Assembly: GCF_963506605.1 (NCBI RefSeq)
Contig: NC_083283.1
Span: forward strand, 83,514,001 to 83,578,000
Direction of reading: 5' to 3'
From: Zootoca vivipara
Taxonomy: Eukaryota
DNA length: 64,000 nucleotides
Shown here: positions 1 to 64,000 of the stretch, piece after piece
How positions within the stretch are numbered: the stretch's first letter is position 1
Layout of the letters: every line of letters starts with the position of its first letter
Made by a program: the position numbers and the translations under genes
Notes under the pieces: generated by a model
Databases searched by the model: none
Told to the model about the DNA's origin: nothing
Seen by the model: only the letters and a program-made list of their open reading frames with translations

Positions 1-292
1 TGGAATGAGGGAGGGAAGGGGCAGAGCCGTGTGTGTGTGTTTAGAGATGTGGGCTCAGATTTTATGCTGGATAGCCTTGCCTACATCTTCACTCAGAGGT
101 AACCTGCTGGTGAATATTTAGTGTGTAGGGTGGTAGAAGACAGCAGCCAGTGAGGGAAAAGCACTCTGCACCTGCTCAGACATGCTTTTCTTTCCATATA
201 ATAGTATCAGGTCTGCTATTGAAGACAGATTCTTAGACTAAGTACTGGAGGGTTCTTACTCAAATTAAGTCAGGGAAGACAGAGGCAAGAAT

Positions 293-870
293 TTTGTTGT
301 TTAGTCGTGTCCGACTCTTCATGACCCCATGGACCTGAGCATGCCAGGCACTGCTGTCTTCCACTGCCTCCCGCAGTTTGGTCAAACTCATGTTCGTAGC
401 TTCGAGAACACTGTCCAACCATCTCATCCTCTGTCGTCCCCTTCTCCTAGTGCCCTCAATCTTTCCCAACATCAGGGTCTTTTCCAGGGAGTCTTCTCTT
501 CTCATGAGGTGGCCAAAGTATTGGAGCCTCAGCTTCAGGATCTGTCCTTCCAGTGAGCACTCAGGGCTGATCTCCTTCAGAATGGATAAGTTTGATCTTC
601 TTGAAGTCCATGGGACTCTCAAGAGTCTCCTCCAGCACCATAATTCAAAAGTATCAATCCTTTGGCGATCAGCCTTCTTTATGGTCCAGCTCTCACTTCC
701 ATACATCACTACTGGGAAAACCATAGCTTTAACTATACGGACCTTTGTTGGCAAGGTGATGTCTCTGCTTTTGAAGATGCTGTCTAGGTTTGTCATTGCT
801 TTTCCCCCAAGAAGCAGGTATCTTTTAATTTCGTGACTGCTGTCACCATCTGCAGTGATCATGGAACCCA
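293..870 (-). mobile_element. BovB/RTE LINE, 5'-truncated 3' fragment
   Basis: ORF 260..871 translates to the BovB ORF2 C-terminus (KAMVFPVVMYGSESWTIKKADRQRIDTFELWCWRRLLRVPW); CAA-type tail; flanked by a 58-bp direct repeat (235..292 / 871..928). Confidence 0.95.
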
Positions 871-1229
871 AGACTAAGTACTGGAGGGTCCTTACACAAA
901 TTAAGTCAGGGAAGACAGAGGCAAGAATAGTTTGCCTTAGAAAGAAAGAGAGGGAGTTACTGGAGGAGGGAAAATGAAGAGTGGCCGGTGAGTTATGCTG
1001 ATATTTGACTAGTCATTTATTATTATGCTTTGCTTCTCCTTCTTTGTAAAATGGGGCTCTAGCCTCTTTGACAGTCTTGTTACTGAAGGAGGGCTTATAA
1101 AATTGTCAATCAATTAAACATGCTGCATGTACTGTAGGTGTGCTATGTGTATTTGACTGTCATCGGTTATCTTATTTGGAACCACCTGCTTGCATACACT
1201 TTTAGTGTTTGTTTTGAAACACCTTTAAA

Positions 1230-1770
1230 TCTGAATTTTGTTGGGCCACCTTTGCCCTCTGGATCACTGTGCTAGACTAGCCCCACCCACTCATGCACAA
1301 CAATGCGTTGAATGCTAAATTGTCTACAACTTTGTGGGGTCAGTTTCAGCTTCTGCAGCCTGAAGACACGGGCAGGGTGCTTGCAGGGGTGCCCTCTCAA
1401 TCCCTGCCAATATTGAGCCTGGGGGTTGACTGGATGGGTCCAAGCAGCAACGGTCTTTATTTTTATTTTTGCATGAGGGAGTGGCACTTAAAGAAGTTGG
1501 TGTGGGCACTACTGAAAAAGCCAGCCCTGGACAAATTGGCTTGCAGCAACTATTACCAAGTCTCAAGTAGCTTCATTCTGGGGAAAGTGAAAGAGTTGTG
1601 GTGGAACAACTGCAGCATTCCTGGATGAGAATGATTTTCTGGATCCATTCCAGTCTGGTTGATGCCTGAGTTCAGGACTGAATAAGCCTTGGTCTCTCTG
1701 ATGGATGACAATCCTTGATTCTTTTGCTTGATATCTCAGCAGCTTTCCGTACCATTGATAAAGTGCACCA
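1230..1770 (+). mobile_element. Degraded L2/CR1-group LINE RT fragment
   Basis: Translation remnants such as LLKKPALD and FILGKV resemble the L2-type RT region; heavily decayed, boundaries approximate. Confidence 0.5.
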
Positions 1771-3255
1771 GTGAAGACATCTTGGACCCTGGCCCCTCTC
1801 TGGTGTGTGCAGCAATGTGCAAATGTGGCTTGAAATGCAGCTAGGAAAATCTACCTCGCTGTGTTTTAAGCTGCTAGCGTTTACATAGCCTTAGTGTACA
1901 CCAACAGACAAGGATGGTATAAAATCCACTAGCTCCCAGGGGATTAGCAATCTTCCCTTCCCTCCCTCAATATCCTCTCTACCCAAGCACAGGCATCTCA
2001 TCTTAAGAATCATAGTGGGAAAGAATCCATTTTTATATTGTGTTGCATTGCTGTCAAATGGCTAGTGGAGTACAAGTAGATTCAGGTTTGGTGGTCAGTC
2101 TCAGCTTCAGGTTTGGGAGGGCCCTTGGGCAGGACCTTGCTCAGTAAGCCCACCTGCTCCCCACTCCCATAATCACCAGGTGCTACTGTGTTCCCCCAAG
2201 CCGGAAAGGACAGGATAGCCTTCTGGTCATTGTGTGGTCTGACCTGACCTAAGTGTGTGGTCTGACCTGACAACCACCTACTAACTAAACCCAGTTCACT
2301 AATATATGGAGACTTTTCTTTTCAGTTCTGGTGCCTCAATTGTGGTCCAGCAGAGTTTTTGTAATGACAGTAGAAAAGAAGTGTTCCAAAAGTGCGGAAG
2401 GCAAGAAGTTAAGGAAATGCCAGCAGAGAACAGAAACCAAGGATTGATCAGTTGTAGCCAGATTTGTTGAATGTTAAGGAAAGTTACTTTGTTTGTAGCA
2501 GCAAATATTTCAGTTGCATGCTCTATTTATTTAAAACCATCTTTCACCAGAGATTTCAAGACAATTTAGAAAAATTAGAACAAGTAGAACAATAATAAAT
2601 ACACTCAGCTCTTGCCTCCTCCAGCCGTGATCAGTGACCAGAGGGAGAGGTGAGCAATGGCAGCTGCACATTTTTCTCCCTCCTATCCCTGCTCACTGAC
2701 TCAGAGACAGCATCCGAACAAGCAAGGAGAAGCACCTGGAATCGGAGACCTCAGGGATTGCTCGTGGGCCCCTTGCTGTGGCCCAATAATGCCAGTTCCC
2801 AATGCCAGCTTGACTTAGGATAGTTCAAGCAGCTACTTGCCAAGAGCAATGAACCTCTCCCTGCTGATATAGATAAATCCAACCCAGTAACGAACCCAAA
2901 TGCCATCTATTAAGGAAATACTTTAATAGGACCTCTTGTCTGCAAGTGTTTGTTCCTTTATGCCCATTTCTTTCCCATTATTTGCCACTAAAAAATTCAG
3001 CCATGGTCGCTAGACAGCAAATAAAGTGCAAATACCACTCACTTTCTGAATTTAGGGAGTGCAAATCAACTAATGTTTGGTGGCGTACTATACTGAAAAT
3101 ACATGGCTGAACCCTAGTAAATTAAATACAAATCCACTTTGCACAATTCTTAGCTCAGTGCTCAATGAGCTCTGCAGACTGTATCACATTCAACTTGTTT
3201 CTGCTTTGTACATTGTAAAATGTGAGCAATCTTAATTTTAGAAAATGAAACTCAC

Positions 3256-5769
3256 CTGCTCAGAGTTTTGTCGTACTGTATCAGTGCTTGGATCTTCCAT
3301 GGTTAATAAAGGACCTAAATTATCAGCCAGTGGATGAGATGCGAGAATATCTGTACAACTTCCAATTGGAAAAACCATTTTATTGTTTTGGGAGCAGGTA
3401 GTTAGTGAGCCATCAGGGCAGTAAGACTGAAGGAAAGCCCGGACACCATCAATGCCCACAAACTGTGAAACAGGTACTCCATTGAAATTTCCAAATCCTG
3501 AGCCACACGATTGTGAGTTTCTCCACCTATAAAGTCTAAAAGCTAGTAACAAAAGCAGAAAGGTGAAGAACAAGCAGGAGATAGCAGCTACTGCAGTCAC
3601 CAGGTACGAAGTGAGCTGACCATCAGATTGTGGGTCTTCAGATACTGAGATGCTGCTCAGGTCCGAGAGGATTGCAGGGATGGTGTCAGCCAGCACCACA
3701 GTCAGAGTGGCTGAAGCAGAGAGAGGTGGCTGCCCATTGTCCTTCACTAAAACCACCAGGCTTTGCTTGAGAGTATCTTTCTCCAGAAAGAAACGGGCTG
3801 TCCTGATCTCTCCCGTGTGGAGCCCCAGAGTGAAGAGCCCTGGCTCAGTGGCCTTGATCAGCTGGTAGGAGAGCCAGGCATTCTGGCCAGAGTCTGCATC
3901 CACGGCCACCACCTTAGTGACCAGGTAGCCTGGCTCAGAGGAGTGAGGGGCCAGCTCTATCCCCGTGGAGCCATCAGTGGGAGGGGAGGGGTACAGGATT
4001 TGGGGAGCATTGTCATTCTGGTCCAGGATGAAGAGAGTCACCGAGACGTTGGAGCTGAGTGGTGGAGAACCTCCGTCCTGGGCCATGACCAGGAAATTAA
4101 TCTCCCTGATCTCTTCATAGTCAAAGGAGTGTAGGGCATAGATTGCTCCAGTTTCAGAGTTAATTGAGAGGTAGGTAGGAAGGAAGGAATTTCTAACTAT
4201 AGTCTCATGCTCACTGATCTGAGAGTAAGTCCCATTGAGCTCATTGGAATTCACTTCCGAGTAGACTTTCTTAGTGTTGGGCTGCACAATATCTCTTTCG
4301 ATGATCGAGTAAATTATTCTGCCATTTTCCTCACAATCAGAGTCATGTGCCTTCAAAATAGTAATGAATTCACTTCTGTGGTTATTTTCCTCAAGATAAA
4401 AAGTGAATGCTATATTTTTAAAGGTGGGTGGGTTGTCATTTTCATCTAATATTTCTAGTGGGAAGTAAGCAGTTGTCGAGAGAGAAGGAGCCCCTTGGTC
4501 ACTTGCTATTATTGTGATGTTATATTCTGAGACCCTCTCCCTGTCAAGGACACTTGCAATCTCCAAGTTGTAATAATTGTCAAATGCTTTCTTCAACAGA
4601 AACGGAAGTCCTGCTGGTATAGAACATGAGACCTCTCCATTTTCCCCATCATCTCTGTCATTTATATTTATAAGACCTATTACAGTTCCTGGAGGAGAAC
4701 TTTCTGCAACCTTGCTGAAAAGTGGTGTAATTGCAATCTCTGGTGGATTGTCATTCGCATCCATGACTCTTAGGACTACTCTAGCGCGAGTAGACAAGCC
4801 AGCCCCATCTTGTGCTTGGACTTCCATTTCATGTGCTATAGATTCTTCAAAGTCAATATTCCCAATGACTGATATCTGCCCTGTTGCGGAATCCAAGTGG
4901 AATATTTTGGAAGCTTTGTCTGAAATTTTTCTGAATGAATACATTACCTTTGAGTTTATTCCCTCATCGAGGTCAGTTGCATTCAGAATTAACACGTGCG
5001 ACCCTAGAAGCATGTTTTCCATAACGTCCGCTTCATACAGAGACTTACTGAAAATGGGAGCATTGTCATTTACATCTGCAACAGCAACACGGATTTGCAC
5101 AGTCCCAGACCTGGCAGGTTCTCCTTTGTCAGCAGCAGTGAGAATTAGTTGGTGCACTTTTTGTTCTTCTCGATCTAACAGCTTTTCTAGGACTAGTTCT
5201 GCATATTTGATCCCATCAGCTCCAGCTTGTACATCCAGGGAAAAGTGTCTGTTGCTACTGAGATGGTAGCTCTGGAGAGAATTAGTCCCTAGATCTGGAT
5301 CCTGAGCCCCTGGTAAAAGAAACCTTGCCCCATGACCTGAGTTTTCAGCAATTGTTAATTCAAACTCTTCTACAGGGAAGCTGGGTGAGTTGTCATTAAT
5401 ATCAGTTATTTCAACTTTAGCCATAAAAAACTTCACTTTATCCTTCACAAGAATCTCAAAATTTAACAGACATTTTTCTACCTGGTGGCAAATCTGCTCC
5501 CTATCAATTACTTCCTTGATAAACAAATGTCCATTTCTCAAATCAAGTGAAAAATATTGCTTCATACCTCTGGAAATTATCCGGGTGTCTCCACTTGATA
5601 ACTCCTTTATGCTCAGTCCAAGATCCTTTCCAATATCTCCTACGAAAGAACCTTTCTCCATTTCCTCAGGAATCAAATAATGTATTTGCCCGGAAGCTAC
5701 CTCCCAGACCATCACCAGCACAAAGCAAAGCACACTATTCTTTTGATAGCATAGAATCCTTCCAGCCAT
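3256..5769 (-). CDS. PCDHGA: Protocadherin gamma-A-like variable exon (signal peptide, EC1-6, TM, variable cytoplasmic domain); first gamma gene after the beta array
   Basis: Six cadherin repeats (DxNDNxP, LDRE, DYE); gamma-A cytoplasmic signature [14 protein letters not shown]; ends at CAG|GTGAGT phase-0 donor (last exon base 3256); unspliced ORF stops at 3238. Gamma constant exons would lie beyond the left edge of the window. Confidence 0.93.
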
Positions 5770-5950
5770 TTCCAGGTAGACTGTTAGATTGTTGTGCCCT
5801 TATTGTTCAGTTTGGACCTTATAAAGGTTCCAAGCGCTACCTAGATATTTCCTCCTGCAAATTCAGACTTGCTGAATGTGAATGTGAGCTTTGTGTATTC
5901 TTTGCCGAATGAGAGCAGAACAGGGTTTGTAGTTCTTGGCTTATGAGCAA

Positions 5951-5970
5951 ACAGCGACACTTAGAGGTTC
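5951..5970 (-). promoter_or_regulatory. CSE / CTCF site with canonical CGCT box (gamma promoter)
   Basis: Minus strand reads GAACCTCTAAGTGTCGCTGT, ~180 bp upstream of the ATG at 5769, matching the Pcdh conserved sequence element. Confidence 0.85.
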
Positions 5971-7162
5971 AATGAATAATTACACCAGTTTTAGTCCTTC
6001 CTCAGTGGTTTTTTTTTGGGGGGGGGGGAAGACTTCAAGCAAAACCCAACTAATTTTAGATAATAGTCTATTATTCCTAAGGAACATCAAATAGCAACTA
6101 GTCCTGTGTACCAAATTGCTTTACAATTTTTAGGTCAACCTATGGAAAGGTGCTGTTATATTAATTGTTCTGATCTATCTCCCAATTTCATGCCTATGAT
6201 GTGCAAGGTAGGTATGTTTTCTTACATCTGATGAACTGGGCCACAAAACCATAATGAAGGGGCCACAAAACTGTTGTTTCTTTCTACAACAAGCTAACAA
6301 GCTAGCATGACTATCCCTCTGAATATGTTTCCCCATTGTTCCTATTTCATATCAGTAATAATAATAATAATTTTATTATTTATACCCCACTGATCTAGCT
6401 AGCTTGCCTTAGAGTATTGAAAATAAACACCGAGCATGCAATAAATCCATATATAATACTGGGAGAAAGCACGTGAGAGGGGACAGATTTTGAACTATAA
6501 TCTTTTTTAATTTTCTATTTTCATTATCAGTTGTAGAAGGGGAGTATGTTTAGTAAAACAGTGAATTTTTAAGTGTTCTACAATGCATGAATGGACTTCA
6601 TAAAGAAAGATTCTAAAGTGAGTGATTATATTGCATGATCCATGGGGATTAGTGGGGTTAGAATCCAGCACATCTCTGGCTGAGCCAAGAGGTTCTTGGT
6701 GCAACCAGGCTACCCTGGTATAACTCCCCATCCTCAGCTCAGACGAATATATGCTGGTGTATCTCCCCCTTCCAGGGCCAGCTGGGACCCAGGCAGCTGA
6801 GCCAAGCCAGACAGATCTTAAGCTGGTTTAAGTCCTGGAAAGTGGGCATGGAAAGGGCATGGTGGGGGAGGAGCTGGGGGGAGGACTTAGGCTGGATCCT
6901 AAGCTCATTGAGTAGGGTCAGATAACCCAGGTTAGCAAAGTAGGTTGGCAAGGAGGGTGATGTAACCCAAATCCATTTTCGAGGCTTGTTTTCCCTCCAC
7001 CAGGCTTAGACATGCTTCAGAATGGAGTTTGGCTCTGGCATACTTTACCCCAGCTTAACTCCACACCAGGTTTTTATGTATAGGATTGCCCTAACACTAA
7101 TCCTGCCTATGTATTACTATTTGTTCTCTGAGAGCCAGTGTGGTGTTGTGGTTAGAGTGTCA

Positions 7163-7450
7163 GCAGGGCCATCTTAAACATGCCCGGCGCCCTGGCACCG
7201 TGGTGCGACGGATCCCTCTGGCGCCTTCCCCCCGCCCCGTTTCCCAGCGCGGCACCACCCAGCCTGCCGTAGGGCCGGCCCTGGGCCAGGGGGCGCTGCC
7301 CGCCCCCTGTTGCAACGCTCCTGCGTGCGACGGAGGCGGCCCCAGGCCCACGCACCTCCGGAGAGCGGCCTGAAGCCGCTGAACAGCGGAGGCGCGCCTG
7401 GGGCAGCCTCAGCCGCGCCTCTCAGAAAGAAAATGAATTTTAGTTCCCCC
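7163..7450. mobile_element. GC-rich hAT-like non-autonomous element fragment next to a tRNA-SINE head (7130..7162)
   Basis: Begins CAGGGCCATCTTAA (hAT-type terminus); abrupt CpG-rich block in AT-rich DNA; second terminus not found. Confidence 0.45.
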
Positions 7451-7474
7451 AAAACAAGGGAAGAAGACAGGGTT

Positions 7475-7590
7475 GATATTTAACCTTCTTGGGGCACAAT
7501 TCAAATCCTGATAAAAGTCAGAAATACCCAAACATTTGCTGGCATATCTGGTATATCAGGATTTGTGTAGTGCCCCAAAAAGGTGAAATC
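7475..7590. repeat. Imperfect inverted repeat (old MITE-like)
   Basis: Arm accttcttggggcacaattcaaatcctgata pairs with tatcaggatttgtgtagtgccccaaaaaggt. Confidence 0.55.
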
Positions 7591-8817
7591 ATATTTAAAG
7601 AAGAGTAGTTAAGCCCCTTGTTGAATCAAAGGCAATAGGAGCTCAGGAATTGGACAAAATAGAATATATATTGACTTGGACACCTAGCAATTGTCAGAAT
7701 AATGTTATTGTCAAAATTCCTGTTCCTGTTCCAGAACTTGCCAACCTCAATCTCTCCCAAACAACTTAAGATCTGGACAACTATGCTCAGTAAATATATT
7801 ACATGGGGGTAAGAAGCCCAGAGTCAATAATCAGATTCTGTAGATTCCACATTTACAGCCCTTACTTGGATGCAGTTCAGATTAGACATTTATGTTCCTT
7901 AATCAATAATGAAGATGGCAAACCTTGTGTAGGCATAGAGTTACTGCACCCATCTTACAGAGCAATTCATTTCTCCCAAGAGAACGAATTTCCTTACAAT
8001 TTTCAAACCCTTCCCTGCAGGTGGCTCTCAAAATCTGGAACGTATTACAGCTAAATCCCTTTGAGAAACAGACCCCAGAAGTGCAATAAAAACTGGTTTC
8101 AGTATAATCAATTAATGCACTTCCTGTTAGATCTGGGGATAGCAGCCCAGGCAACCTGCGGTTTTGTGGGAAATACGATGTTTTTGTTGAGAACCAAGAC
8201 TATGTGAACTAGGCATTGCAGCCACAGATGATGAAATTGTGGGTGAAAGAAACTTTTTGCTTTTTGTCAGTCCATATATGAGAAATTCTTTAAAACTGAT
8301 ACCTAAATGGTGTCTTACTCCCATGAAACTTTTCAGAATAATTAACACAGCAAGCTCACATTGCTGGAGATTATCTGGCGAACTTGGGAATTACCTTCAT
8401 ATGTGATGGCAGTGCCCAATGGAACAAATCTTTTCGTCAAGTGTATTCTCGGAGATTATACTTACCACAGGTTAACACACCAGTTTTAGCTGTGTTGAAC
8501 TTTTCTGATGGTCCTAATCAAGATGTGTGGTTTAAAGATCTAATACTCCTACTAGTGGCTACATACTTGGAAGCAGAACACAAATGGTGGACTCTGGAGG
8601 GTATATTCCTAAACTCATAGGTGTGTCTGGAAAATTGCTTTAATAAAAAAAAATCACATCAAATCAGAAAATGAAATAGACTTTGCTTTCCTAGACCGAT
8701 TGCATGATCCTTACTTATATGGACTGCTGCAAATTTTATTAGTATGGGAATGTATATTTTTACCTGTCTCTTCATTGGAGGGGATTATGGAATTAACTTG
8801 GAAACCCAGCAAATATC

Positions 8818-9581
8818 CTAAGGGTTAAATGTTAAGGTAGTGAATACTTCCTTGTTTATGTAAGAATTGGCACATCTCTTAACCTGTGGTTGACAAGGGG
8901 AGTCTACATCAACAGGTGAGTTCATTTCCTTACATTGTTTCTGTAGGTACACCATAAAAGATTCCCAGTCTTTTTTCAAGTCTCTATTGTCTTTATCGTT
9001 ATTTCTTTCAGTCGGCTTCACCATTTCAGCATATTCCATCAGTTTTTCTTGCCATTGTTCTTTCTTTGGCATTTCATCGCTTTTCCACCTTTGAGCTAGT
9101 AGAGTTCTAGCCACTGTTGTAGTATACATAAATAATTTCTTCGTGTCTTTTGGCAAATCTTGACCTGAAATGCCTAATAAGAAAGCTTCTGGTCTTTTAA
9201 CAAAGGTTATCTTAAACATTCTTTCCATTTCATTATAAATCATATCCCAATAATTTTTAATTATTTTACAATTCCACCACATGTGAAAGAACGTGTCTTC
9301 CCTTTCTTTACATTTCCAACACTTATTAGAGCTTCTATACATTTTTGCCCTTTTCGCAGGTGTAATATAAATGTAAAGAATATAATAATATATAATGTTA
9401 ACTTTATTATATTAGGGAATAAGATAATAAGCAGGAGAAGTGAATGCATTATAAGCCAGAAGGGGAAGTTGGGGAAGTCACGGGGGAGGGGGTAATTGGG
9501 AATATATTTTGTGATTATTTCATCAGTGATTATGTTAAAATTTGTTGTTAAAACTAATAATAATATTTTTTTTAAAAAAAA
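8818..9581. mobile_element. L1/Tx1-like LINE 3' fragment with 5' inversion
   Basis: Minus-strand ORF 8818..9342 encodes the ORF2 CCHC end (CWKCKEREDTFFHMWWNC); 9360..9581 resembles the matching 3' UTR and A tail on the plus strand. Confidence 0.7.
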
Positions 9582-9689
9582 GGATGATAGCCGTCTTCAA
9601 ATGTTTGAAGGCTTTTCACTTCCTTCTTTTTTGTGTCTTCTCTTACTCTGTGCACTTGTAATTTTGTGCTTTTTATTATTTAATAAAGT

Positions 9690-9690
<1 letters not shown>

Positions 9691-9736
<46 letters not shown>
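9691..9736. repeat. (GT)n microsatellite
   Basis: Perfect dinucleotide run. Confidence 0.98.
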
Positions 9737-9738
<2 letters not shown>

Positions 9739-10077
9739 GCAGCAGGGTAAGTTATAAAGTGTCCCAGCAGTTACTAATACAAGTAGTTAATATAGTGAAG
9801 CTGAAATATAAAGAGGGAAATTGACAGGATGCCTTCATTCTCCAGGTATCCTCTAAACTCCTCTCCCAATGTTTCTTATAAGGAAATGTCTCCAAAGTAT
9901 TACAACCACAATAGGTTGGTAAAGCAGATCAGGAGAATTTCGTCCCTCTGGCCCATGCCAGGTCTGTAAAACAGGCTGGGGTTTGCGGCCTTGGCATCTG
10001 CCTCGCTGATGCTTGCTGCCCCACCCCAGGGATCCTGTTTGACAAAGCATTTCCATCCATAATTTTTAGAAAGTGGT

Positions 10078-10083
10078 TTTATT
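10078..10083 (-). terminator. Candidate polyadenylation signal for the putative beta constant exon
   Basis: Minus strand TTTTTGTATGTTCATACAATAATAAAACCACTTTC: AATAAA preceded by U-rich sequence and UGUA elements. Confidence 0.5.
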
Positions 10084-11284
10084 ATTGTATGAACATACAA
10101 AAATGATACTCAAATCTAGCAAACAATATGTAAAAGTACACAGCATCTTTTTTTAATCTTCTCGTAACAAAAAGATGACATTAACAGTGCATAAATAGAA
10201 ATATGTGCATTCTGTATCTTAAAACTAGCATGTTTCCCTGCTGATTCCAGTTGTATATAAATTGCACTCTTTCCTATCTAACCTCCTGTTTCACTATAAT
10301 ACTACTTGCCACTTCCTTTCATCCACAGACTTCAAAATGCTTTACTATTGTGAATTTTTGTCCTTGTAAGAATATAATACAATTCCCAAAACACAAAGGT
10401 TTACTGAAAATTCTATTCCAAACTGCACAACTACACAACCACATAACTGTGAAACCACACTGTTATAATATAGTCTATAATTCCTTTTTTAGAGTGTTTA
10501 CAGTAGCAGTTTACCATAGGCTGACATCTGGGTTTAACACTAAACTGTCCCTGTCACTGTAGAGATTGGAGATTGGAATCAATTTGGTGTTAAGTCCATC
10601 TAGTTACCACAGGAATAGTTCCAAACACCATAAATAAACCAACATTAAAGGCCAGCTTTAAAAAATGTGATTTAGCATAGGTTAAATACAGCATTTCAAA
10701 TACAGTATGCTTCATTCTTCCATTGCTTCATTCTTCCATTGCTGATTAGCTGGCAAAAAAAATTCTCAGCATCAGGTGCAGACAGTGTTCGAAACTCCCA
10801 TTGTTCTAGGCGTATTTTGCGACAGGGAATTTCATTAGCACAAGCAGTTTCTGAGCTCTGGGCGCAGTTCTGTGACTAAGATTTCAGATTAAAACTGCAG
10901 AGTGGAAGGAAAAGAGAACCCTTTTCTGCCTCCCCACTTCCAGCTACTCTCTGAAGACTGGAGAAGAGACCCTCTTAAGAATATTAGGGGGGTGGGCAGG
11001 GGAAGGACTAGACCATGTGAAAAATGAACATAATATTTCAGCTGCAGTTCATTCATTTTCAGTTTTATATTCTTCCTATAAAAAAGCATGCCTAGACATT
11101 TCATTGTTGCACCCATAACCTAGGTTTAAGGTGCCTTTTAGCTCCTAGCTTTCATATCTCAGTTTCTAACACTGGTCGCAGATTGTGGGTAAATTGTAGG
11201 AAAACAGGAATAGTTAAATTTCAGAGAAAATATTTGTGCATGTATGTGTGTGCACACATGCAGTGTGTGTATGTGGACACAACA

Positions 11285-11761
11285 GCCTGGTTTGCACAGA
11301 ACACTAGGCTATGGTTTATTAATTTATGGTTCATTAAACTGCAGCTGACTGTTATGTGTGAACCCAACTCAATAGTTTAACTATGGTTCATTAACCAAAA
11401 TTTGTAGCTGGTTTATAAATCTTAGTATTAACCACAGTGTAAGTGCTACAGGCCAGCCTGGACCTCCCCCAAAAGCTACAGAGCTGCAGGTGACGCGTGG
11501 CAAAAACTTCAAACTGTTCTCTAGGCTCGGCTGCTCTTGCTTGTGCTTTTAACTGTTCTGTGATATAATAATCATCTGACCATCTTGATTTAGTTTAGTG
11601 CAGGCTTCCTCAAACTCGGCCCTCCAGATGTTTTGAGACTACATTTCCCATCATCCCTGACCACTGGTCCTGCTAGCTAGGGGTCATGGGAATTGTAGGC
11701 CAAAAACATCTGGAGGGCCAAGTTTGAGGAATCCTGGTTTAGTGTTATGTGCAAACTAGGC
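11285..11761. mobile_element. Palindromic MITE (PIF/Harbinger-like) containing a nested hAT MITE
   Basis: Terminal inverted repeats gcctggtttgcacagaacacta / tagtgttatgtgcaaactaggc. Confidence 0.65.
11601..11736. mobile_element. hAT MITE (136 bp)
   Basis: TIRs CAGGCTTCCTCAAACT...AGTTTGAGGAATCCTG and a perfect 8-bp TSD gtttagtg (11593..11600, 11737..11744). Confidence 0.9.
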
Positions 11762-12498
11762 CAATGAAAGAGAAGTTGCTAACACAAATACAACTACAGG
11801 AAACGGTAGAATTGAGCATTTAGACAGGAAAGTGCACACACAGTGTAACTATGACTAGAAAATAAAGTGTAGATCCACTGAGAAATGGAAGTCCCATGTG
11901 CAAGCTTCACTGAAATAAATGGGAGAAATATTCTCTTACAAAGCTCCCATTCCTTTCAATGTCCCAGTGGACTATGTCCAGGCTTTTCCCCCCTTACTGA
12001 TTATACTCATTCATGTGTTTCTCTAGGTCTTCAAATGAAGCTACTGGATACTAGTAACAGCTGCATTACAACCAGCAAACAGAATTGAAAATATTTGAAG
12101 GAAAGCAGCAAAGCTAGCATAAAAATAAACTAAGGAATAATCACAACAATGAGCATGCAACAAAGTCACCTACATTTCTTTAACAAGCTAGATCAAAAGA
12201 GCAGTGGGCTATTGTAAAATCCTACAAAGCATAAATATAATTGTCTACTAGGTCAATGTATGTGGACAATCCAGCTACACATTCTCCTACATAAGCTCCA
12301 TCGAAATGAATGAGAACAGCACAAGAGCATTTCTGTTGCTTTCTATTTTGCTTGCACAAGAGTTTCCTGGTATCTTTCTCTTTTAGGCAGAGGACCCATT
12401 TTTTTTTCAGGCCAGGGGTCAAGTTTCTTCCATGAGACTTGATCATTTGGTTATTTGTCTTCAGAGAAAGAATGATGGATGGAGTTGGTCGTCCTCAT

Positions 12499-12618
12499 CT
12501 ATTGATAGGTAAGCCAGTCATTTTGACCACAGTTCATATTTGCCCCAGTTGCCTGATTAACAGTGCAACCCGGGGCTCCAGATCTGGGAGCAGAGTCTTC
12601 AGAGAGAGATGCTCTAGC
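12499..12618 (-). CDS. Putative shared constant (terminal) exon of the Pcdh-beta subcluster, coding ARASLSEDSAPRSGAPGCTVNQATGANMNCGQNDWLTYQ*
   Basis: Acceptor GCATTTTTTATGTCCTTTGCAG|GCTAGA; phase 0 matches all nine upstream beta donors; 39 codons plus TAG; lies 2.6 kb past the last beta exon and before the first gamma promoter. Inferred, no transcript evidence. Confidence 0.7.
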   Translation of the reverse strand, partial: ARASLSEDSAPRSGAPGCTVNQATGANMNCGQNDWLTYQ

Positions 12619-13299
12619 CTGCAAAGGACATAAAAAATGCATTGTAATTTTCTGAAAGCTGGTGTGGTTTTCATTAGATAAATGCTGCCAATGCATTAAG
12701 CTGCAGTAAGAAGAGTGTAATGAAATGCCATGCTTACCAGACAGGAACATAGCAAACATTTTCTGAAAACCCAAAATATGAACTGTGTGATACAACAAAG
12801 TTGTAGTGCCATGGATGGTAGTACTATGAGTTTGGTGACAATCCAGTTTCTTTTCAGCTTGAACGAACTCAAGACAATGCCTGAGATCATAACAGGGAAC
12901 TCATTATACCAAAAACAATTATACATTTTGTCCAGCAGCAGCTTTGTAGCATTTATGTTTGCTAATAACCTCCATTTCCAAGCCTTCTTTCCTTCATTAG
13001 AGCCACACAAATAGTTGTTAGCTTGTTTTACACAATCTGTACCCTACTTTTCTACGAGGCAGCTCACAGCATTTTCAATAAAACAAGAATAAAATCCAAA
13101 ATCAGGAGAGCAGCCCAGCTCAAAATAAATACACCAGCTAAGAGCCTTTTGCCACAATTACTTACCAACAATCACTACAAAAAATCATCTACAGCTAAGC
13201 CAAGGTTTGGCTTAGATGGTGGAGGGAAATGGAGCATAGCAGTTGATCTAGATGTGCAGGCAAATATGCATGAGAGGACACAACCCTTAAGGCATGCAA

Positions 13300-13790
13300 G
13301 TACCGTAATGATATATTATCAGCCATATTTTGACCGCTATGGCAGAGAATGATTCCTTCCTGAAACCCTAAAAAGTGTTTGCAATGTTGGGCTAGAGGGA
13401 CCAATGGTCTGGCTTAGTATAAGGCAGCTTTCTGTGGACCAACTGAAGTCTTCAAGTGCTCTGCAAAGACAGACTCAGCTTAATTCACATTATAGCAGTC
13501 TAATGTGGATATTACTTTGGTGTGGGTTACTGTTGCCAGAACGGGCACAGCTGGCACACTGGTCAGAGTTAATGAAGAGGTTCTCCTGCTCAGACTGCCA
13601 CCTGGAGATCCAGGAGCTTCTTCCCAAATAGCCCATCTGGTTCTTAAGAGAGAGGAGCACAAAGCCATCCCAAACAAATTATGATCTTGGATCATATGAT
13701 TCCCTGGCCGACAGTACTTCCGTCTTATCTAGATGAAGTTTCAACTTTCATTCTATCTCTATACATTATATGCCTCTACTTTCTCCAGTA
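13300..13790 (-). mobile_element. Degraded L2-like LINE fragment with a Squam3-like SINE piece (~13384..13435)
   Basis: Decayed L2-type sequence; embedded ctagagggaccaatggtctggcttagtataaggcagctt matches the 3' part of the SINE at 41683. Confidence 0.45.
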
Positions 13791-14797
13791 TCGCTCATTG
13801 AGTTTAAATGGCTGAATGAAAGATGTGAAGTTACAGCTCTAGTTACTGCGCACCTTAGCACCAAACAAATGACTCCTCATAATTGTCTTCATGATTCTTA
13901 TGAGTCTTACACCATACTTGAATAATTAGTTTTTAGCTTCATAACTCTCACCATTTTTAAAAATATATATCTTTTGTTTCCCTTTGCTGACTGACGGTCG
14001 AATAAAGAATGATGATGATGATCTTTTGTTTCCCAAATGGTTCTCTTACCCAGTTTCTGTTCAGCCAATTTTAGTCTTCTATTCCTGTTGGAAATTGGGA
14101 CTTCCTTCCAGAAGATTTATAGTATTGTTCTAATCCCCATATTCACACCAAGGAATGACATACCTTCAATAACTCCCCATAATTATCATTCTTCCCTTCA
14201 CCGTATATTCTCCTCCCCTTTAGAAAGAACATAATTTACACAGAGCATTCAGAATATATTCATTAAAAAAATGTCTCACTACCAATAATGCATTCCAGTT
14301 TCATTAATTCACAATCTGTCTTACATTTCTCTGAAATAATATTTACTATGTAGTAATGAATATATTGGATTCTCAATTTACTACCCTATTTAAGCCATAT
14401 ATAGCAAAAGCCCAATTGATTTGCAAATCAAACCTCCAACTTAAAGCATTCTCTCATTTCAGAAAGGCTTCCCTTAGGTAAAATACCCTAACCCAGAGTT
14501 ATTTTCAGAAGTGGAAAGAATGAATTTCTGGTCAATGTGATTAATGAAGTTTGGTAGTCAATGGAAAGGCAATATAATTGAAGAATCTGCAATGAAATAC
14601 TGCAATCCATTTTCACAAATGGCATGTTAACTGGTTTTGTCTTTCCCATATATGTAATATTAAATCTGGTCTGAACGTTTGGGGAATGTGCAGTACAACA
14701 AAAGGAGGGAAGTATATTGTGTGAGTGTTTTGACTATTGATTCAAAACCCTAAAATGTATTTTATATAATTGATATTTCATTTCTATTCTTTGTATA

Positions 14798-15018
14798 CAG
14801 TGGTACCTTGGGTTACAAACTTAATTTGTTCTGGATTGTTCTTAACCTGAGGTGCGCTTTTGCTAATGGGGGTTCCTGCTGCAGCAATGCTGCCGGTGCC
14901 CAAATTTTGTTCTCATCCTGGGGCAAAGTTTGCAAACTGAGGTACTACGTCCAGGTTAGTGGAGTTTGTAACCCGAAGTGTTTGTAACCCGAGGTGTTCG
15001 TAACCCCAAGTACCACTG
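14798..15018. mobile_element. Tc1/mariner (Tigger-like) MITE
   Basis: TA|CAGTGGTACCTTGGGTTAC ... GTAACCCCAAGTACCACTG|TA: TIRs plus TA TSD. Confidence 0.9.
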
Positions 15019-15190
15019 TATTGCATTGGTGTTTTATTGCTATGGCCGATGGCTGACACAAATGAAGATTTATTCATTCATTCATTGTGTGAGTGAACCT
15101 CAATCCACACAAGCACACCCCATTTAGCACTTTGTTGAATCCCATCCTTAAAAATTATGGGGGGGGGGGAATTCCCAGCAGTGTTCTCAC

Positions 15191-17614
15191 CTGAACCACA
15201 TGTTGACTTTCACCTGCATGTCTGGGGACTTCCTCAGATACATTGGAACTCCTTGGATTCTGCTGAGTGTTAGGAGGCTCCACAGAGAAAACAGGAAATA
15301 GGGGCCTGAGAAACCGGAACTCGCTGTTCAGAGACCCACCAGCTAAGCACACCTCGTAATTGTAAGCCTGGGATAGAGATCCAGCACCAGGATTCGCAGG
15401 GTTCTCCTGGGAATCTGGTCCCACAGGGAAATCGGCTGCAGAGTTGTAGGTTGCTATGAACTTTTCACGTTTCTGCAACTTGATTACAACAAATGCCACT
15501 ACAGAAATGAGAAAAATACTTGAGATGGCAGCCAAGCAGATGATCAAATACATAGTCAGGTTGGGGTCTTCCTCCTCCGCTGTTTCCTCCTTTGGGAGAG
15601 CCACACTTTTCAGATAAGGGTCAGAGAAGCCGTCCACTAGAAGGATTCTGAGCGTGGCAGAGGTGGACTGGGGAGGGTGGCCGTTGTCTTGGACAACCAC
15701 AATCAGATTCTGCTTGAAGCTGTCTCGGTTATTGACTGGCCTCAGGGTGGTCACTTCTCCATTCTGGGCCCCCACCGTGAACAGACCCGGTTCTGTGGCC
15801 TTCAGCAGCTGATAGGAAAGCCAAGAGTTCTGAGCAGAATCCCTGTCCACAGCCACCACCTTGGTGACCAGGTAGCCAGTCTCTGCCCCTCGGGGAACCA
15901 GGTCATTCGAGGGGGAAGTGCCATTCTGGAGAGGGTAGAGGATGAAGGGGGCATTGTCGTTTTCATCCACAACCTGAACACAGATTGTAACTTCTGAGCT
16001 CAGTGGAGGGGAACCTGAATCCACAGCTCTCACTGTCACATGGAAATCTTTTACTTCCTCATAATCCAGAGACCGAATGGCATACAGGTTCCCCGTTTCA
16101 GAGTTGATGGAGATGTAAGCGGATGTGGGGCCATCATTGACCTTCCCAGGCAAAAGCGAGTAGGTCACTTTGGCATTCTGCGCTGTGTCCAGATCAACAG
16201 CATGGACCGAATTGATCAGAAGACCAGGAATATTGTTTTCTCTTAACTGCATTTCATAGAATGGCTTTTCAAACACTGGAGGGTTGTCATTGACATCTGA
16301 GATTTGAACATGAAGTATTCTTGTGGAAGTGAGTCTGGGAGAGCCTTGGTCTGTGGCTGTGATAGTAATGTTATATTCACTGACTTTTTCTCTGTCCAGT
16401 GGCTGTTGGGTCACCAGCTGGTAATAGTTGTTCTCTGTGGGTTTGAGCACAAATGGCAGGTTTACTTCAGTGGTGCAGGCAGTTCTGCCACTTTCTCCAG
16501 AGTCCACGTCTGTGACACTAAAGAGGGCCACCACTGTGTCTGGGGGAGAATCCTCAGGTAAGGGACTGGTGATGGATGCAATTGATATCTCTGGAGCATT
16601 GTCGTTCTCATCCTCAATCTCTACAATGACTTTACAGTAAGCAGAAAGGCCCCCTCCATCTGTGGCTCTGATCTTCATCTCATAATTTGTGTTTTCTTCA
16701 TAATCAATTATACCTGAGATAGTAAGTTCCCCAGTATTTTTATTTAACCTGAATGATCTCTGCACATTTTCTGGCACTTGGCTGAATGAGTAAGTGATGT
16801 CAGCATTGGAACCAATATCCTTGTCTCTGGCTTCAACTCTTGTGACTAATGTTTCCAATGGGCTGTTTTCCATCAGTTTTTCATGGTACATGGATTTATT
16901 AAATAGAGGAGCATTATCATTGATGTCCAGAACGTCTATGATGATTTGTGCTGTTCCAGTTTTGCGGGGTATTCCTCCATCAACAGCTGAAAGGATTAGG
17001 AAAACCTGTGCTTCCACCTCACGGTCTAATGGTTTCTCCAATACTAGGTCTGCATATTTAGTACCATCACTGTGACTTTGCACATCCAGCCTAAAATATT
17101 TATTAGGACTAAGTGTGTAATTCTGAACAGTATTTTCTCCTTTGTCTGAATCTTGAGCTCTCTCCAAAGGGAATACAGTATTTATGTGAGTTTGCTCAGG
17201 TATTTCAAAAATAAATTGATCTTTAGAGAATTTGGGGGAATTATCATTCACATCCTCTATTTGAACTTCAATTCTATATAGCTTCAATGGATCTTCTAGA
17301 ACAATTTCAGAGAGCAGAACACAATGGTCATTCTGACCACAGAGAGCCTCTCGATCTATTTTTTCCTTTAATATCATGTTGCCAGAATGAGGATCCAGCT
17401 GGAAATACTGATTGGTGCTCTTAGAAACCAGCCGGGCTCTCCGATCAGAAAGGTTCTTTGCATCCACTTTCAAATCTTTCAGCACATTAGCCACCAGGGA
17501 CCCTGCTTTCCTTTCCTCTGGCACTGAATATTGGATGGAATTGCATATTGCCCCATACATGCAGAGAGACAGAAAGAAAAATGTCACTTGCCTGTTCCTG
17601 TTATTCATTTCCAT
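15191..17614 (-). CDS. PCDHB: Protocadherin beta-like exon, subfamily A (A2, last beta)
   Basis: ATG of MEMNNRNRQV at 17614 (the track start at 17869 is an upstream non-ATG extension); 6 EC, TM, beta signature SLSQAYNYEVCLAGGSLNSEFRFLRP; donor CAG|GTGAGA at 15191; read-through stop at 15155. Confidence 0.93.
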
Positions 17615-17830
17615 TGTTCCAGATTCACTCAAGACAGATTGAAGAACAGAAAAATATGTTGTTGTACTTAGCTGTATCCCTTTGCTGTATTTATTCCTGA
17701 AAATGCATACCACTGTCTCCCTCCTCCTGATTTTTGTTGCAATGAAGAGCTGTATCCCTTTTGCTTCCAGATTGTTTTGCCCTTGTCTATGCTTTCCAAA
17801 CAATCTTTTCTCTAAGAACATGTGCTGTGC

Positions 17831-17850
17831 AATGGCACCATCTTGTGTTT
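17831..17850 (-). promoter_or_regulatory. CSE/CTCF-like site, A2 promoter
   Basis: AAACACAAGATGGTGCCATT, ~220 bp upstream of the ATG. Confidence 0.7.
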
Positions 17851-18245
17851 GAAATACATATAACTGCAATCTTTGTCAGTTAACTGGTCCCCACCCTTTA
17901 CTATTAATCTCCATACAAAGTTCCTTACAGAGAAAGATATGGATTCAGATCTTGGGGTTTGCAGTTAATGTGAGCCTGTCTAGTGAAGGTGCATAAATAA
18001 CATTGACCCAATATTAACTGGAAGGTATGGAATGTATATACAAATTCATTATATGAACATGGAATTTTGCACACAGTTCAGGCCATCACTCAACTAAAGC
18101 CAGATAATGTAAACTAACCTCTGGATACATTTCACACATTAATGAGACAATATGTGAAAAATACAAACAATTGCCAATAATGGAGGCTGGCATGTTAAGG
18201 CAAATGGGGTACTGCCCCATCCACCTCTGTCTTGATGCTTACATA

Positions 18246-18523
18246 CAGTCATACCTTGGTTTAAGTACGCCTCGGTTTGAGTATTTTCAGTTTAAGTACT
18301 CTGCAGACCCGTCTGGAACGGATTAATCCACTTTCCATTACTTTCAATGGGAAAGTTTGCTTCAGGTTAAGTACGCTTCCGTTTAAGTACTCCATGGACC
18401 ATCTGGAACGGATTAATCCACTTTCCATTACTTTCAATGGGAAAGTTCGCTTCAGGTTAAGTAAGCTTCAGGTTATGTACAGACTTCTGGAACCAATTGT
18501 GTTTGTAAACTGAGGTACCACTG
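18246..18523. mobile_element. Tc1/mariner-like MITE with internal tandem duplication
   Basis: TA|CAGTCATACCTTGGTTTA ... TAAACTGAGGTACCACTG|TA; the internal unit tctggaacggattaatccactttccattactttcaatgggaaagtt occurs twice; same family as 30621. Confidence 0.9.
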
Positions 18524-19801
18524 TACTACCAGTTCTGGAGGTGGCATTGCTCCTCAGGTTCTCCCCACTTAGTTTCAGTGTTGCCCTTGCAGACCTCAGA
18601 ATGGAGTTTGGATCTTGCTATCATTAGTTCTGGCTCCACCTACTGTTGGTCTCCCTGCCTTCTGCTCTACCAGTCCCAATAGATATGGTGGTGTTAGCTG
18701 TATACCTGGGTGGCACCGTGCAAAGGAGGTTAGGGGTCTGAAGCAGGAAAATTAAGTTAGTCATGCTTTACCTGGTGCCCTGTTAATCCCACATGGTGTC
18801 AGAATGGAGACTTTTTATGTTCCCTGCAGTCCCCTGAAAGGTAGTCACAGGTTAACACTCAGTGAATACTAGGAGGCCCAGCTACTGCAGCCACAGTGTT
18901 TATCTCTCCAAATAACAGGCAAAAGAGAGGCCTTGAAACAGAGAGTACCTGAAGGAAGGCTCTGTTGGTGCAGCTACAGACATGGTATCACTCCAGAAAA
19001 GGAGGAAAGAAAACAGAGGGAGAGGAGAGACCTGGAACTAAGAGAGTCCTACAATGACCCATAAAGGTGAGTCCAAGCCATCTATGACCCCATTGAACAG
19101 GGCTACTCCATCCCTGGTTGATTTCCACATTGCACGGATAATTTGATTTCCAGCACCCTGAAGGCTGGCCACTTTAGATAAGCAGATTCCAAAGGTTCTT
19201 CCAGACATCTGGCCACAGGAACAACAAGTAAACACTCTTTTGTGCACTATGGAGCAAGCAATAGGGAATATAATCCTCTCAAGAAGACTCACAAAAGTTC
19301 AGATGAAACAGCTTTAAAACAGACAAAGAAGAGCTAGGGAAGCACTTTTTACCTCATTGCAAAGTAATTTTTGAGCCAGTCTAATTCCACTCTCACAAGC
19401 AGGGTGGTCAAAGAAAGAAATCTTGGGAGTCAGCAGGAGGATGCAGCCTAGACACTACAAACTAACTCATGTGATGTTAACCTGGCAAAGGGAGCAAAGG
19501 GAAGGAATACAGCAGGTAACCCAAAGACTGCCCTTAGTGTGGAAAGTCACCCTACAGCGAGAAGACAGTCAGACATTATCAGAAAAGGGGGCATTATGCT
19601 GCAGTGTGCTGTTCTAAACACATCATAGCACTGATTCTTCAAAAAGACCACCTGGGAGCCATTGGTAATGGTCAGAATGAGCCTCCATGGGTTACCACCA
19701 TTGCCTTGGGAGAGCTTTCAATTGAATTTTAAATTGTCATGGGGCAGGTGTCAAAGTGACCCCAGGTTCATCGTATAGGAAGCTAAAGGCTTCTACTTCT
19801 A

Positions 19802-20351
19802 CAGTGGTACCCCGCAAGATGAATGCCTCGCGCAACGAAAAACTCGCAAGACGACAGCGTTTTGCATTGTGCGAGGCGTCTTGCAAAACGAAGTTTTATA
19901 TGGCTGTGCTTCGCAGGACGAATAGGGACGCATTACAGTAAAGTCCCTTGCCCTCGCTGCCATGCCGCGCTCGCCCTTGGGGATCCGCTACCGCCCGCTG
20001 CCGTTGCTGGCCCAGAATTGGCCCCCTCAGTGCCGCCACACGCTTTCTCCTCACCTTCGGGCCGGCCCAGGATTGCTCCATCCGCCCACGTCCAGTCTGC
20101 GAGCTGCTTCTGGGGAAGGAGGGAGGGAGCCTCTCCCTGGCCCTCCTCCTGCTTTCCCCTCCCCAGAGCCTTAAAAACTTCTGGAGCGGCCATGGTGGGT
20201 GAGTCGGTGCCTTTTTTTGCATCCCCCCCCCAGGAATGCATTGATTGAATTTCAGTGCATTCCTATGGGAAATCGCACTTTGCAAGACGAAATTATCGCA
20301 ACACAAAACGACTCGTGGAATGAATTAATTTCGTCTAGCGAGGTACCACTG
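19802..20351. mobile_element. Tc1/mariner-like non-autonomous element, GC-rich interior
   Basis: TA|CAGTGGTACCCCGCAAGATGAA ... TTCGTCTAGCGAGGTACCACTG|TA. Confidence 0.9.
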
Positions 20352-22630
20352 TACTTTATTTTGCTCTCAGAAGGGGTCGGGTCCTTTTGCAGAGTAAAGC
20401 ATTCTGGGGGAGGTTGCCCAGGAGAATGCCTGTACCACATCTACTTTTCAGAAACAGCTAAACATCCTTTAAAAATGTTGGAATCCTAGAAGCCAAGACC
20501 CCAGTTTTAGGCAAGCACTGTTTGGTGAGAGAACCTCAGCAGAGATTTAACATCACACAAGCAGCAGCAGAGAAAAACATGGAAATTTAAGGAAAACCTT
20601 AAAATGTGCCCTTCGAGTAAGTCCCCAAATGTCCAATTTTCAAAGTTCTTTTCACTGTATCCCATTTCCCTAGTATATCAACCATGTTTTGCAAGTCATA
20701 ACATGGTTTACTAGCAAAACTCTTCAGAGGTCAGATTCATGTGTTTTTCCATACAGCAGCCAGAAAAGATGCACAATCAGTTAAAACATTGCTTAGCTAT
20801 AAAAGGTAAAAGTTTCTAAATATTTCTAAATATTGGTAGAAAACACACACTAGTTTGAGCCTCTGTTCTGGTATGAAACAAAAAAGGCTGGTTAAAACCA
20901 TGAGGGTAGAATGACCTCCTTACAACAAAGGCTTATTGACCCATTTCCTCTCAAGGTGAGCAGTGATGATGTAGGCAAACCTTGGCAGGACAGCTTACTC
21001 TAGCATGTGCTATCTAGATTCAAACATGCTAGAGGTATATGAGACTGGAACACTACCCCCCAAAAAACTACTTAAAAAATTAAGAGAGAATGACTAACCA
21101 CTAGAGCTGTATGTTGGCTCTGCATGAAGCACAAATTCTGATGTGTTCATGGGTGATTTGGGTGAGATTTTCACACCCTTGTTTGTGTCATTAACAAGGT
21201 GTCTGGAGTTGGAGAAGAACTGCTTAAAGTCCTGAGTCTCAGTCTGCTAGCTTTGTTTTTTGTGTGTTTCTTTTAAAGAAGTCAGCAACTTGGTCATCTA
21301 TAAATATATTTAGAAAGCAAAATGTTAAGGGAATGTTCTAGGGTTTATTAGGCAAATATGGAGGTGCTGCAATTGCTAAGGTCACTTTGTTACATAATCA
21401 CTATTGCTAAGGTAATCAAAAGGAAGGAATCGGAGACATTCTCTGTATCTTTGCTTTCTTTCAACAGGAACAGCCTGCAGTGAGAGGTATAGCCGTGGGA
21501 ATAAAGCAAATGATGGCTAGCACCTTTAGTATATGTCTATCTTGCAAATATTGATTAGGGCAAGCCTTTTCTTTTATGGAAATACAGTTATTGATAAAGC
21601 TTCACTCTTCGGCATTCTGTCTATCAGGCAACTTATTACCTGTGTGATATACTTTTGAACCTTTTACTTAAGAACAGCAGCTTGTGACATCATGAATGCT
21701 GAAAACTTATGTTGAGACCGAATTGGGACTTGAACTGGAGAAATTCATTTTGTAAAGGGACAAACTGGAACTAGAACTAATCCCTTTTTGGACAGGATAA
21801 AGTAGAACTTTCCAAGCACTGCTAGTAACATGCAGAAGCTTAAATTGATTACAGAAACATAGCATTAATTCATAAATTAATCTGGTTAAAAAGTAAGTGT
21901 AATCTAGAAACTTCCTTTATATCTTAATACCTAAATTTAATATTTTCCTTTTCATATCAGGTTATTGAATGTGGTCAGCTTCTTCATTAACGAGATATAA
22001 ATTGGATATGTTCTTTGATATCAAGTAGGCAGTGAGGTTAACCAGTTAAATTTTAGATATTGACCGTTTGGAAGAACTGAAACACTTTTTAAAAAATTCT
22101 GAATTCCTGGCACAGTTCTAGGATTGAGAGAGATGTTACTGCACTTTCCTGGTAAACAAGGAAAGAGTTTTTAATGTTTAAGAGAAGCTTGTAAGCAATT
22201 CAGAAAAGGTGGGGTCATAAGACTGATGCTCAGGAGAGAAATGGAGAAATCATTGGGTTCTAGGTCACTTGGTCCTACGTATTTGGATTTTAGTCCTACC
22301 CACTTTGCCCTTGGAGGGTTGGCCAGAGAACAATGTGGTCCTTGACTGGAAAAGGTCCCCAACCCCCCATTCTACAGAGAGGTATAAACAATAATGCCCT
22401 GAAAAATAAAAATAACAGAAGATCAAAGAAAGGTTCAAGGGAACTAAAATAGCTCCAAGTGAAGAGAGTAGGGGGGGGGGTTAAAAAAGAAAGGCAAGAA
22501 CATATATTATTAAATGGCTATAAAAGAAACATTTTAAAATTTACAAACTGCAACATAAAGATTTAACCAAAATAGGATGATGCAAAGAAACAGATAAGAA
22601 AAGTAACTTAAGAGTAATTAAGAGTAATTA

Positions 22631-22688
22631 TAGTAATTATAGTCGGAGAAAGTAAGATGTAATAAGCTTTCTCCGACTATAATTACTA
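22631..22688. repeat. Perfect 22-bp inverted repeat with a 14-nt loop
   Basis: tagtaattatagtcggagaaag (22631..22652) and ctttctccgactataattacta (22667..22688) are exact reverse complements. Confidence 0.95.
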
Positions 22689-22697
22689 ATTGCTCAC

Positions 22698-25118
22698 CTG
22701 TTTCCCTGAATCTTCTTTCCCCACCTGGTCAGGAATATCTTGGGAAGCAGAAGGAGGGGTCTGGTTCACATTGAGGTTTGGGTCCCCCACAGAAAAAACA
22801 GGAATGAGGGGCCTGAGGAACCTGAACTCGCTGCTTAAGGACCCACCGGTTAAGCAAACATCATAGTGGTAACTCCTGGAAAGCGACCCGCTCTGAGAAT
22901 CCCCACAGTTCTCTGGGATGTCTGGTCTGGCAGGTGGGAAGTGAGGAGGGGCAGCGATAAAACTTTCCCTGGGATCCCTCCTGCAGATCTTGATGGCAGC
23001 AAAGGAAACAATGCAAACAAGGAACACAAAGGAGACTGCAGCCAGGCAGATCACCAAATACAAGGTCAAGCTCCCATCTTCTTCATGTTGGTCTTTACTA
23101 ATCTCCACAGCTTTCATATAAGGATCCGAAAAGCCACCCACGGGAAGGACATGGAGCATTGCAGTGCTGCTCTGGGGAGGGAGCCCGTTGTCCCTCACCA
23201 CTATCATGAGTCTCTGCTTGCTGGTGTCTCGCTCGCTCAGGGCTCTCCTGGTTCTCACTTCCCCATTCTGGGCTCCTATGCTGAAAAGACCAGGGTCTGT
23301 GGCCTTCAGCAGCTCATAGGAAAGCCACGAGTTCTGGCCAGAATCTCCATCCACAGCCACCACCTTGGTGACCAGGTAGCCAGACTCCACCGACTTGGGG
23401 ACCAGCTCATTGCAGGGGGATGTGCTGTTCTGAAGAGGGTAGAGGAAGAAGGGAGCGTTGTCGTTTTCATCTATGATGATGACTCGGACACTAACTTCTG
23501 AGCTGAGGGGAGGAGACCCTCCATCTGTAGCCCTCACTGTCACTTTGAAATCTTTGATCTGCTCATAATCCAGAGATCGGAGGGCATACAGATTTCCGCT
23601 TTCAGAGTTGACTGAGATGTAAGAGGCCACAAGGCCATCAGTGACCTTCCCAGGCAAAAGAGAGTAGGTGATCTTGGCATTCTTCTCAGTGTCCAGATCA
23701 GCAGCATGGACTGAGCCAATGAGCAATCCTGGAATATTGTTTTCCCGTATCTGCATTTCCCATGAAGACTTTTCAAATACTGGAGGGTTGTCATTGACAT
23801 CTGAGATCTGAACGTTAATCATTCTTGTGGAAGTGAGCCTGGGGGAGCCCTGGTCCACGGCTGTAATGGTAATATTATACTCTGAGACTTTCTCTCTGTC
23901 CAGGGAGCTTTGGACCAGAAGTTGGTAATAGTTATCCATCGTGGGTTTTAAGACAAAGGGAAGGTTTACCTCCACAGAGCACACCGTTCTGCCATTGTCT
24001 CCGGAGTCTCGGTCTGTGACAGTGAAGAGAGCCACAAGTGTCTCCAGGGGAGAATCTTCTGCCAAGGGACTAGTGATGGATATGATGGACACTTCAGGAA
24101 CATTGTCATTCACATCTTCAATCTCTACCAGGACCTTGCAGTGACCTGAAAGATCCCCTCCATCTGTTGCTCTGATGCTCATGCTGTAGGTGGTTTCTTT
24201 TTCATAATCAATTTCTCCCAAAACAGTTATTTCCCCAGTGAGATCATTTAAGTGGAATAAACGGTGTATTTTTTCAGGTACCCGATCAAATGAGTATGTT
24301 ATTCGTGCATTTGAACCAAAATCTGAATCTCTGGCTTCTACTTTGGAGACCAGGGTGTCCCTAGGGCTGTTTTCCTTTAACCTTACGTTATATTCAGAAT
24401 GAGTAAACTGGGGAAAATTATCATTGATGTCCAAAACCTTGATATTTATCTGAACTGTGCCTGTTCTCTGTGGCTCCCCTCCATCCACAGCTGTGAGAGT
24501 CAGTCCAAACTCTGCTGCTTCTTCCCTATCTAGAGGTTTCACCAAAATAAGGTCCAAATATTTGTTTCCAGTTCCATCACTTTTTACTTGGAGCCAGAAA
24601 TGCTCATTAGAACTGAGAGTGTAGTTTTGAACGTTATTTTTACCCAAATCTGTATCTTGTGCAGATTCCAAAGGGAACTGGGTGTTAATTGGGACATTCT
24701 CTGGAATATATAGCTTGAATTCCTTTTTTGAGAATTTGGGTGTATTGTCATTCACATCTTCTATCTCTATTTCTATACTGTAGATCTTTAAGGGGTTTTG
24801 GAGCACGATTTCAGAGAGCAGCAAGCAAGGATCAGTCTCACCACACAAAGCTTCCCGGTCTACTTTTTCATTTATCAGCAAATTCCCAGAGTGGGTATCA
24901 AGGTGGAAATATTGCTGTGTGCTTTTGGACACTAGCTGGGCTCTGCGAGCAGAGAGCTCCCCTGTTCCCAGTTTCAAATCCTTTAGCACATTAGCCACCA
25001 GAAATCCACTTTTCTTTTCTTCAGGCACAGAATAGCGTATTGAGATACACATCACTCTAGAAACAGAGAATAAGAGGAGGAGATACAGACCTTGCCTGTT
25101 CCTAATGCAGTCTTCCAT
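22698..25118 (-). CDS. PCDHB: Protocadherin beta-like exon, subfamily B (B3)
   Basis: Intact 6-EC/TM ORF; SLSRSYHYDVCLTGGSLSSEFRFLRP; donor CAG|GTGAGC at 22698; read-through stop at 22686. Confidence 0.93.
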
Positions 25119-25366
25119 TGTTTCTCTCCCTTCTTGGTTCTGGCCAAAAGACCAATTTTTTAGGTTTTCTCCAATGGCTTCCTGTGCTGTTGTGTAAATT
25201 CTTTCTTCTCCTCCTCCCTGTCGTGGTCAATGTTTGCTCCCTTGAATTTTGTATTTCCTTTCTAGAAAAGGAGCCTGCACCTCTCTAGTCCAGTTTTGTC
25301 TGCTCATAGCTTCCCCTCAGTGCTGCTGCAAAGCAATATTCTGAATAACAAATAATGTGCTTGCCA

Positions 25367-25386
25367 ATATTGCCACCTTGTGGTTC
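25367..25386 (-). promoter_or_regulatory. CSE/CTCF-like site, B3 promoter
   Basis: GAACCACAAGGTGGCAATAT, ~250 bp upstream of the ATG. Confidence 0.75.
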
Positions 25387-25691
25387 ATCTTTTAAAAAAT
25401 GCATTAATAGCATATAAAGCCCATTTAACAGCAGCCCAGTGAAAATTGAGTTTAGATTCATGCTCATTTAACTGTTAGCTCATGTATACACGAGATCATA
25501 ATTTTCTTACTCACATCAGTAAATAGGAAAAAGAATAAATTGATAAGTACATTACATTTCAAACCTTACTTACATTCCCGCTTAACCTGTTCTTTCGGTA
25601 ACCTTAAATCATCAACCAAGTATCATTGATTATTGCATATAATTATTTTTATTCATTCAGAATATAATCATATTATAATAAGTATCCTCAC

Positions 25692-28115
25692 CTGACATCT
25701 CAGATGTGTTTCTTCTCCATTACAAGGCACTTCTTGGGACCCATTGGAACTCCTTGGATTCAGCTGAGTGTTAGGAGGCTCCACAGAGAAAACAGGGAAT
25801 AGGGGCCTGAGAAACCGGAACTCGCTGTTCAGAGACCCACCAGCTAAGCACACCTCATAGTTATAAGCCTGAGATAGAGATCCAGCACCAGGATCCGCAG
25901 AGATGATCTGGGAATCAGGTCCCACTTGGAAATTGGCTGCAGAGTTGTAAGTTCCTATGAACTTTTCACGTTTCTGCAACTTGATTACAACAAACGCCAC
26001 TACAGAAATAAGAAAGATGCTTGAGATGGCAGCCAAGCAGATGATCAAATACATAGTCAGGCTGGGGTCTTCCTCCTCCGCTGTTTCCTCCTTTGGAAGA
26101 GCCACACTTTTCAGATAAGGGTCAGAGAAGCCGTCCACTAGAAGGATTCTGAGCGTGGCAGAGGTGGACTGGGGAGGATGTCCGTTGTCTCGGACGACCA
26201 CAACCAGATTCTGCTTGAAGCTGTCTCGGTTACTGACTGGTCTCAGAGTGGTCACTTCTCCATTCTGGGCCCCCACCGTGAACAGACCCGGTTCTGTGGC
26301 CTTCAGCAGCTGATAGGAAAGCCAAGAGTTCTGAGCAGAATCCCTGTCCACAGCCACCACCTTGGTGACCAGGTAGCCAGTCTCTGCCCCTCGGGGAACC
26401 AGGTCATTCGAGGGGGAAGTGCCATTCTGGAGAGGGTAGAGGATGAAGGGGGCATTGTCATTTTCATCCACAACCTGAACGTGGATCGTAACTTCTGAGC
26501 TCAGTGGAGGGGAACCTGAATCCACAGCCCTCACCGTCACATGGAAATCTTTTACCTCCTCATAATCCAGAGACCGAATGGCATACAGGTTCCCCGTTTC
26601 AGAGTTGATGGAGATGTAAGAGGAAGTGGGGCCATCATTGACCTTCCTAGGCAAAAGCGAGTAGGTCACTTTGGCATTCTGCGCTGTGTCCAGATCAACA
26701 GCATGGATGAAACCGATCAGAAGACCAGGAATATTGTTTTCTCTTAACTGCATTTCATAGGATGGCTTTTCAAACACTGGAGGGTTGTCATTGACATCTG
26801 AGATTTGAACATGAAGTATTCTTGTGGAAGTGAGTCTGGGAGAGCCTTGGTCTGTGGCTGTGATGGTGATATTATACTCAGAGGCTTGTTCTCTGTCCAG
26901 TGGCTGTTGGGTCACCAGCTGGTAATAGTTGTTCTCTGTGGGTTTGAGCACAAATGGCAGGTTTACTTCAGTGGTGCAGGCAGTTCTGCCACTGTCTCCA
27001 GAGTCCACGTCTGTGACACTAAAGAGGGCCACCACTGTGTCTGCGGGAGAGTCCTCAGGTAAGGGACTGGTGATGGAAGTGATTGATATCTCTGGAGCAT
27101 TGTCGTTCTCATCCTCAATCTCTACAATAACTTTACAGTAAGCAGAAAGTCCCCCTCCATCTGTGGCTCTGATGTTTATCTCATAATTTGTGTTTTCTTC
27201 ATAATCAATCGTTGCTGAAGTTGTAAGTTCCCCGGTGTGTTTATTTAACTTGAACATTCTCAACACATTTTCTGGCACTTGGCTGAATGAATAAGTGATA
27301 TGGGCGTAGGAACCAATATCCCTGTCAGTGGCTTCAACTTTGGTGACCAGTGTACCTGGTAGAAGGTTTTCCAGCAGTTGCACATTATATACAGATTTAT
27401 TAAAGTGAGGGGCATTGTCATTGGTGTCCAGAACTTGAACAATAATGTTTGTACTTCCGCTTCTTCTTGGGATCCCTCCATCAACAGCTGTCAGCATTAA
27501 TGTAATCTGTGGCTTCTCTTCACGGTCCAAAGGCTTTTCTAACACCAGTTCTGCATATTTGCTACCATCAGTATGACTTTGCACATCCAGCCTAAAATGT
27601 TCATTTGGACTAAGAGTATAGTTCTGAACAGTATTTTCTCCTTTGTCTGAATCTTCAGCTTTTTCCAAAAGGAATCGGGTGTTCATGGGCGTCTGCTCAG
27701 GTATTTCCAAAACAAATTGTTTTTCAGAGAATATGGGGGAATTATCATTCACGTCCTCTATCTGAATTTCAATTCTGTGTAGCTGCCTTGGCTTTTCCAG
27801 TACCATTTCACAAAGCAGAACACAAGGGTCATTCTGACCACACAGGGACTCTCGGTCTATTTTTTCTTTTATTATCACATCCCCAGATTGGGGATCCAGC
27901 TCAAAATACTGCCTGGCAGTCTTAGAAAGCAGCTGCGCTCTCCGAGCAGACAACTCCTTTACTTCCATTTTCAAATCTTTCAGCACATTAGCCACCAGAG
28001 ACCCACTTTTCTTTTCCTCAGGCACTGAATAGCGGAAGGACTCACACACCACACCACAGGTACAGAGACAGATAAAGACGAGACAAACTTGCCTGCTATG
28101 ATGGAGGGTTTTCAT
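25692..28115 (-). CDS. PCDHB: Protocadherin beta-like exon, subfamily A (A4)
   Basis: ATG of MKTLHHSRQV at 28115 (track start 28139 is TTG); donor CAG|GTGAGG at 25692; read-through stop at 25668. Confidence 0.93.
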
Positions 28116-28380
28116 TTTCTTTCCTAGCTTTGTTCTCAATGCAGATTGGAATCCAAGGTGCCTCTTTGTAAAGCAGTTGCCAGAATTGCCCCTTTCTCTG
28201 TTATAAGGTCCCTTTGTTGTCCTTGTTTCATGAAGTAGATGCAGCAGTGCTTGCCTCCTACAGATTCTGCAGATTTTGTCGCAATCAAGAGCTGCTACCC
28301 TTTTTTTCCAGATTCCTTCCTTCTAATGGTCACAGCTTTCTGGCACAGCACAGCAGCTCTGATTTCTACTGCCTGTGCAA

Positions 28381-28400
28381 TTGCACCACCTTGTGTTAGA
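28381..28400 (-). promoter_or_regulatory. CSE/CTCF-like site, A4 promoter
   Basis: TCTAACACAAGGTGGTGCAA, ~265 bp upstream of the ATG. Confidence 0.7.
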
Positions 28401-29435
28401 AGTTAAATGCAGCAGCTGTAAGAGCACCCCGACATTGTTGATGAGCACAGAACGGTTCTTCTCAAACTCTCCCCCCCCCAATCAAGACAGATCACTAGCA
28501 AATAGCTGAGTGTCTTGGTGGGCCACCTAATGATTTTTAGCCTGTTGTAGCAACTGTAACGAGCTGTTGCTAGATTGTATTTGTATAGTGTTGTATTCTT
28601 ATTGCTTTTTTATTTTCTATATTGTATTTTATTATATTACCGTCTGAATTTCATAGACTACAATACAAAATACTGTAATAAAAGTAAAATTCAACATAAG
28701 AAAAACAATAAGCAATAAAAGTACAATGGGAAGCTTATGTGCTGAGCCCGCCATTCATAGACGCTGGTCTCCACGGATGACCTGAATAAAGCTTGCAGAC
28801 CATTGGTGGTCTAACAGGCAACAGTTTGGAAACCCCTAGCATAGAATATTCTTCAATATTTAATGCCTGTTATGTTTACATTTTATAAATAGTAAATAAT
28901 TATACTCCTACAGTACACACACACACAAACACATTTCTTCACCATAAAACTCAGTGAGATGTTTAGAATTTGAAGGGAACAGCATTGGGCATGACTATAT
29001 CCTCATAGCAAAAAGGTGTGCAGGGAGGCCAAGGAAAAAGAAGTGTAAGATGAACACTGATCTTTAAGGTCCCTCTTCATCTGATGATGTTTAGGATTCC
29101 TAGGGAAAACCATAAAGATGTCTGCCCTCATGTAGACCTATCATCAGAAAGTTCACAGTTCCATTCAGAGAGATTCAGGAATCAAAATTCCATTAGTAAA
29201 ATGTCTCCAGCATCCCTTTGTGGAAGTGACCCTGGCAAGGCTCTCTCATTACTTCATTTAAGATGGCTTTTAACCTCACCCAAGCTATGCTGCTTTGCTA
29301 TGAATCTCTGACTGAGTTCTAGAAGTACCTGTTGCTGATGATGCAATGATAAGGAGAAATAGAGCAGCTGGAGCTCTCTCACTTGGTCCCGGCTAGTAAG
29401 CCCACCACCACTGTGGCCAGGTAGGACGGATGGAT

Positions 29436-29437
<2 letters not shown>

Positions 29438-29481
<44 letters not shown>
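29438..29481. repeat. (AC)n microsatellite
   Basis: Perfect dinucleotide run. Confidence 0.98.
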
Positions 29482-29483
<2 letters not shown>

Positions 29484-30620
29484 TAATACCAATTGGCTCT
29501 GGAGAAAAGGCTTTTTATTTCCCACCACACCTACCCTGCATTGCAATGGTGTGAGGCCCTTGATGAATGGGACTGGTGTCAATTAATTTTGGCTATCTAA
29601 CTAAAAAGGCAGTGGCTTGCTAATAATGATGGGAGAGGAAGTAAAGAGATGTAACTTGGTGAACACCCTGAGTCACCACTTCGGTTATTTAGATGAGTAA
29701 AGGTGGCTTCTTCTGACAAGCCTTTCAGGGGTCCTGGACTTGAAAAGTCAGAATCCTCTGCTCAGTTACACAAAACTAGTTGAGCTCAGAGAAGGTGTGA
29801 CTCTGATCTGGCCTGCCTTGGCAAGTCTTTGGATCTGTGGGCAGTGAGGAGCAGGATGGGGTCTCCCTGACTAGTGTCTCCACCATCTCACCCAAGTGGT
29901 GTTAAAAAAAAATACCTGCCCTGGGCAACTACCATGAAAAAAAAAATGTATCTCACTGCAGTCTTACAAAATGATACATCTCCAGCCCTTATTTAACCCC
30001 AAAATCTTGAGTCCTCTTTCCTTATTCTTGGGCTGATGTACTGTATAACTCTGCAATACTCACTTCCCATAACTATGTATCTGCACTTTCAGTTGCCTTG
30101 CAGACTTTGGAGCTGAATAAAGCATCTAACATTTTGTAATGCTGCCCCATATATTTGCAGCTCCCAGCGCCTGTGCTGCGGTTGCCATTATTTATACCTA
30201 ACCCTGACAGTAGACTTCTTCCCCCGAAAAGGCCCTAAGAACCTGGCTGCCCCAGTTCCTGCCTGCCTCTGTCTCAACTCCCTCTCCACATCCTGCATCA
30301 TCTGTCAGCCTTGATCACCGTTCTCCCAAACCGAAATAAAGGAATGCAAAGAAAGCAAGTGAGTCAAGTGAGTGGCAGCACCTGAGTGCCCACAGCCCCC
30401 ATATTGCTGTCAGTTTAGTACTGCTCCATAGCTGCTGAAGGAGAGTATTGGGGCTGAAAGACAAATGCTAAGTATTGGTACACACAGGCTAAGTTGCAAG
30501 AAGGACTAAATGTGAGACGCTACATCATCTTTACATGGCTTGCAAGATACCGTTTCTAAGCTTTTGTGAACATGAATGAACTTACAGGTTGCAACTGTGA
30601 CCCGCAGCTGCTTACAAATA

Positions 30621-30957
30621 CAGTGGAACCTCGGTTTACGAACACCTCGGTTTACGAATTTTTGGTTTATGAACGTCGCGGACCCATCTGGAACGGATTA
30701 ATTCACTTTCCATTACTTTCAATGGGAAAGTTCGCTTCAGTTTATGAACGCTTCAGTTTATGAACAGACTTCTGGAACCAATTACACCCATGCTTCGGGT
30801 TAAGTACGCTTCAGGTTGAGTACTCCGCGGACCCGTCTGGAACGGATTAATCCACTTTCCATTACTTTCAATGGGAAAGTTCGCTTCAGTTTATGAACAC
30901 TTCAGTTTATGAACAGACTTCCGGAACCAATTGTGTTCATAAACCGAGGTACCACTG
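30621..30957. mobile_element. Tc1/mariner-like MITE with internal tandem duplication
   Basis: TA|CAGTGGAACCTCGGTTTACGAAC ... GTTCATAAACCGAGGTACCACTG|TA. Confidence 0.92.
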
Positions 30958-32549
30958 TAACATGTCATGCGCCGATGACATGGTGTGAGGGGTTGGCTTT
31001 TGAGTGAAGAAATATACTGTTAGCTAGAGCAAGAACGACCAACTGTGAGACAGATTAGTTAATTAAATATGTTTCAACAAAGTTCTGGAAAAGTTGTCAA
31101 ACAGATCAATATCGGGTGGTATATTTTTCCTGTATGATTCCTGCATTTGCTATATTAGAATTCATATATTTTCAGCGTTTGTTTAAACATGAAAGCTATT
31201 CAGCCAACAACTTGTTCCATATGTTTAAAATATTCCACATTTACACATTAAGCTCTTGTTCTCAGATGTGATGAAGATCACTGAGCGTGTTAGATACAAC
31301 AAACTGTCGTCTTGCTTACAGTTACACCTTTTCTGCATATACCATATCAGATTTGGGGGATAAAACACATGATTAGTAATAGAGACAAGCAATTTAAACA
31401 CATGCAAACATATCACCCTGTTTAATTATTTGAATCAGTACTTTCAATCTTAACTCAAAACCTCAACTAAAACTCTGAACTCATCCTAACCATACATTTA
31501 AAGCACAAGGCTTCCTACAAATAATAATAGGAACTACAGTTTATCTCTCATAAAGCTTTAGATGTGCTATAAATATATGGTGCGGATGTGGCCTCCATTT
31601 CATCCTGCACTTTTAAGGAATCTGGGTGAGTATAAACTGAAAAGGAAGACATGTGCAGTTGGGGAAGAGAAGAGAAACCTGGACCAAGAACAGACAGAGA
31701 CAGTGGGAGAGGTGAGCCAGAGAGGGGATGTGAGAAGGGGCACTGAAGGATAAAGGAAGGTGGCCTCCTGTAAAACACCTGCATAATGTAAAGCATTCAG
31801 GGAAGGGATATCTGGAGGGCAGGGAAGCAATAGTTGTGCTGGAGTCAAGTCACCCCATTATCTCTACATTGGGTTACTTTAAAATGTTGCCGGACCTGAA
31901 GGCGTTGCCAGCGGGGATTTGGGAATTACTCAATATTTGACCGGTTTCCGTACATTTATACTTTCGTGCTTATGGTGGAGGTTCTTATCCTCCACCATCA
32001 CCCTTGCAGGTTGTTACATTTTTATTCCTATTTCCCTCCCGAAAGGTCATAAAACAAAATCCTACCATTGGTTTATCTACACTAGTAATGTCTGATTAGA
32101 AGTCACTCTCCAAGTTTTCAATGCCTTGATAGACTAAGACTGAGATACAATAGATTTCAGAGACCACCAAGAGAGTTTATGACTCAACAGGGATTTGAAA
32201 CAAGGTCTCTGAGTGCAACCCTCCTAATAAGGGCACAAGGATGCCTGAAAGGAAAGGGCAGGATCCTGAAAGAGGTGCAATGGGACGGTTAAGACCTGTG
32301 TCAGTGGATCAGCTGTAGACAGAGAACCGTCACTGATCCACACTGGATGTGTGAGAGTAACTCCAATGAAAGCCCCACTCAGCCAAAACCAGCTCTCGCA
32401 TATAGTCGTCTCACTTTACCAAATAGTACAGCCAGGTTTTTGAAGTGTTTCACAGAATAACATAGCAGACAGTGTGTGTGTGTGTGTGTGTGTGTGTCAG
32501 TGTGTGTCAGTGTGTAATTTCAGCAAAAGGTTATTTAAAATTAACTCAC

Positions 32550-34970
32550 CTGTTTCATTGGCTTTCTGCTCTCCAATGCATCAGGAGTATCTTGGGAAGC
32601 AGAAGGAGGGGTCTGGTTCACATTGAGGTTTGGGTCTCCCACAGAAAAAACAGGAATGAGGGGCCTGAGGAACCTGAACTCGCTGCTTAAGGACCCACCG
32701 GTTAAGCAAACATCGTAGTGGTAACTCCTGGAAAGCGACCCGCTCTGAGAATCCCCACAGTTCTCTGGGATGTCGGGTCTGGCAGGTGGGAAGTGAGGAG
32801 GGGCAGCGATCAAACTTTCCCTGGGATCCCTCCTGCAGATCTTGATGGCAGCAAAGGAAACAATGCAAACGAGGAACACAAAGGAGACTGCAGCCAGGCA
32901 GATCACCAAATACAAGGTCAAGCTCCCATCTTCTTCATGTTGGTCTTTACTAATCTCCACAGCCTTCATATAAGGATCTGAAAAGCCACCCACGGGAAGG
33001 ACATGGAGCATTGCAGTGCTGCTCTGGGGAGGGAGCCCGTTGTCCCTCACCACTATCATGAGTCTCTGCCTGCTGGTGTCTCGCTCGGTCAGGGCTCTCC
33101 TGGTTCTCACTTCCCCATTCTGGGCTCCTATGCTGAAAAGACCAGGGTCTGTGGCCTTCAGCAGCTCATAGGAAAGCCACGAGTTCTGGCCAGAATCTCC
33201 ATCCACAGCCACCACCTTGGTGACCAGGTAGCCAGACTCCACCGACTTGGGGACCAGCTCATTGCAGGGGGATGTGCTGTTCTGAAGAGGGTAGAGGAAG
33301 AAGGGAGCGTTGTCGTTTTCATCTATGATGATGACTCGGACAGTAACTTCTGAGCTGAGGGGAGGAGACCCTCCATCTGTAGCCCTCACTGTCACTTTGA
33401 AATCTTTGATCTGCTCATAATCCAGAGATCGGAGGGCATACAGATTTCCACTTTCAGAGTTGACTGAGATGTAAGAGGCCACAAGGCCATCAGTGACCTT
33501 CCCGGGCAAAAGGGAGTAGGTGATCTTGGCATTCTTCTCAGTGTCCAGATCAGCAGCATGGACTGAGCCAATGAGCAATCCTGGAATATTGTTTTCCCGT
33601 ATCTGCATTTCCCATGAAGACTTTTCAAATACTGGAGGGTTGTCATTGACATCTGAGATCTGAACATTAATCATTCTTGTTGAAGTGAGCCTGGGGGAGC
33701 CCTGGTCAACACCTGTGATGGTGACATTATACTCTGAGACCTTCTCTCTGTCCAAGGGACTTTGGACCACAAGCTGGTAATAGTTATTCATAGTGGGCTT
33801 TAACATAAAGGGAAGGTTTGTCTCCACAGAGCACACAGTTCTACCATTGTCTCCAGAATCTCGGTCTGTGACGGTGAAGAGGGCAACAAGTGTCTCCAGG
33901 GGAGAATCTTCTGCCAAAGGACTAGTGATGGATATGATGGACACTTCAGGGACATTGTCATTCACATCTTCAATCTCTACCAGGACCTTGCAATGCCCCC
34001 AAAGACCCCCTCCATCTGTTGCTCTGATGTTCATGCTGTAGCTGGTTTCTTTTTCATAATCAAGCTGACCAGAAAGAGTCATTTCCCCATTGATTTCATT
34101 TAGGGAAAACAATTTGTATATTTTTTCAGACACCCGGTGGAATGAGTAGGTGATCTGTGCGTTTGAACCAAAATCCAAATCTGTGGCTTCTACTTTGAAG
34201 ACCAGAGTGCCCTGAGGGCTGTTTTCCTTTAACCTTACTTTATATTCAGGTTGAGTAAACTGAGGAGAATTGTCATTGATATCCAAAACATTAATATTTA
34301 TTTGAACTGTGCCTGTTCTCTGAGGCACACCTCCATCCACAGCAATGAGAGTCAATCCAAAGTGTGAGTTATTCTCTCTGTCTAGTGGCTTCTGCAGAAC
34401 AAGATGCACATATTTCTGTCCATCCTCATTGCTTTCCACATATAGTCGGAAATGCTCATTGGGACTGAGCATGTATTTTTGGATACTGTTTTCTCCTAAG
34501 TCCTCATCTTGGGCAGATTCCAAGAGAAATTGTGTGTTTGTCAGAACATTCTCTGGAATTTCCAGATCAAGTTTATCTTTAGAGAATTTGGGAGTATTGT
34601 CATTCACATCTTCTATCTTCAATTCTATACTGTAGATATTTAAGGGGTTTTGAAGCACTATTTCAGACAGCAGCATGCAAGGATCAGTCTGGCCACATAA
34701 AGCTTCTCTGTCTATTTTATCATTTAACAGCAAATTCCCAGAGTGAGTATCAAGGTTGAAATATTGCTTTGTGCTTTTGGACACTAGCTGGGCTCTGCGA
34801 GCAGAGAGCTCCCCTATTCCAAGTTTCAAATCCTCCAACACATTAGCCACCAAAAACCCATTTTTCTTTTCTTCAGGTACAGAATAGTGAAATGAAATGC
34901 AGACTGTTTTCAACACAAAGAGAAAAAGCAAGAGATACAGACCTTTCATCTTTCTGAAGATATCGTTCAT
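32550..34970 (-). CDS. PCDHB: Protocadherin beta-like exon, subfamily B (B5)
   Basis: ATG of MNDIFRKMKG at 34970 (track start 34979 is GTG); donor CAG|GTGAGT at 32550; read-through stop at 32541. Confidence 0.93.
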
Positions 34971-35200
34971 GGTTTCCACCTCTTCCAGAGTGTTAAAGCA
35001 CTGGCCAAATCTTCTTTCATCCCCTGACCATCTTTGCAGCTTGATAAATAACCTTTGTGCTGCAATTTTTATTGTTTCATTCTCCTGAGCCTCATATCGT
35101 CACACTACCATCTACCTCCCGTATCATTGTTATACTGCCTCTTCAAGGTTTCAGCAAATGCAAGAATACAATATTCTCAGTGTCCATGAAAATGTTGGCC

Positions 35201-35220
35201 AATTCTGCCACCTTGTGGTT
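35201..35220 (-). promoter_or_regulatory. CSE/CTCF-like site, B5 promoter
   Basis: AACCACAAGGTGGCAGAATT, ~230 bp upstream of the ATG. Confidence 0.75.
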
Positions 35221-35476
35221 AAATAAAACTAAAATGAATATTTCTGAATTATGCACTTAAACAAGAGATACACTTGTGTGGAAAACTCTGTTTTATTCCT
35301 AATAATCTGTTAGGTGGTTTAATTTTCAGCAGCTAATATATACATAAGATCATTAATAATTTCCAATATCAATGGATGAATGAAACAAAAAAGAGAACAA
35401 TATTCGATCCCCTCATTTGCAATTCATTGTGCTCATGCTTAAATACCTCTGTAATAACCAGAATACATATAGTACA

Positions 35477-35546
35477 GTGCCTGGCATGCTCTGGTCCATG
35501 GGGTCATGAAGAGTCGTACACGACTAAACGACTAAACAACAACAAC
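35477..35546 (+). mobile_element. Very short BovB 3' end
   Basis: gtgcctggcatgctctggtccatggggtcatgaagagtcgtacacgactaaacgactaaacaacaacaac matches the BovB tail at ~53939..54008. Confidence 0.9.
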
Positions 35547-35606
35547 AGAAAAAATAATCATACACATACCTTGCAATGTTAAAAATGAAGAAAAGTATAT
35601 TCTCAC

Positions 35607-38030
35607 CTGGAACATATCCTGATTTTCCTCTGGATGACTTGGGACTCCTTCAGAATCATTGGCACTCCTTGGATTCACCTGAGTGTTAGGAGGCTCCACA
35701 GAGAAAACAGGAAATAGGGGCCTGAGAAACCGGAACTCGCTGTTCAGAGACCCACCAGCTAAGCACACTTCATAGTTGTAAGCCTGGGACAGAGATCCAG
35801 CACCAGGATCTGCAGAGTTCTCCTGGGAATCTGGTCCCACTGGGAAATTGGCTGCAGAGTTGTAGGTTCCTATGAACTTCTCACGTTTCTGCATCTTGAT
35901 TACAATAAATGCCACTACAGAAATGAGAAAGATGCTTGAGATGGCAGCCAAGCAGATGATCAAATACATAGTCAGGCTGGGGTCTTCCTCCTCCGCTGTT
36001 TCCTCCTTTGGGAGAGCCACACTTTTCAGATAAGGGTCAGAGAAGCCGTCCACTAGAAGGATTCTGAGCGTGGCAGAGGTGGACTGGGGAGGGTGGCCGT
36101 TGTCTTGGACAACCACAATCAGATTCTGCTTGAAGCTGTCTCGGTTACTGACTGGCCTCAGGGTGGTCACTTCTCCATTCTGGGCCCCCACCGTGAACAG
36201 ACCCGGTTCTGTGGCCTTCAGCAGCTGATAGGAAAGCCAAGAGTTCTGAGCAGAATCCCTGTCCACAGCCACCACCTTGGTGACCAGGTAGCCAGTCTCT
36301 GCCCCTCGGGGAACCAGGTCATTCGAGGGGGAAGTGCCATTCTGGAGAGGGTAGAGGATGAAGGGGGCATTGTCATTTTCATCCACAACCTGAACGTGGA
36401 TTGTAACTTCTGAGCTCAGTGGAGGGGAACCTGAATCCACAGCCCTCACCGCCACATGGAAATCTTTTACCTCCTCATAATCCAGAGACCGAATGGCATA
36501 CAGGTTCCCCGTTTCAGAGTTGATGGAGATGTAAGAGGAAGTGGGGCCATCATTGACCTTCCCAGGCAAAAGCGAGTAGGTCACTTTGGCATTCTGCGCT
36601 GTGTCCAGATCAACAGCATGGACAAAACCAATCAGAAGACCAGGAATATTGTTTTCTCTTAACTGCATTTCATAGGATGGCTTTTCAAACACTGGAGGGT
36701 TGTCATTGACATCTGAGATTTGAACATGAACTATTCTTGTGGAAGTGAGTCTGGGAGAGCCTCTGTCAGTGGCTGTGATAGTAATGTTATATTCACTGAC
36801 CTTTTCTCTGTCCAGTGGCTGTTGGGTCACCAGCTGGTAATAGTTGTTCTCTGTGGGTTTGAGCACAAATGGCAGGTTTACTTCAGTGGTGCAGGCAGTT
36901 CTGCCACTGTCTCCAGAGTCCACGTCTGTGACACTAAAGAGGGCCACCACTGTGTCTGGAGGAGAATCCTCAGGTAACGAACTGGTGATGGAAGTGATTG
37001 ATATCTCTGGAGCATTGTCATTCTCATCTTCAATGTCCACAATTACTTTGCAGTAAGCCGAAAGCCCCCCTCCATCTGTGGCTTTGATGTGCATCTCATA
37101 ACTGGTGATTTCTTCATAGTCAGTCATCCCTACAATTGTAAGTTCCCCAGTTTGTTTGTTTAACTTGAATGACCTCAACACATTTTCTGGAACTTCACTG
37201 AATGAATAAGTGAGGCGAGCATTGGTACCAAAATCCCTGTCAGTGGCTTCAACTTTTGCGACCAGTGTATCCAATGGGCTGTTTTCCATTAGTTTCACTT
37301 TGTACTCAGATTGTGGAAACTGAGGTACATTATCATTAGCGTCCAGAATATCGATGAGAAGCTGTGCTGTTCCAATTCTTTTTGGCATCCCACCATCAAT
37401 AGCTGACAGCGTAAGATACATTCGTGGGTTCACCTCACGGTCCAGCGGTTTCTCTAACACCAGTTCTGCGTATTTGCTACCATCACTTTGACTTTTCACA
37501 TTCAGCCTAAAATGTTCATTAGGACTAAGGGTGTAGTTCTGAACAGCATTTTCTCCTTTATCTGGATCTTCTGCTCTTTCCAAAGGAAATCTGATATCCA
37601 CAGGAGTCTGCTCAGGTATTTCAAGAAGGAATTGATTTTTAGAGAATTTGGGAGAATTATCATTCACATCCTCTATCTGAATTTCAATTCTGTGTAGCTG
37701 CAATGGCTTTTCCAGCACAATTTCAGACAGTAGAATACATGGTTCATTCTGACCACAAAGGGACTCTCGATCTATTTTATCCTTTACTGTCACATCCCCT
37801 GAATGAGGATCCAGCTGGAAATACTGTTTGGAGCCCTTAGAAACCAGCCGGGCTCTCCGAGCAGACAGCTCCTTTGCATCCACTCTTAAATCTTTTAGCA
37901 CATTTGCTACCAGAGACCCACTTTTCTCCTCCTCTGCCACTGAATAGCGGAAAGACTCACACATTGCTATGCATGCACAGAGATACAAGGAAAAAGACCA
38001 AACTTGCCTGATCTTGAGCTGCATTTCCAT
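35607..38030 (-). CDS. PCDHB: Protocadherin beta-like exon, subfamily A (A6)
   Basis: Intact ORF MEMQLKIRQV...; donor CAG|GTGAGA at 35607; the read-through stop (35532) lies inside the BovB tail. Confidence 0.93.
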
Positions 38031-38250
38031 TCTCCCAGCCTCTCCTCTTGTCTATTCTAAGGCTTGTATCTTCTTAACTGTATTTATCTTTTGAATGTGA
38101 CACAGTGTTCTGCTTATTCCTGCTGAAATTTCTGAAGCCTGGCATGCAGTAGGGATCTGGTGTTTTTCCTGCGCTGATTCCTTTGTCTAATGGCTACAGC
38201 TCTTGAGGAGAACAACTGCTGCTCCCCAATTTCCTTCTTTTATCTTGTGC

Positions 38251-38270
38251 AATACCACCACCTTGTGTTT
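38251..38270 (-). promoter_or_regulatory. CSE/CTCF-like site, A6 promoter
   Basis: AAACACAAGGTGGTGGTATT, ~220 bp upstream of the ATG. Confidence 0.7.
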
Positions 38271-39677
38271 CAACTATGTTATGGCGTTACAAAAACTAAA
38301 AGTTTTTCCAGAATAACAGCTGGTTAACATGAGCATCCATGTGGGACAACAGCCACCCCAATGGAACAGAAACCCCATATTCCCAGCTTGCTTGCTTGCT
38401 TTTTAGAACTTGTAGAACCTGAGATAGGAAACAAAATGTACGGACCCCAAGTCTTCCTATTTTTGTGAGATGTTACCTATTTCCTCCTTTAAGTGTTTTA
38501 CTTACCCCCTGCCCACCTGAAAAAAAAATCCTGCGCACAACCAATTGACAAAGATTACAATATTTCAGAAAGTACACACTTTCTTCACAAGTGTTATTTA
38601 CTAGGGGCTGTGATCGTTGTTCATTCTGCTTGACAATGCCCTTACATTTCCCCAACATTAACCCCCAAGAGCTTCCCCCTCTCAATGCAACTATTAAGCT
38701 TGCCTTTCACCTTCCAACTCAATTTCTGGAGTCACTCCTCTTCTGCAGTCCCAATTTGTAGCCAACTTTGTACTCCACTTTCTACTCCTTCACCCCATAT
38801 CTATGCCTCCCTCCTCCTTTTGTGCAACACCCCCTTCACACAAACCACTCCCATACTAAATTGCTACATCTTCTGCCAGCTACTGTACATCTTTTTCACC
38901 TTCTCTCCAATTATGAAGCCACCAACACAGGTGACAAGACACAATCTAACAGCAAAAAGCGAACACAACAGAGCTTTCCCAACCTCCTTCTCACTGTAGT
39001 CAGACCCTGGTTTAAACCACCACTTCCCCCACCTTCAGGGTCACGCCTGCTCAGGCTACTCAAACCTCTGCCGTTGTTTAAATTCACCACTTTCCCCCTC
39101 TCAGTTCTTCCCATCCCTGCTTTATCCAACTGTCTGATGTTGCATAAAACTAGGATTTTTCAGTGTCCCTCTATCCATGCTTTACTTAAACTGTTCTGTT
39201 GATTAAAACTGCCCCTGCTCCCCTTTTAGTTTTTCTCCTTTCTTGTTCCTGTGTCCTTGGCCATTGCTCTTGTGCAATCTGCCTTCTTACACCCAAGACT
39301 GAAGGGACCCAGTGTGTGATGTGTGTGTGTGTGTGACATGTTACATGTGACACATGTAGTGCGCGTGATGTCATGCAACTGGTGCACATTGTTTGGAGCC
39401 TAGTGTAGAGCAGCTTCAATAGCCGTCAGCGCTACCTCTCTCACACTCAGAAGGCGTCCGTGCCATGCTCAGCTCCACACTCAACTTCCTCGTCTCCTAA
39501 ACATTGAGGGTGCCTAGCCCATGTCTACAGATTTTGAGGGGGCAGAAGACACCTCGGCCCTATAGAATTGGCTGATGATCAGAAAAACCTTAAAATGTGA
39601 ACCGTATATGGGTTGTAGGATTCGTATCCAGCTAAGTCATTATTGGTGCACACCCACTTAAACCAATGATTTCTATG

Positions 39678-39941
39678 TTTCCGGTCTGCTGCCAGCGCCG
39701 TCCGGCTGCGTTTGCCTCGAGCTCCGAGGCATTCGGCGCCGCGAGGGGGGGGAAGCCGCGAAAAGTGACGCGGCTACCCGTAAGAGCCTCATATTGAGCT
39801 TTATGAGGACGAATATGCTCGGCGGTGCCCTAATTTGGACTTTTTTTCTTTGCATTTTTTGTATTTTGTATCTTTGTGTCTTGTATTTCTGTATGTGTGT
39901 TTGAAAACCTTCAATAAATATATTTTAAGAAATAAATAAAT
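39678..39941 (+). mobile_element. Short retroposed element (GC-rich head, AT-rich AATAAA/A tail), probably LINE-mobilised
   Basis: Perfect 14-bp TSD caatgatttctatg (39664..39677, 39942..39955); ends caataaatatattttaagaaataaataaa. Confidence 0.75.
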
Positions 39942-40102
39942 CAATGATTTCTATGAGTTTACTCTGAGTATGACATAGTTGAAAACAAGCCTTGGGACTT
40001 CAATCCTGCTCTCAGAATTATTATGTTTTACATTTCTTCAGGCTACTGCAACCTTCCCAATGTGTAGTCTCCACCCCATTACCATTTATACATCATATCT
40101 TG

Positions 40103-40579
40103 GAAACTACAACTAATCCAGGATGCGGCAGCTAGACTGGTGGCTGGGGGTGGCCGCCGGGATTGTATAACTCCGGTCTTAAAGGATCTTCACTGGCTCC
40201 CAGTGCATTTCCAAGCACAATTCAAAGTGTTGGTGCTTAAATGGTGCTGGTCTTAAATGGCTTTGGCCCAGTATACTTGAAGGAGCATCTCCTCCCCCAT
40301 TGCTTAGCCTGGACACAGAGGTCCTCCTCTGAGGGTCTTCTGCTGGTTCCCTCACTGCGAGAATTGAAGTTACAGGGAACGAAGCAGAGGGCCTGCTTGA
40401 CAGTGGCACCCTCCCTGGGGAATGCCCTCCCTTCAGATGTCAAGGAGACAACTTTTAGAAGACATCTGAAGGCAGCCCTGTTTTAGGAAGTTTTTAATGT
40501 TTGATATTATGTTTTCATATATGCTGTAAGCTGCCCAGAGTGGTTTTGGGAAACCCAGATGGGTGGATGGGGCATTATT

Positions 40580-40615
<36 letters not shown>

Positions 40616-40618
40616 TTT
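40103..40618 (+). mobile_element. L2-type LINE 3' end with (ATTT)n tail
   Basis: Remnants KLQLIQ.AAARL and ITPVLKDLHWLPV, typical of the L2 ORF2 end; microsatellite tail 40574..40618. Confidence 0.85.
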
Positions 40619-41682
40619 CTGTTTAAGAGGTAAAGAGAGGCTTGGAATGAAGTAGAATTCCCAGTCGCAATGTATACTTTAGAGAGTGAGAGTAATTTTT
40701 ACTAATGGAATTGGGTTCCATGTTCATACAAGTTGGAGCCCATAACAAAATGCAAACTGCTGCATGGATTAGTAAAGCAGTTTAGTGCCCCCCCAAAAAA
40801 CCCTTACTTCCCTTCCCCATGCAACATTCTTTCTCCTTGGCTTCATCTGCCACACTCCTGGCTGTGGCTCCCATTTCTCTTTTTCCATTTTCTCTGTTGC
40901 TTGTTCCACCATTTCTGAAGATCCGTCCCTTGTATGAATGCAAAATAGAAAATAGAACACACTGCCAAGTTTCCAGCCAATTCATTGAACCCTTTCTGAA
41001 CTATGAGTCATGAAACTTATTGCCCACACTCATTTCTCATCATAATGGTGGGAGATAATTCAGCAAAATCATCCATAGCCAAAGTGCCATAGCTATTACC
41101 CTATAGTGTAAATCTTTCTCATCTCCTCTGGTCCCCATTCTTTTAACATACGCACACGCTTAACTGTACTTTTCCAATTTACTCTCTTTACCTGACATTC
41201 ACTCTTACTCCACCCAACATTCTATTCAGTCCTCCTCTGCTTTACTTTTTCTCATAGCAGGCACACACTGAGCATGTGTGGGAGACACCCTTATGAAATC
41301 CCATTGACTAACATGGGCCATAAAATGCATTTTAATAACAACTACAAATATGTTACACTGCTTTCAAGCACATGATAGACTTTCCCTTTGACCTATCACA
41401 AAAAAACCATTTTCCAAAATGGTCAACAGCCCATGAACAATCATAGAACTATTCTGGGGAGTGCAGGTCCCAGCAAAGCCTATGGAAGAAAAACACACAG
41501 CACCTATCAACGTGTCATTCAAGTCCTTGTCAAACATGTATTTTCTTAAATGTGAGCCATTTCTTATCTTTTCCATCCCAACTGTAGCACAGACTTTCCT
41601 CAAACATATATTTCCTACACTTCCAAGTTTCTCTAAGGGCATTTTCAAATTAAACACTGTAGGACCTACTCCTTGTATCAAA

Positions 41683-41862
41683 GGGTCATGGCTCAGTGGT
41701 AGACCATCAGCTTTGCAGTAAGTCCCAGGTTCAATCCCTTGCGTCCTTAGGTAGGTCGGCAGAGATCCCTGCCTGAAATCCTGGGAGCAGCTGTCAGTCA
41801 ATGTAGACAATACTGAGATAGAGCACAATTCGTCTGCATCAGTACAAGGCTGCTTACTATGT
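41683..41862 (+). mobile_element. tRNA-derived SINE (Squam3-like)
   Basis: tRNA-like head with A box (ggctcagtggtag) and B box (ggttcaatcc), body cctgcctgaaatcctgg...gtcaatgtagacaatactgag; degraded paralogous copy at ~54352..54487. Confidence 0.8.
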
Positions 41863-42505
41863 TAATTCTTATTGTCATCCCACAGCCCCTATTTATTATT
41901 ATAATGACAGACTGTGATTCAGCCAGCTAACCCTCAACATATCATCAGTTCAAATGGCAAAAGAGAACACAACGAGAGTCCAGGTTTTGTTAGTTTAAAA
42001 TGAAAGTTGTTTTTAAATCCTGGGTCAATAAAAACCTCTGAATCCAGCACCAAAAATACCATAAAGATGGGAGGCCACTCCACAGATGGGATGCAACCAC
42101 CAAGAGGCACTATAAACAATTTACATAAGCGGGAAGTCCATCTCATACAGAGGCTCTGTGTGCATGTAACTAGGTTTTAAAGCTGTCAGTGACACTTTAG
42201 GGGTATATTCTAGTACACAGAACTCTATATGCAGCAACTGTGACTAGTACATAACATTTTGAGCTAAGTTTAATACAGAGTAGACCGAAAAATAAGGCAA
42301 TAACATGAAGAAGAATAAGATGTAGAGTAAGAAGGAAGTAAGAAGGAAACAATTCTGACATAGATTTGAAATAAAATTGAAGCCCTATCTCTCTAGTCAC
42401 TGTATATCATATCAACAAAGAATGGAAGATGAACATCTGATGTTATTAATTACCAAGCAAAATGCATTCTTAATCACAAGTTAACTCACTGACGTAATCC
42501 CTCAC

Positions 42506-44926
42506 CTTTTTTCCTGATTCTTCCATCCCCACCTGGTCAGAAATATCTTGGGAAGCAGAAGGAGGGGTCTGGTTCACATTGAGGTTTGGGTCTCCCACAG
42601 AAAAAACAGGAATGAGGGGCCTGAGGAACCTGAACTCGCTGCTTAAGGACCCACCGGTTAAGCAAACATCGTAGTGGTAACTCCTGGAAAGCGACCCACT
42701 CTGAGAATCCCCACAGTTCTCTGGGATGTCGGGTCTGGCAGGTGGGAAGTGAGGAGGGGCAGCAATAAAACTTTCCCTGGGATCCCTCCTGCAGATCTTG
42801 AGAGCAGCAAAGGAAACAATGCAAACAAGGAACACGAAGGAGACTGCAGCCAGGCAGATCACCAAATACAAGGTCAAGCTCCCATCTTCTTCATGTTGGT
42901 CTTTACTAATCTCCACAGCCTTCATATAAGGATCCGAAAAGCCACCCACGGGAAGGACATGGAGCATTGCAGTGCTGCTCTGGGGAGGGAGCCCGTTGTC
43001 CCTGACCACTATCATGAGTCTCTGCTTGCTGGTGTCTCGCTCGGTCAGGGCTCTCCTGGTTCTCACTTCCCCATTCTGGGCTCCTATGCTGAAAAGACCA
43101 GGGTCTGTGGCCTTCAGCAGCTCATAGGAAAGCCACGAGTTCTGGCCAGAATCTCCGTCCACAGCCACCACCTTGGTGACCAGGTAGCCAGACTCCACCG
43201 ACTTGGGGACCAGCTCGTTGCAGGGGGATGTGCTGTTCTGGAGCGGGTAGAGGAAGAAGGGAGCGTTGTCGTTTTCGTCTATGATTACGACTCGGACAGT
43301 AACTTCTGAGCTGAGGGGAGGAGACCCTCCATCTGTAGCCCTCACTGTCACTTTGAAATCTTTGATCTGCTCATAATCCAGAGATCGGAGGGCATACAGA
43401 TTTCCACTTTCAGAGTTGACTGAGATGTAAGAGGCCACAAGGCCATCAGTGACCTTCCCGGGCAAAAGGGAGTAGGTGATCTTGGCATTCTTCTCAGTGT
43501 CCAGATCAGCAGCATGGACTGAGCCAATGAGCAATCCTGGAATATTGTTTTCCCGTATCTGCATTTCCCATGAAGACTTTTCAAATACTGGAGGGTTGTC
43601 ATTGACATCTGAGATTTGAACGTTAATAATTCTTGTGGAAGTGAGCCTGGGGGAGCCCTGGTCCACGGCTGTAATGGTGATATTATACTCTGAGGCCTTC
43701 TCTCTGTCCAAGGGACTTTGGACCACAAGCTGGTAGTAGTTATTCATAGTGGGTTTTAATATAAAGGGAAGGTTTACTTCCACAGAGCACATGGTTCTGC
43801 CATTGTCTCCGGAGTCCCCGTCTGTGACGGTGAAGAGGGCAACAAGGGTCTCCAGGGGAGAATCTTCTGCCAAAGGACTAGTGATGGATATGATGGACAC
43901 TTCAGGGACATTGTCATTCACATCCTCAATCTCTACCAGGACCTTGCAATGCCCCAAAAGACCCCCTGCATCTGTTGCTCTGATGTTCATGCTGTAGCTG
44001 GTTTCTTTTTCATAATCAAGCTGACCAGAAAGGGTGATTTCCCCCGTGACTTCATTTAGGTGGAACAGATCGTAAATTTCTGCAGGCACTCTGTAGAATG
44101 AGTAGACAATTTGTGCATTTGAACCAAAATCCAAATCTGTAGCTTCCACTTTGGAAATCAGGGTGTCTCGAGGACTGTTTTCCTTTAACCTTATTTTATA
44201 TTCAGTCTGTGTAAACTGTGGGGAATTATCATTATTGTCAAGAACATCAATATTTATTTTAACTGTGCCTGTTCTCTGTGGCTCCCCTCCATCCACAGCA
44301 GTGAGAGTCAGTTCAAAGTGTGGCTCCTTCTCCCTGTCCAGTGGCTTCTTCAGAACAAGATCGACATACTTGTTTCCATCCTCATCACTTTTAACATCAA
44401 GCCGGAAATGTTCATTGGGACTGAGTGTGTAGTTTTGGATGTTATTTCTCCCCAGGTCCGCATCTTGGGCAGATTCCAAGGGGAAATGTGTATTTGGTGA
44501 GAAATTTTCAGGAATTTCCAGATCAAATACCTTTTTAGAGAATTTGGGGACATTATCATTTACGTCTTCTATCTTGATTTCAATACTGAAGATCTTCAAG
44601 GGATTTTGCAACACAATTTCAGACTGTAATAAGCAAGGATCACTCTGGCCACATAATGTTTCTCGGTCTGTTTTATCATCTATCAATAAATTCCCCGAGT
44701 GGGTATCAAGGTGAAAATATTGCTTACTGTTCTTAGAAACAAGCTGGGCTCTGCGAACAGAGAGCTCCCCTTTTCCCAGTTTCAAATCCTCCAGCACATT
44801 AGCCACCAAAGACCCCCTTTTCTTTTCTTCGGGCACAGAATAGTGAAGTGAAATACTTAGTGCTCCAGGAAGACAAAGGAAAAGCAAAAAATACAGACCT
44901 TGTTCCTTTCTGTAGCCGTCTCCCAT
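42506..44926 (-). CDS. PCDHB: Protocadherin beta-like exon, subfamily B (B7)
   Basis: Intact ORF MGDGYRKEQG...; donor AAG|GTGAGG at 42506; read-through stop at 42470. Confidence 0.93.
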
Positions 44927-45150
44927 GGCTCAAGAATCTCTGGCCAAAATACGAAGCTTCTGACAGTCACCCAATGATAATCTCTGCTGCTGTAGAAATG
45001 AATTTGATGCTGCAGTGTTGACGGCTTTGCTGTGCTGTATGTTATCTCTTTATCACAAATGGAAGTCAACCGTCCTTTGTTTCAGCCACCTTTGTTTGTG
45101 CTCATGGCTTCCTTCACAAAATTCTGAATTCCAGTTCATGTCTTTGCCTA

Positions 45151-45170
45151 TACTACCACCGTGTGGCTGA
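45151..45170 (-). promoter_or_regulatory. CSE/CTCF-like site, B7 promoter
   Basis: TCAGCCACACGGTGGTAGTA, ~225 bp upstream of the ATG. Confidence 0.65.
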
Positions 45171-45570
45171 GCAAAGAAAAATCACTAAGATTCTGCAAAT
45201 CACACTGAATGCAGTGCACATTATACTGAACAGGAAAGGTTCAGATTTACTATTTCTCTATTAACAGAAAACTGTTTTATTACTAAGAAGATGTCTCTTT
45301 TCCATATCAATGAATGTAGATATCACAAACCTTCTGTGGTTGTTCTACACTGTTGTGAATGGGATTCAATCTCATACTGGGAAATTCAAGATGCACAGTA
45401 CATATGGTGCTCTTGTGGAACAATCCCCCCCATCAAACATTTTGAAATAGTGAAAGTGACAGGAAAATACCTTGGAAAGTGTAAGATTACTTTTGCTTGA
45501 CCCAAGTGCTATATGGCCTGCACACAGAGAATGTAGCAGACTATTAATATCTACCTAAGTATTAGGATAA

Positions 45571-45917
45571 GGAACCCAGGTGGCGCTGTGGGTTAAACCA
45601 CAGAGTCTAGGGCTTGCTGATCAGAAGGTCGGCGGTTCGAATCCCTGCAACGGGGTGAGCTCCCGTTGCTCGGTCCCAGCTCCTGCCAACCTAGCAGTTT
45701 GAAAGCACATCAAAGTGCAAGTAGATAAATAGGGACCGCTCCGGCAGGAAGGTAAACGGTGTTTCCGTGCGCTGCTCTGGTTCGCCAGAAGCAGCTTTGT
45801 CATGCTGGACACATGACCCGGAAGTGTCTGCGGACAAACGCCGGCTCCCTCAGCCTATAGAGCGAGATGAGCGCTGCAACCCCTGATGGTCAGCGGCCCC
45901 TTTACCTTTACCTTTAC
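45571..45917 (+). mobile_element. Sauria SINE (lacertid type)
   Basis: tRNA-like head GGTGGCGCTGTGGGTTAAACCACAGAG...GGCGGTTCGAATCC, (TTTACC)n tail, 12-bp TSD gtattaggataa (45559..45570, 45918..45929); empty paralogous site at ~58305..58316. Confidence 0.92.
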
Positions 45918-46269
45918 GTATTAGGATAATAACACTGTATCAATTTATATACACAGCTTTGTTCTTTTTTCCTCAGTACTCCCCTTCCCCTTTATTTCTT
46001 TTTTTAAAAATAGTAGTAAGAATGGATGTTCAATAAACAGGTCATCTGGAAGCAACCTGCTTCTCAGCTTTTGTGTAATACTGTACTTCCTCTTCCCATA
46101 CAGAGTGTTTAAAGAGGTTATGAAGTTATTCTATAGCACATCAAACCACAAAATATTAATATGACAATTTATATCCCTCTCTGCAAGGAAAGATACAACA
46201 ATAACAGAATACAAGGAAACAGGGAAAACTGAACAGGAAAGAAATGGGAAGAATTTCAAGCTCTGAGTA

Positions 46270-46905
46270 TGTTGGCTAAGATTTATAAAACATAATCAGA
46301 TACATGTTGGAAGTGTAAAGAAATGGAGGGAATATTTTTCACATGTGGTGGACATGTAAAAAGGTAAAAGTATATGGGGAAATGATTGATAAAAAAATGG
46401 GGGGGAATTAAAATTACTTCCCCCCCCCCAAAAAAACAACAACCCAGAGTCCTTTTCATTGGGAAAGACCCAAACTGAAATTCCTAGGTGTCAGAAAAGG
46501 TTATTTATGTACGCAACAATTAGGGCCCATGTTTTCTTAGCCCCAAAATGGAGCAAGGTCCCAACTAAAGAGGATCAGCAACTCAAGTTGACAGAATATG
46601 CAGAACATGCAGATTTAACACATAGAATAGGGGAGCAAGAGGAACATACAATTAAAGAAGAGTGGAAAACTTTGATTGAAAATATGAAAAATGACTGCAT
46701 ACAGCTGAAAAAATGCTGGCAGCACTAAGATAAATTCAATAGAGAAAATAATTTTTGATGGAGGTAAAAGTGGAAAATGTATTTGAATGTTTATAGTAAA
46801 ACAGGGATGTATGATTTCAAAAATGAATCATAGAAGGAAAAGAAGTCATTTGATATTTTAAATGTTTATTTGCAAATGTAAAATAGAAAATTTAATAAAA
46901 AATGA
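46270..46905 (+). mobile_element. L1/Tx1-like LINE 3' fragment
   Basis: CWKCK.MEG.FFHMWWTC remnant and ORF 46459..46728 are similar to the 8818..9342 protein; A-rich end abuts the A8 intron start. Confidence 0.75.
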
Positions 46906-46961
46906 TTACCAAACTAGAGAGAGAAATATTTGAAATTAGACCATTCAAATGCTTCACTCAC

Positions 46962-49385
46962 CTGAACCACATGTTGACTTTCACCTGCATGACTTGGGAT
47001 TCCTTCAGAATCATTGGAACCCCTTGGATTCACCTGAGTGTTAGGAGGCTCCACAGAGAAGACAGGAAATAGGGGCCTGAGAAACCGGAACTCGCTGTTC
47101 AGAGACCCACCAGCTAAGCACACCTCATAGTTGTAAGCCTGGGACAGAGATCCAGCACCAGGATCTGCAGAGTTCTCCTGGGAATCTGGTCCCACTGGGA
47201 AATTGGCTGCAGAGTTGTAGGTTCCTATGAACTTTTCACGTTTCTGCAACTTGATTACAACAAACGCCACTACAGAAATGAGAAAAATACTTGAGATGGC
47301 AGCCAAGCAGATGATCAAATACATAGTCAGGCTGGGGTCTTCCTCCTCCGCTGTTTCCTCCTTTGGGAGAGCCACACTTTTCAGATAAGGGTCAGAGAAG
47401 CCGTCCACTAGAAGGATTCTGAGCGTGGCAGAGGTGGACTGGGGAGGATGTCCATTGTCTCGGACGACCACAACCAGATTCTGCTTGAAGCTGTCTCGGT
47501 TACTGACTGGCCTCAGGGTGGTCACTTCTCCATTCTGGGCCCCCACCGTGAACAGACCCGGTTCTGTGGCCTTCAGCAGCTGATAGGAAAGCCAAGAGTT
47601 CTGAGCAGAATCCCTGTCCACAGCCACCACCTTGGTGACCAGGTAGCCAGTCTCTGCCCCTCGGGGAACCAGGTCATTCGAGGGGGAAGTGCCATTCTGG
47701 AGAGGGTAGAGGATGAAGGGGGCATTGTCATTTTCATCCACGACCTGAACACAAACCGTAACTTCTGAGCTCAGTGGAGGGGAACCTGAATCCACAGCCC
47801 TCACCGTCACATGGAAATCTCTTACCTCCTCATAATCCAGAGACCGAATGGCATACAGGTTCCCCGTTTCAGAGTTGATGGAGATGTAAGAGGATGTGGG
47901 GCCATCATTGACCTTCCCAGGCAAAAGCGAGTAGGTCACTTTGGCATTCTGCGCTGTGTCCAGATCAACAGCATGGATGAAACCGATCAGAAGACCAGGA
48001 ATATTGTTTTCTCTTAACTGCATTTCATAGAATGGCTTTTCAAACACTGGAGGGTTGTCATTGACATCTGAGATTTGAACATGAAGTATTCTTGTGGAAG
48101 TGAGTCTGGGGGAGCCTCTGTCCGTGGCTGTGATAGTAATGTTATATTCACTGACTTTTTCTCTGTCCAGTGGCTGTTGGGTCACCAGCTGGTAATAGTT
48201 GTTCTCTGTGGGTTTGAGCACAAATGGCAGGTTTACTTCAGTGGTGCAGGCAGTTCTGCCACTTTCTCCAGAGTCCACGTCTGTGACACTAAAGAGGGCC
48301 ACCACTGTGTCTGGGGGAGAATCCTCAGGTAACGAACTGGTGATGGAAGTGATTGATATCTCTGGAGCATTGTCATTCTCATCTTCAATGTCCACAATTA
48401 CTTTGCAGTAAGCTGAAAGCCCCCCTCCATCTGTGGCTTTGATGTGCATCTCATAACTGGTGATTTCTTCATAGTCAGTCATCCCTACAATTGTAAGTTC
48501 CCCAGTTTTTTTGTTTAACTTGAATGACCTCAACACATTTTCTGGAACTTCACTGAATGAATAAGTGAGGCGAGCATTGGTACCAAAATCCCTGTCAGTG
48601 GCTTCAACTTTTGCGACCAGTGTATCCAATGGGCTGTTTTCCATTAGTTTCACTTTGTACTCAGATTGTGGAAACTGAGGTACATTATCATTAGCATCCA
48701 GAATATCGATGAGAAGCTGTGCTGTTCCAGTTCTTTTGGGGATCCCCCCATCGATAGCTGACAGCGTAAGATACATGTGTGGATTCACCTCACGGTCCAG
48801 CGATTTCTCTAACACCAGTTCTGCGTATTTGCTACCATCACTTTGACTTTTCAAATTCAGCCTAAAATGTTCATTTGGACTAAGGGTGTAGTTCTGAACA
48901 GCATTTTCTCCTTTGTCTGAGTCTTGAGCTTTCTCCAAAGGAAATCGGGTATTTGTTGGGATTTGCTCTGATATTTCAAGAAGGAATTGGTTTTTAGAGA
49001 ATTTTGGGGAATTATCATTCACATCCTCTATCTGAATTTCAATTCTGTGTAGCTGCAATGGCTTTTCCAGCACAATTTCAGACAGTAGAATACATGGTTC
49101 ATTCTGACCACACAGGGACTCTCGATCTATTTTATCCTTTACTGTCACATCCCCTGAACGAGGATCCAGCTGGAAATACTGCTTGGAGCTCTTAGAAACC
49201 ATCCGGGCTCTCCGAGCAGACAGCTCCTTTGCATCCACTCTCAAATCTTTTAGCACATTCGCTACCAGAGACCCACTTTTCTCCTCCTCTGCCACTGAAT
49301 AGCGGAAAGACTCACACATTGCTATGCATGCACAGAGATACAGGGAAAAAGACCAAACTTGCCTGATCTTGAGCTGCATTTCCAT
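46962..49385 (-). CDS. PCDHB: Protocadherin beta-like exon, subfamily A (A8)
   Basis: ATG of MEMQLK at 49385 (an in-frame upstream ATG exists at 49418); donor CAG|GTGAGT at 46962; read-through stop at 46914. Confidence 0.93.
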
Positions 49386-49630
49386 TCTCCCAGCCTCTCC
49401 TCCTGAAATGCAAGGCATTGTCCTCTTGTCTATTCTAAGGCATGTATCTTCTTAACTGTATTTATCCTTTGAATGTGACACAGTGTCCTGCTTATTCCTA
49501 CTGAAATTTCTGAAGACTGGCTTGCAGTAGGGATCTGGTGTTTTTCCTGCGCTGATTCCTTTGTCTAATGGCGACAGCTCTTGAGGAGAGCAACTGCTGC
49601 TCCCCAATTTCCTTCTTTTATCTTGTGCAA

Positions 49631-49650
49631 TACTACCACCTTGTGTTTGA
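49631..49650 (-). promoter_or_regulatory. CSE/CTCF-like site, A8 promoter
   Basis: TCAAACACAAGGTGGTAGTA, ~245 bp upstream of the ATG. Confidence 0.7.
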
Positions 49651-49889
49651 ACTATGCTATGGCATTACAAAAACCAAACGTTTTTTCCAGAATAAGAGCT
49701 GGTTAACATAAGCATCCATGTGGGACAACAGCCACCCTAATGGAATCGAAACCCCATATTCCCAGCTTTATTTCTTTTTAAGAGTTTCTAGCATCTTTAG
49801 AACCTGAGATATGAAATAAAACATATATTTTTTCTTCTTTTGAGGAGGAGGAGGATTTGGTGAGAAATTATAGTTTTATCATCGTACAG

Positions 49890-52209
49890 GCCCGGCTCAT
49901 CCAAGCTGCCAAAGGGAAAAAACTGGTCTCTATTTTGGCACATGGTTTCCAGCAGCAAGAGCAGTCCTACAATGCTCGATCAATCAATCTCACCTGAGGA
50001 GTGGGAGCATCACTTCAGGCAAATGTATGAAATCACAGATGGAGTAGAGATATTGGACGCAGCTATTATGACGAATCTCCCAAGCTGGAACCCGGTCACA
50101 AAGTTAGACATTCATTCTCTACTGTCCAGATCTAGAACAGGGAAAGCGCCAGGGGAAGATCTAATTCCACTTGAGCTCATTAAAGAAAACAGAGAGTGGT
50201 GGTGTCCGGCTTTGGCATCTTTGTTTACTTATAGCAACAAGAAGGGCCACGTCCCAAAAGACTGGGGAATGGCCATTATAATCCCCATTTATAAAAAAGG
50301 GAGCAAGTCAGATCCAGGCAATTATAGACCCATTAGCCTACTTAACACCATCAGCAAACTATATGCTCTGCACCTTAAGAATAAACTATTAGACTGGCTT
50401 GAGATGGAATCCTTAATAGCAGACGAACAGGCTGGCTTCCGAAAAGGCCGAGCCACAACCGACCATTGTCTAGTACTTCAGCACCTGGTTGAAAAGTATA
50501 CAGTCAACAAATCTTCCGCTATATATGTGGCTTTCATCGATTTAAAGACTGCTTTCGATTCCGTCTCAAGAACCAAACTCTGGGAGAAGTTGAAAGCTTC
50601 ATCAATAGACCCACGTTTATACCATCTGATAAGACGACTATATACGAACACCTACCTCAGGATCTGCTGTTCCCCGCAGGGCCAACTAACACGACGGATC
50701 CCCCTTCAGCGGGGAGTTAAACAGGGCTGTGTACTAGCTCCCCTCCTGTTTAACTATTATATAAATGACATGGTACTTAAAGTAAAAGGCCCACAGTTTC
50801 ATTCACCCAAATTGGCAGATAGGCAAATATCTATTCTTTTATATGCGGATGACGCTTTGATTTTATCAAGGACCCCAATTGGGCTACGGAGGGCACTACG
50901 GCCATTAGCGGAATTCTGCAAAGAAGCCCACCTCACTATAAATTATCAAAAGACAAAAATAATGTCTTTCGCTAAATGCCCCAAGAGTCATACATGGCGC
51001 ATAGACGGCCGAAAAATCGAACAGGTCCACTGCCTAAAATACCTAGGCTTCGTCTTCCACGATAGGGGGCTAAAGAAAGCCCACTTATCACGGTCAGCAA
51101 TAGCAGCCCACAAGTCCTCCGCTGCCATTCTAAGTTTTCTGAGATCAAAGGGAGGTCAATACATTCCAGCGGCTCTTAAATTGTTTGAGGCTAAAGTGAT
51201 GGCTCAGCTGCTCTTTGGGGCTAACCTCAACATTCCGCCACCGAATCTGAATATAGCTGAAAGAGTCCAGTCAAAATTCCCCAGAGCAGCTTTACAAATG
51301 CCTCCATGTGTGTAAAACGCTGTGATATGGTTGGAGGCGGGCATGATCCGCGTGGAGGCCAGGGTGTGGATGCAGTCTTGCAACCTATGGATGAAATTCA
51401 ACCTGAACCCACAGGGCTTAATCTTGCTGTTATCAAAAGATAAGTACCATTCCCTTTGGAATAAGGTCATAGTAAATAAGATGCTAAGTTTAGGCCTTCA
51501 TCCAGCCAGCCTGATGTCACATGACCTTGACTCAGCAAAGATCATTGTTAAACAGAGGAGAACAGATATAGAAAGGCAGAAGGACCTGAGTAAAGAACCT
51601 CACTTTCTTATTCAGGAGGAAAGCAGATACATATCTCGCCCAGCTATGTACCTATCCCATCTGGAAATACCTTCTCATTGAAGAGCTTTCACTTTAGCCC
51701 GAAATCGCATCATGCCCTCAGCAGTTCTTCAATGGAAGTACAAACGGATCCCAATGTGCGAGAGATGTTGCCCGTGTGGATCTAGGGAAGTGGAAACTAT
51801 TGGCCACATACTCCTGCGATGCAGCTACTACGAAGAGGTGCGAGGCGAGCTCATCCACACGATACTGGTTGAGCTTCCTGGACGCTCGGACAATTTCTAT
51901 ATAGAGTGGCTTCTTTCAGATGCTAACTCTAACGTGACAGCAAAGGTAGCCAAGTTCTGTGCTAGAGCCATAAAAATCTGAGCCGACCTAGTAAGTAGTG
52001 CTCAAAAATTTCAGGACAGCGCCAAAGATGATCCATTGCTACCATTTGTTGAACCCTCCCAAGTAGTGATATCTTCTTTTATCTAATAATTTTTATAATG
52101 GTTGAAATGGTTTATATTTATTGTTTATATTTTAGATTGTATTTTGGATTGTTTTATGTATATATGTGTACGCTGGTCGAGAACCGTAACAATAAACTAA
52201 ACTAAAAAC
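49890..52209 (+). mobile_element. 5'-truncated non-LTR retrotransposon (RTE-X-like, clade uncertain) with RT and C-terminal Cys/His motif
   Basis: ORFs 49942..51315, 51322..51681 and 51712..51981 share one frame (two nonsense codons); motifs YRPISLL, GVKQGCVLAP, YADD, KYLG, CPCG..E...H.LL.C; (ACTAA)n tail; 13-bp TSD tatcat(c/g)gtacag (49877..49889, 52210..52222); empty site at 63940..63952. Confidence 0.92.
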
Positions 52210-53545
52210 TATCATGGTACAGTATTTTACTTCCATGAATTCCCACAGACACGATATCAGCTGTATGATTTGTGTCCAGCTAAGTCTCTCACAGTGTACA
52301 CTCACTGAAATCAATGGGCATGATTTTATTTTGTTTACATCCATTGATCTCAGTGGAACCTCTTTGAGTTCCACTTAGTTGAATACAATCCTTGGAACCT
52401 TGTTCCCGCTCCCAAAATTACCGTATAATGTCATGTTTTACATTTCTTAGGCTGCTGAAATCTCCTAAGGTTTGTTCCCCCAACCCCCACCCCGCATTAC
52501 AGCCTACCCTACCCTACAGGGCTGCTGGGAAGATAAAATGGGGAGCAGGACAACTATGTAGACCACATTGAACAATTTTTAGATTATTAATGTAAAAATA
52601 AAAATACAATCTATCTGCTAAAAAGGAAAAGAGAGGCTTGGAATGAAGGAGAGTTCCCAGCCATGATGACTGACTCATGAATATACACATTTCATTATGA
52701 AGTTTGCATTCATCTGTAAATGTTCTTTTCCTCTTTGATTCTTCAAAGGGCATTTCATTAGAACAAACACCATGTCCTACAGGCAACTTCCCCTCTTTCT
52801 CTAAAGTATATGCCGCACACACACCCTTCCAGACATGTTAGCATTCTGTATTATTAAGGTTTACCTTGCCATTCTGTCCTTTCACTTCCTCACAGTAGAT
52901 GAATATGTCCTTTTCAATATAAAAGCACATATTCATCTGTAAACATAGGCATGTGAGGAAGGGTCACTGTTACAGTACTTTCTACTCATTGAGCTGGGTT
53001 CCATCTTCCTAATGTGATATATACAAGTAGGAGCCCAGTACAAAATGTTGCACAGATTAGTAAAACAGTTCAGTGCCCCACACAAACCCTCTATTCTCTC
53101 TCTCTTGCTGCCCTTCCCCATATGACATTCTTTCTCTTTTACAGCTGAACGTTCTCTATAGTTGGAGCCCAGAGAAGAACCTCTTTGTCAGATCTTATCC
53201 CCAGTTAGTTGGACCTCCCACCACAGAGGTTGATTGAAGTTAGGCACCTTGGGACACCTGGCATATCTGTACACACAGAGTTCAGTCAACACATGGCACT
53301 CCTATCAGCCATGGGTAGAAAAACAGTAGGACACTTGCCATAATGCATATACTTAATATAGATTTTTATTTATACTTAAAGTGCTTTGTTTGGCCATTTT
53401 TAGTCAATAGGATTTCATTATGGTGTCCCCACCCTGAAAGAGATGGTCAAGTGGAGGGACTTTGGTGTAGTTTGCAAGTGAGTTTCAGGTGAAGAGGATC
53501 AGTTGGACGCTGACACAGTGCGGCTGAATATGAATATGTTTACGG

Positions 53546-54008
53546 AGGTCCGTATAGTTAAAGCTATGGTTTTCCCAGTAGTGATGTATGGAAGTGAGAG
53601 CTGGACCATTAAGAAGGTTGATCGCCGAAGAATTGATGCTTTTGAATTATGGTGCTGGAGGAGACTCTTGAGAGTCCCATGGACTGCAAGAGGATCAAAC
53701 CTATCCATTCTGAAGGAAATCAGCCCTGAGTGCTCACTGGAAGGACAGATCCTGAGGCTGAGGCTCCAATACTTTGGGCACCTCATGAGAAGAGAAGACT
53801 CCCTGGAAAAGACCCTGATGTTGGGAAAGATGGAGGGCACAAGGAGAAGGGGGCGACAGAAGACGAAATGGTTGGATAGTGTTCTCGAATCTACGAACAT
53901 GAGTTTGACCAAACTGCAGGAGGCAGTGCAAGACAGGAGTGCCTGGCGTGCTCTGGTCCATGGGATCACGAAGAGTCGGACACGACTAAACGACTAAACA
54001 ACAACAAC
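53546..54008 (+). mobile_element. BovB/RTE LINE 3' fragment
   Basis: ORF 53503..53997 is nearly identical to the 260..871 protein; (CAA)n tail. Confidence 0.95.
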
Positions 54009-55233
54009 TATTAATGTGTTTCACTACCATTAGCTTAAAGAACATGCTAGACTTTCCTGTTGACCTAAGTCAACAAAACATTTTGCAAAAGATACAACCC
54101 AAAAGAGAAACCTTTCCAGAAAAAGCACCCTAGTGAAGTAGATGGGGGAAAATGCACAGCTTCTGCCAATATGTGAATTTGCCACCCTCATTACACAACC
54201 AACTCATTCAAAACAAGCCATTCCTTATCATTTCTATCCTAGGTTTGGTATGGACCATCCGCAAAGGTACTTCTTTACAATGTCAGGTGTCAAGTCAGCC
54301 TGTTGAACCATTTTGCAGCTATAAACCGCAGAACTTGATTCTTACGTCAAAGGGCTTGTTGTTCAGTGGTAGAGAAACTGCTCTGCATACAAACTCAGAT
54401 AGGTCTGAAATCCTGGAGAGCTGCTGTCAGACTGTACTGAGATAGATGGACCAAAGGTTTGACTCATTAAAAGACAGATTTCTATATTACTTATATTCGC
54501 CTGTCCCGCAATGTTCATTATAATGGCAGAATGCAAGTCAGCCTGCTTGCCCTTAACATATTAGCAGTTCAAATTATAAAACAGAAAACTATGAGAACCC
54601 AGATTTGTTTTCTCAAAATGCCGATTGTTTAAAAGGCCTGGATAAATAAAAAGGTCATCTAACACTGAAAAGGGTCCTCAGTGAGCCTCCTTTGGAAGGC
54701 AATTCCACAGGTGGGGTGCCACCAGCAAGAAGACCCTTTAAATAATGTCATGTATATAACTGGGAAGCCTGCTCTAATCTGGGCTACTGTGTGCATGTAC
54801 TTCAACAGCTGCAGGTACAGGTACATTGTCCACACCTTGGAGGTATGCATATTGTACGACACATTGGTGTATCTGAAGTAGCTATGATATTCTGAGCAAG
54901 TTTTAATATACAGAAAGTCCAAAGGCAGAGGACCTAAATGGCAGGAGGGCTGAAGGAAATAATCTGAACTCAACAATGGGCTTGGAAGAGGTGGCCTGCC
55001 TGAGGAATTGAAGGGTGGAAGAAGAAAGGAGGAGAGAGGAAATATCAAATGGAGAGGATGGACCAGCGATGAAGACAGAGGGAAATGAGGGTGAAAGTAT
55101 CACATGGACTTGAAATAAAAAGATCATTTTTAAACTGAAGCATGCTCTAAAATGTCAAAATATATTGCCAATAAATTTCAAAAACAATATGAGAACATCT
55201 GATATGTCTAATTAAAAAGGAAAAAGAATTCAC

Positions 55234-57654
55234 CTTTTCCACTGATTCTTCTTTCCCCACCTGGTCAGGAATATCTTGGGAAGCAGAAGGAGGGGTCTGG
55301 TTCACATTGAGGTTTGGGTCCCCCACAGAAAAAACAGGAATGAGGGGCCTGAGGAACCTGAACTCGCTGCTTAAGGACCCACCGCTTAAGCAAACATCGT
55401 AGTGGTAACTCCTGGAAAGCGACCCGCTCTGAGAATCCCCACAGTTCTTTGGGATGTCGGGTCTGGCAGGTGGGAAGTGAGGAGGGGCAGCAATAAAACT
55501 TTCCCTGGGATCCCTCCTGCAGATCTTGATGGCAGCAAAGGAAACAATGCAAACGAGGAACACAAAGGAGACTGCAGCCAGGCAGATCACCAAATACAAG
55601 GTCAAGCTCCCATCTTCTTCATGTTGGTCTTTACTAATCTCCACAGCCTTCATATAAGGATCCGATAAGCCACCCACGGGAAGGACATGGAGCATTGCAG
55701 TGCTGCTCTGGGGAGGGAGCCCGTTGTCCCTGACCACTATCATGAGTCTCTGCTTGCTGGTGTCTCGCTCGCTCAGGGCTCTCCTGGTTCTCACTTCCCC
55801 ATTCTGGGCTCCTATGCTGAAAAGACCAGGGTCTGTGGCCTTCAGCAGCTCATAGGAAAGCCAGGAGTTCTGGCCAGAATCTCCGTCCACAGCCACCACC
55901 TTGGTGACCAGGTAGCCAGACTCCACTGATTTGGGGACCAGCTCATTGCAGGGGGATGTGCTGTTCTGAAGAGGGTAGAGGAAGAAGGGAGCGTTGTCGT
56001 TTTCATCTATGATTACGACTCGAATAGTAACTTCTGAGCTGAGGGGAGGAGACCCTCCATCTGTAGCCCTCACCGTCACTTTGAAATCTTTGATCTGCTC
56101 GTAATCCAGAGATCGGAGGGCATACAGATTTCCGCTTTCAGAGTTGACTGAGATGTAAGAGGCCACAAGGACATCAGTGACCTTCCCAGGCAAAAGGGAG
56201 TAGGTGATCTTGGCATTCTTCTCAGTGTCCAGATCAGCAGCACGGACTGAGCCAATGAGCAATCCTGGAATATTGTTTTCCCGTATCTGCATTTCCCATG
56301 AAGACTTTTCAAATACTGGAGGATTGTCATTGACATCTGAGATTTGAACGTTAATGATTCTTGTTGAAGTGAGCCTGGGGGAACCCTGGTCAACAGCTGT
56401 GATGGTGATATTATACTCTGAGACCTTCTCTCTGTCCAAGGGACTTTGTACCACAAGCTGGTAATAGTTATTCATAGTGGGTTTTAATATAAAGGGAAGG
56501 TTTACTTCCACAGAGCACATGGTTCTGCCATTGTCTCCGGAGTCTCGGTCTGAGACACTGAAGAGAGCCACAAGTGTCTCCAGGGTAGAATCTTCTGCCA
56601 AAGGACTAGTGATGGATATTACGGACACTTCAGGGACATTGTCATTCACATCCTCAATCTCTACCAGGACCTTGCAGTGACCTGAAAGGCCCCCTCCATC
56701 TGTTGCACTGATGCTCATGTCATAGCTGCTTTCTTTTTCATAATCAAGCTGACCAGAAAGGGTGATTTCCCCCGTGACTTCATTTAGGTGGAACAAATCA
56801 TATATTTCTTCCGGTACCCGATTGAATGAGTAGGCAATTTGTGCATTTGAACCAAAATCCAAATCTGTAGCTTCCACTTTGGAAATCAGGGTGTCCTGAG
56901 GACTGTTTTCCTTTAACCTTACTTTATATTCAGTCTGTGTAAACTGTGGGGAATTATCATTATTGTCAAGAACATCAATATTTATTTTAACTGTGCCTGT
57001 TTTCTGTGGCTCCCCTCCATCTACAGCTGTGAGAGTCAGTTCCAAGTGTGGGTCCTTCTCCCTGTCCAGTGGTTTCTTCAGGACAAGATCCACATATTTC
57101 CTTCCATTCTTGTTGCTCTCCATGCTAAGCATGAAATGCTCATTGGGACTGAGCGTGTAGTTTTGGATGTTATTTTTCCCCAGGTCCGCATCTTGGGCAG
57201 ATTCCAAGGGGAAATGTGTATTTGGAGAGACATTTTCAGGAATTTCCAGATCAAATACCTTTTTAGAGAATTTGGGGACATTATCATTTATGTCTTCTAT
57301 CTTGATTTCAATACTGAAGATCTTTAAGGGATTTTGCAACACAATTTCAGACTGTAAGAAGCAAGGATCACTCTGGCCACATAATGTTTCTCGGTCTATT
57401 TTATCATTTATCAATAAATTCCCTGAGTGGGTATCAAGGTGAAAATATTGCTTACTGTTCTTAGAAACAAGCTGGGCTCTGCGAACAGAGAGCTCCCCTT
57501 TTCCCAGTTTCAAATCCTCCAGGACATTAGCCACCAAAGACCCCCTTTCCTTTTCTTCGAGCACAGAATAGTGAAGTGAAATACTTAGTGCTCCAGGAAG
57601 ACAAAGGAAAAGCAAAAAATACAGACCTTGTTCCTTTCTGTAGCCGTCTCCCAT
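55234..57654 (-). CDS. PCDHB: Protocadherin beta-like exon, subfamily B (B9)
   Basis: Intact ORF closely related to B7; donor AAG|GTGAAT at 55234; read-through stop at 55147. Confidence 0.93.
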
Positions 57655-58692
57655 GGCTCAAGAATCTCCGGCCAAAATATGAAGTTTCTGACAGTCATCC
57701 AATGATAATCTCTGCTGCTGTATGAAGGAATTTTATGCTGCAGTGTTGACGGCTTTGCTGTGAGGTATATTATCTCTTTATCACAAATGGAAGTCACCCG
57801 TCCTTTGTTTCAGCCACCTTTGTTTGTGCTCATGGCTTCCTGTGAGTTCCTTCAAAAAATTCTGAATTCCAGTTCATGTCTTTGCCTATACTACCACCGT
57901 GTGGCTGAGCATGAAAAATCACTAAGATTCTGAAAATCACGCTGAATGCAGTGCACATTATACTGAACAGGAAAGGTTCAGATTTACTGTATCTCTATTA
58001 ACAGAAAACTGTTTTATTACTAAGAAGATGTCTCTTTTCCATATCAATGAATGTAGATATCACAAAACACTGCATTACCTTCTGTGGTTGTTCTACACTG
58101 TTGTGCATGAGATTCAATCTCATACTGGGAAATTCAGATGCACAGCACATATGGTGCTCTTGTGGAACAATCCCCCCATCAAACATTTTGCAATAACGAA
58201 AGTGACAGGAAAATACCTTGGAAAGTGTAAGATTACTTTTGCTTGATCCAAGTGCTATATGGCCTGCACACAGAGAATGTAACAGGCTATTAATATCTAC
58301 ATAAGTATTAGGATAACAACACTATATCAATTTATATAAGAATGTACGGGAATATATTACATCACATTTTTGTATTCCTCCCCCTATTCACAGCTTTGTT
58401 CTTCTTTTTCCTCACGTCCCCCTCTTTCCCCCCCTCTGTATCACTTTATTTCTATTTTTTAAAAGTAGGAATAATGAATGAATGAATGAATGGAAGCAAC
58501 CTGCATCTCAGCTTTTGTGTAATACTTCCTCCTTCCATATAGAGAGTTCAAAGAGGTTATGAAGTTTTTCTATAGCACAGCAAACCACAAACATATTAAT
58601 ATGAAAGTTTATTTCCCTCTATGCAAGGACAGAAACAACCGTATCAGAATAGAATGAGACAGGTAAAATGGAAAAGGAAAAAATGGGAAGAA
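57655..58692. repeat. Segmental-duplication copy of the B7 upstream region (44927..46253)
   Basis: Colinear high similarity to 44927..46253, except for the Sauria SINE present only in the B7 copy and small indels. Confidence 0.9.
57889..57908 (-). promoter_or_regulatory. CSE/CTCF-like site, B9 promoter
   Basis: TCAGCCACACGGTGGTAGTA, identical to the B7 site. Confidence 0.65.
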
Positions 58693-59027
58693 TCTGCACT
58701 CAGCTGAATTCAGGTTTCTACCTCACAGGTTCAGGGGGACCAAACTAGAGAGAGAAAATTTTGAAATTTAACCATACTGAAAGGATTGAAATGCTACACT
58801 CACTCCCAGCTAAAGAGGATTGGCAACAGAATATGAAGAGCATGCAGATTTAACACAGAGAATAAGAGAGCAAGAAGAACATACATTTTATGAAGAGTGG
58901 GGGGGGGAATTGAATATATGAAAAATGAATGCATGCAGCTGAAAACGATGGCAGCACTAAGATAAATTCAACAGAGTCAATAAATTTTGATGGATGTAAA
59001 AGTGGAAAACTGATTTGAATGGTTATA

Positions 59028-59200
59028 CAGTGGAATCTCGGTTTACAAACGCGGTCCATTCCACGGAGGCGTTCGTAAACGGAGGCATTTGCTCCCCGAA
59101 GGCAGCAAGGGCAGGTAAGGCAAGGGGCCAACATGCCCCCTTGCCAACGCAGGAGCGGCTTCCGTTCACAACCCCTCCCCTCTGCAATGAGGAGAGACTT
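59028..59200. mobile_element. Left half of a Tc1/mariner-like MITE
   Basis: TA|CAGTGGAATCTCGGTTTACAAAC, same TIR family as 30621; right TIR missing. Confidence 0.7.
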
Positions 59201-60916
59201 TGCTGATGCTGAATATAAAAAGGAATGCTTGCAGACTTCTTCACTTCCATGACATGAAGAAAGTTCTTCCGGGGTTGGAAATGAGGAAAAAGAATCTGAT
59301 ACAGAAGATGGAAGTGAATCAAATTTCCCAGTACTTTGAAAAACAACATTATTCAATTTGTAGTGAGCCAGGTGGGAGATACCTTTATCACTTTACACTA
59401 GAGAAAAGCTCAAAGAATGAAAAACCAGCTGAAATAATTGCTGACAATTTACTGAATTTCATGAAAGAGAAAGATATTGATAAAACAATACAAGCAATTG
59501 GAGGTGATTTAACAAATATTAATACCGGCTGGGAAGGTGGCACCATGCACTGGGTAGAAGTCAAACTAGGCCGCAAACTTAACTGGCTAGTTTGTGCCCT
59601 TGATGGGAAGACTTTGTCAAACAACAAGTGGACAGGTGACATTGATAAAATGTTAGATGCAGCTACAGAGCTTGATATTAATCCTAAATTTCAAAAAAAA
59701 ATCAATTGGAGTACCTGTTATTGAACTCAGTGACAATATTATGAAGGATCTGTCAACCGATCAAGTGTATGTATATAGAATTACACAGGCCATAAGAGCA
59801 GGTAAACTTTCCAGTAATCAGGCACTTCTTGAAATTGGACCAGTGAGCCATTCAAGGTGGCTTACAACAGCAAACAGACTTTGTCGCTTGTGGGTTTCCA
59901 AACATGGCCTAAAAGGCAAAAACCTCAAGAATTTAAGGCTGATTGTGGAATACATCGTTGGTGAGTACTATCCATGTTGGTTCAATATCAAAATAAAGCA
60001 TTTGTGGGTAGAAGGCCCATGCCATTTGTTGTTTCAATTGCAGCAGCTTAGGCTGCAAAACAAGGCTGTAGTAAATGCTGTTATGCCGACTGTTAAGCGT
60101 TCAGCGTGGTATGCATTTAGTGAAATGTTAATTCAGAAACTGCTGTGCTCAAATAATAAGGAAGAAAGGAGAGCTGGAATTCAAAAGATCATCGATTTGA
60201 GAGGTGGCAATGATGATACATTTGGAGACCTTTTAATACGTCCAAGGAAGACACCTTCTATAAACACCTCTGCTTCAAACTTATTGGAGACTGGTTTGAT
60301 GGAGTATATGAACCTCCATTAACATGCAAAATGACCTTGACAGAAATAAATGAATTTATTGACAAGCCTATGCAAGTTCCTCAGTGGCCTTGTCATGGTC
60401 AAGGGATTGAAAGATATGTAAAACAAGGCTGCAGGAAAAGTGTATACACAGGAAAAAAAGGGAGGGCTACATCAGAGGCCAAGAAGCAGGTCGTCGGTTT
60501 TTGTCAAGAAATGAATCAAAAAAGGACTTGATGAAACTTGTTCTTAATTCTAATTTATGTTATTCTTTCTTTCTTTTTTACTATAATAGGACGTTATAAG
60601 ATAATGATATGTTGTTACAGCTGGAAACAAAATTTCTTTATATTTTCGCTTGTATAAAATGATTAAAAACTTTAAAGACCCCCTTTTCTTCGGGCACAGA
60701 ATAGTGAAGTGAAATACTTAGTGCTCGCTTCAAAATGCGAGCTGTTGGCTTTTTTAAAGTGTATTTCAAACAAATCTCAATTTACCTAGCTAATTATCAG
60801 CCATTCATAAAAATAATTGCAGATTTGGATTCCTCGTGTGCAATAACATATTTTTAGAACCTCTCATTGAGCAAATTCACAAAAGAAAATTTTCTGTCCT
60901 TAAATGACACACCCTA
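59200..60916 (+). mobile_element. Decayed DNA transposon with frameshifted transposase, hATm-like (hAT superfamily)
   Basis: ORFs 59200..59724, 59657..60322 and 60331..60531 give IGGD.TNINTGWEGG...KLGRKLNWLVCAL, GPVSHSRWLTTANR and PCHGQGIER.VK; right terminus reads TAGGGTGTGTCATTTAAGG on the minus strand; left end deleted. Family assignment is from motif recall. Confidence 0.7.
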
Positions 60917-61049
60917 TGTGGATATTTTAAAGTTGGTAAAATATTTATTTGGAAATCTAAAATATAAATTTAATGAAAATTATTATCAAACTAGAGAGAG
61001 AGAAATCTGAAATTGAACCACACAGAAAGGATTCAAATGCTACACTCAC

Positions 61050-63473
61050 CTGAACCACATGTTGACTTTCCTCTGGATGACTTGGGACTCCTTCAGAATC
61101 ATTGGAACCCCTTGGATTCACCTGAGTGTTAGGAGGCTCCACAGAGAAGACAGGAAATAGGGGCCTGAGAAACTGGAACTCGCTGTTCAGAGACCCACCA
61201 GCTAAGCACACCTCATAGTTGTAAGCCTGAGATAGAGATCCAGCACCAGGATCCGCAGGGTTCTCCTGGGAATCTGGTCCCACTGGGAAATTGGCTGTGG
61301 AGTTGTAGGTTCCTATGAACTTTTCACGTTTCTGCAACTTGATTACAATAAATGCCACTACAGAAATGAGAAAGATGCTTGAGATGGCAGCCAAGCAGAT
61401 GATCAAATACATAGTCAGGTTGGGGTCTTCCTCCTCCGCTGTTTCCTCCTTTGGGAGAGCCACACTTTTCAGATAAGGGTCAGAGAAGCCGTCCACTAGA
61501 AGGATTCTGAGCGTGGCAGAGGTGGACTGGGGAGGATGTCCGTTGTCTCGGACGACCACAACCAGATTCTGCTTGAAGCTGTCTCGGTTACTGACTGGTC
61601 TCAGAGTGGTCACTTCTCCATTCTGGGCCCCCACCGTGAACAGACCCGGTTCTGTGGCCTTCAGCAGCTGATAGGAAAGCCAAGAGTTCTGAGCAGAATC
61701 CCTGTCCACAGCCACCACCTTGGTGACCAGGTAGCCAGTCTCTGCCCCTCGGGGAACCAGGTCATTCGAGGGGGAAGTGCCATTCTGGAGAGGGTAGAGG
61801 ATGAAGGGGGCATTGTCATTTTCATCCACAACTTGAACGTGGATCGTAACTTCTGAGCTCAGTGGAGGGGAACCTGAATCCACAGCCCTCACCGTCACAT
61901 GGAAATCTTTTACCTCCTCATAATCCAGAGACCGAATGGCATACAGGTTCCCCGTTTCAGAGTTGATGGAGATGTAAGAGGAAGTGGGGCCATCATTGAC
62001 CTTCCCAGGCAAAAGCGAGTAGGTCACTTTGGCATTCTGCGCTGTGTCCAGATCAACAGCATGGATGAAACCGATCAGAAGACCAGGAATATTGTTTTCT
62101 CTTAACTGCATTTCATAGAATGGCTTTTCAAACACTGGAGGGTTGTCATTGACATCTGAGATTTGCACATGAAGTATTCTTGTGGAAGTGAGTCTGGGAG
62201 AGCCCCTGTCTGTGGCTGTGATAGTAATGTTATATTCACAGACTTTTTCTCTGTCCAGTGGCTGTTGGGTCACCAGCTGGTAATAGTTGTTCTCTGTGGG
62301 TTTGAGCACGAATGGCAGGTTTACTTCAGTGGTGCAGGCAGTTCTGCCACTGTCTCCAGAGTCCACGTCTGTGACACTGAAGAGGGCCACCATTGTGTCT
62401 GGGGGAGAGTCCTCAGGTAAGGGACTGGTGATGGATGTGATGGTAATCTCTGGAGCATTGTCGTTCTCATCCTCAATCTCTACAAAGACTTTACAGTAAG
62501 CAGAAAGACCTCCTCCATCTGTGGCTCTGATGTTCATCTCATAATTTGTGCTTTCTTCATAATCAATTGTTGCTGCAGTAGTAAGTTCCCCGGTGTGTTT
62601 ATTTAACTTGAACATTCTCAACACATTTTCTGGCACTTGGCTGAATGAATAAGTGATATGTGCGTAGGAACCAATATCCCTATCAGTGGCTTCAACTCTT
62701 GTGACTAGTGTATCCAATGGGCTGTTTTCCATTAGTTTTACTTTGTACTCAGATTGTGGAAACTGAGGCAAGTTATCATTGTTATCCAGAACATCAATAA
62801 TAATTTGCACTGTTCCAGTTCTTTTGGGGATCCCCCCATCAATAGCTGACAGCGTAAGATACATGTGTGGATTCACCTCACGGTCCAGTGGTTTCTCTAA
62901 CACCAGTTCTGCGTATTTGCTACCATCACTTTGACTTTTCACATCCAGCCTAAAATGTTCATTAGGACTAAGAGTGTAGTTCTGAACAGCATTTTCTCCT
63001 TTATCTGGATCTTCTGCTCTTTCCAAAGGAAATCTGATACCCACAGGAGTCTGCTCAGGTATTTCAAAAATAAATTTATTCTTAGAGAATTTGGGGGAAT
63101 TATCATTCACGTCCTCTATCTGAACTTCTATTCTGTGTAACTTCCATGGTTCTTCCAGCACAATTTCAGACAGTAGAATACATGGTTCATTCTGACCACA
63201 CAGGGACTCTCGATCTATTTTATCCTTTACTGTCACATCCCCTGAATGAGGATCCAGCTGAAAATACTGCTTGGAGCCCTTAGAAACCAGCCGGGCTCTC
63301 CGAGCAGAGAGCTCCTTTGCATCCACTCTCAAATCTTTTAGCACATTCGCTACCAGAGACCCACTTTTCTCCTCCTCTGCCACTGAATAGCGGAAAGACT
63401 CACACATTGCTATGCATGCACAGAGATACAGGGAAAAAGACCAAACTTGCCTGATCTTGAGCTGCATTTCCAT
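61050..63473 (-). CDS. PCDHB: Protocadherin beta-like exon, subfamily A (A10)
   Basis: Intact ORF MEMQLKIRQV...; donor CAG|GTGAGT at 61050; read-through stop at 60957. Confidence 0.93.
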
Positions 63474-63693
63474 TCTCCCAGCCTCTCCTCTTGTCTATTC
63501 TAAGGCATGTATCTTCTTAACTGTATTTATCTTTTGAATGTGACACAGTGTCCTGCTTATTCCTACTGAAATTTCTGAAGACTGGCTTGCAGTAGGGATC
63601 TGGTGTTTTTCCTGCGCTGATTCCTTTGTCTAATGGCGACAGCTCTTGAGGAGAGCAACTGCTGCTCCCCAATTTCCTTCTTTTATCTTGTGC

Positions 63694-63713
63694 AATACCA
63701 CCACCTTGTGTTT
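63694..63713 (-). promoter_or_regulatory. CSE/CTCF-like site, A10 promoter
   Basis: AAACACAAGGTGGTGGTATT, identical to the A6 site; upstream region 63474..63870 is paralogous to 38031..38420 and 49386..49810. Confidence 0.7.
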
Positions 63714-64000
63714 CAACTATGTTATGGCGTTACAAAAACCAAAAGTTTTTCCAGAATAAGAGCTGGTTAACATGAGCATCCATGTTGGAAAACAGCCCCC
63801 CTAATGGAACAGAAACCCCATATTCCCAGCTTTATTTCTTTTTAAGAGTTTCTAGCATCTTTAGAACCTGAGAAATGAAATAAAACATATATTTTTCTTC
63901 TTTTGAGGAGGAGGATGATTTGGTGAGAAATTATAGTTTTATCACCGTACAGTATTTTACTTCCATGAATTCCCGCATACACGATATGGGCTGGATGATT

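What the first reader, a model, noticed from the sequence alone, without database searches (positions are those of the whole stretch)
12499..12640. Candidate constant exon for the Pcdh-beta subcluster: nine variable exons may splice to one shared 39-aa tail
Seen: in the 9.4-kb gap between the last beta exon and the first gamma exon, the minus strand has a strong acceptor (GCATTTTTTATGTCCTTTGCAG|G at 12618). In phase 0 it continues with 39 open codons, ARASLSEDSAPRSGAPGCTVNQATGANMNCGQNDWLTYQ, then TAG. The sequence is not a recognisable repeat and is more GC-rich than its flanks. Phase 0 is the phase of all nine beta donors upstream. Known: Pcdh-alpha and -gamma use variable exons spliced to shared constant exons, whereas mammalian Pcdh-beta genes are described as single-exon with no constant region. 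Inference: this lizard beta array has its own variable/constant architecture with one terminal constant exon, giving every beta isoform a common cytoplasmic tail unrelated in overall sequence to the alpha or gamma constant domains. It could be an ancestral feature lost in mammals or a reptile innovation. I cannot check whether automated lizard annotations already model this exon.
Basis: partly seen in the sequence, partly recalled or inferred. Interest (0 to 1): 0.92.

Follow-up and report, generated by a model that had tools for sequence, protein, structure and literature searches.

The report
Shared tail exon of lizard beta-protocadherins
The lizard beta-protocadherin genes, described in the literature as single-exon genes, all carry splice donors and share one short last exon that is conserved across lizards and snakes, was recycled from a dead protocadherin exon, and is already in automated gene models.

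Summary
On the minus strand a pyrimidine tract plus AG (12620-12619) precedes 39 open codons (12618-12502) and TAG (12501-12499). All nine beta exons in the window end in phase-0 AG|GTGAG-type donors.

The interpretation, a shared beta constant exon, is supported.
- The same tail ends 66 of the 138 squamate beta models I fetched, from about 20 species (geckos to snakes), at 62-97% identity.
- RefSeq for this species (Zootoca vivipara, XP_034959204.1) already joins donor 15191 to 12618.
- Stranded RNA reads cover 11437 to about 12640 in the minus sense only and stop near the acceptor. I saw no junction read myself, and a few reads and one contig run unspliced through the acceptor.

New here is the exon's origin. 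It is a relic of the EC5/EC6 boundary of a protocadherin variable exon. The match is colinear at protein level (E 1e-5; shuffle z 10.4) and DNA level (52% over 181 nt, one 5-nt gap), and it crosses the acceptor. The pyrimidine tract and CAG are the old F-L-Y-P-L-Q codons.

Published accounts say lizard beta has no constant exons. So this is annotated but apparently undescribed. Whether it predates squamates could not be tested.

The parts
12499..12618 (-). Coding part of the beta constant exon: 39 codons plus TAG (12501-12499).
   Evidence: Searches give the translation. The tail is conserved at 62-97% identity in about 20 squamate species. It is present in Zootoca RefSeq models P0123 and P0124.
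12619..12660 (-). 3' end of the intron: AG at 12620-12619 and the pyrimidine tract. It still carries relic codons of the EC5-EC6 linker (an E-N-D-N-A-like GAAAATTACAATGC at 12652-12639, and F-L-C-P-L-Q at 12636-12619).
   Evidence: tblastn, the DNA alignment A1, identity statistics and comparison with the intact sites in the beta exons.
12484..12652 (-). Full extent of the recognisable variable-exon relic (EC5/EC6 boundary). It spans the acceptor, the whole coding part and a few codons past the stop.
   Evidence: The only colinear hit in the 9.4-kb gap (E 1e-5). Shuffle z 10.4, with 0 of 2000 shuffles reaching the score. phmmer against 1.84 billion proteins hits EC6 starts of clustered protocadherins, E 7e-14 to 4e-5. 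52% nt identity with one 5-nt gap, z 7.2.
11315..12498 (-). Inferred 3' UTR, down to the only AATAAA (11320-11315). It contains a SINE-like repeat at about 11600-11740.
   Evidence: Stranded RNA runs X20 and X21 cover 11437-12532 only with the first mate on + (minus-sense RNA), at depth 2-7. Contigs X1 (11702-12567) and X5 (12152-12621) lie here. The polyA signal scan is. The cleavage site itself was not seen, because the laid stretch ended at 11300.
12673..12677 (-). Candidate branch point CTAAT, about 55 nt upstream of the AG.
   Evidence: Sequence only. Inference, not tested.
15191..17614 (-). Last beta variable exon (ATG 17614, donor after 15191). RefSeq joins it to 12618.
   Evidence: (six cadherin repeats plus Cadherin_C_2).
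22698..25118 (-). Beta variable exon, type 2, donor AAACAG|GTGAGC.
   Evidence: RefSeq P0005 models it unspliced.
25692..28115 (-). Beta variable exon, type 1, donor TGTCAG|GTGAGG.
32550..34970 (-). Beta variable exon, type 2, donor AAACAG|GTGAGT.
35607..38030 (-). Beta variable exon, type 1, donor TTCCAG|GTGAGA.
   Evidence: The Lacerta agilis orthologue P0129 is modelled as …DMFQ joined to the tail.
42506..44926 (-). Beta variable exon, type 2, donor AAAAAG|GTGAGG.
46962..49385 (-). Beta variable exon, type 1, donor GTTCAG|GTGAGT.
55234..57654 (-). Beta variable exon, type 2, donor GAAAAG|GTGAAT.
61050..63473 (-). Beta variable exon, type 1, donor GTTCAG|GTGAGT.

Best explanation
12618-12499 (minus strand) is the coding part of a real 3'-terminal 'constant' exon of the squamate Pcdh-beta subcluster.

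How it works. Whichever beta variable exon is transcribed is spliced from its phase-0 donor to the acceptor at 12619/12618. The variable exon encodes EC1-6, the transmembrane segment and a short cytoplasmic stretch. Each one has its own upstream conserved CTCF-like element. The constant exon adds a common 39-aa C-terminal tail, the stop codon, a 3' UTR of about 1.2-1.3 kb and the polyadenylation signal. The squamate beta array is therefore built like the alpha and gamma arrays, but with one short constant exon.

Where it came from. The exon was not inherited from an alpha- or gamma-type constant region. It is an exapted fragment of a decayed protocadherin variable exon. The pyrimidine-rich codons P-F-F-L-Y-P-L-Q at the EC5-EC6 linker form a latent 3' splice site, still visible in every intact beta exon. 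The first ~39 codons of EC6, up to the SGQNxWLSYQ motif, became the tail, ended by a new stop.

Shown versus inferred.
- Shown: the sequence features, conservation, homology, minus-sense transcription ending near the acceptor, and the presence of the junction in public models.
- Inferred: use by all nine exons in this species, promoter choice, the polyA site, and any cytoplasmic function of the tail. My guess for the function is a disordered sorting or interaction peptide under purifying selection.
For: 1. Nine of nine beta ORFs have consensus phase-0 donors, after which the paralogs diverge and hit random stops.
2. The acceptor, the 39 codons and the stop are as described.
3. 66 of 138 fetched squamate beta models end in this tail. 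They come from Gekkota, Scincoidea, Lacertoidea (including an amphisbaenian and a teiid), Anguimorpha, Iguania and a viper. Identity is 62-97%, the stop is at the same place, and many different variable exons per species join the one tail.
4. Zootoca RefSeq isoforms P0123 and P0124 match the window's last beta exon at 98.6-98.8% and continue directly into the tail.
5. Lacerta and Podarcis models join orthologues of both paralog types (…HVVQ, …DMFQ, …SGKQ, …VEQ) to the tail.
6. RNA: stranded runs X20 and X21 cover 11437 to about 12640 only in the minus-RNA sense, with about 0 in the intron 12670-14700. The X5 contig ends at 12621 with 5 further unmatched letters. That is what a spliced contig would do, because exon ends and the intron end share CAG.
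7. Relic origin:
   - The only colinear tblastn hit in the gap crosses the acceptor.
   - Shuffle z 10.4.
   - phmmer against the whole library hits EC6 starts.
   - The site follows the fifth DxNDNxP linker.
   - The intact beta exons read CCCCCTTCATCCTCTACCCTCTCCAG| at the homologous place.
   - The DNA alignment shows 52% identity with one 5-nt gap, z 7.2.
   - A Logan ORF from another species reads …FLYSLQ before the same tail.
Against: - No junction row appeared in my one read-laying run.
- The last beta exon's 3' end was almost unexpressed in those runs. Loose ends at 12618 were not among those listed.
- One low-depth contig (X1, 12600-12821) and about two X21 molecules run unspliced through the acceptor.
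- The tissue of the RNA runs is unknown.
- RefSeq for this species joins only the last beta exon to the tail and models exon 22686-25118 as an unspliced single-exon gene (P0005).
- Gene models are predictions, and I could not see their transcript support.
- No function is known for the tail, and it matches no Pfam family.
Confidence: 0.85

Rival explanations
1. The exon is real but belongs only to the last beta gene, or the last few, as a two-exon gene. The other beta exons in this species are single-exon genes that terminate by read-through just past the donor, as in mammals.
For: Zootoca RefSeq has the tail only on isoforms of the last exon (P0123, P0124). It models exon 22686-25118 unspliced (P0005). 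No junctions were listed. Read-through adds only 3-31 codons.
Against: All nine donors keep consensus sequence and phase, although the sequence just behind them has diverged. In Podarcis, Lacerta, Anolis, Pogona, Heteronotia, Rhineura and others, 4-12 different variable exons per species carry the same tail. These include orthologues of both paralog types present here.
Confidence: 0.08
2. Beta donors mainly splice far downstream to the gamma constant exons. The 39-codon exon is a minor alternative, or 'poison', terminal exon.
For: The first gamma exon in the window also has a phase-0 CAG|GTGAGT donor, at an equivalent distance after the Cadherin_C_2 match. That distance is 37 aa, against 38 aa for beta, so the phases are compatible. 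A review proposes that beta arose from gamma variable exons (PMC7811963).
Against: None of the 138 fetched beta models carries a gamma-type constant tail. The 39-aa frame and its stop have been kept across the whole of Squamata, which a rarely used exon would not be. The exon is the first acceptor downstream of the array.
Confidence: 0.05
3. It is a chance open frame behind a chance AG. The conservation reflects a non-coding element, or an annotation copied from species to species.
For: A 39-codon frame is not unusual in 9.4 kb. Gene models can be propagated by homology.
Against: The frame, length and stop are kept in genomes about as divergent as squamates get, with substitutions but almost no indels. 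Independent pipelines (RefSeq and Ensembl/UniProt entries) both have it. There is strand-specific RNA cover with an edge near the acceptor. All upstream exons have phase-matched donors.
Confidence: 0.02

Closest known systems
Pcdh-alpha and Pcdh-gamma variable/constant exon organisation (Wu & Maniatis 1999; as summarised in PMC2764143, PMC4978886)
   Same: A tandem array of ~2.4-kb variable exons, each encoding EC1-6, the transmembrane segment and a short cytoplasmic part. Each ends in a 5' splice site and is joined to shared downstream exon(s) that supply a common C-terminus, stop and 3' UTR.
   Different: There is one constant exon of 39 codons instead of three exons encoding about 125-150 aa. 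It has no sequence relation to the alpha or gamma constant domains (no Pfam hit). It derives from an extracellular-domain coding fragment, not from a cytoplasmic domain.
Mammalian Pcdh-beta genes, and the published description of anole beta (PMC2764143)
   Same: The variable exons are beta-type. Best database relatives are named protocadherin beta. The array sits between alpha and gamma, and the domain content is the same.
   Different: Mammalian beta genes are described as single-exon, with their own stop and no constant exon. The anole paper assumed the same for the lizard. Here every beta exon has a donor and a shared terminal exon exists.
Exonisation of pseudogene or relic fragments through latent splice sites (general phenomenon; my own knowledge, not tested against a specific catalogue)
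   Same: A decayed coding fragment supplies a ready-made pyrimidine tract plus CAG and an open frame, which are then recruited as an exon.
   Different: The recruited piece here comes from a paralogue within the same array. It has become the obligatory-looking last exon of a whole gene subcluster, and it has been kept for as long as squamates have existed.

Membership tests
Clustered-protocadherin variable/constant exon architecture (alpha/gamma type) | A tandem array of long variable exons, each encoding six cadherin repeats, a transmembrane segment and a short cytoplasmic part. | tested here: met
   Nine ORFs of 810-904 codons on the minus strand. Pfam finds Cadherin x6, Cadherin_2 and Cadherin_C_2. 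Linkers and a TM-like segment are located.
Clustered-protocadherin variable/constant exon architecture (alpha/gamma type) | Every variable exon ends in a 5' splice donor, all in one phase. | tested here: met
   Nine of nine have AG|GTGAG or AG|GTGAA, all phase 0.
Clustered-protocadherin variable/constant exon architecture (alpha/gamma type) | Shared downstream exon(s) with an acceptor in the matching phase, providing the stop and 3' UTR. | tested here: met
   Acceptor at 12619/12618, phase 0, 39 codons, TAG. The UTR is covered by minus-sense RNA. AATAAA lies at 11320-11315.
Clustered-protocadherin variable/constant exon architecture (alpha/gamma type) | Spliced transcripts observed from several variable exons to the constant exon. 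| tested here: inconclusive
   No joint was listed, and some reads are unspliced at the acceptor. The X5 contig end fits a splice. Public models in about 20 species show many variable exons joined to the tail, but their transcript support could not be inspected.
Clustered-protocadherin variable/constant exon architecture (alpha/gamma type) | Each variable exon has its own promoter with a conserved element. | tested here: inconclusive
   A conserved block, CCACAAGGTGG(C/T)…ATTG, lies about 230-250 nt upstream of each beta ATG. Its likeness to a CTCF site or CSE is from memory. The CGCT box is absent from the beta upstream regions and present upstream of the gamma exon.
Alpha- or gamma-type constant domain (homology) | Sequence similarity of the shared tail to the alpha or gamma constant region. 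| tested here: not met
   The tail has no Pfam family at E<=10. The only significant similarities are to EC6 starts of variable exons.
Pcdh-beta subfamily (variable exons) | Closest relatives are beta-type protocadherins, and the array lies upstream of the gamma array. | tested here: met
   The top 120 hits are named protocadherin beta, including the anole beta genes of Jiang et al. (D0IQ30-40). The downstream exon 3256-5769 differs in type (ILYPSPP linker). No tree was built here.
Pcdh-beta subfamily as defined in the literature | Single-exon genes lacking constant exons. | tested here: not met
   set against the statements in PMC2764143, PMC4978886 and PMC7811963.

The most novel reading that the evidence does not exclude
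The beta constant exon and the beta donors are not a squamate oddity. They are the ancestral state of the beta subcluster in amniotes, or even in sarcopterygians. On this reading, beta variable exons never 'lost the ability to splice'. They switched from gamma constant exons to a new terminal exon born from a dead variable exon, and mammals later became single-exon by donor decay and read-through. The conserved tail, an extracellular-domain fragment now in the cytoplasm, would carry a beta-specific trafficking or signalling function.
Probability: 0.25. Interest if true: 0.75.

Novelty: new variant of a known kind. Interest (0 to 1): 0.6.

Why it matters
Reviews and the primary anole paper define the beta subcluster by its lack of constant exons (PMC2764143, PMC4978886).

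A 2020 review leaves open how beta arose from gamma (PMC7811963). One scenario is that duplicated variable exons lost splicing. The other is that a duplicated cluster lost its constant exons.

Squamates show a third state. Beta exons keep gamma-like phase-0 donors and use a new one-exon constant region made from a variable-exon relic. Three things follow:
- It gives a concrete, datable intermediate for that open question.
- It shows that a constant exon can be born inside the cluster.
- All beta isoforms of lizards and snakes would share a cytoplasmic tail that mammalian beta proteins lack. This matters for using reptiles in comparative work on neuronal self-recognition.

The value is tempered because RefSeq and Ensembl already carry the exon. 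The gap is in description and interpretation, not in raw discovery.

Tried and rejected
- Pfam on the 39-aa tail at E<=10: no family.
- The search for homologous proteins with the tail alone: 39 aa was under the size limit. I resent it as the contiguous 40-codon genomic stretch 12621-12502. No candidate of 22-70 aa shared words, so no short spliced transcript fragments were found this way. The blank says little.
- Region search with the last 42 aa of a Podarcis model: only squamates were returned. The word filter and length filter mean this is not evidence of absence in turtles, birds, crocodilians or tuatara.
- phmmer of the tail against 1.84 billion representatives: no non-squamate protein ending in the tail. 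The hits were only EC6 starts and one unnamed Logan ORF.
- Read laying: no joint 15191>12618 was listed. The last beta exon end was nearly silent in the four runs. 93 loose-end rows were not shown. The one call was used, so the junction could not be re-examined.
- A weak second tblastn hit upstream of the exon (12968-12819, E 3.3) was judged to be chance.
- blastn of the exon region against the beta exons gave only short seeds. The global alignment was needed to see the DNA homology.
- Literature searches found no description of a beta constant exon in any reptile.
- I did not build, translate or search any joined variable-plus-constant model. All junction statements come from public protein models returned by the tools.

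Full report
**What is there**

On the minus strand the sequence reads …GCATTTTTTATGTCCTTTGCAG|GCT…. The AG sits at 12620-12619 and the first exon base is 12618. There are 39 sense codons to 12502, then TAG at 12501-12499.

The window is a stretch of the protocadherin cluster of Zootoca vivipara. One ORF is identical to a RefSeq Zootoca protein (P0005).

Ten long ORFs lie on the minus strand. Nine are beta-type: six cadherin repeats, Cadherin_2 and Cadherin_C_2, with best relatives named protocadherin beta, including the anole beta genes of Jiang et al.. The tenth (3256-5769) is of another type.

The interval between the last beta ORF and that exon is 5770-15154, 9.4 kb. GC of the candidate exon is 0.49, against 0.37 in both flanks.

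**Donors**

Each of the nine beta ORFs has an in-frame CAG/AAG|GTGAG (once GTGAA) 3-31 codons before its stop. Behind these sites the paralogs diverge into unrelated sequence.

The last exon bases are 15191, 22698, 25692, 32550, 35607, 42506, 46962, 55234 and 61050. All are phase 0, matching the acceptor.

The donors lie 38 aa after the end of the Cadherin_C_2 match. The donor of the neighbouring non-beta exon lies 37 aa after it. This is consistent with one inherited donor position.

**Is the exon real?**

I fetched 138 squamate beta-type proteins. Of these, 66 end in this tail, with the stop at the same place.

- They come from about 20 species: lacertids, an amphisbaenian, a teiid, an anguid, a cordylid, a skink, iguanians, five geckos and a viper.
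- Identity to the window's tail is 62-97%. The only indels are one 3-residue gap and one 1-residue insertion.
- Within a species, many different variable exons carry the same tail. Examples are at least 8 in Anolis carolinensis, at least 7 in Heteronotia and at least 6 in Podarcis muralis.
- Both RefSeq and UniProt/Ensembl entries have it.

For this very species, RefSeq isoforms P0123 (XP_034959204.1) and P0124 match the window's last beta exon at 98.6-98.8%. They run straight from …HVVQ into the tail.

Lacerta and Podarcis models join orthologues of both paralog types of this window to the tail.

**My own read evidence**

Two stranded RNA runs of the same species label (X20, X21) cover 11437 to about 12640. 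First mates are only on the + strand, which in most stranded libraries means the RNA is minus-sense. Depth is 2-7. The intron 12670-14700 has essentially nothing.

Two contig sets guessed to be RNA (X1, X5) cover 11702-12567 and 12152-12621.

The X5 contig stops matching at 12621 and carries 5 more letters. Variable exons end in CAG, as does the intron, so this is what a spliced contig would look like.

Against this:
- No joint was listed.
- One low-depth X1 contig (12600-12821) and about two X21 molecules read through the acceptor unspliced.
- The 3' end of the last beta exon was almost silent in these runs.
- Many loose-end rows were not displayed.

So transcription, strand and an edge near the acceptor are shown. 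The splice itself rests on public models and on the sequence logic.

One read variant (12595, Asp to Glu) is the residue seen in the RefSeq protein.

The only AATAAA downstream is at 11320-11315. That gives a terminal exon of about 1.3 kb. The cleavage site lay outside the stretch I laid.

**Origin**

I searched the ten ORFs against the 9.4-kb gap. This gave one colinear hit, at 12636-12484. It runs in the exon's own frame and crosses the acceptor. F-L-C-P-L-Q plus the 39 codons aligns, without gaps, to F-L-Y-P-L-Q plus the first residues of EC6, up to the …DSGQNSWLSY… motif (E about 1e-5).

- The score is 10.4 SD above 2000 shuffles, and none of them reached it.
- The site follows the fifth DxNDNxP linker, so it is the EC5/EC6 boundary.
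- phmmer of the 39 residues against 1.84 billion proteins returned EC6 starts of clustered protocadherins from other vertebrates, for example a lungfish model, at E 7e-14 to 4e-5. It also returned a 74-aa unnamed Logan ORF in which …F-L-Y-S-L-Q precedes the same tail. One weak unrelated hit was the only other result.
- At DNA level the relic aligns to the beta exons over 181 nt at 50-52.5% identity, with a single 5-nt gap inside the pyrimidine tract (z 7.2). The alignment includes GAAAATTACAATGC opposite the E-N-D-N-A codons.
- In the intact beta exons the homologous place reads CCCCCTTCATCCTCTACCCTCTCCAG|AAT. This is a ready-made pyrimidine tract and CAG in phase 0.

The simplest reading is that a variable exon downstream of the beta array decayed. 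Its latent acceptor then captured the beta donors, and a stop arose after the Y-Q of the old EC6 motif.

**Comparison with what is known**

The anole cluster paper states that beta lacks constant exons. It confirmed splicing by RT-PCR only for delta, alpha and gamma (PMC2764143).

The Xenopus paper and a 2020 review repeat that beta genes are single-exon. The review leaves open whether beta exons lost splicing to gamma or a duplicated cluster lost its constant exons (PMC4978886; PMC7811963).

Four full-text searches found no description of a beta constant exon in reptiles.

The architecture works like alpha and gamma. The tail is not a member of their constant-domain families.

**Limits**

I therefore had no DNA from other species: no acceptor conservation, no dN/dS, no outgroups.
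- The protein searches returned only squamates with the tail. The filters make that no evidence of absence elsewhere.
- I built and searched no joined exon model.
This agrees with what I see in the nine exons here.

**Verdict**

This is a real, ancient (at least crown-squamate) shared terminal exon of the beta subcluster. It is already in automated annotation but at odds with the published description, and its origin from a variable-exon relic appears to be new.

Noticed in passing
window 23430-23455, 26427-26452 and the homologous places in all nine beta exons: Every intact beta exon carries, at the EC5-EC6 linker, a strong latent 3' splice site in phase 0 (…CCCTTCATCCTCTACCCTCTCCAG|AAT). Gene models from a rattlesnake (P0007) and a skink (P0102) join a beta donor to exactly this internal site of another variable exon. 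These may be cryptic splicing or prediction artefacts.
   Followed up: partly
window 49942-51315 (+): A 457-aa ORF on the opposite strand, between two beta exons, is a reverse transcriptase (RVT_1, E 5e-41). It is presumably a LINE-type retroelement remnant.
   Followed up: partly
window ~11600-11740: A SINE-like repeat lies inside the inferred 3' UTR. It attracts very high read and contig depth on both strands and many loose ends, so expression there cannot be read as belonging to this gene.
   Followed up: no
window 15155-63473: The nine beta exons alternate between two paralog types. Type 1 ends …VVQ, …RCQ or …MFQ. Type 2 ends …GKQ, …MKQ, …GKK or …VEK. This suggests tandem duplication of a two-exon unit of about 10-13 kb.
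   Followed up: no
about 230-250 nt upstream of each beta ATG (e.g. near 25350, 28350, 38270): A conserved block, (A/C)CACA(A/C)GGTGG(C/T)…ATTG, is shared by all nine beta upstream regions. It resembles a CTCF-type site (from memory). The CGCT box known from mammalian Pcdh promoters is absent here but present upstream of the exon at 5769.
   Followed up: partly
window 22686-25118: RefSeq models this beta exon as a single-exon gene that reads three codons past the donor (P0005, ends …GKQVSN). The sister lacertid orthologues are modelled as spliced to the tail. The annotation within the species is therefore inconsistent.
   Followed up: partly
window 12543, 12560, 12563, 12595, 12616, 12631: Read and contig differences from the window lie inside the exon and its pyrimidine tract. 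They include Asp>Glu at codon 8 (as in RefSeq), Ala>Pro at codon 26 (the residue seen in Lacerta agilis) and an extra A in the tract. The window is only 98.6-98.8% identical to the RefSeq proteins. This suggests divergent lineages or haplotypes of the species.
   Followed up: no
window 14797-15026: Reads and contigs show opposite-strand joints and a 228-nt skip just downstream of the last beta exon, at high depth on both strands. It looks like an inverted-repeat transposon and not part of the gene.
   Followed up: no
window 22770, 32622, 42578 (AAT|GTGAAC) and 35679, 47034 (CAG|GTGAAT): Second in-frame GT sites lie 24 codons upstream of the main donors, inside conserved coding sequence. They are probably not used, but they are phase-0 compatible.
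   Followed up: no

What the first reader, a model, noticed from the sequence alone, without database searches (positions are those of the whole stretch)
15186..61052. All nine beta exons keep a phase-0 splice donor exactly 37 codons after FLRP, while read-through tails are random
Seen: (C/A)AG|GTGA(G/A) donors with last exon bases at 15191, 22698, 25692, 32550, 35607, 42506, 46962, 55234 and 61050. In both diverged subfamilies the donor is 37 codons after EF(R/Q)FLRP, even though the last ~15 residues vary. The unspliced tails are unrelated (2-30 aa). The A6 tail ends inside a BovB insertion and the A10 tail runs into LINE-derived A-rich sequence. Inference: selection acts on splicing rather than read-through, so these are true variable exons. 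Phase 0 also fits the gamma constant exon (the gamma exon here has the same CAG|GTGAGT phase-0 donor), so beta-to-gamma chimeric splicing is an alternative or additional outcome.
Basis: partly seen in the sequence, partly recalled or inferred. Interest (0 to 1): 0.75.

Follow-up and report, generated by a model that had tools for sequence, protein, structure and literature searches.

The report
Lizard beta-protocadherins share a tail exon
In this lizard the beta-protocadherin neuron-identity genes, described in print as single-exon genes, all end in the same splice signal and are likely spliced onto one shared, transcribed tail exon that was likely recycled from a dead copy of the same genes.

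Summary
Nine minus-strand protocadherin-beta exons (16 of 16 in the scanned cluster) end in a phase-0 AG|GTRAR donor 37 codons after FLRP. Conserved beta donors alone are known from mammals.

The new part is their likely partner, a single-copy terminal exon at 12618 to about 10069. It has a phase-0 acceptor, a 39-residue frame, a stop and a 2.4-kb 3' UTR. Public runs cover it while the upstream intron is almost empty. Among 130 named database proteins, 93 gene models from 19 squamate species join beta exons to this tail, and none carries the alpha/gamma constant motif.

The tail is not a gamma constant-exon remnant. It aligns without gaps to the EC5–EC6 linker of variable exons, best to beta ones, and its acceptor AG is the old "PLQ" codon.

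So squamate beta genes likely have their own constant exon, made from a decayed paralog. The anole paper and reviews say beta has none.

The parts
61050..63494 (-). Pcdh-beta variable exon (open-frame start to donor); donor CAG|GTGAGT
55234..57657 (-). Pcdh-beta variable exon, second subfamily; donor AAG|GTGAAT
46962..49451 (-). Pcdh-beta variable exon; donor CAG|GTGAGT
42506..44929 (-). Pcdh-beta variable exon, second subfamily; donor AAG|GTGAGG
35607..38051 (-). Pcdh-beta variable exon; donor CAG|GTGAGA; read-through tail ends in a short retroelement 3'-end piece
32550..35099 (-). Pcdh-beta variable exon, second subfamily; donor CAG|GTGAGT
25692..28322 (-). Pcdh-beta variable exon; donor CAG|GTGAGG
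22698..25226 (-). Pcdh-beta variable exon, second subfamily; donor CAG|GTGAGC
15191..17875 (-). Last Pcdh-beta variable exon; donor CAG|GTGAGA; its last 37 residues are identical to database models P0002/P0003, which continue into the shared tail
12619..15190 (-). Intron between the last beta donor and the shared exon (2572 nt); near-zero coverage outside repeats
12619..12655 (-). 3' splice site (pyrimidine run + CAG), a relic of the codons at the end of EC5 (ENDNA...LYPLQ) of a beta-type variable exon
12499..12618 (-). Coding part of the shared terminal (constant) exon: 39 residues in phase 0 plus TAG; homologous to the EC5-EC6 linker and start of EC6
10069..12498 (-). 3' UTR of the shared exon; AATAAA at 10083-10078; contig coverage ends at 10069
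3256..5799 (-). First Pcdh-gamma variable exon, phase-0 donor CAG|GTGAGT; marks the downstream edge of the beta cluster

Best explanation
The nine exons are protocadherin-beta variable exons that each end in a phase-0 donor and are likely cis-spliced to one beta-specific, transcribed terminal exon at 12618 to about 10069, which would add the same 39-residue cytoplasmic tail and 2.4-kb 3' UTR to every isoform and was likely exonised from a decayed beta-type variable exon. Inferred mechanism: each exon is transcribed from its own promoter (assumed from alpha/gamma, not tested). Its cap-proximal donor joins the first strong acceptor downstream of the array, and the poly(A) site near 10070 ends the transcript before the gamma array. 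Inferred origin: the CAG of the 'LYPLQ' codons at the end of EC5 in a last, dead paralog became a 3' splice site. A stop arose right after 'WLSYQ'. Formerly extracellular EC6 sequence became a cytoplasmic tail and fixed new residues: the D-x-D pair became N-x-N and an invariant D-W-L-x-Y end appeared. Shown: donors, acceptor, frame, single copy, exon-limited coverage and strand, homology to the linker, conservation in database models. Inferred: the splice junctions themselves in this genome, promoter choice, direction and age of the exonisation, function of the tail.
For: Donors: 16 of 16 at codon 37, with conservation falling off after +5. Acceptor TTTTTTATGTCCTTTGCAG|GCT opens a 39-aa phase-0 frame without a start codon of its own at the front and is single-copy in G000. 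Coverage: X18 contigs have depth 28-47 in the 10 non-repeat bins of 9997-12557, against 0 in 8 of 10 intron bins (12755-14724; the others 1.1 and 12.4). X1 shows the same pattern at lower depth. Raw RNA reads X19 and X21 lie mostly with first mates on +, which in most stranded libraries means RNA from the - strand. The X18 contig ends at 10069, 9 nt past AATAAA. Database models: 93 of 130 named proteins end in this tail, from 19 species (lacertids, an amphisbaenian, a teiid, a cordylid, a skink, an anguid, iguanians, five geckos, a pit viper). Many different variable ends join one tail per species, and both subfamilies take part. Each of the nine window exons has a spliced counterpart with 32-37 of its last 37 residues identical. 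10 of 39 tail positions are invariant among 22 distinct tails. Origin: in an ungapped slide of the 117-nt coding part over 345,768 positions, the 18 best non-self hits are the linker sites of all 16 beta exons (55-61 of 117) and both gamma exons (56, 58); the best background is 53. With 12 intron and 36 downstream bases added, beta scores 77-82 of 165, gamma 72-74, background at most 68. A tail HMM hits the same place in 10 of 10 window exons. The 4 best of 5 PDB hits include Pcdh-gamma B4, B2 and A4, and the three alignments shown fall at that linker (E 8e-4 to 0.016).
Against: No joint 15191-to-12618 was listed, and raw-read depth at the 5' end of the exon was zero (about 6 in 100 of each raw run was read), so no junction read was seen. 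X18 and X1 are not on record as RNA; their RNA nature is read from the empty intron. X1 has a low-depth contig running unspliced across the acceptor (12600-12821, depth 2.5). 26 of the 130 database proteins are read-through-like forms of the same kind of exon and 11 end otherwise. The 93 spliced ones are automated gene models whose RNA support I could not inspect. 15 of 16 donors have an AATAAA/ATTAAA within 600 nt (background 0.88 per 600 nt), so local polyadenylation is possible. The frameshifted exon keeps its donor too. At protein level the tail scores higher on the gamma linker (19.2 bits) than on beta (8.6-9.5 bits), so a beta-type rather than gamma-type parent is only favoured, not proven.
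Confidence: 0.88

Rival explanations
1. Mammal-like single-exon beta genes: transcripts read through the donors and are polyadenylated locally, the donors are relics, and the 12618 exon is a separate transcript that annotation pipelines join by mistake or that is used only rarely.
For: Mouse beta mRNAs are polyadenylated locally, and no splicing to alpha or gamma constant exons was detected (PMC3431597, passages). Mammalian beta exons also carry consensus donors (PMC3601302, passage). Poly(A) hexamers follow 15 of 16 donors. 26 of 130 database proteins are read-through-like. No junction was listed.
Against: Read-through tails vary from 2 to 30 aa and shift frame between paralogs. The downstream exon keeps a 36-40 aa frame in the donors' phase in 19 species. 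Its coverage starts at the acceptor. The hexamer frequency is close to background.
Confidence: 0.07
2. Beta donors splice mainly to gamma constant exon 1, giving beta-gamma chimeras.
For: Gamma constant exon 1 has a phase-0 acceptor (CTCTTGCAG|CAAGCA). Rare intercluster transcripts are reported in mammals (PMC3601302, passage).
Against: The gamma acceptor is about 293 kb from the last beta donor, against 2.6 kb for 12618, with a used poly(A) site in between. 0 of 130 named database proteins carry DWR(F/Y); these were found with tail or cytoplasmic-region queries, which favours tail-bearing forms.
Confidence: 0.03
3. Same architecture, different origin: the shared exon descends from a gamma-type variable exon, or is a remnant of a duplicated gamma constant region.
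For: Protein scores favour the gamma linker. A review proposes that beta arose by duplication of the gamma cluster with later loss of constant exons (PMC7811963, passage).
Against: DNA identity, including the acceptor bases, favours beta (77-82 against 72-74 of 165), and only beta exons have the PLQ codons whose AG falls exactly on the acceptor. There is no Cadherin_tail (PF15974) match at this place, and the homology maps to the EC5-EC6 linker, not to a constant exon.
Confidence: 0.12

Closest known systems
Pcdh-alpha and Pcdh-gamma variable/constant architecture (PMC7811963 and PMC3601302, passages)
   Same: Tandem ~2.4-kb variable exons with phase-0 donors spliced to a shared downstream cytoplasmic tail.
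   Different: One terminal exon of 39 codons instead of three constant exons (about 125 aa for gamma). No Cadherin_tail domain. The tail derives from ectodomain sequence.
Mammalian Pcdh-beta cluster (PMC3431597, PMC3601302, passages)
   Same: Position between alpha constant exons and gamma variable exons; six-EC, TM and short cytoplasmic part in one exon; consensus 5' splice site at the exon end.
   Different: Mammalian beta genes are reported as unspliced single-exon genes. Here a dedicated, transcribed, conserved acceptor exon follows the array.
Anole Pcdh-beta subcluster (Jiang et al. 2009, PMC2764143; parts 1-3 of 5 and passages read)
   Same: Same clade, similar number of beta exons (15 there, 16 here), same order.
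   Different: Described as lacking constant exons, and its RT-PCR covered only delta, alpha and gamma. Anole third-party entries are read-through forms: P0101 shares 37 of 37 end residues with the spliced model P0032, and P0097 36 of 37 with P0034.
Xenopus tropicalis gamma1/gamma2 clusters (PMC4978886, passages)
   Same: The middle subcluster has a constant region of its own.
   Different: There it is a duplicated gamma constant region (74% identical), and beta is absent. Here it is a new exon unrelated to gamma constant exons.
Automated database isoform models 'protocadherin beta-16-like isoform X1...' of squamates
   Same: They already contain exactly this join.
   Different: They carry no description of a constant exon or of its origin.

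Membership tests
Clustered Pcdh-beta (variable exons) | Lies between the alpha constant exons and the gamma variable exons | tested here: met
   Cadherin_tail hits at C8:83714276-83677528 upstream and C8:83236465-83213372 downstream; 16 exons between C8:83677000 and the gamma exon
Clustered Pcdh-beta (variable exons) | One large exon encoding the cadherin repeats, TM and a short cytoplasmic part | tested here: met
   819-906 aa open frames; Cadherin_2, Cadherin and Cadherin_C_2 in the database counterpart P0002
Clustered Pcdh-beta (variable exons) | Phylogenetic grouping with mammalian, anole and coelacanth beta | not tested
   No tree built; nearest named proteins are labelled beta-like and include anole beta entries
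Clustered Pcdh-beta (variable exons) | Consensus 5' splice site at the exon end | tested here: met
   16 of 16
Mammalian-type single-exon Pcdh-beta cluster | No constant exon; each gene is a single exon | tested here: not met
   Conserved, covered, in-phase terminal exon at 12618; so the locus is not filed as a mammalian-type beta cluster
Alpha/gamma-type variable-constant cluster | Variable exons share one splice phase with a downstream acceptor | tested here: met
   Phase 0 at all donors and at 12618
Alpha/gamma-type variable-constant cluster | Three constant exons encoding the Cadherin_tail domain | tested here: not met
   One terminal exon; no PF15974 match there. It works like such a region but is not homologous to it
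Alpha/gamma-type variable-constant cluster | Variable-to-constant junctions present in mRNA | tested here: inconclusive
   Exon covered and intron nearly empty, but no joint listed; joins seen only in database models
Alpha/gamma-type variable-constant cluster | Own promoter with a CTCF-binding conserved element before each variable exon | not tested
   Not examined
Exonised relic of a Pcdh variable exon | Colinear homology to a variable exon extending across the new splice site | tested here: met
   18 of the 18 best ungapped non-self hits are linker sites; intron end reads C-P-L-Q against Y-P-L-Q
Exonised relic of a Pcdh variable exon | Intermediate or unexonised state in an outgroup | not testable with these tools
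   No non-squamate beta locus could be retrieved

The most novel reading that the evidence does not exclude
The beta constant exon is older than squamates. It arose once in an early amniote from a dead variable exon, and mammals lost it, at the same beta-gamma interval where Slc25a2 and Taf7 were inserted (insertion per PMC2764143). The single-exon state of mammalian beta would then be a derived loss, and the orphan consensus donors of mammalian beta exons would be its scars. The tail's invariant D-W-L-x-Y end would be a convergent counterpart of the D-W-R-(Y/F) motif at the start of the alpha and gamma constant domains.
Probability: 0.25. Interest if true: 0.82.

Novelty: new variant of a known kind. 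Interest (0 to 1): 0.66.

Why it matters
That beta lacks a constant region is treated as the defining difference between Pcdh-beta and alpha/gamma, and it was carried over to lizards without a test. If the joins are real, squamate beta proteins have a shared, conserved intracellular tail and a shared 3' UTR. The whole subcluster could then be tagged, probed or removed at one exon, which one review names as the obstacle for beta in mammals. It bears on an open question stated in a review: whether beta came from variable-exon duplication or from whole-gamma duplication with loss of constant exons. This exon is not a leftover gamma constant exon. It is also a clear, datable case of a variable-constant gene architecture re-forming by exonisation of a dead paralog, with extracellular sequence turned into a cytoplasmic tail. 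The joins already sit unremarked in automated annotations, which lowers the surprise somewhat.

Tried and rejected
Run search: no RNA holder listed; this is not used as evidence either way. Only 4 of the 21 listed runs yielded laid data.

Direct junction evidence: none. A likely reason is that the last 30 nt before donor 15191 are identical to those before 46962, and a variant near 12595 would break contigs. That is inference, not a test. Junctions from the other eight donors were not examined.

Range outside squamates: three word-based protein searches listed only squamates. 45 of 165 hits were not listed, and the tail-only searches scored just 32 and 37 candidates, so this is no evidence of absence. 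The 50%-representative search was crowded by giant cadherins and fused models; none of the best 150 carried the tail. The Atlas search gave no usable hit.

Origin tests that were weak: gapped local DNA alignment against shuffles gave z of only 0.5-3.8. An nhmmer profile of the beta exons found nothing in 15190-10000. The ungapped slide, tail HMM and PDB search carried the result. No relic of the TM or of earlier EC domains was detected in the intron or UTR. Pfam has no family for the tail.

Literature: seven full-text searches listed no paper describing a beta constant exon. Subscription journals are mostly not covered. Wu and Maniatis 1999, Wu 2001, Tasic 2002 and Wang 2002 were not read and are known only through the reviews cited. 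No supplements were read; those of the anole paper may bear on the beta exon ends.

Earlier findings: nothing on this locus.

No donor strength model was run, and no fold or complex job was sent, since no partner is claimed.
Full report
What the window is. It holds ten large minus-strand cadherin frames: nine of two alternating subfamilies and one gamma-type at 5799-3238. The window is G000:C8:83514001-83578000. Cadherin_tail matches place the alpha constant exons about 100-136 kb upstream of the window and the gamma constant exons about 280-300 kb downstream. The nine exons are thus the 3' part of the beta subcluster. Seven more lie upstream, one of them frameshifted (163 kb scanned for frames of 100 aa or more with cadherin motifs). 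The nearest named proteins are from lacertid lizards.

The observation. All nine donors are as stated: phase 0 and 37 codons after FLRP, with tails of 2-30 aa. The seven upstream exons agree. The motif AG|GTRAR has a background rate of 4.1e-4, and conservation across 16 paralogs is 14-16 of 16 from -2 to +5 but 5-12 of 16 from +6 to +40. Three details need correcting. Some tails are homologous intron sequence read in shifted frames. The tail after 61050 shows no repeat origin. In other species the distance from FLRP to the junction is 37 in 69 of 93 proteins and 30-39 in 23 more. Conserved donors at beta exon ends are also reported for mammals (PMC3601302, passage), so the finding as worded is not new in itself.

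The partner exon. 2572 nt after the last beta donor lies TTTTTTATGTCCTTTGCAG|GCT. It opens a phase-0 frame of 39 residues ending in QNDWLTYQ and a stop, single-copy in the genome. Four runs were laid on 9800-15700. X18 contigs cover 10069-12594 at depth 28-47 outside repeats and are absent from 8 of 10 intron bins; X1 repeats the pattern at lower depth. Raw RNA reads of X19 and X21 fall in the same exon, mostly with first mates on +, the usual sign of a minus-strand RNA. Coverage ends 9 nt after an AATAAA at 10083-10078. Against my reading: no joint to 15191 was listed, raw depth at the acceptor was zero, X18 and X1 are not on record as RNA, and X1 has a depth-2.5 contig across the acceptor.

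Conservation. Three protein searches gave 130 named proteins, all squamate. 93 end in this tail, 26 are read-through-like, 11 end otherwise, and none has the alpha/gamma DWR(F/Y) motif. The 93 come from 19 species, from geckos to a pit viper, and within a species many different variable ends join one tail. Each window exon has a spliced counterpart with 32-37 of 37 end residues identical. Ten of 39 positions are invariant among 22 distinct tails. These are automated models; that such isoform models usually rest on RNA-seq is my recollection and was not checked. In the anole, third-party entries are read-through forms of the same exons that other models splice. The anole paper says beta lacks constant exons and tested only delta, alpha and gamma by RT-PCR (PMC2764143, parts 1-3 of 5 and passages). 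That those entries stem from that paper is inferred from its third-party submission.

Origin. Searching the genome with the tail gave weak hits inside long cadherin frames (E 0.13). An ungapped slide then showed that the 18 best non-self hits among 345,768 positions are the same site in all 16 beta and both gamma exons in the region, the stretch after 'LYPLQ' up to 'WLSY(Q/E)'. With flanks, beta scores 77-82 of 165, gamma 72-74 and background at most 68. The intron end reads TGT CCT TTG CAG, against TAC CCT CTC CAG in beta exons, and a few bases upstream the two still share GAAAA..ACAATGC. A tail profile and a PDB search point to the same place. Calling this site the EC5-EC6 linker follows from its position before the last cadherin repeat. 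The role of its D-x-D pair in calcium binding is recalled. The simplest account is that a last beta paralog decayed, its PLQ codon became a splice acceptor, and a stop cut the frame after WLSYQ. Protein scores lean to gamma and DNA to beta, so the parent is favoured, not settled. Gapped alignment and an nhmmer profile were too weak to show this homology.

How it likely works. Promoter choice picks one variable exon, as described for alpha and gamma (PMC7811963, PMC3601302, passages). Its donor joins the 12618 acceptor, and polyadenylation near 10070 closes the unit ahead of gamma. All isoforms would then share a 39-residue tail and a 3' UTR. Read-through forms with local poly(A) sites, as in mouse (PMC3431597, passages), may coexist: 15 of 16 donors have a hexamer within 600 nt, near the background of 0.88. 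Beta-to-gamma chimeras are in frame but unsupported. The tail's function is unknown. My best guess is a trafficking or adaptor-binding role through the invariant D-W-L-x-Y end, by analogy with the cytoplasmic control of gamma surface delivery; this is untested.

Novelty. Seven full-text searches listed no paper on a beta constant exon; the library lacks most subscription journals, and four primary papers were not read. Xenopus has a duplicated gamma constant region instead of beta (PMC4978886, passages), which is a different solution. The range outside squamates could not be tested. Verdict: a new variant of a known kind, interest 0.66, confidence 0.88 in the shared beta exon.

Noticed in passing
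each beta exon, e.g. window 15926/15925, 23430/23429 (minus strand): Every intact beta exon still carries the ancestral cryptic acceptor (the CAG of PLQ followed by the linker, phase 0). One snake gene model (P0063) joins a variable end to such a linker, so internal splicing into the next exon is conceivable.
   Followed up: partly
G000:C8, window coordinates 97337-94905 (upstream of the window): A beta exon split by a frameshift into 213- and 541-aa frames keeps an intact GAG|GTGAGA donor at codon 37.
   Followed up: partly
27 nt before donors 55234, 42506 and 22698; 23 nt before 46962 and 15191: Second, weaker donor-like sites: CAG|GTGGGG in phase 0 at codon 28, and CAG|GTGAAA out of phase.
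   Followed up: no
database protein P0016 (Hemicordylus): This model joins the shared tail directly after YNYE, skipping the FLRP region, which suggests an alternative donor inside the variable exon.
   Followed up: no
window 58803-58741: A 63-nt copy (89%) of the donor-proximal intron of 61050 lies further down the same intron; a similar copy lies at 70487 outside the window.
   Followed up: no
window 59191-60322 (+): Two overlapping frames (177 and 221 aa) inside an apparent ~1.9-kb insertion after the 61050 exon; no Pfam match, possibly a DNA transposon fragment.
   Followed up: partly
window 49864-51315 (+) and 8818-9411 (-): Retroelement fragments: RVT_1 (E 6e-41) and a weak zf-RVT match.
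   Followed up: partly
window 3238-5799 (-): The first gamma exon has an apparent extra stretch of about 30 residues in EC5 (after IERDIV) compared with the beta exons.
   Followed up: no
beta exons, 3' halves: Within each subfamily EC4 to the cytoplasmic part are nearly identical while the 5' halves diverge, which suggests gene conversion; the anole paper reports little of it in beta.
   Followed up: no
window 10289 and 10425: Many raw-read first mates begin here (X21, X19), 200-350 nt inside the contig-defined 3' end; alternative ends or internal priming.
   Followed up: no
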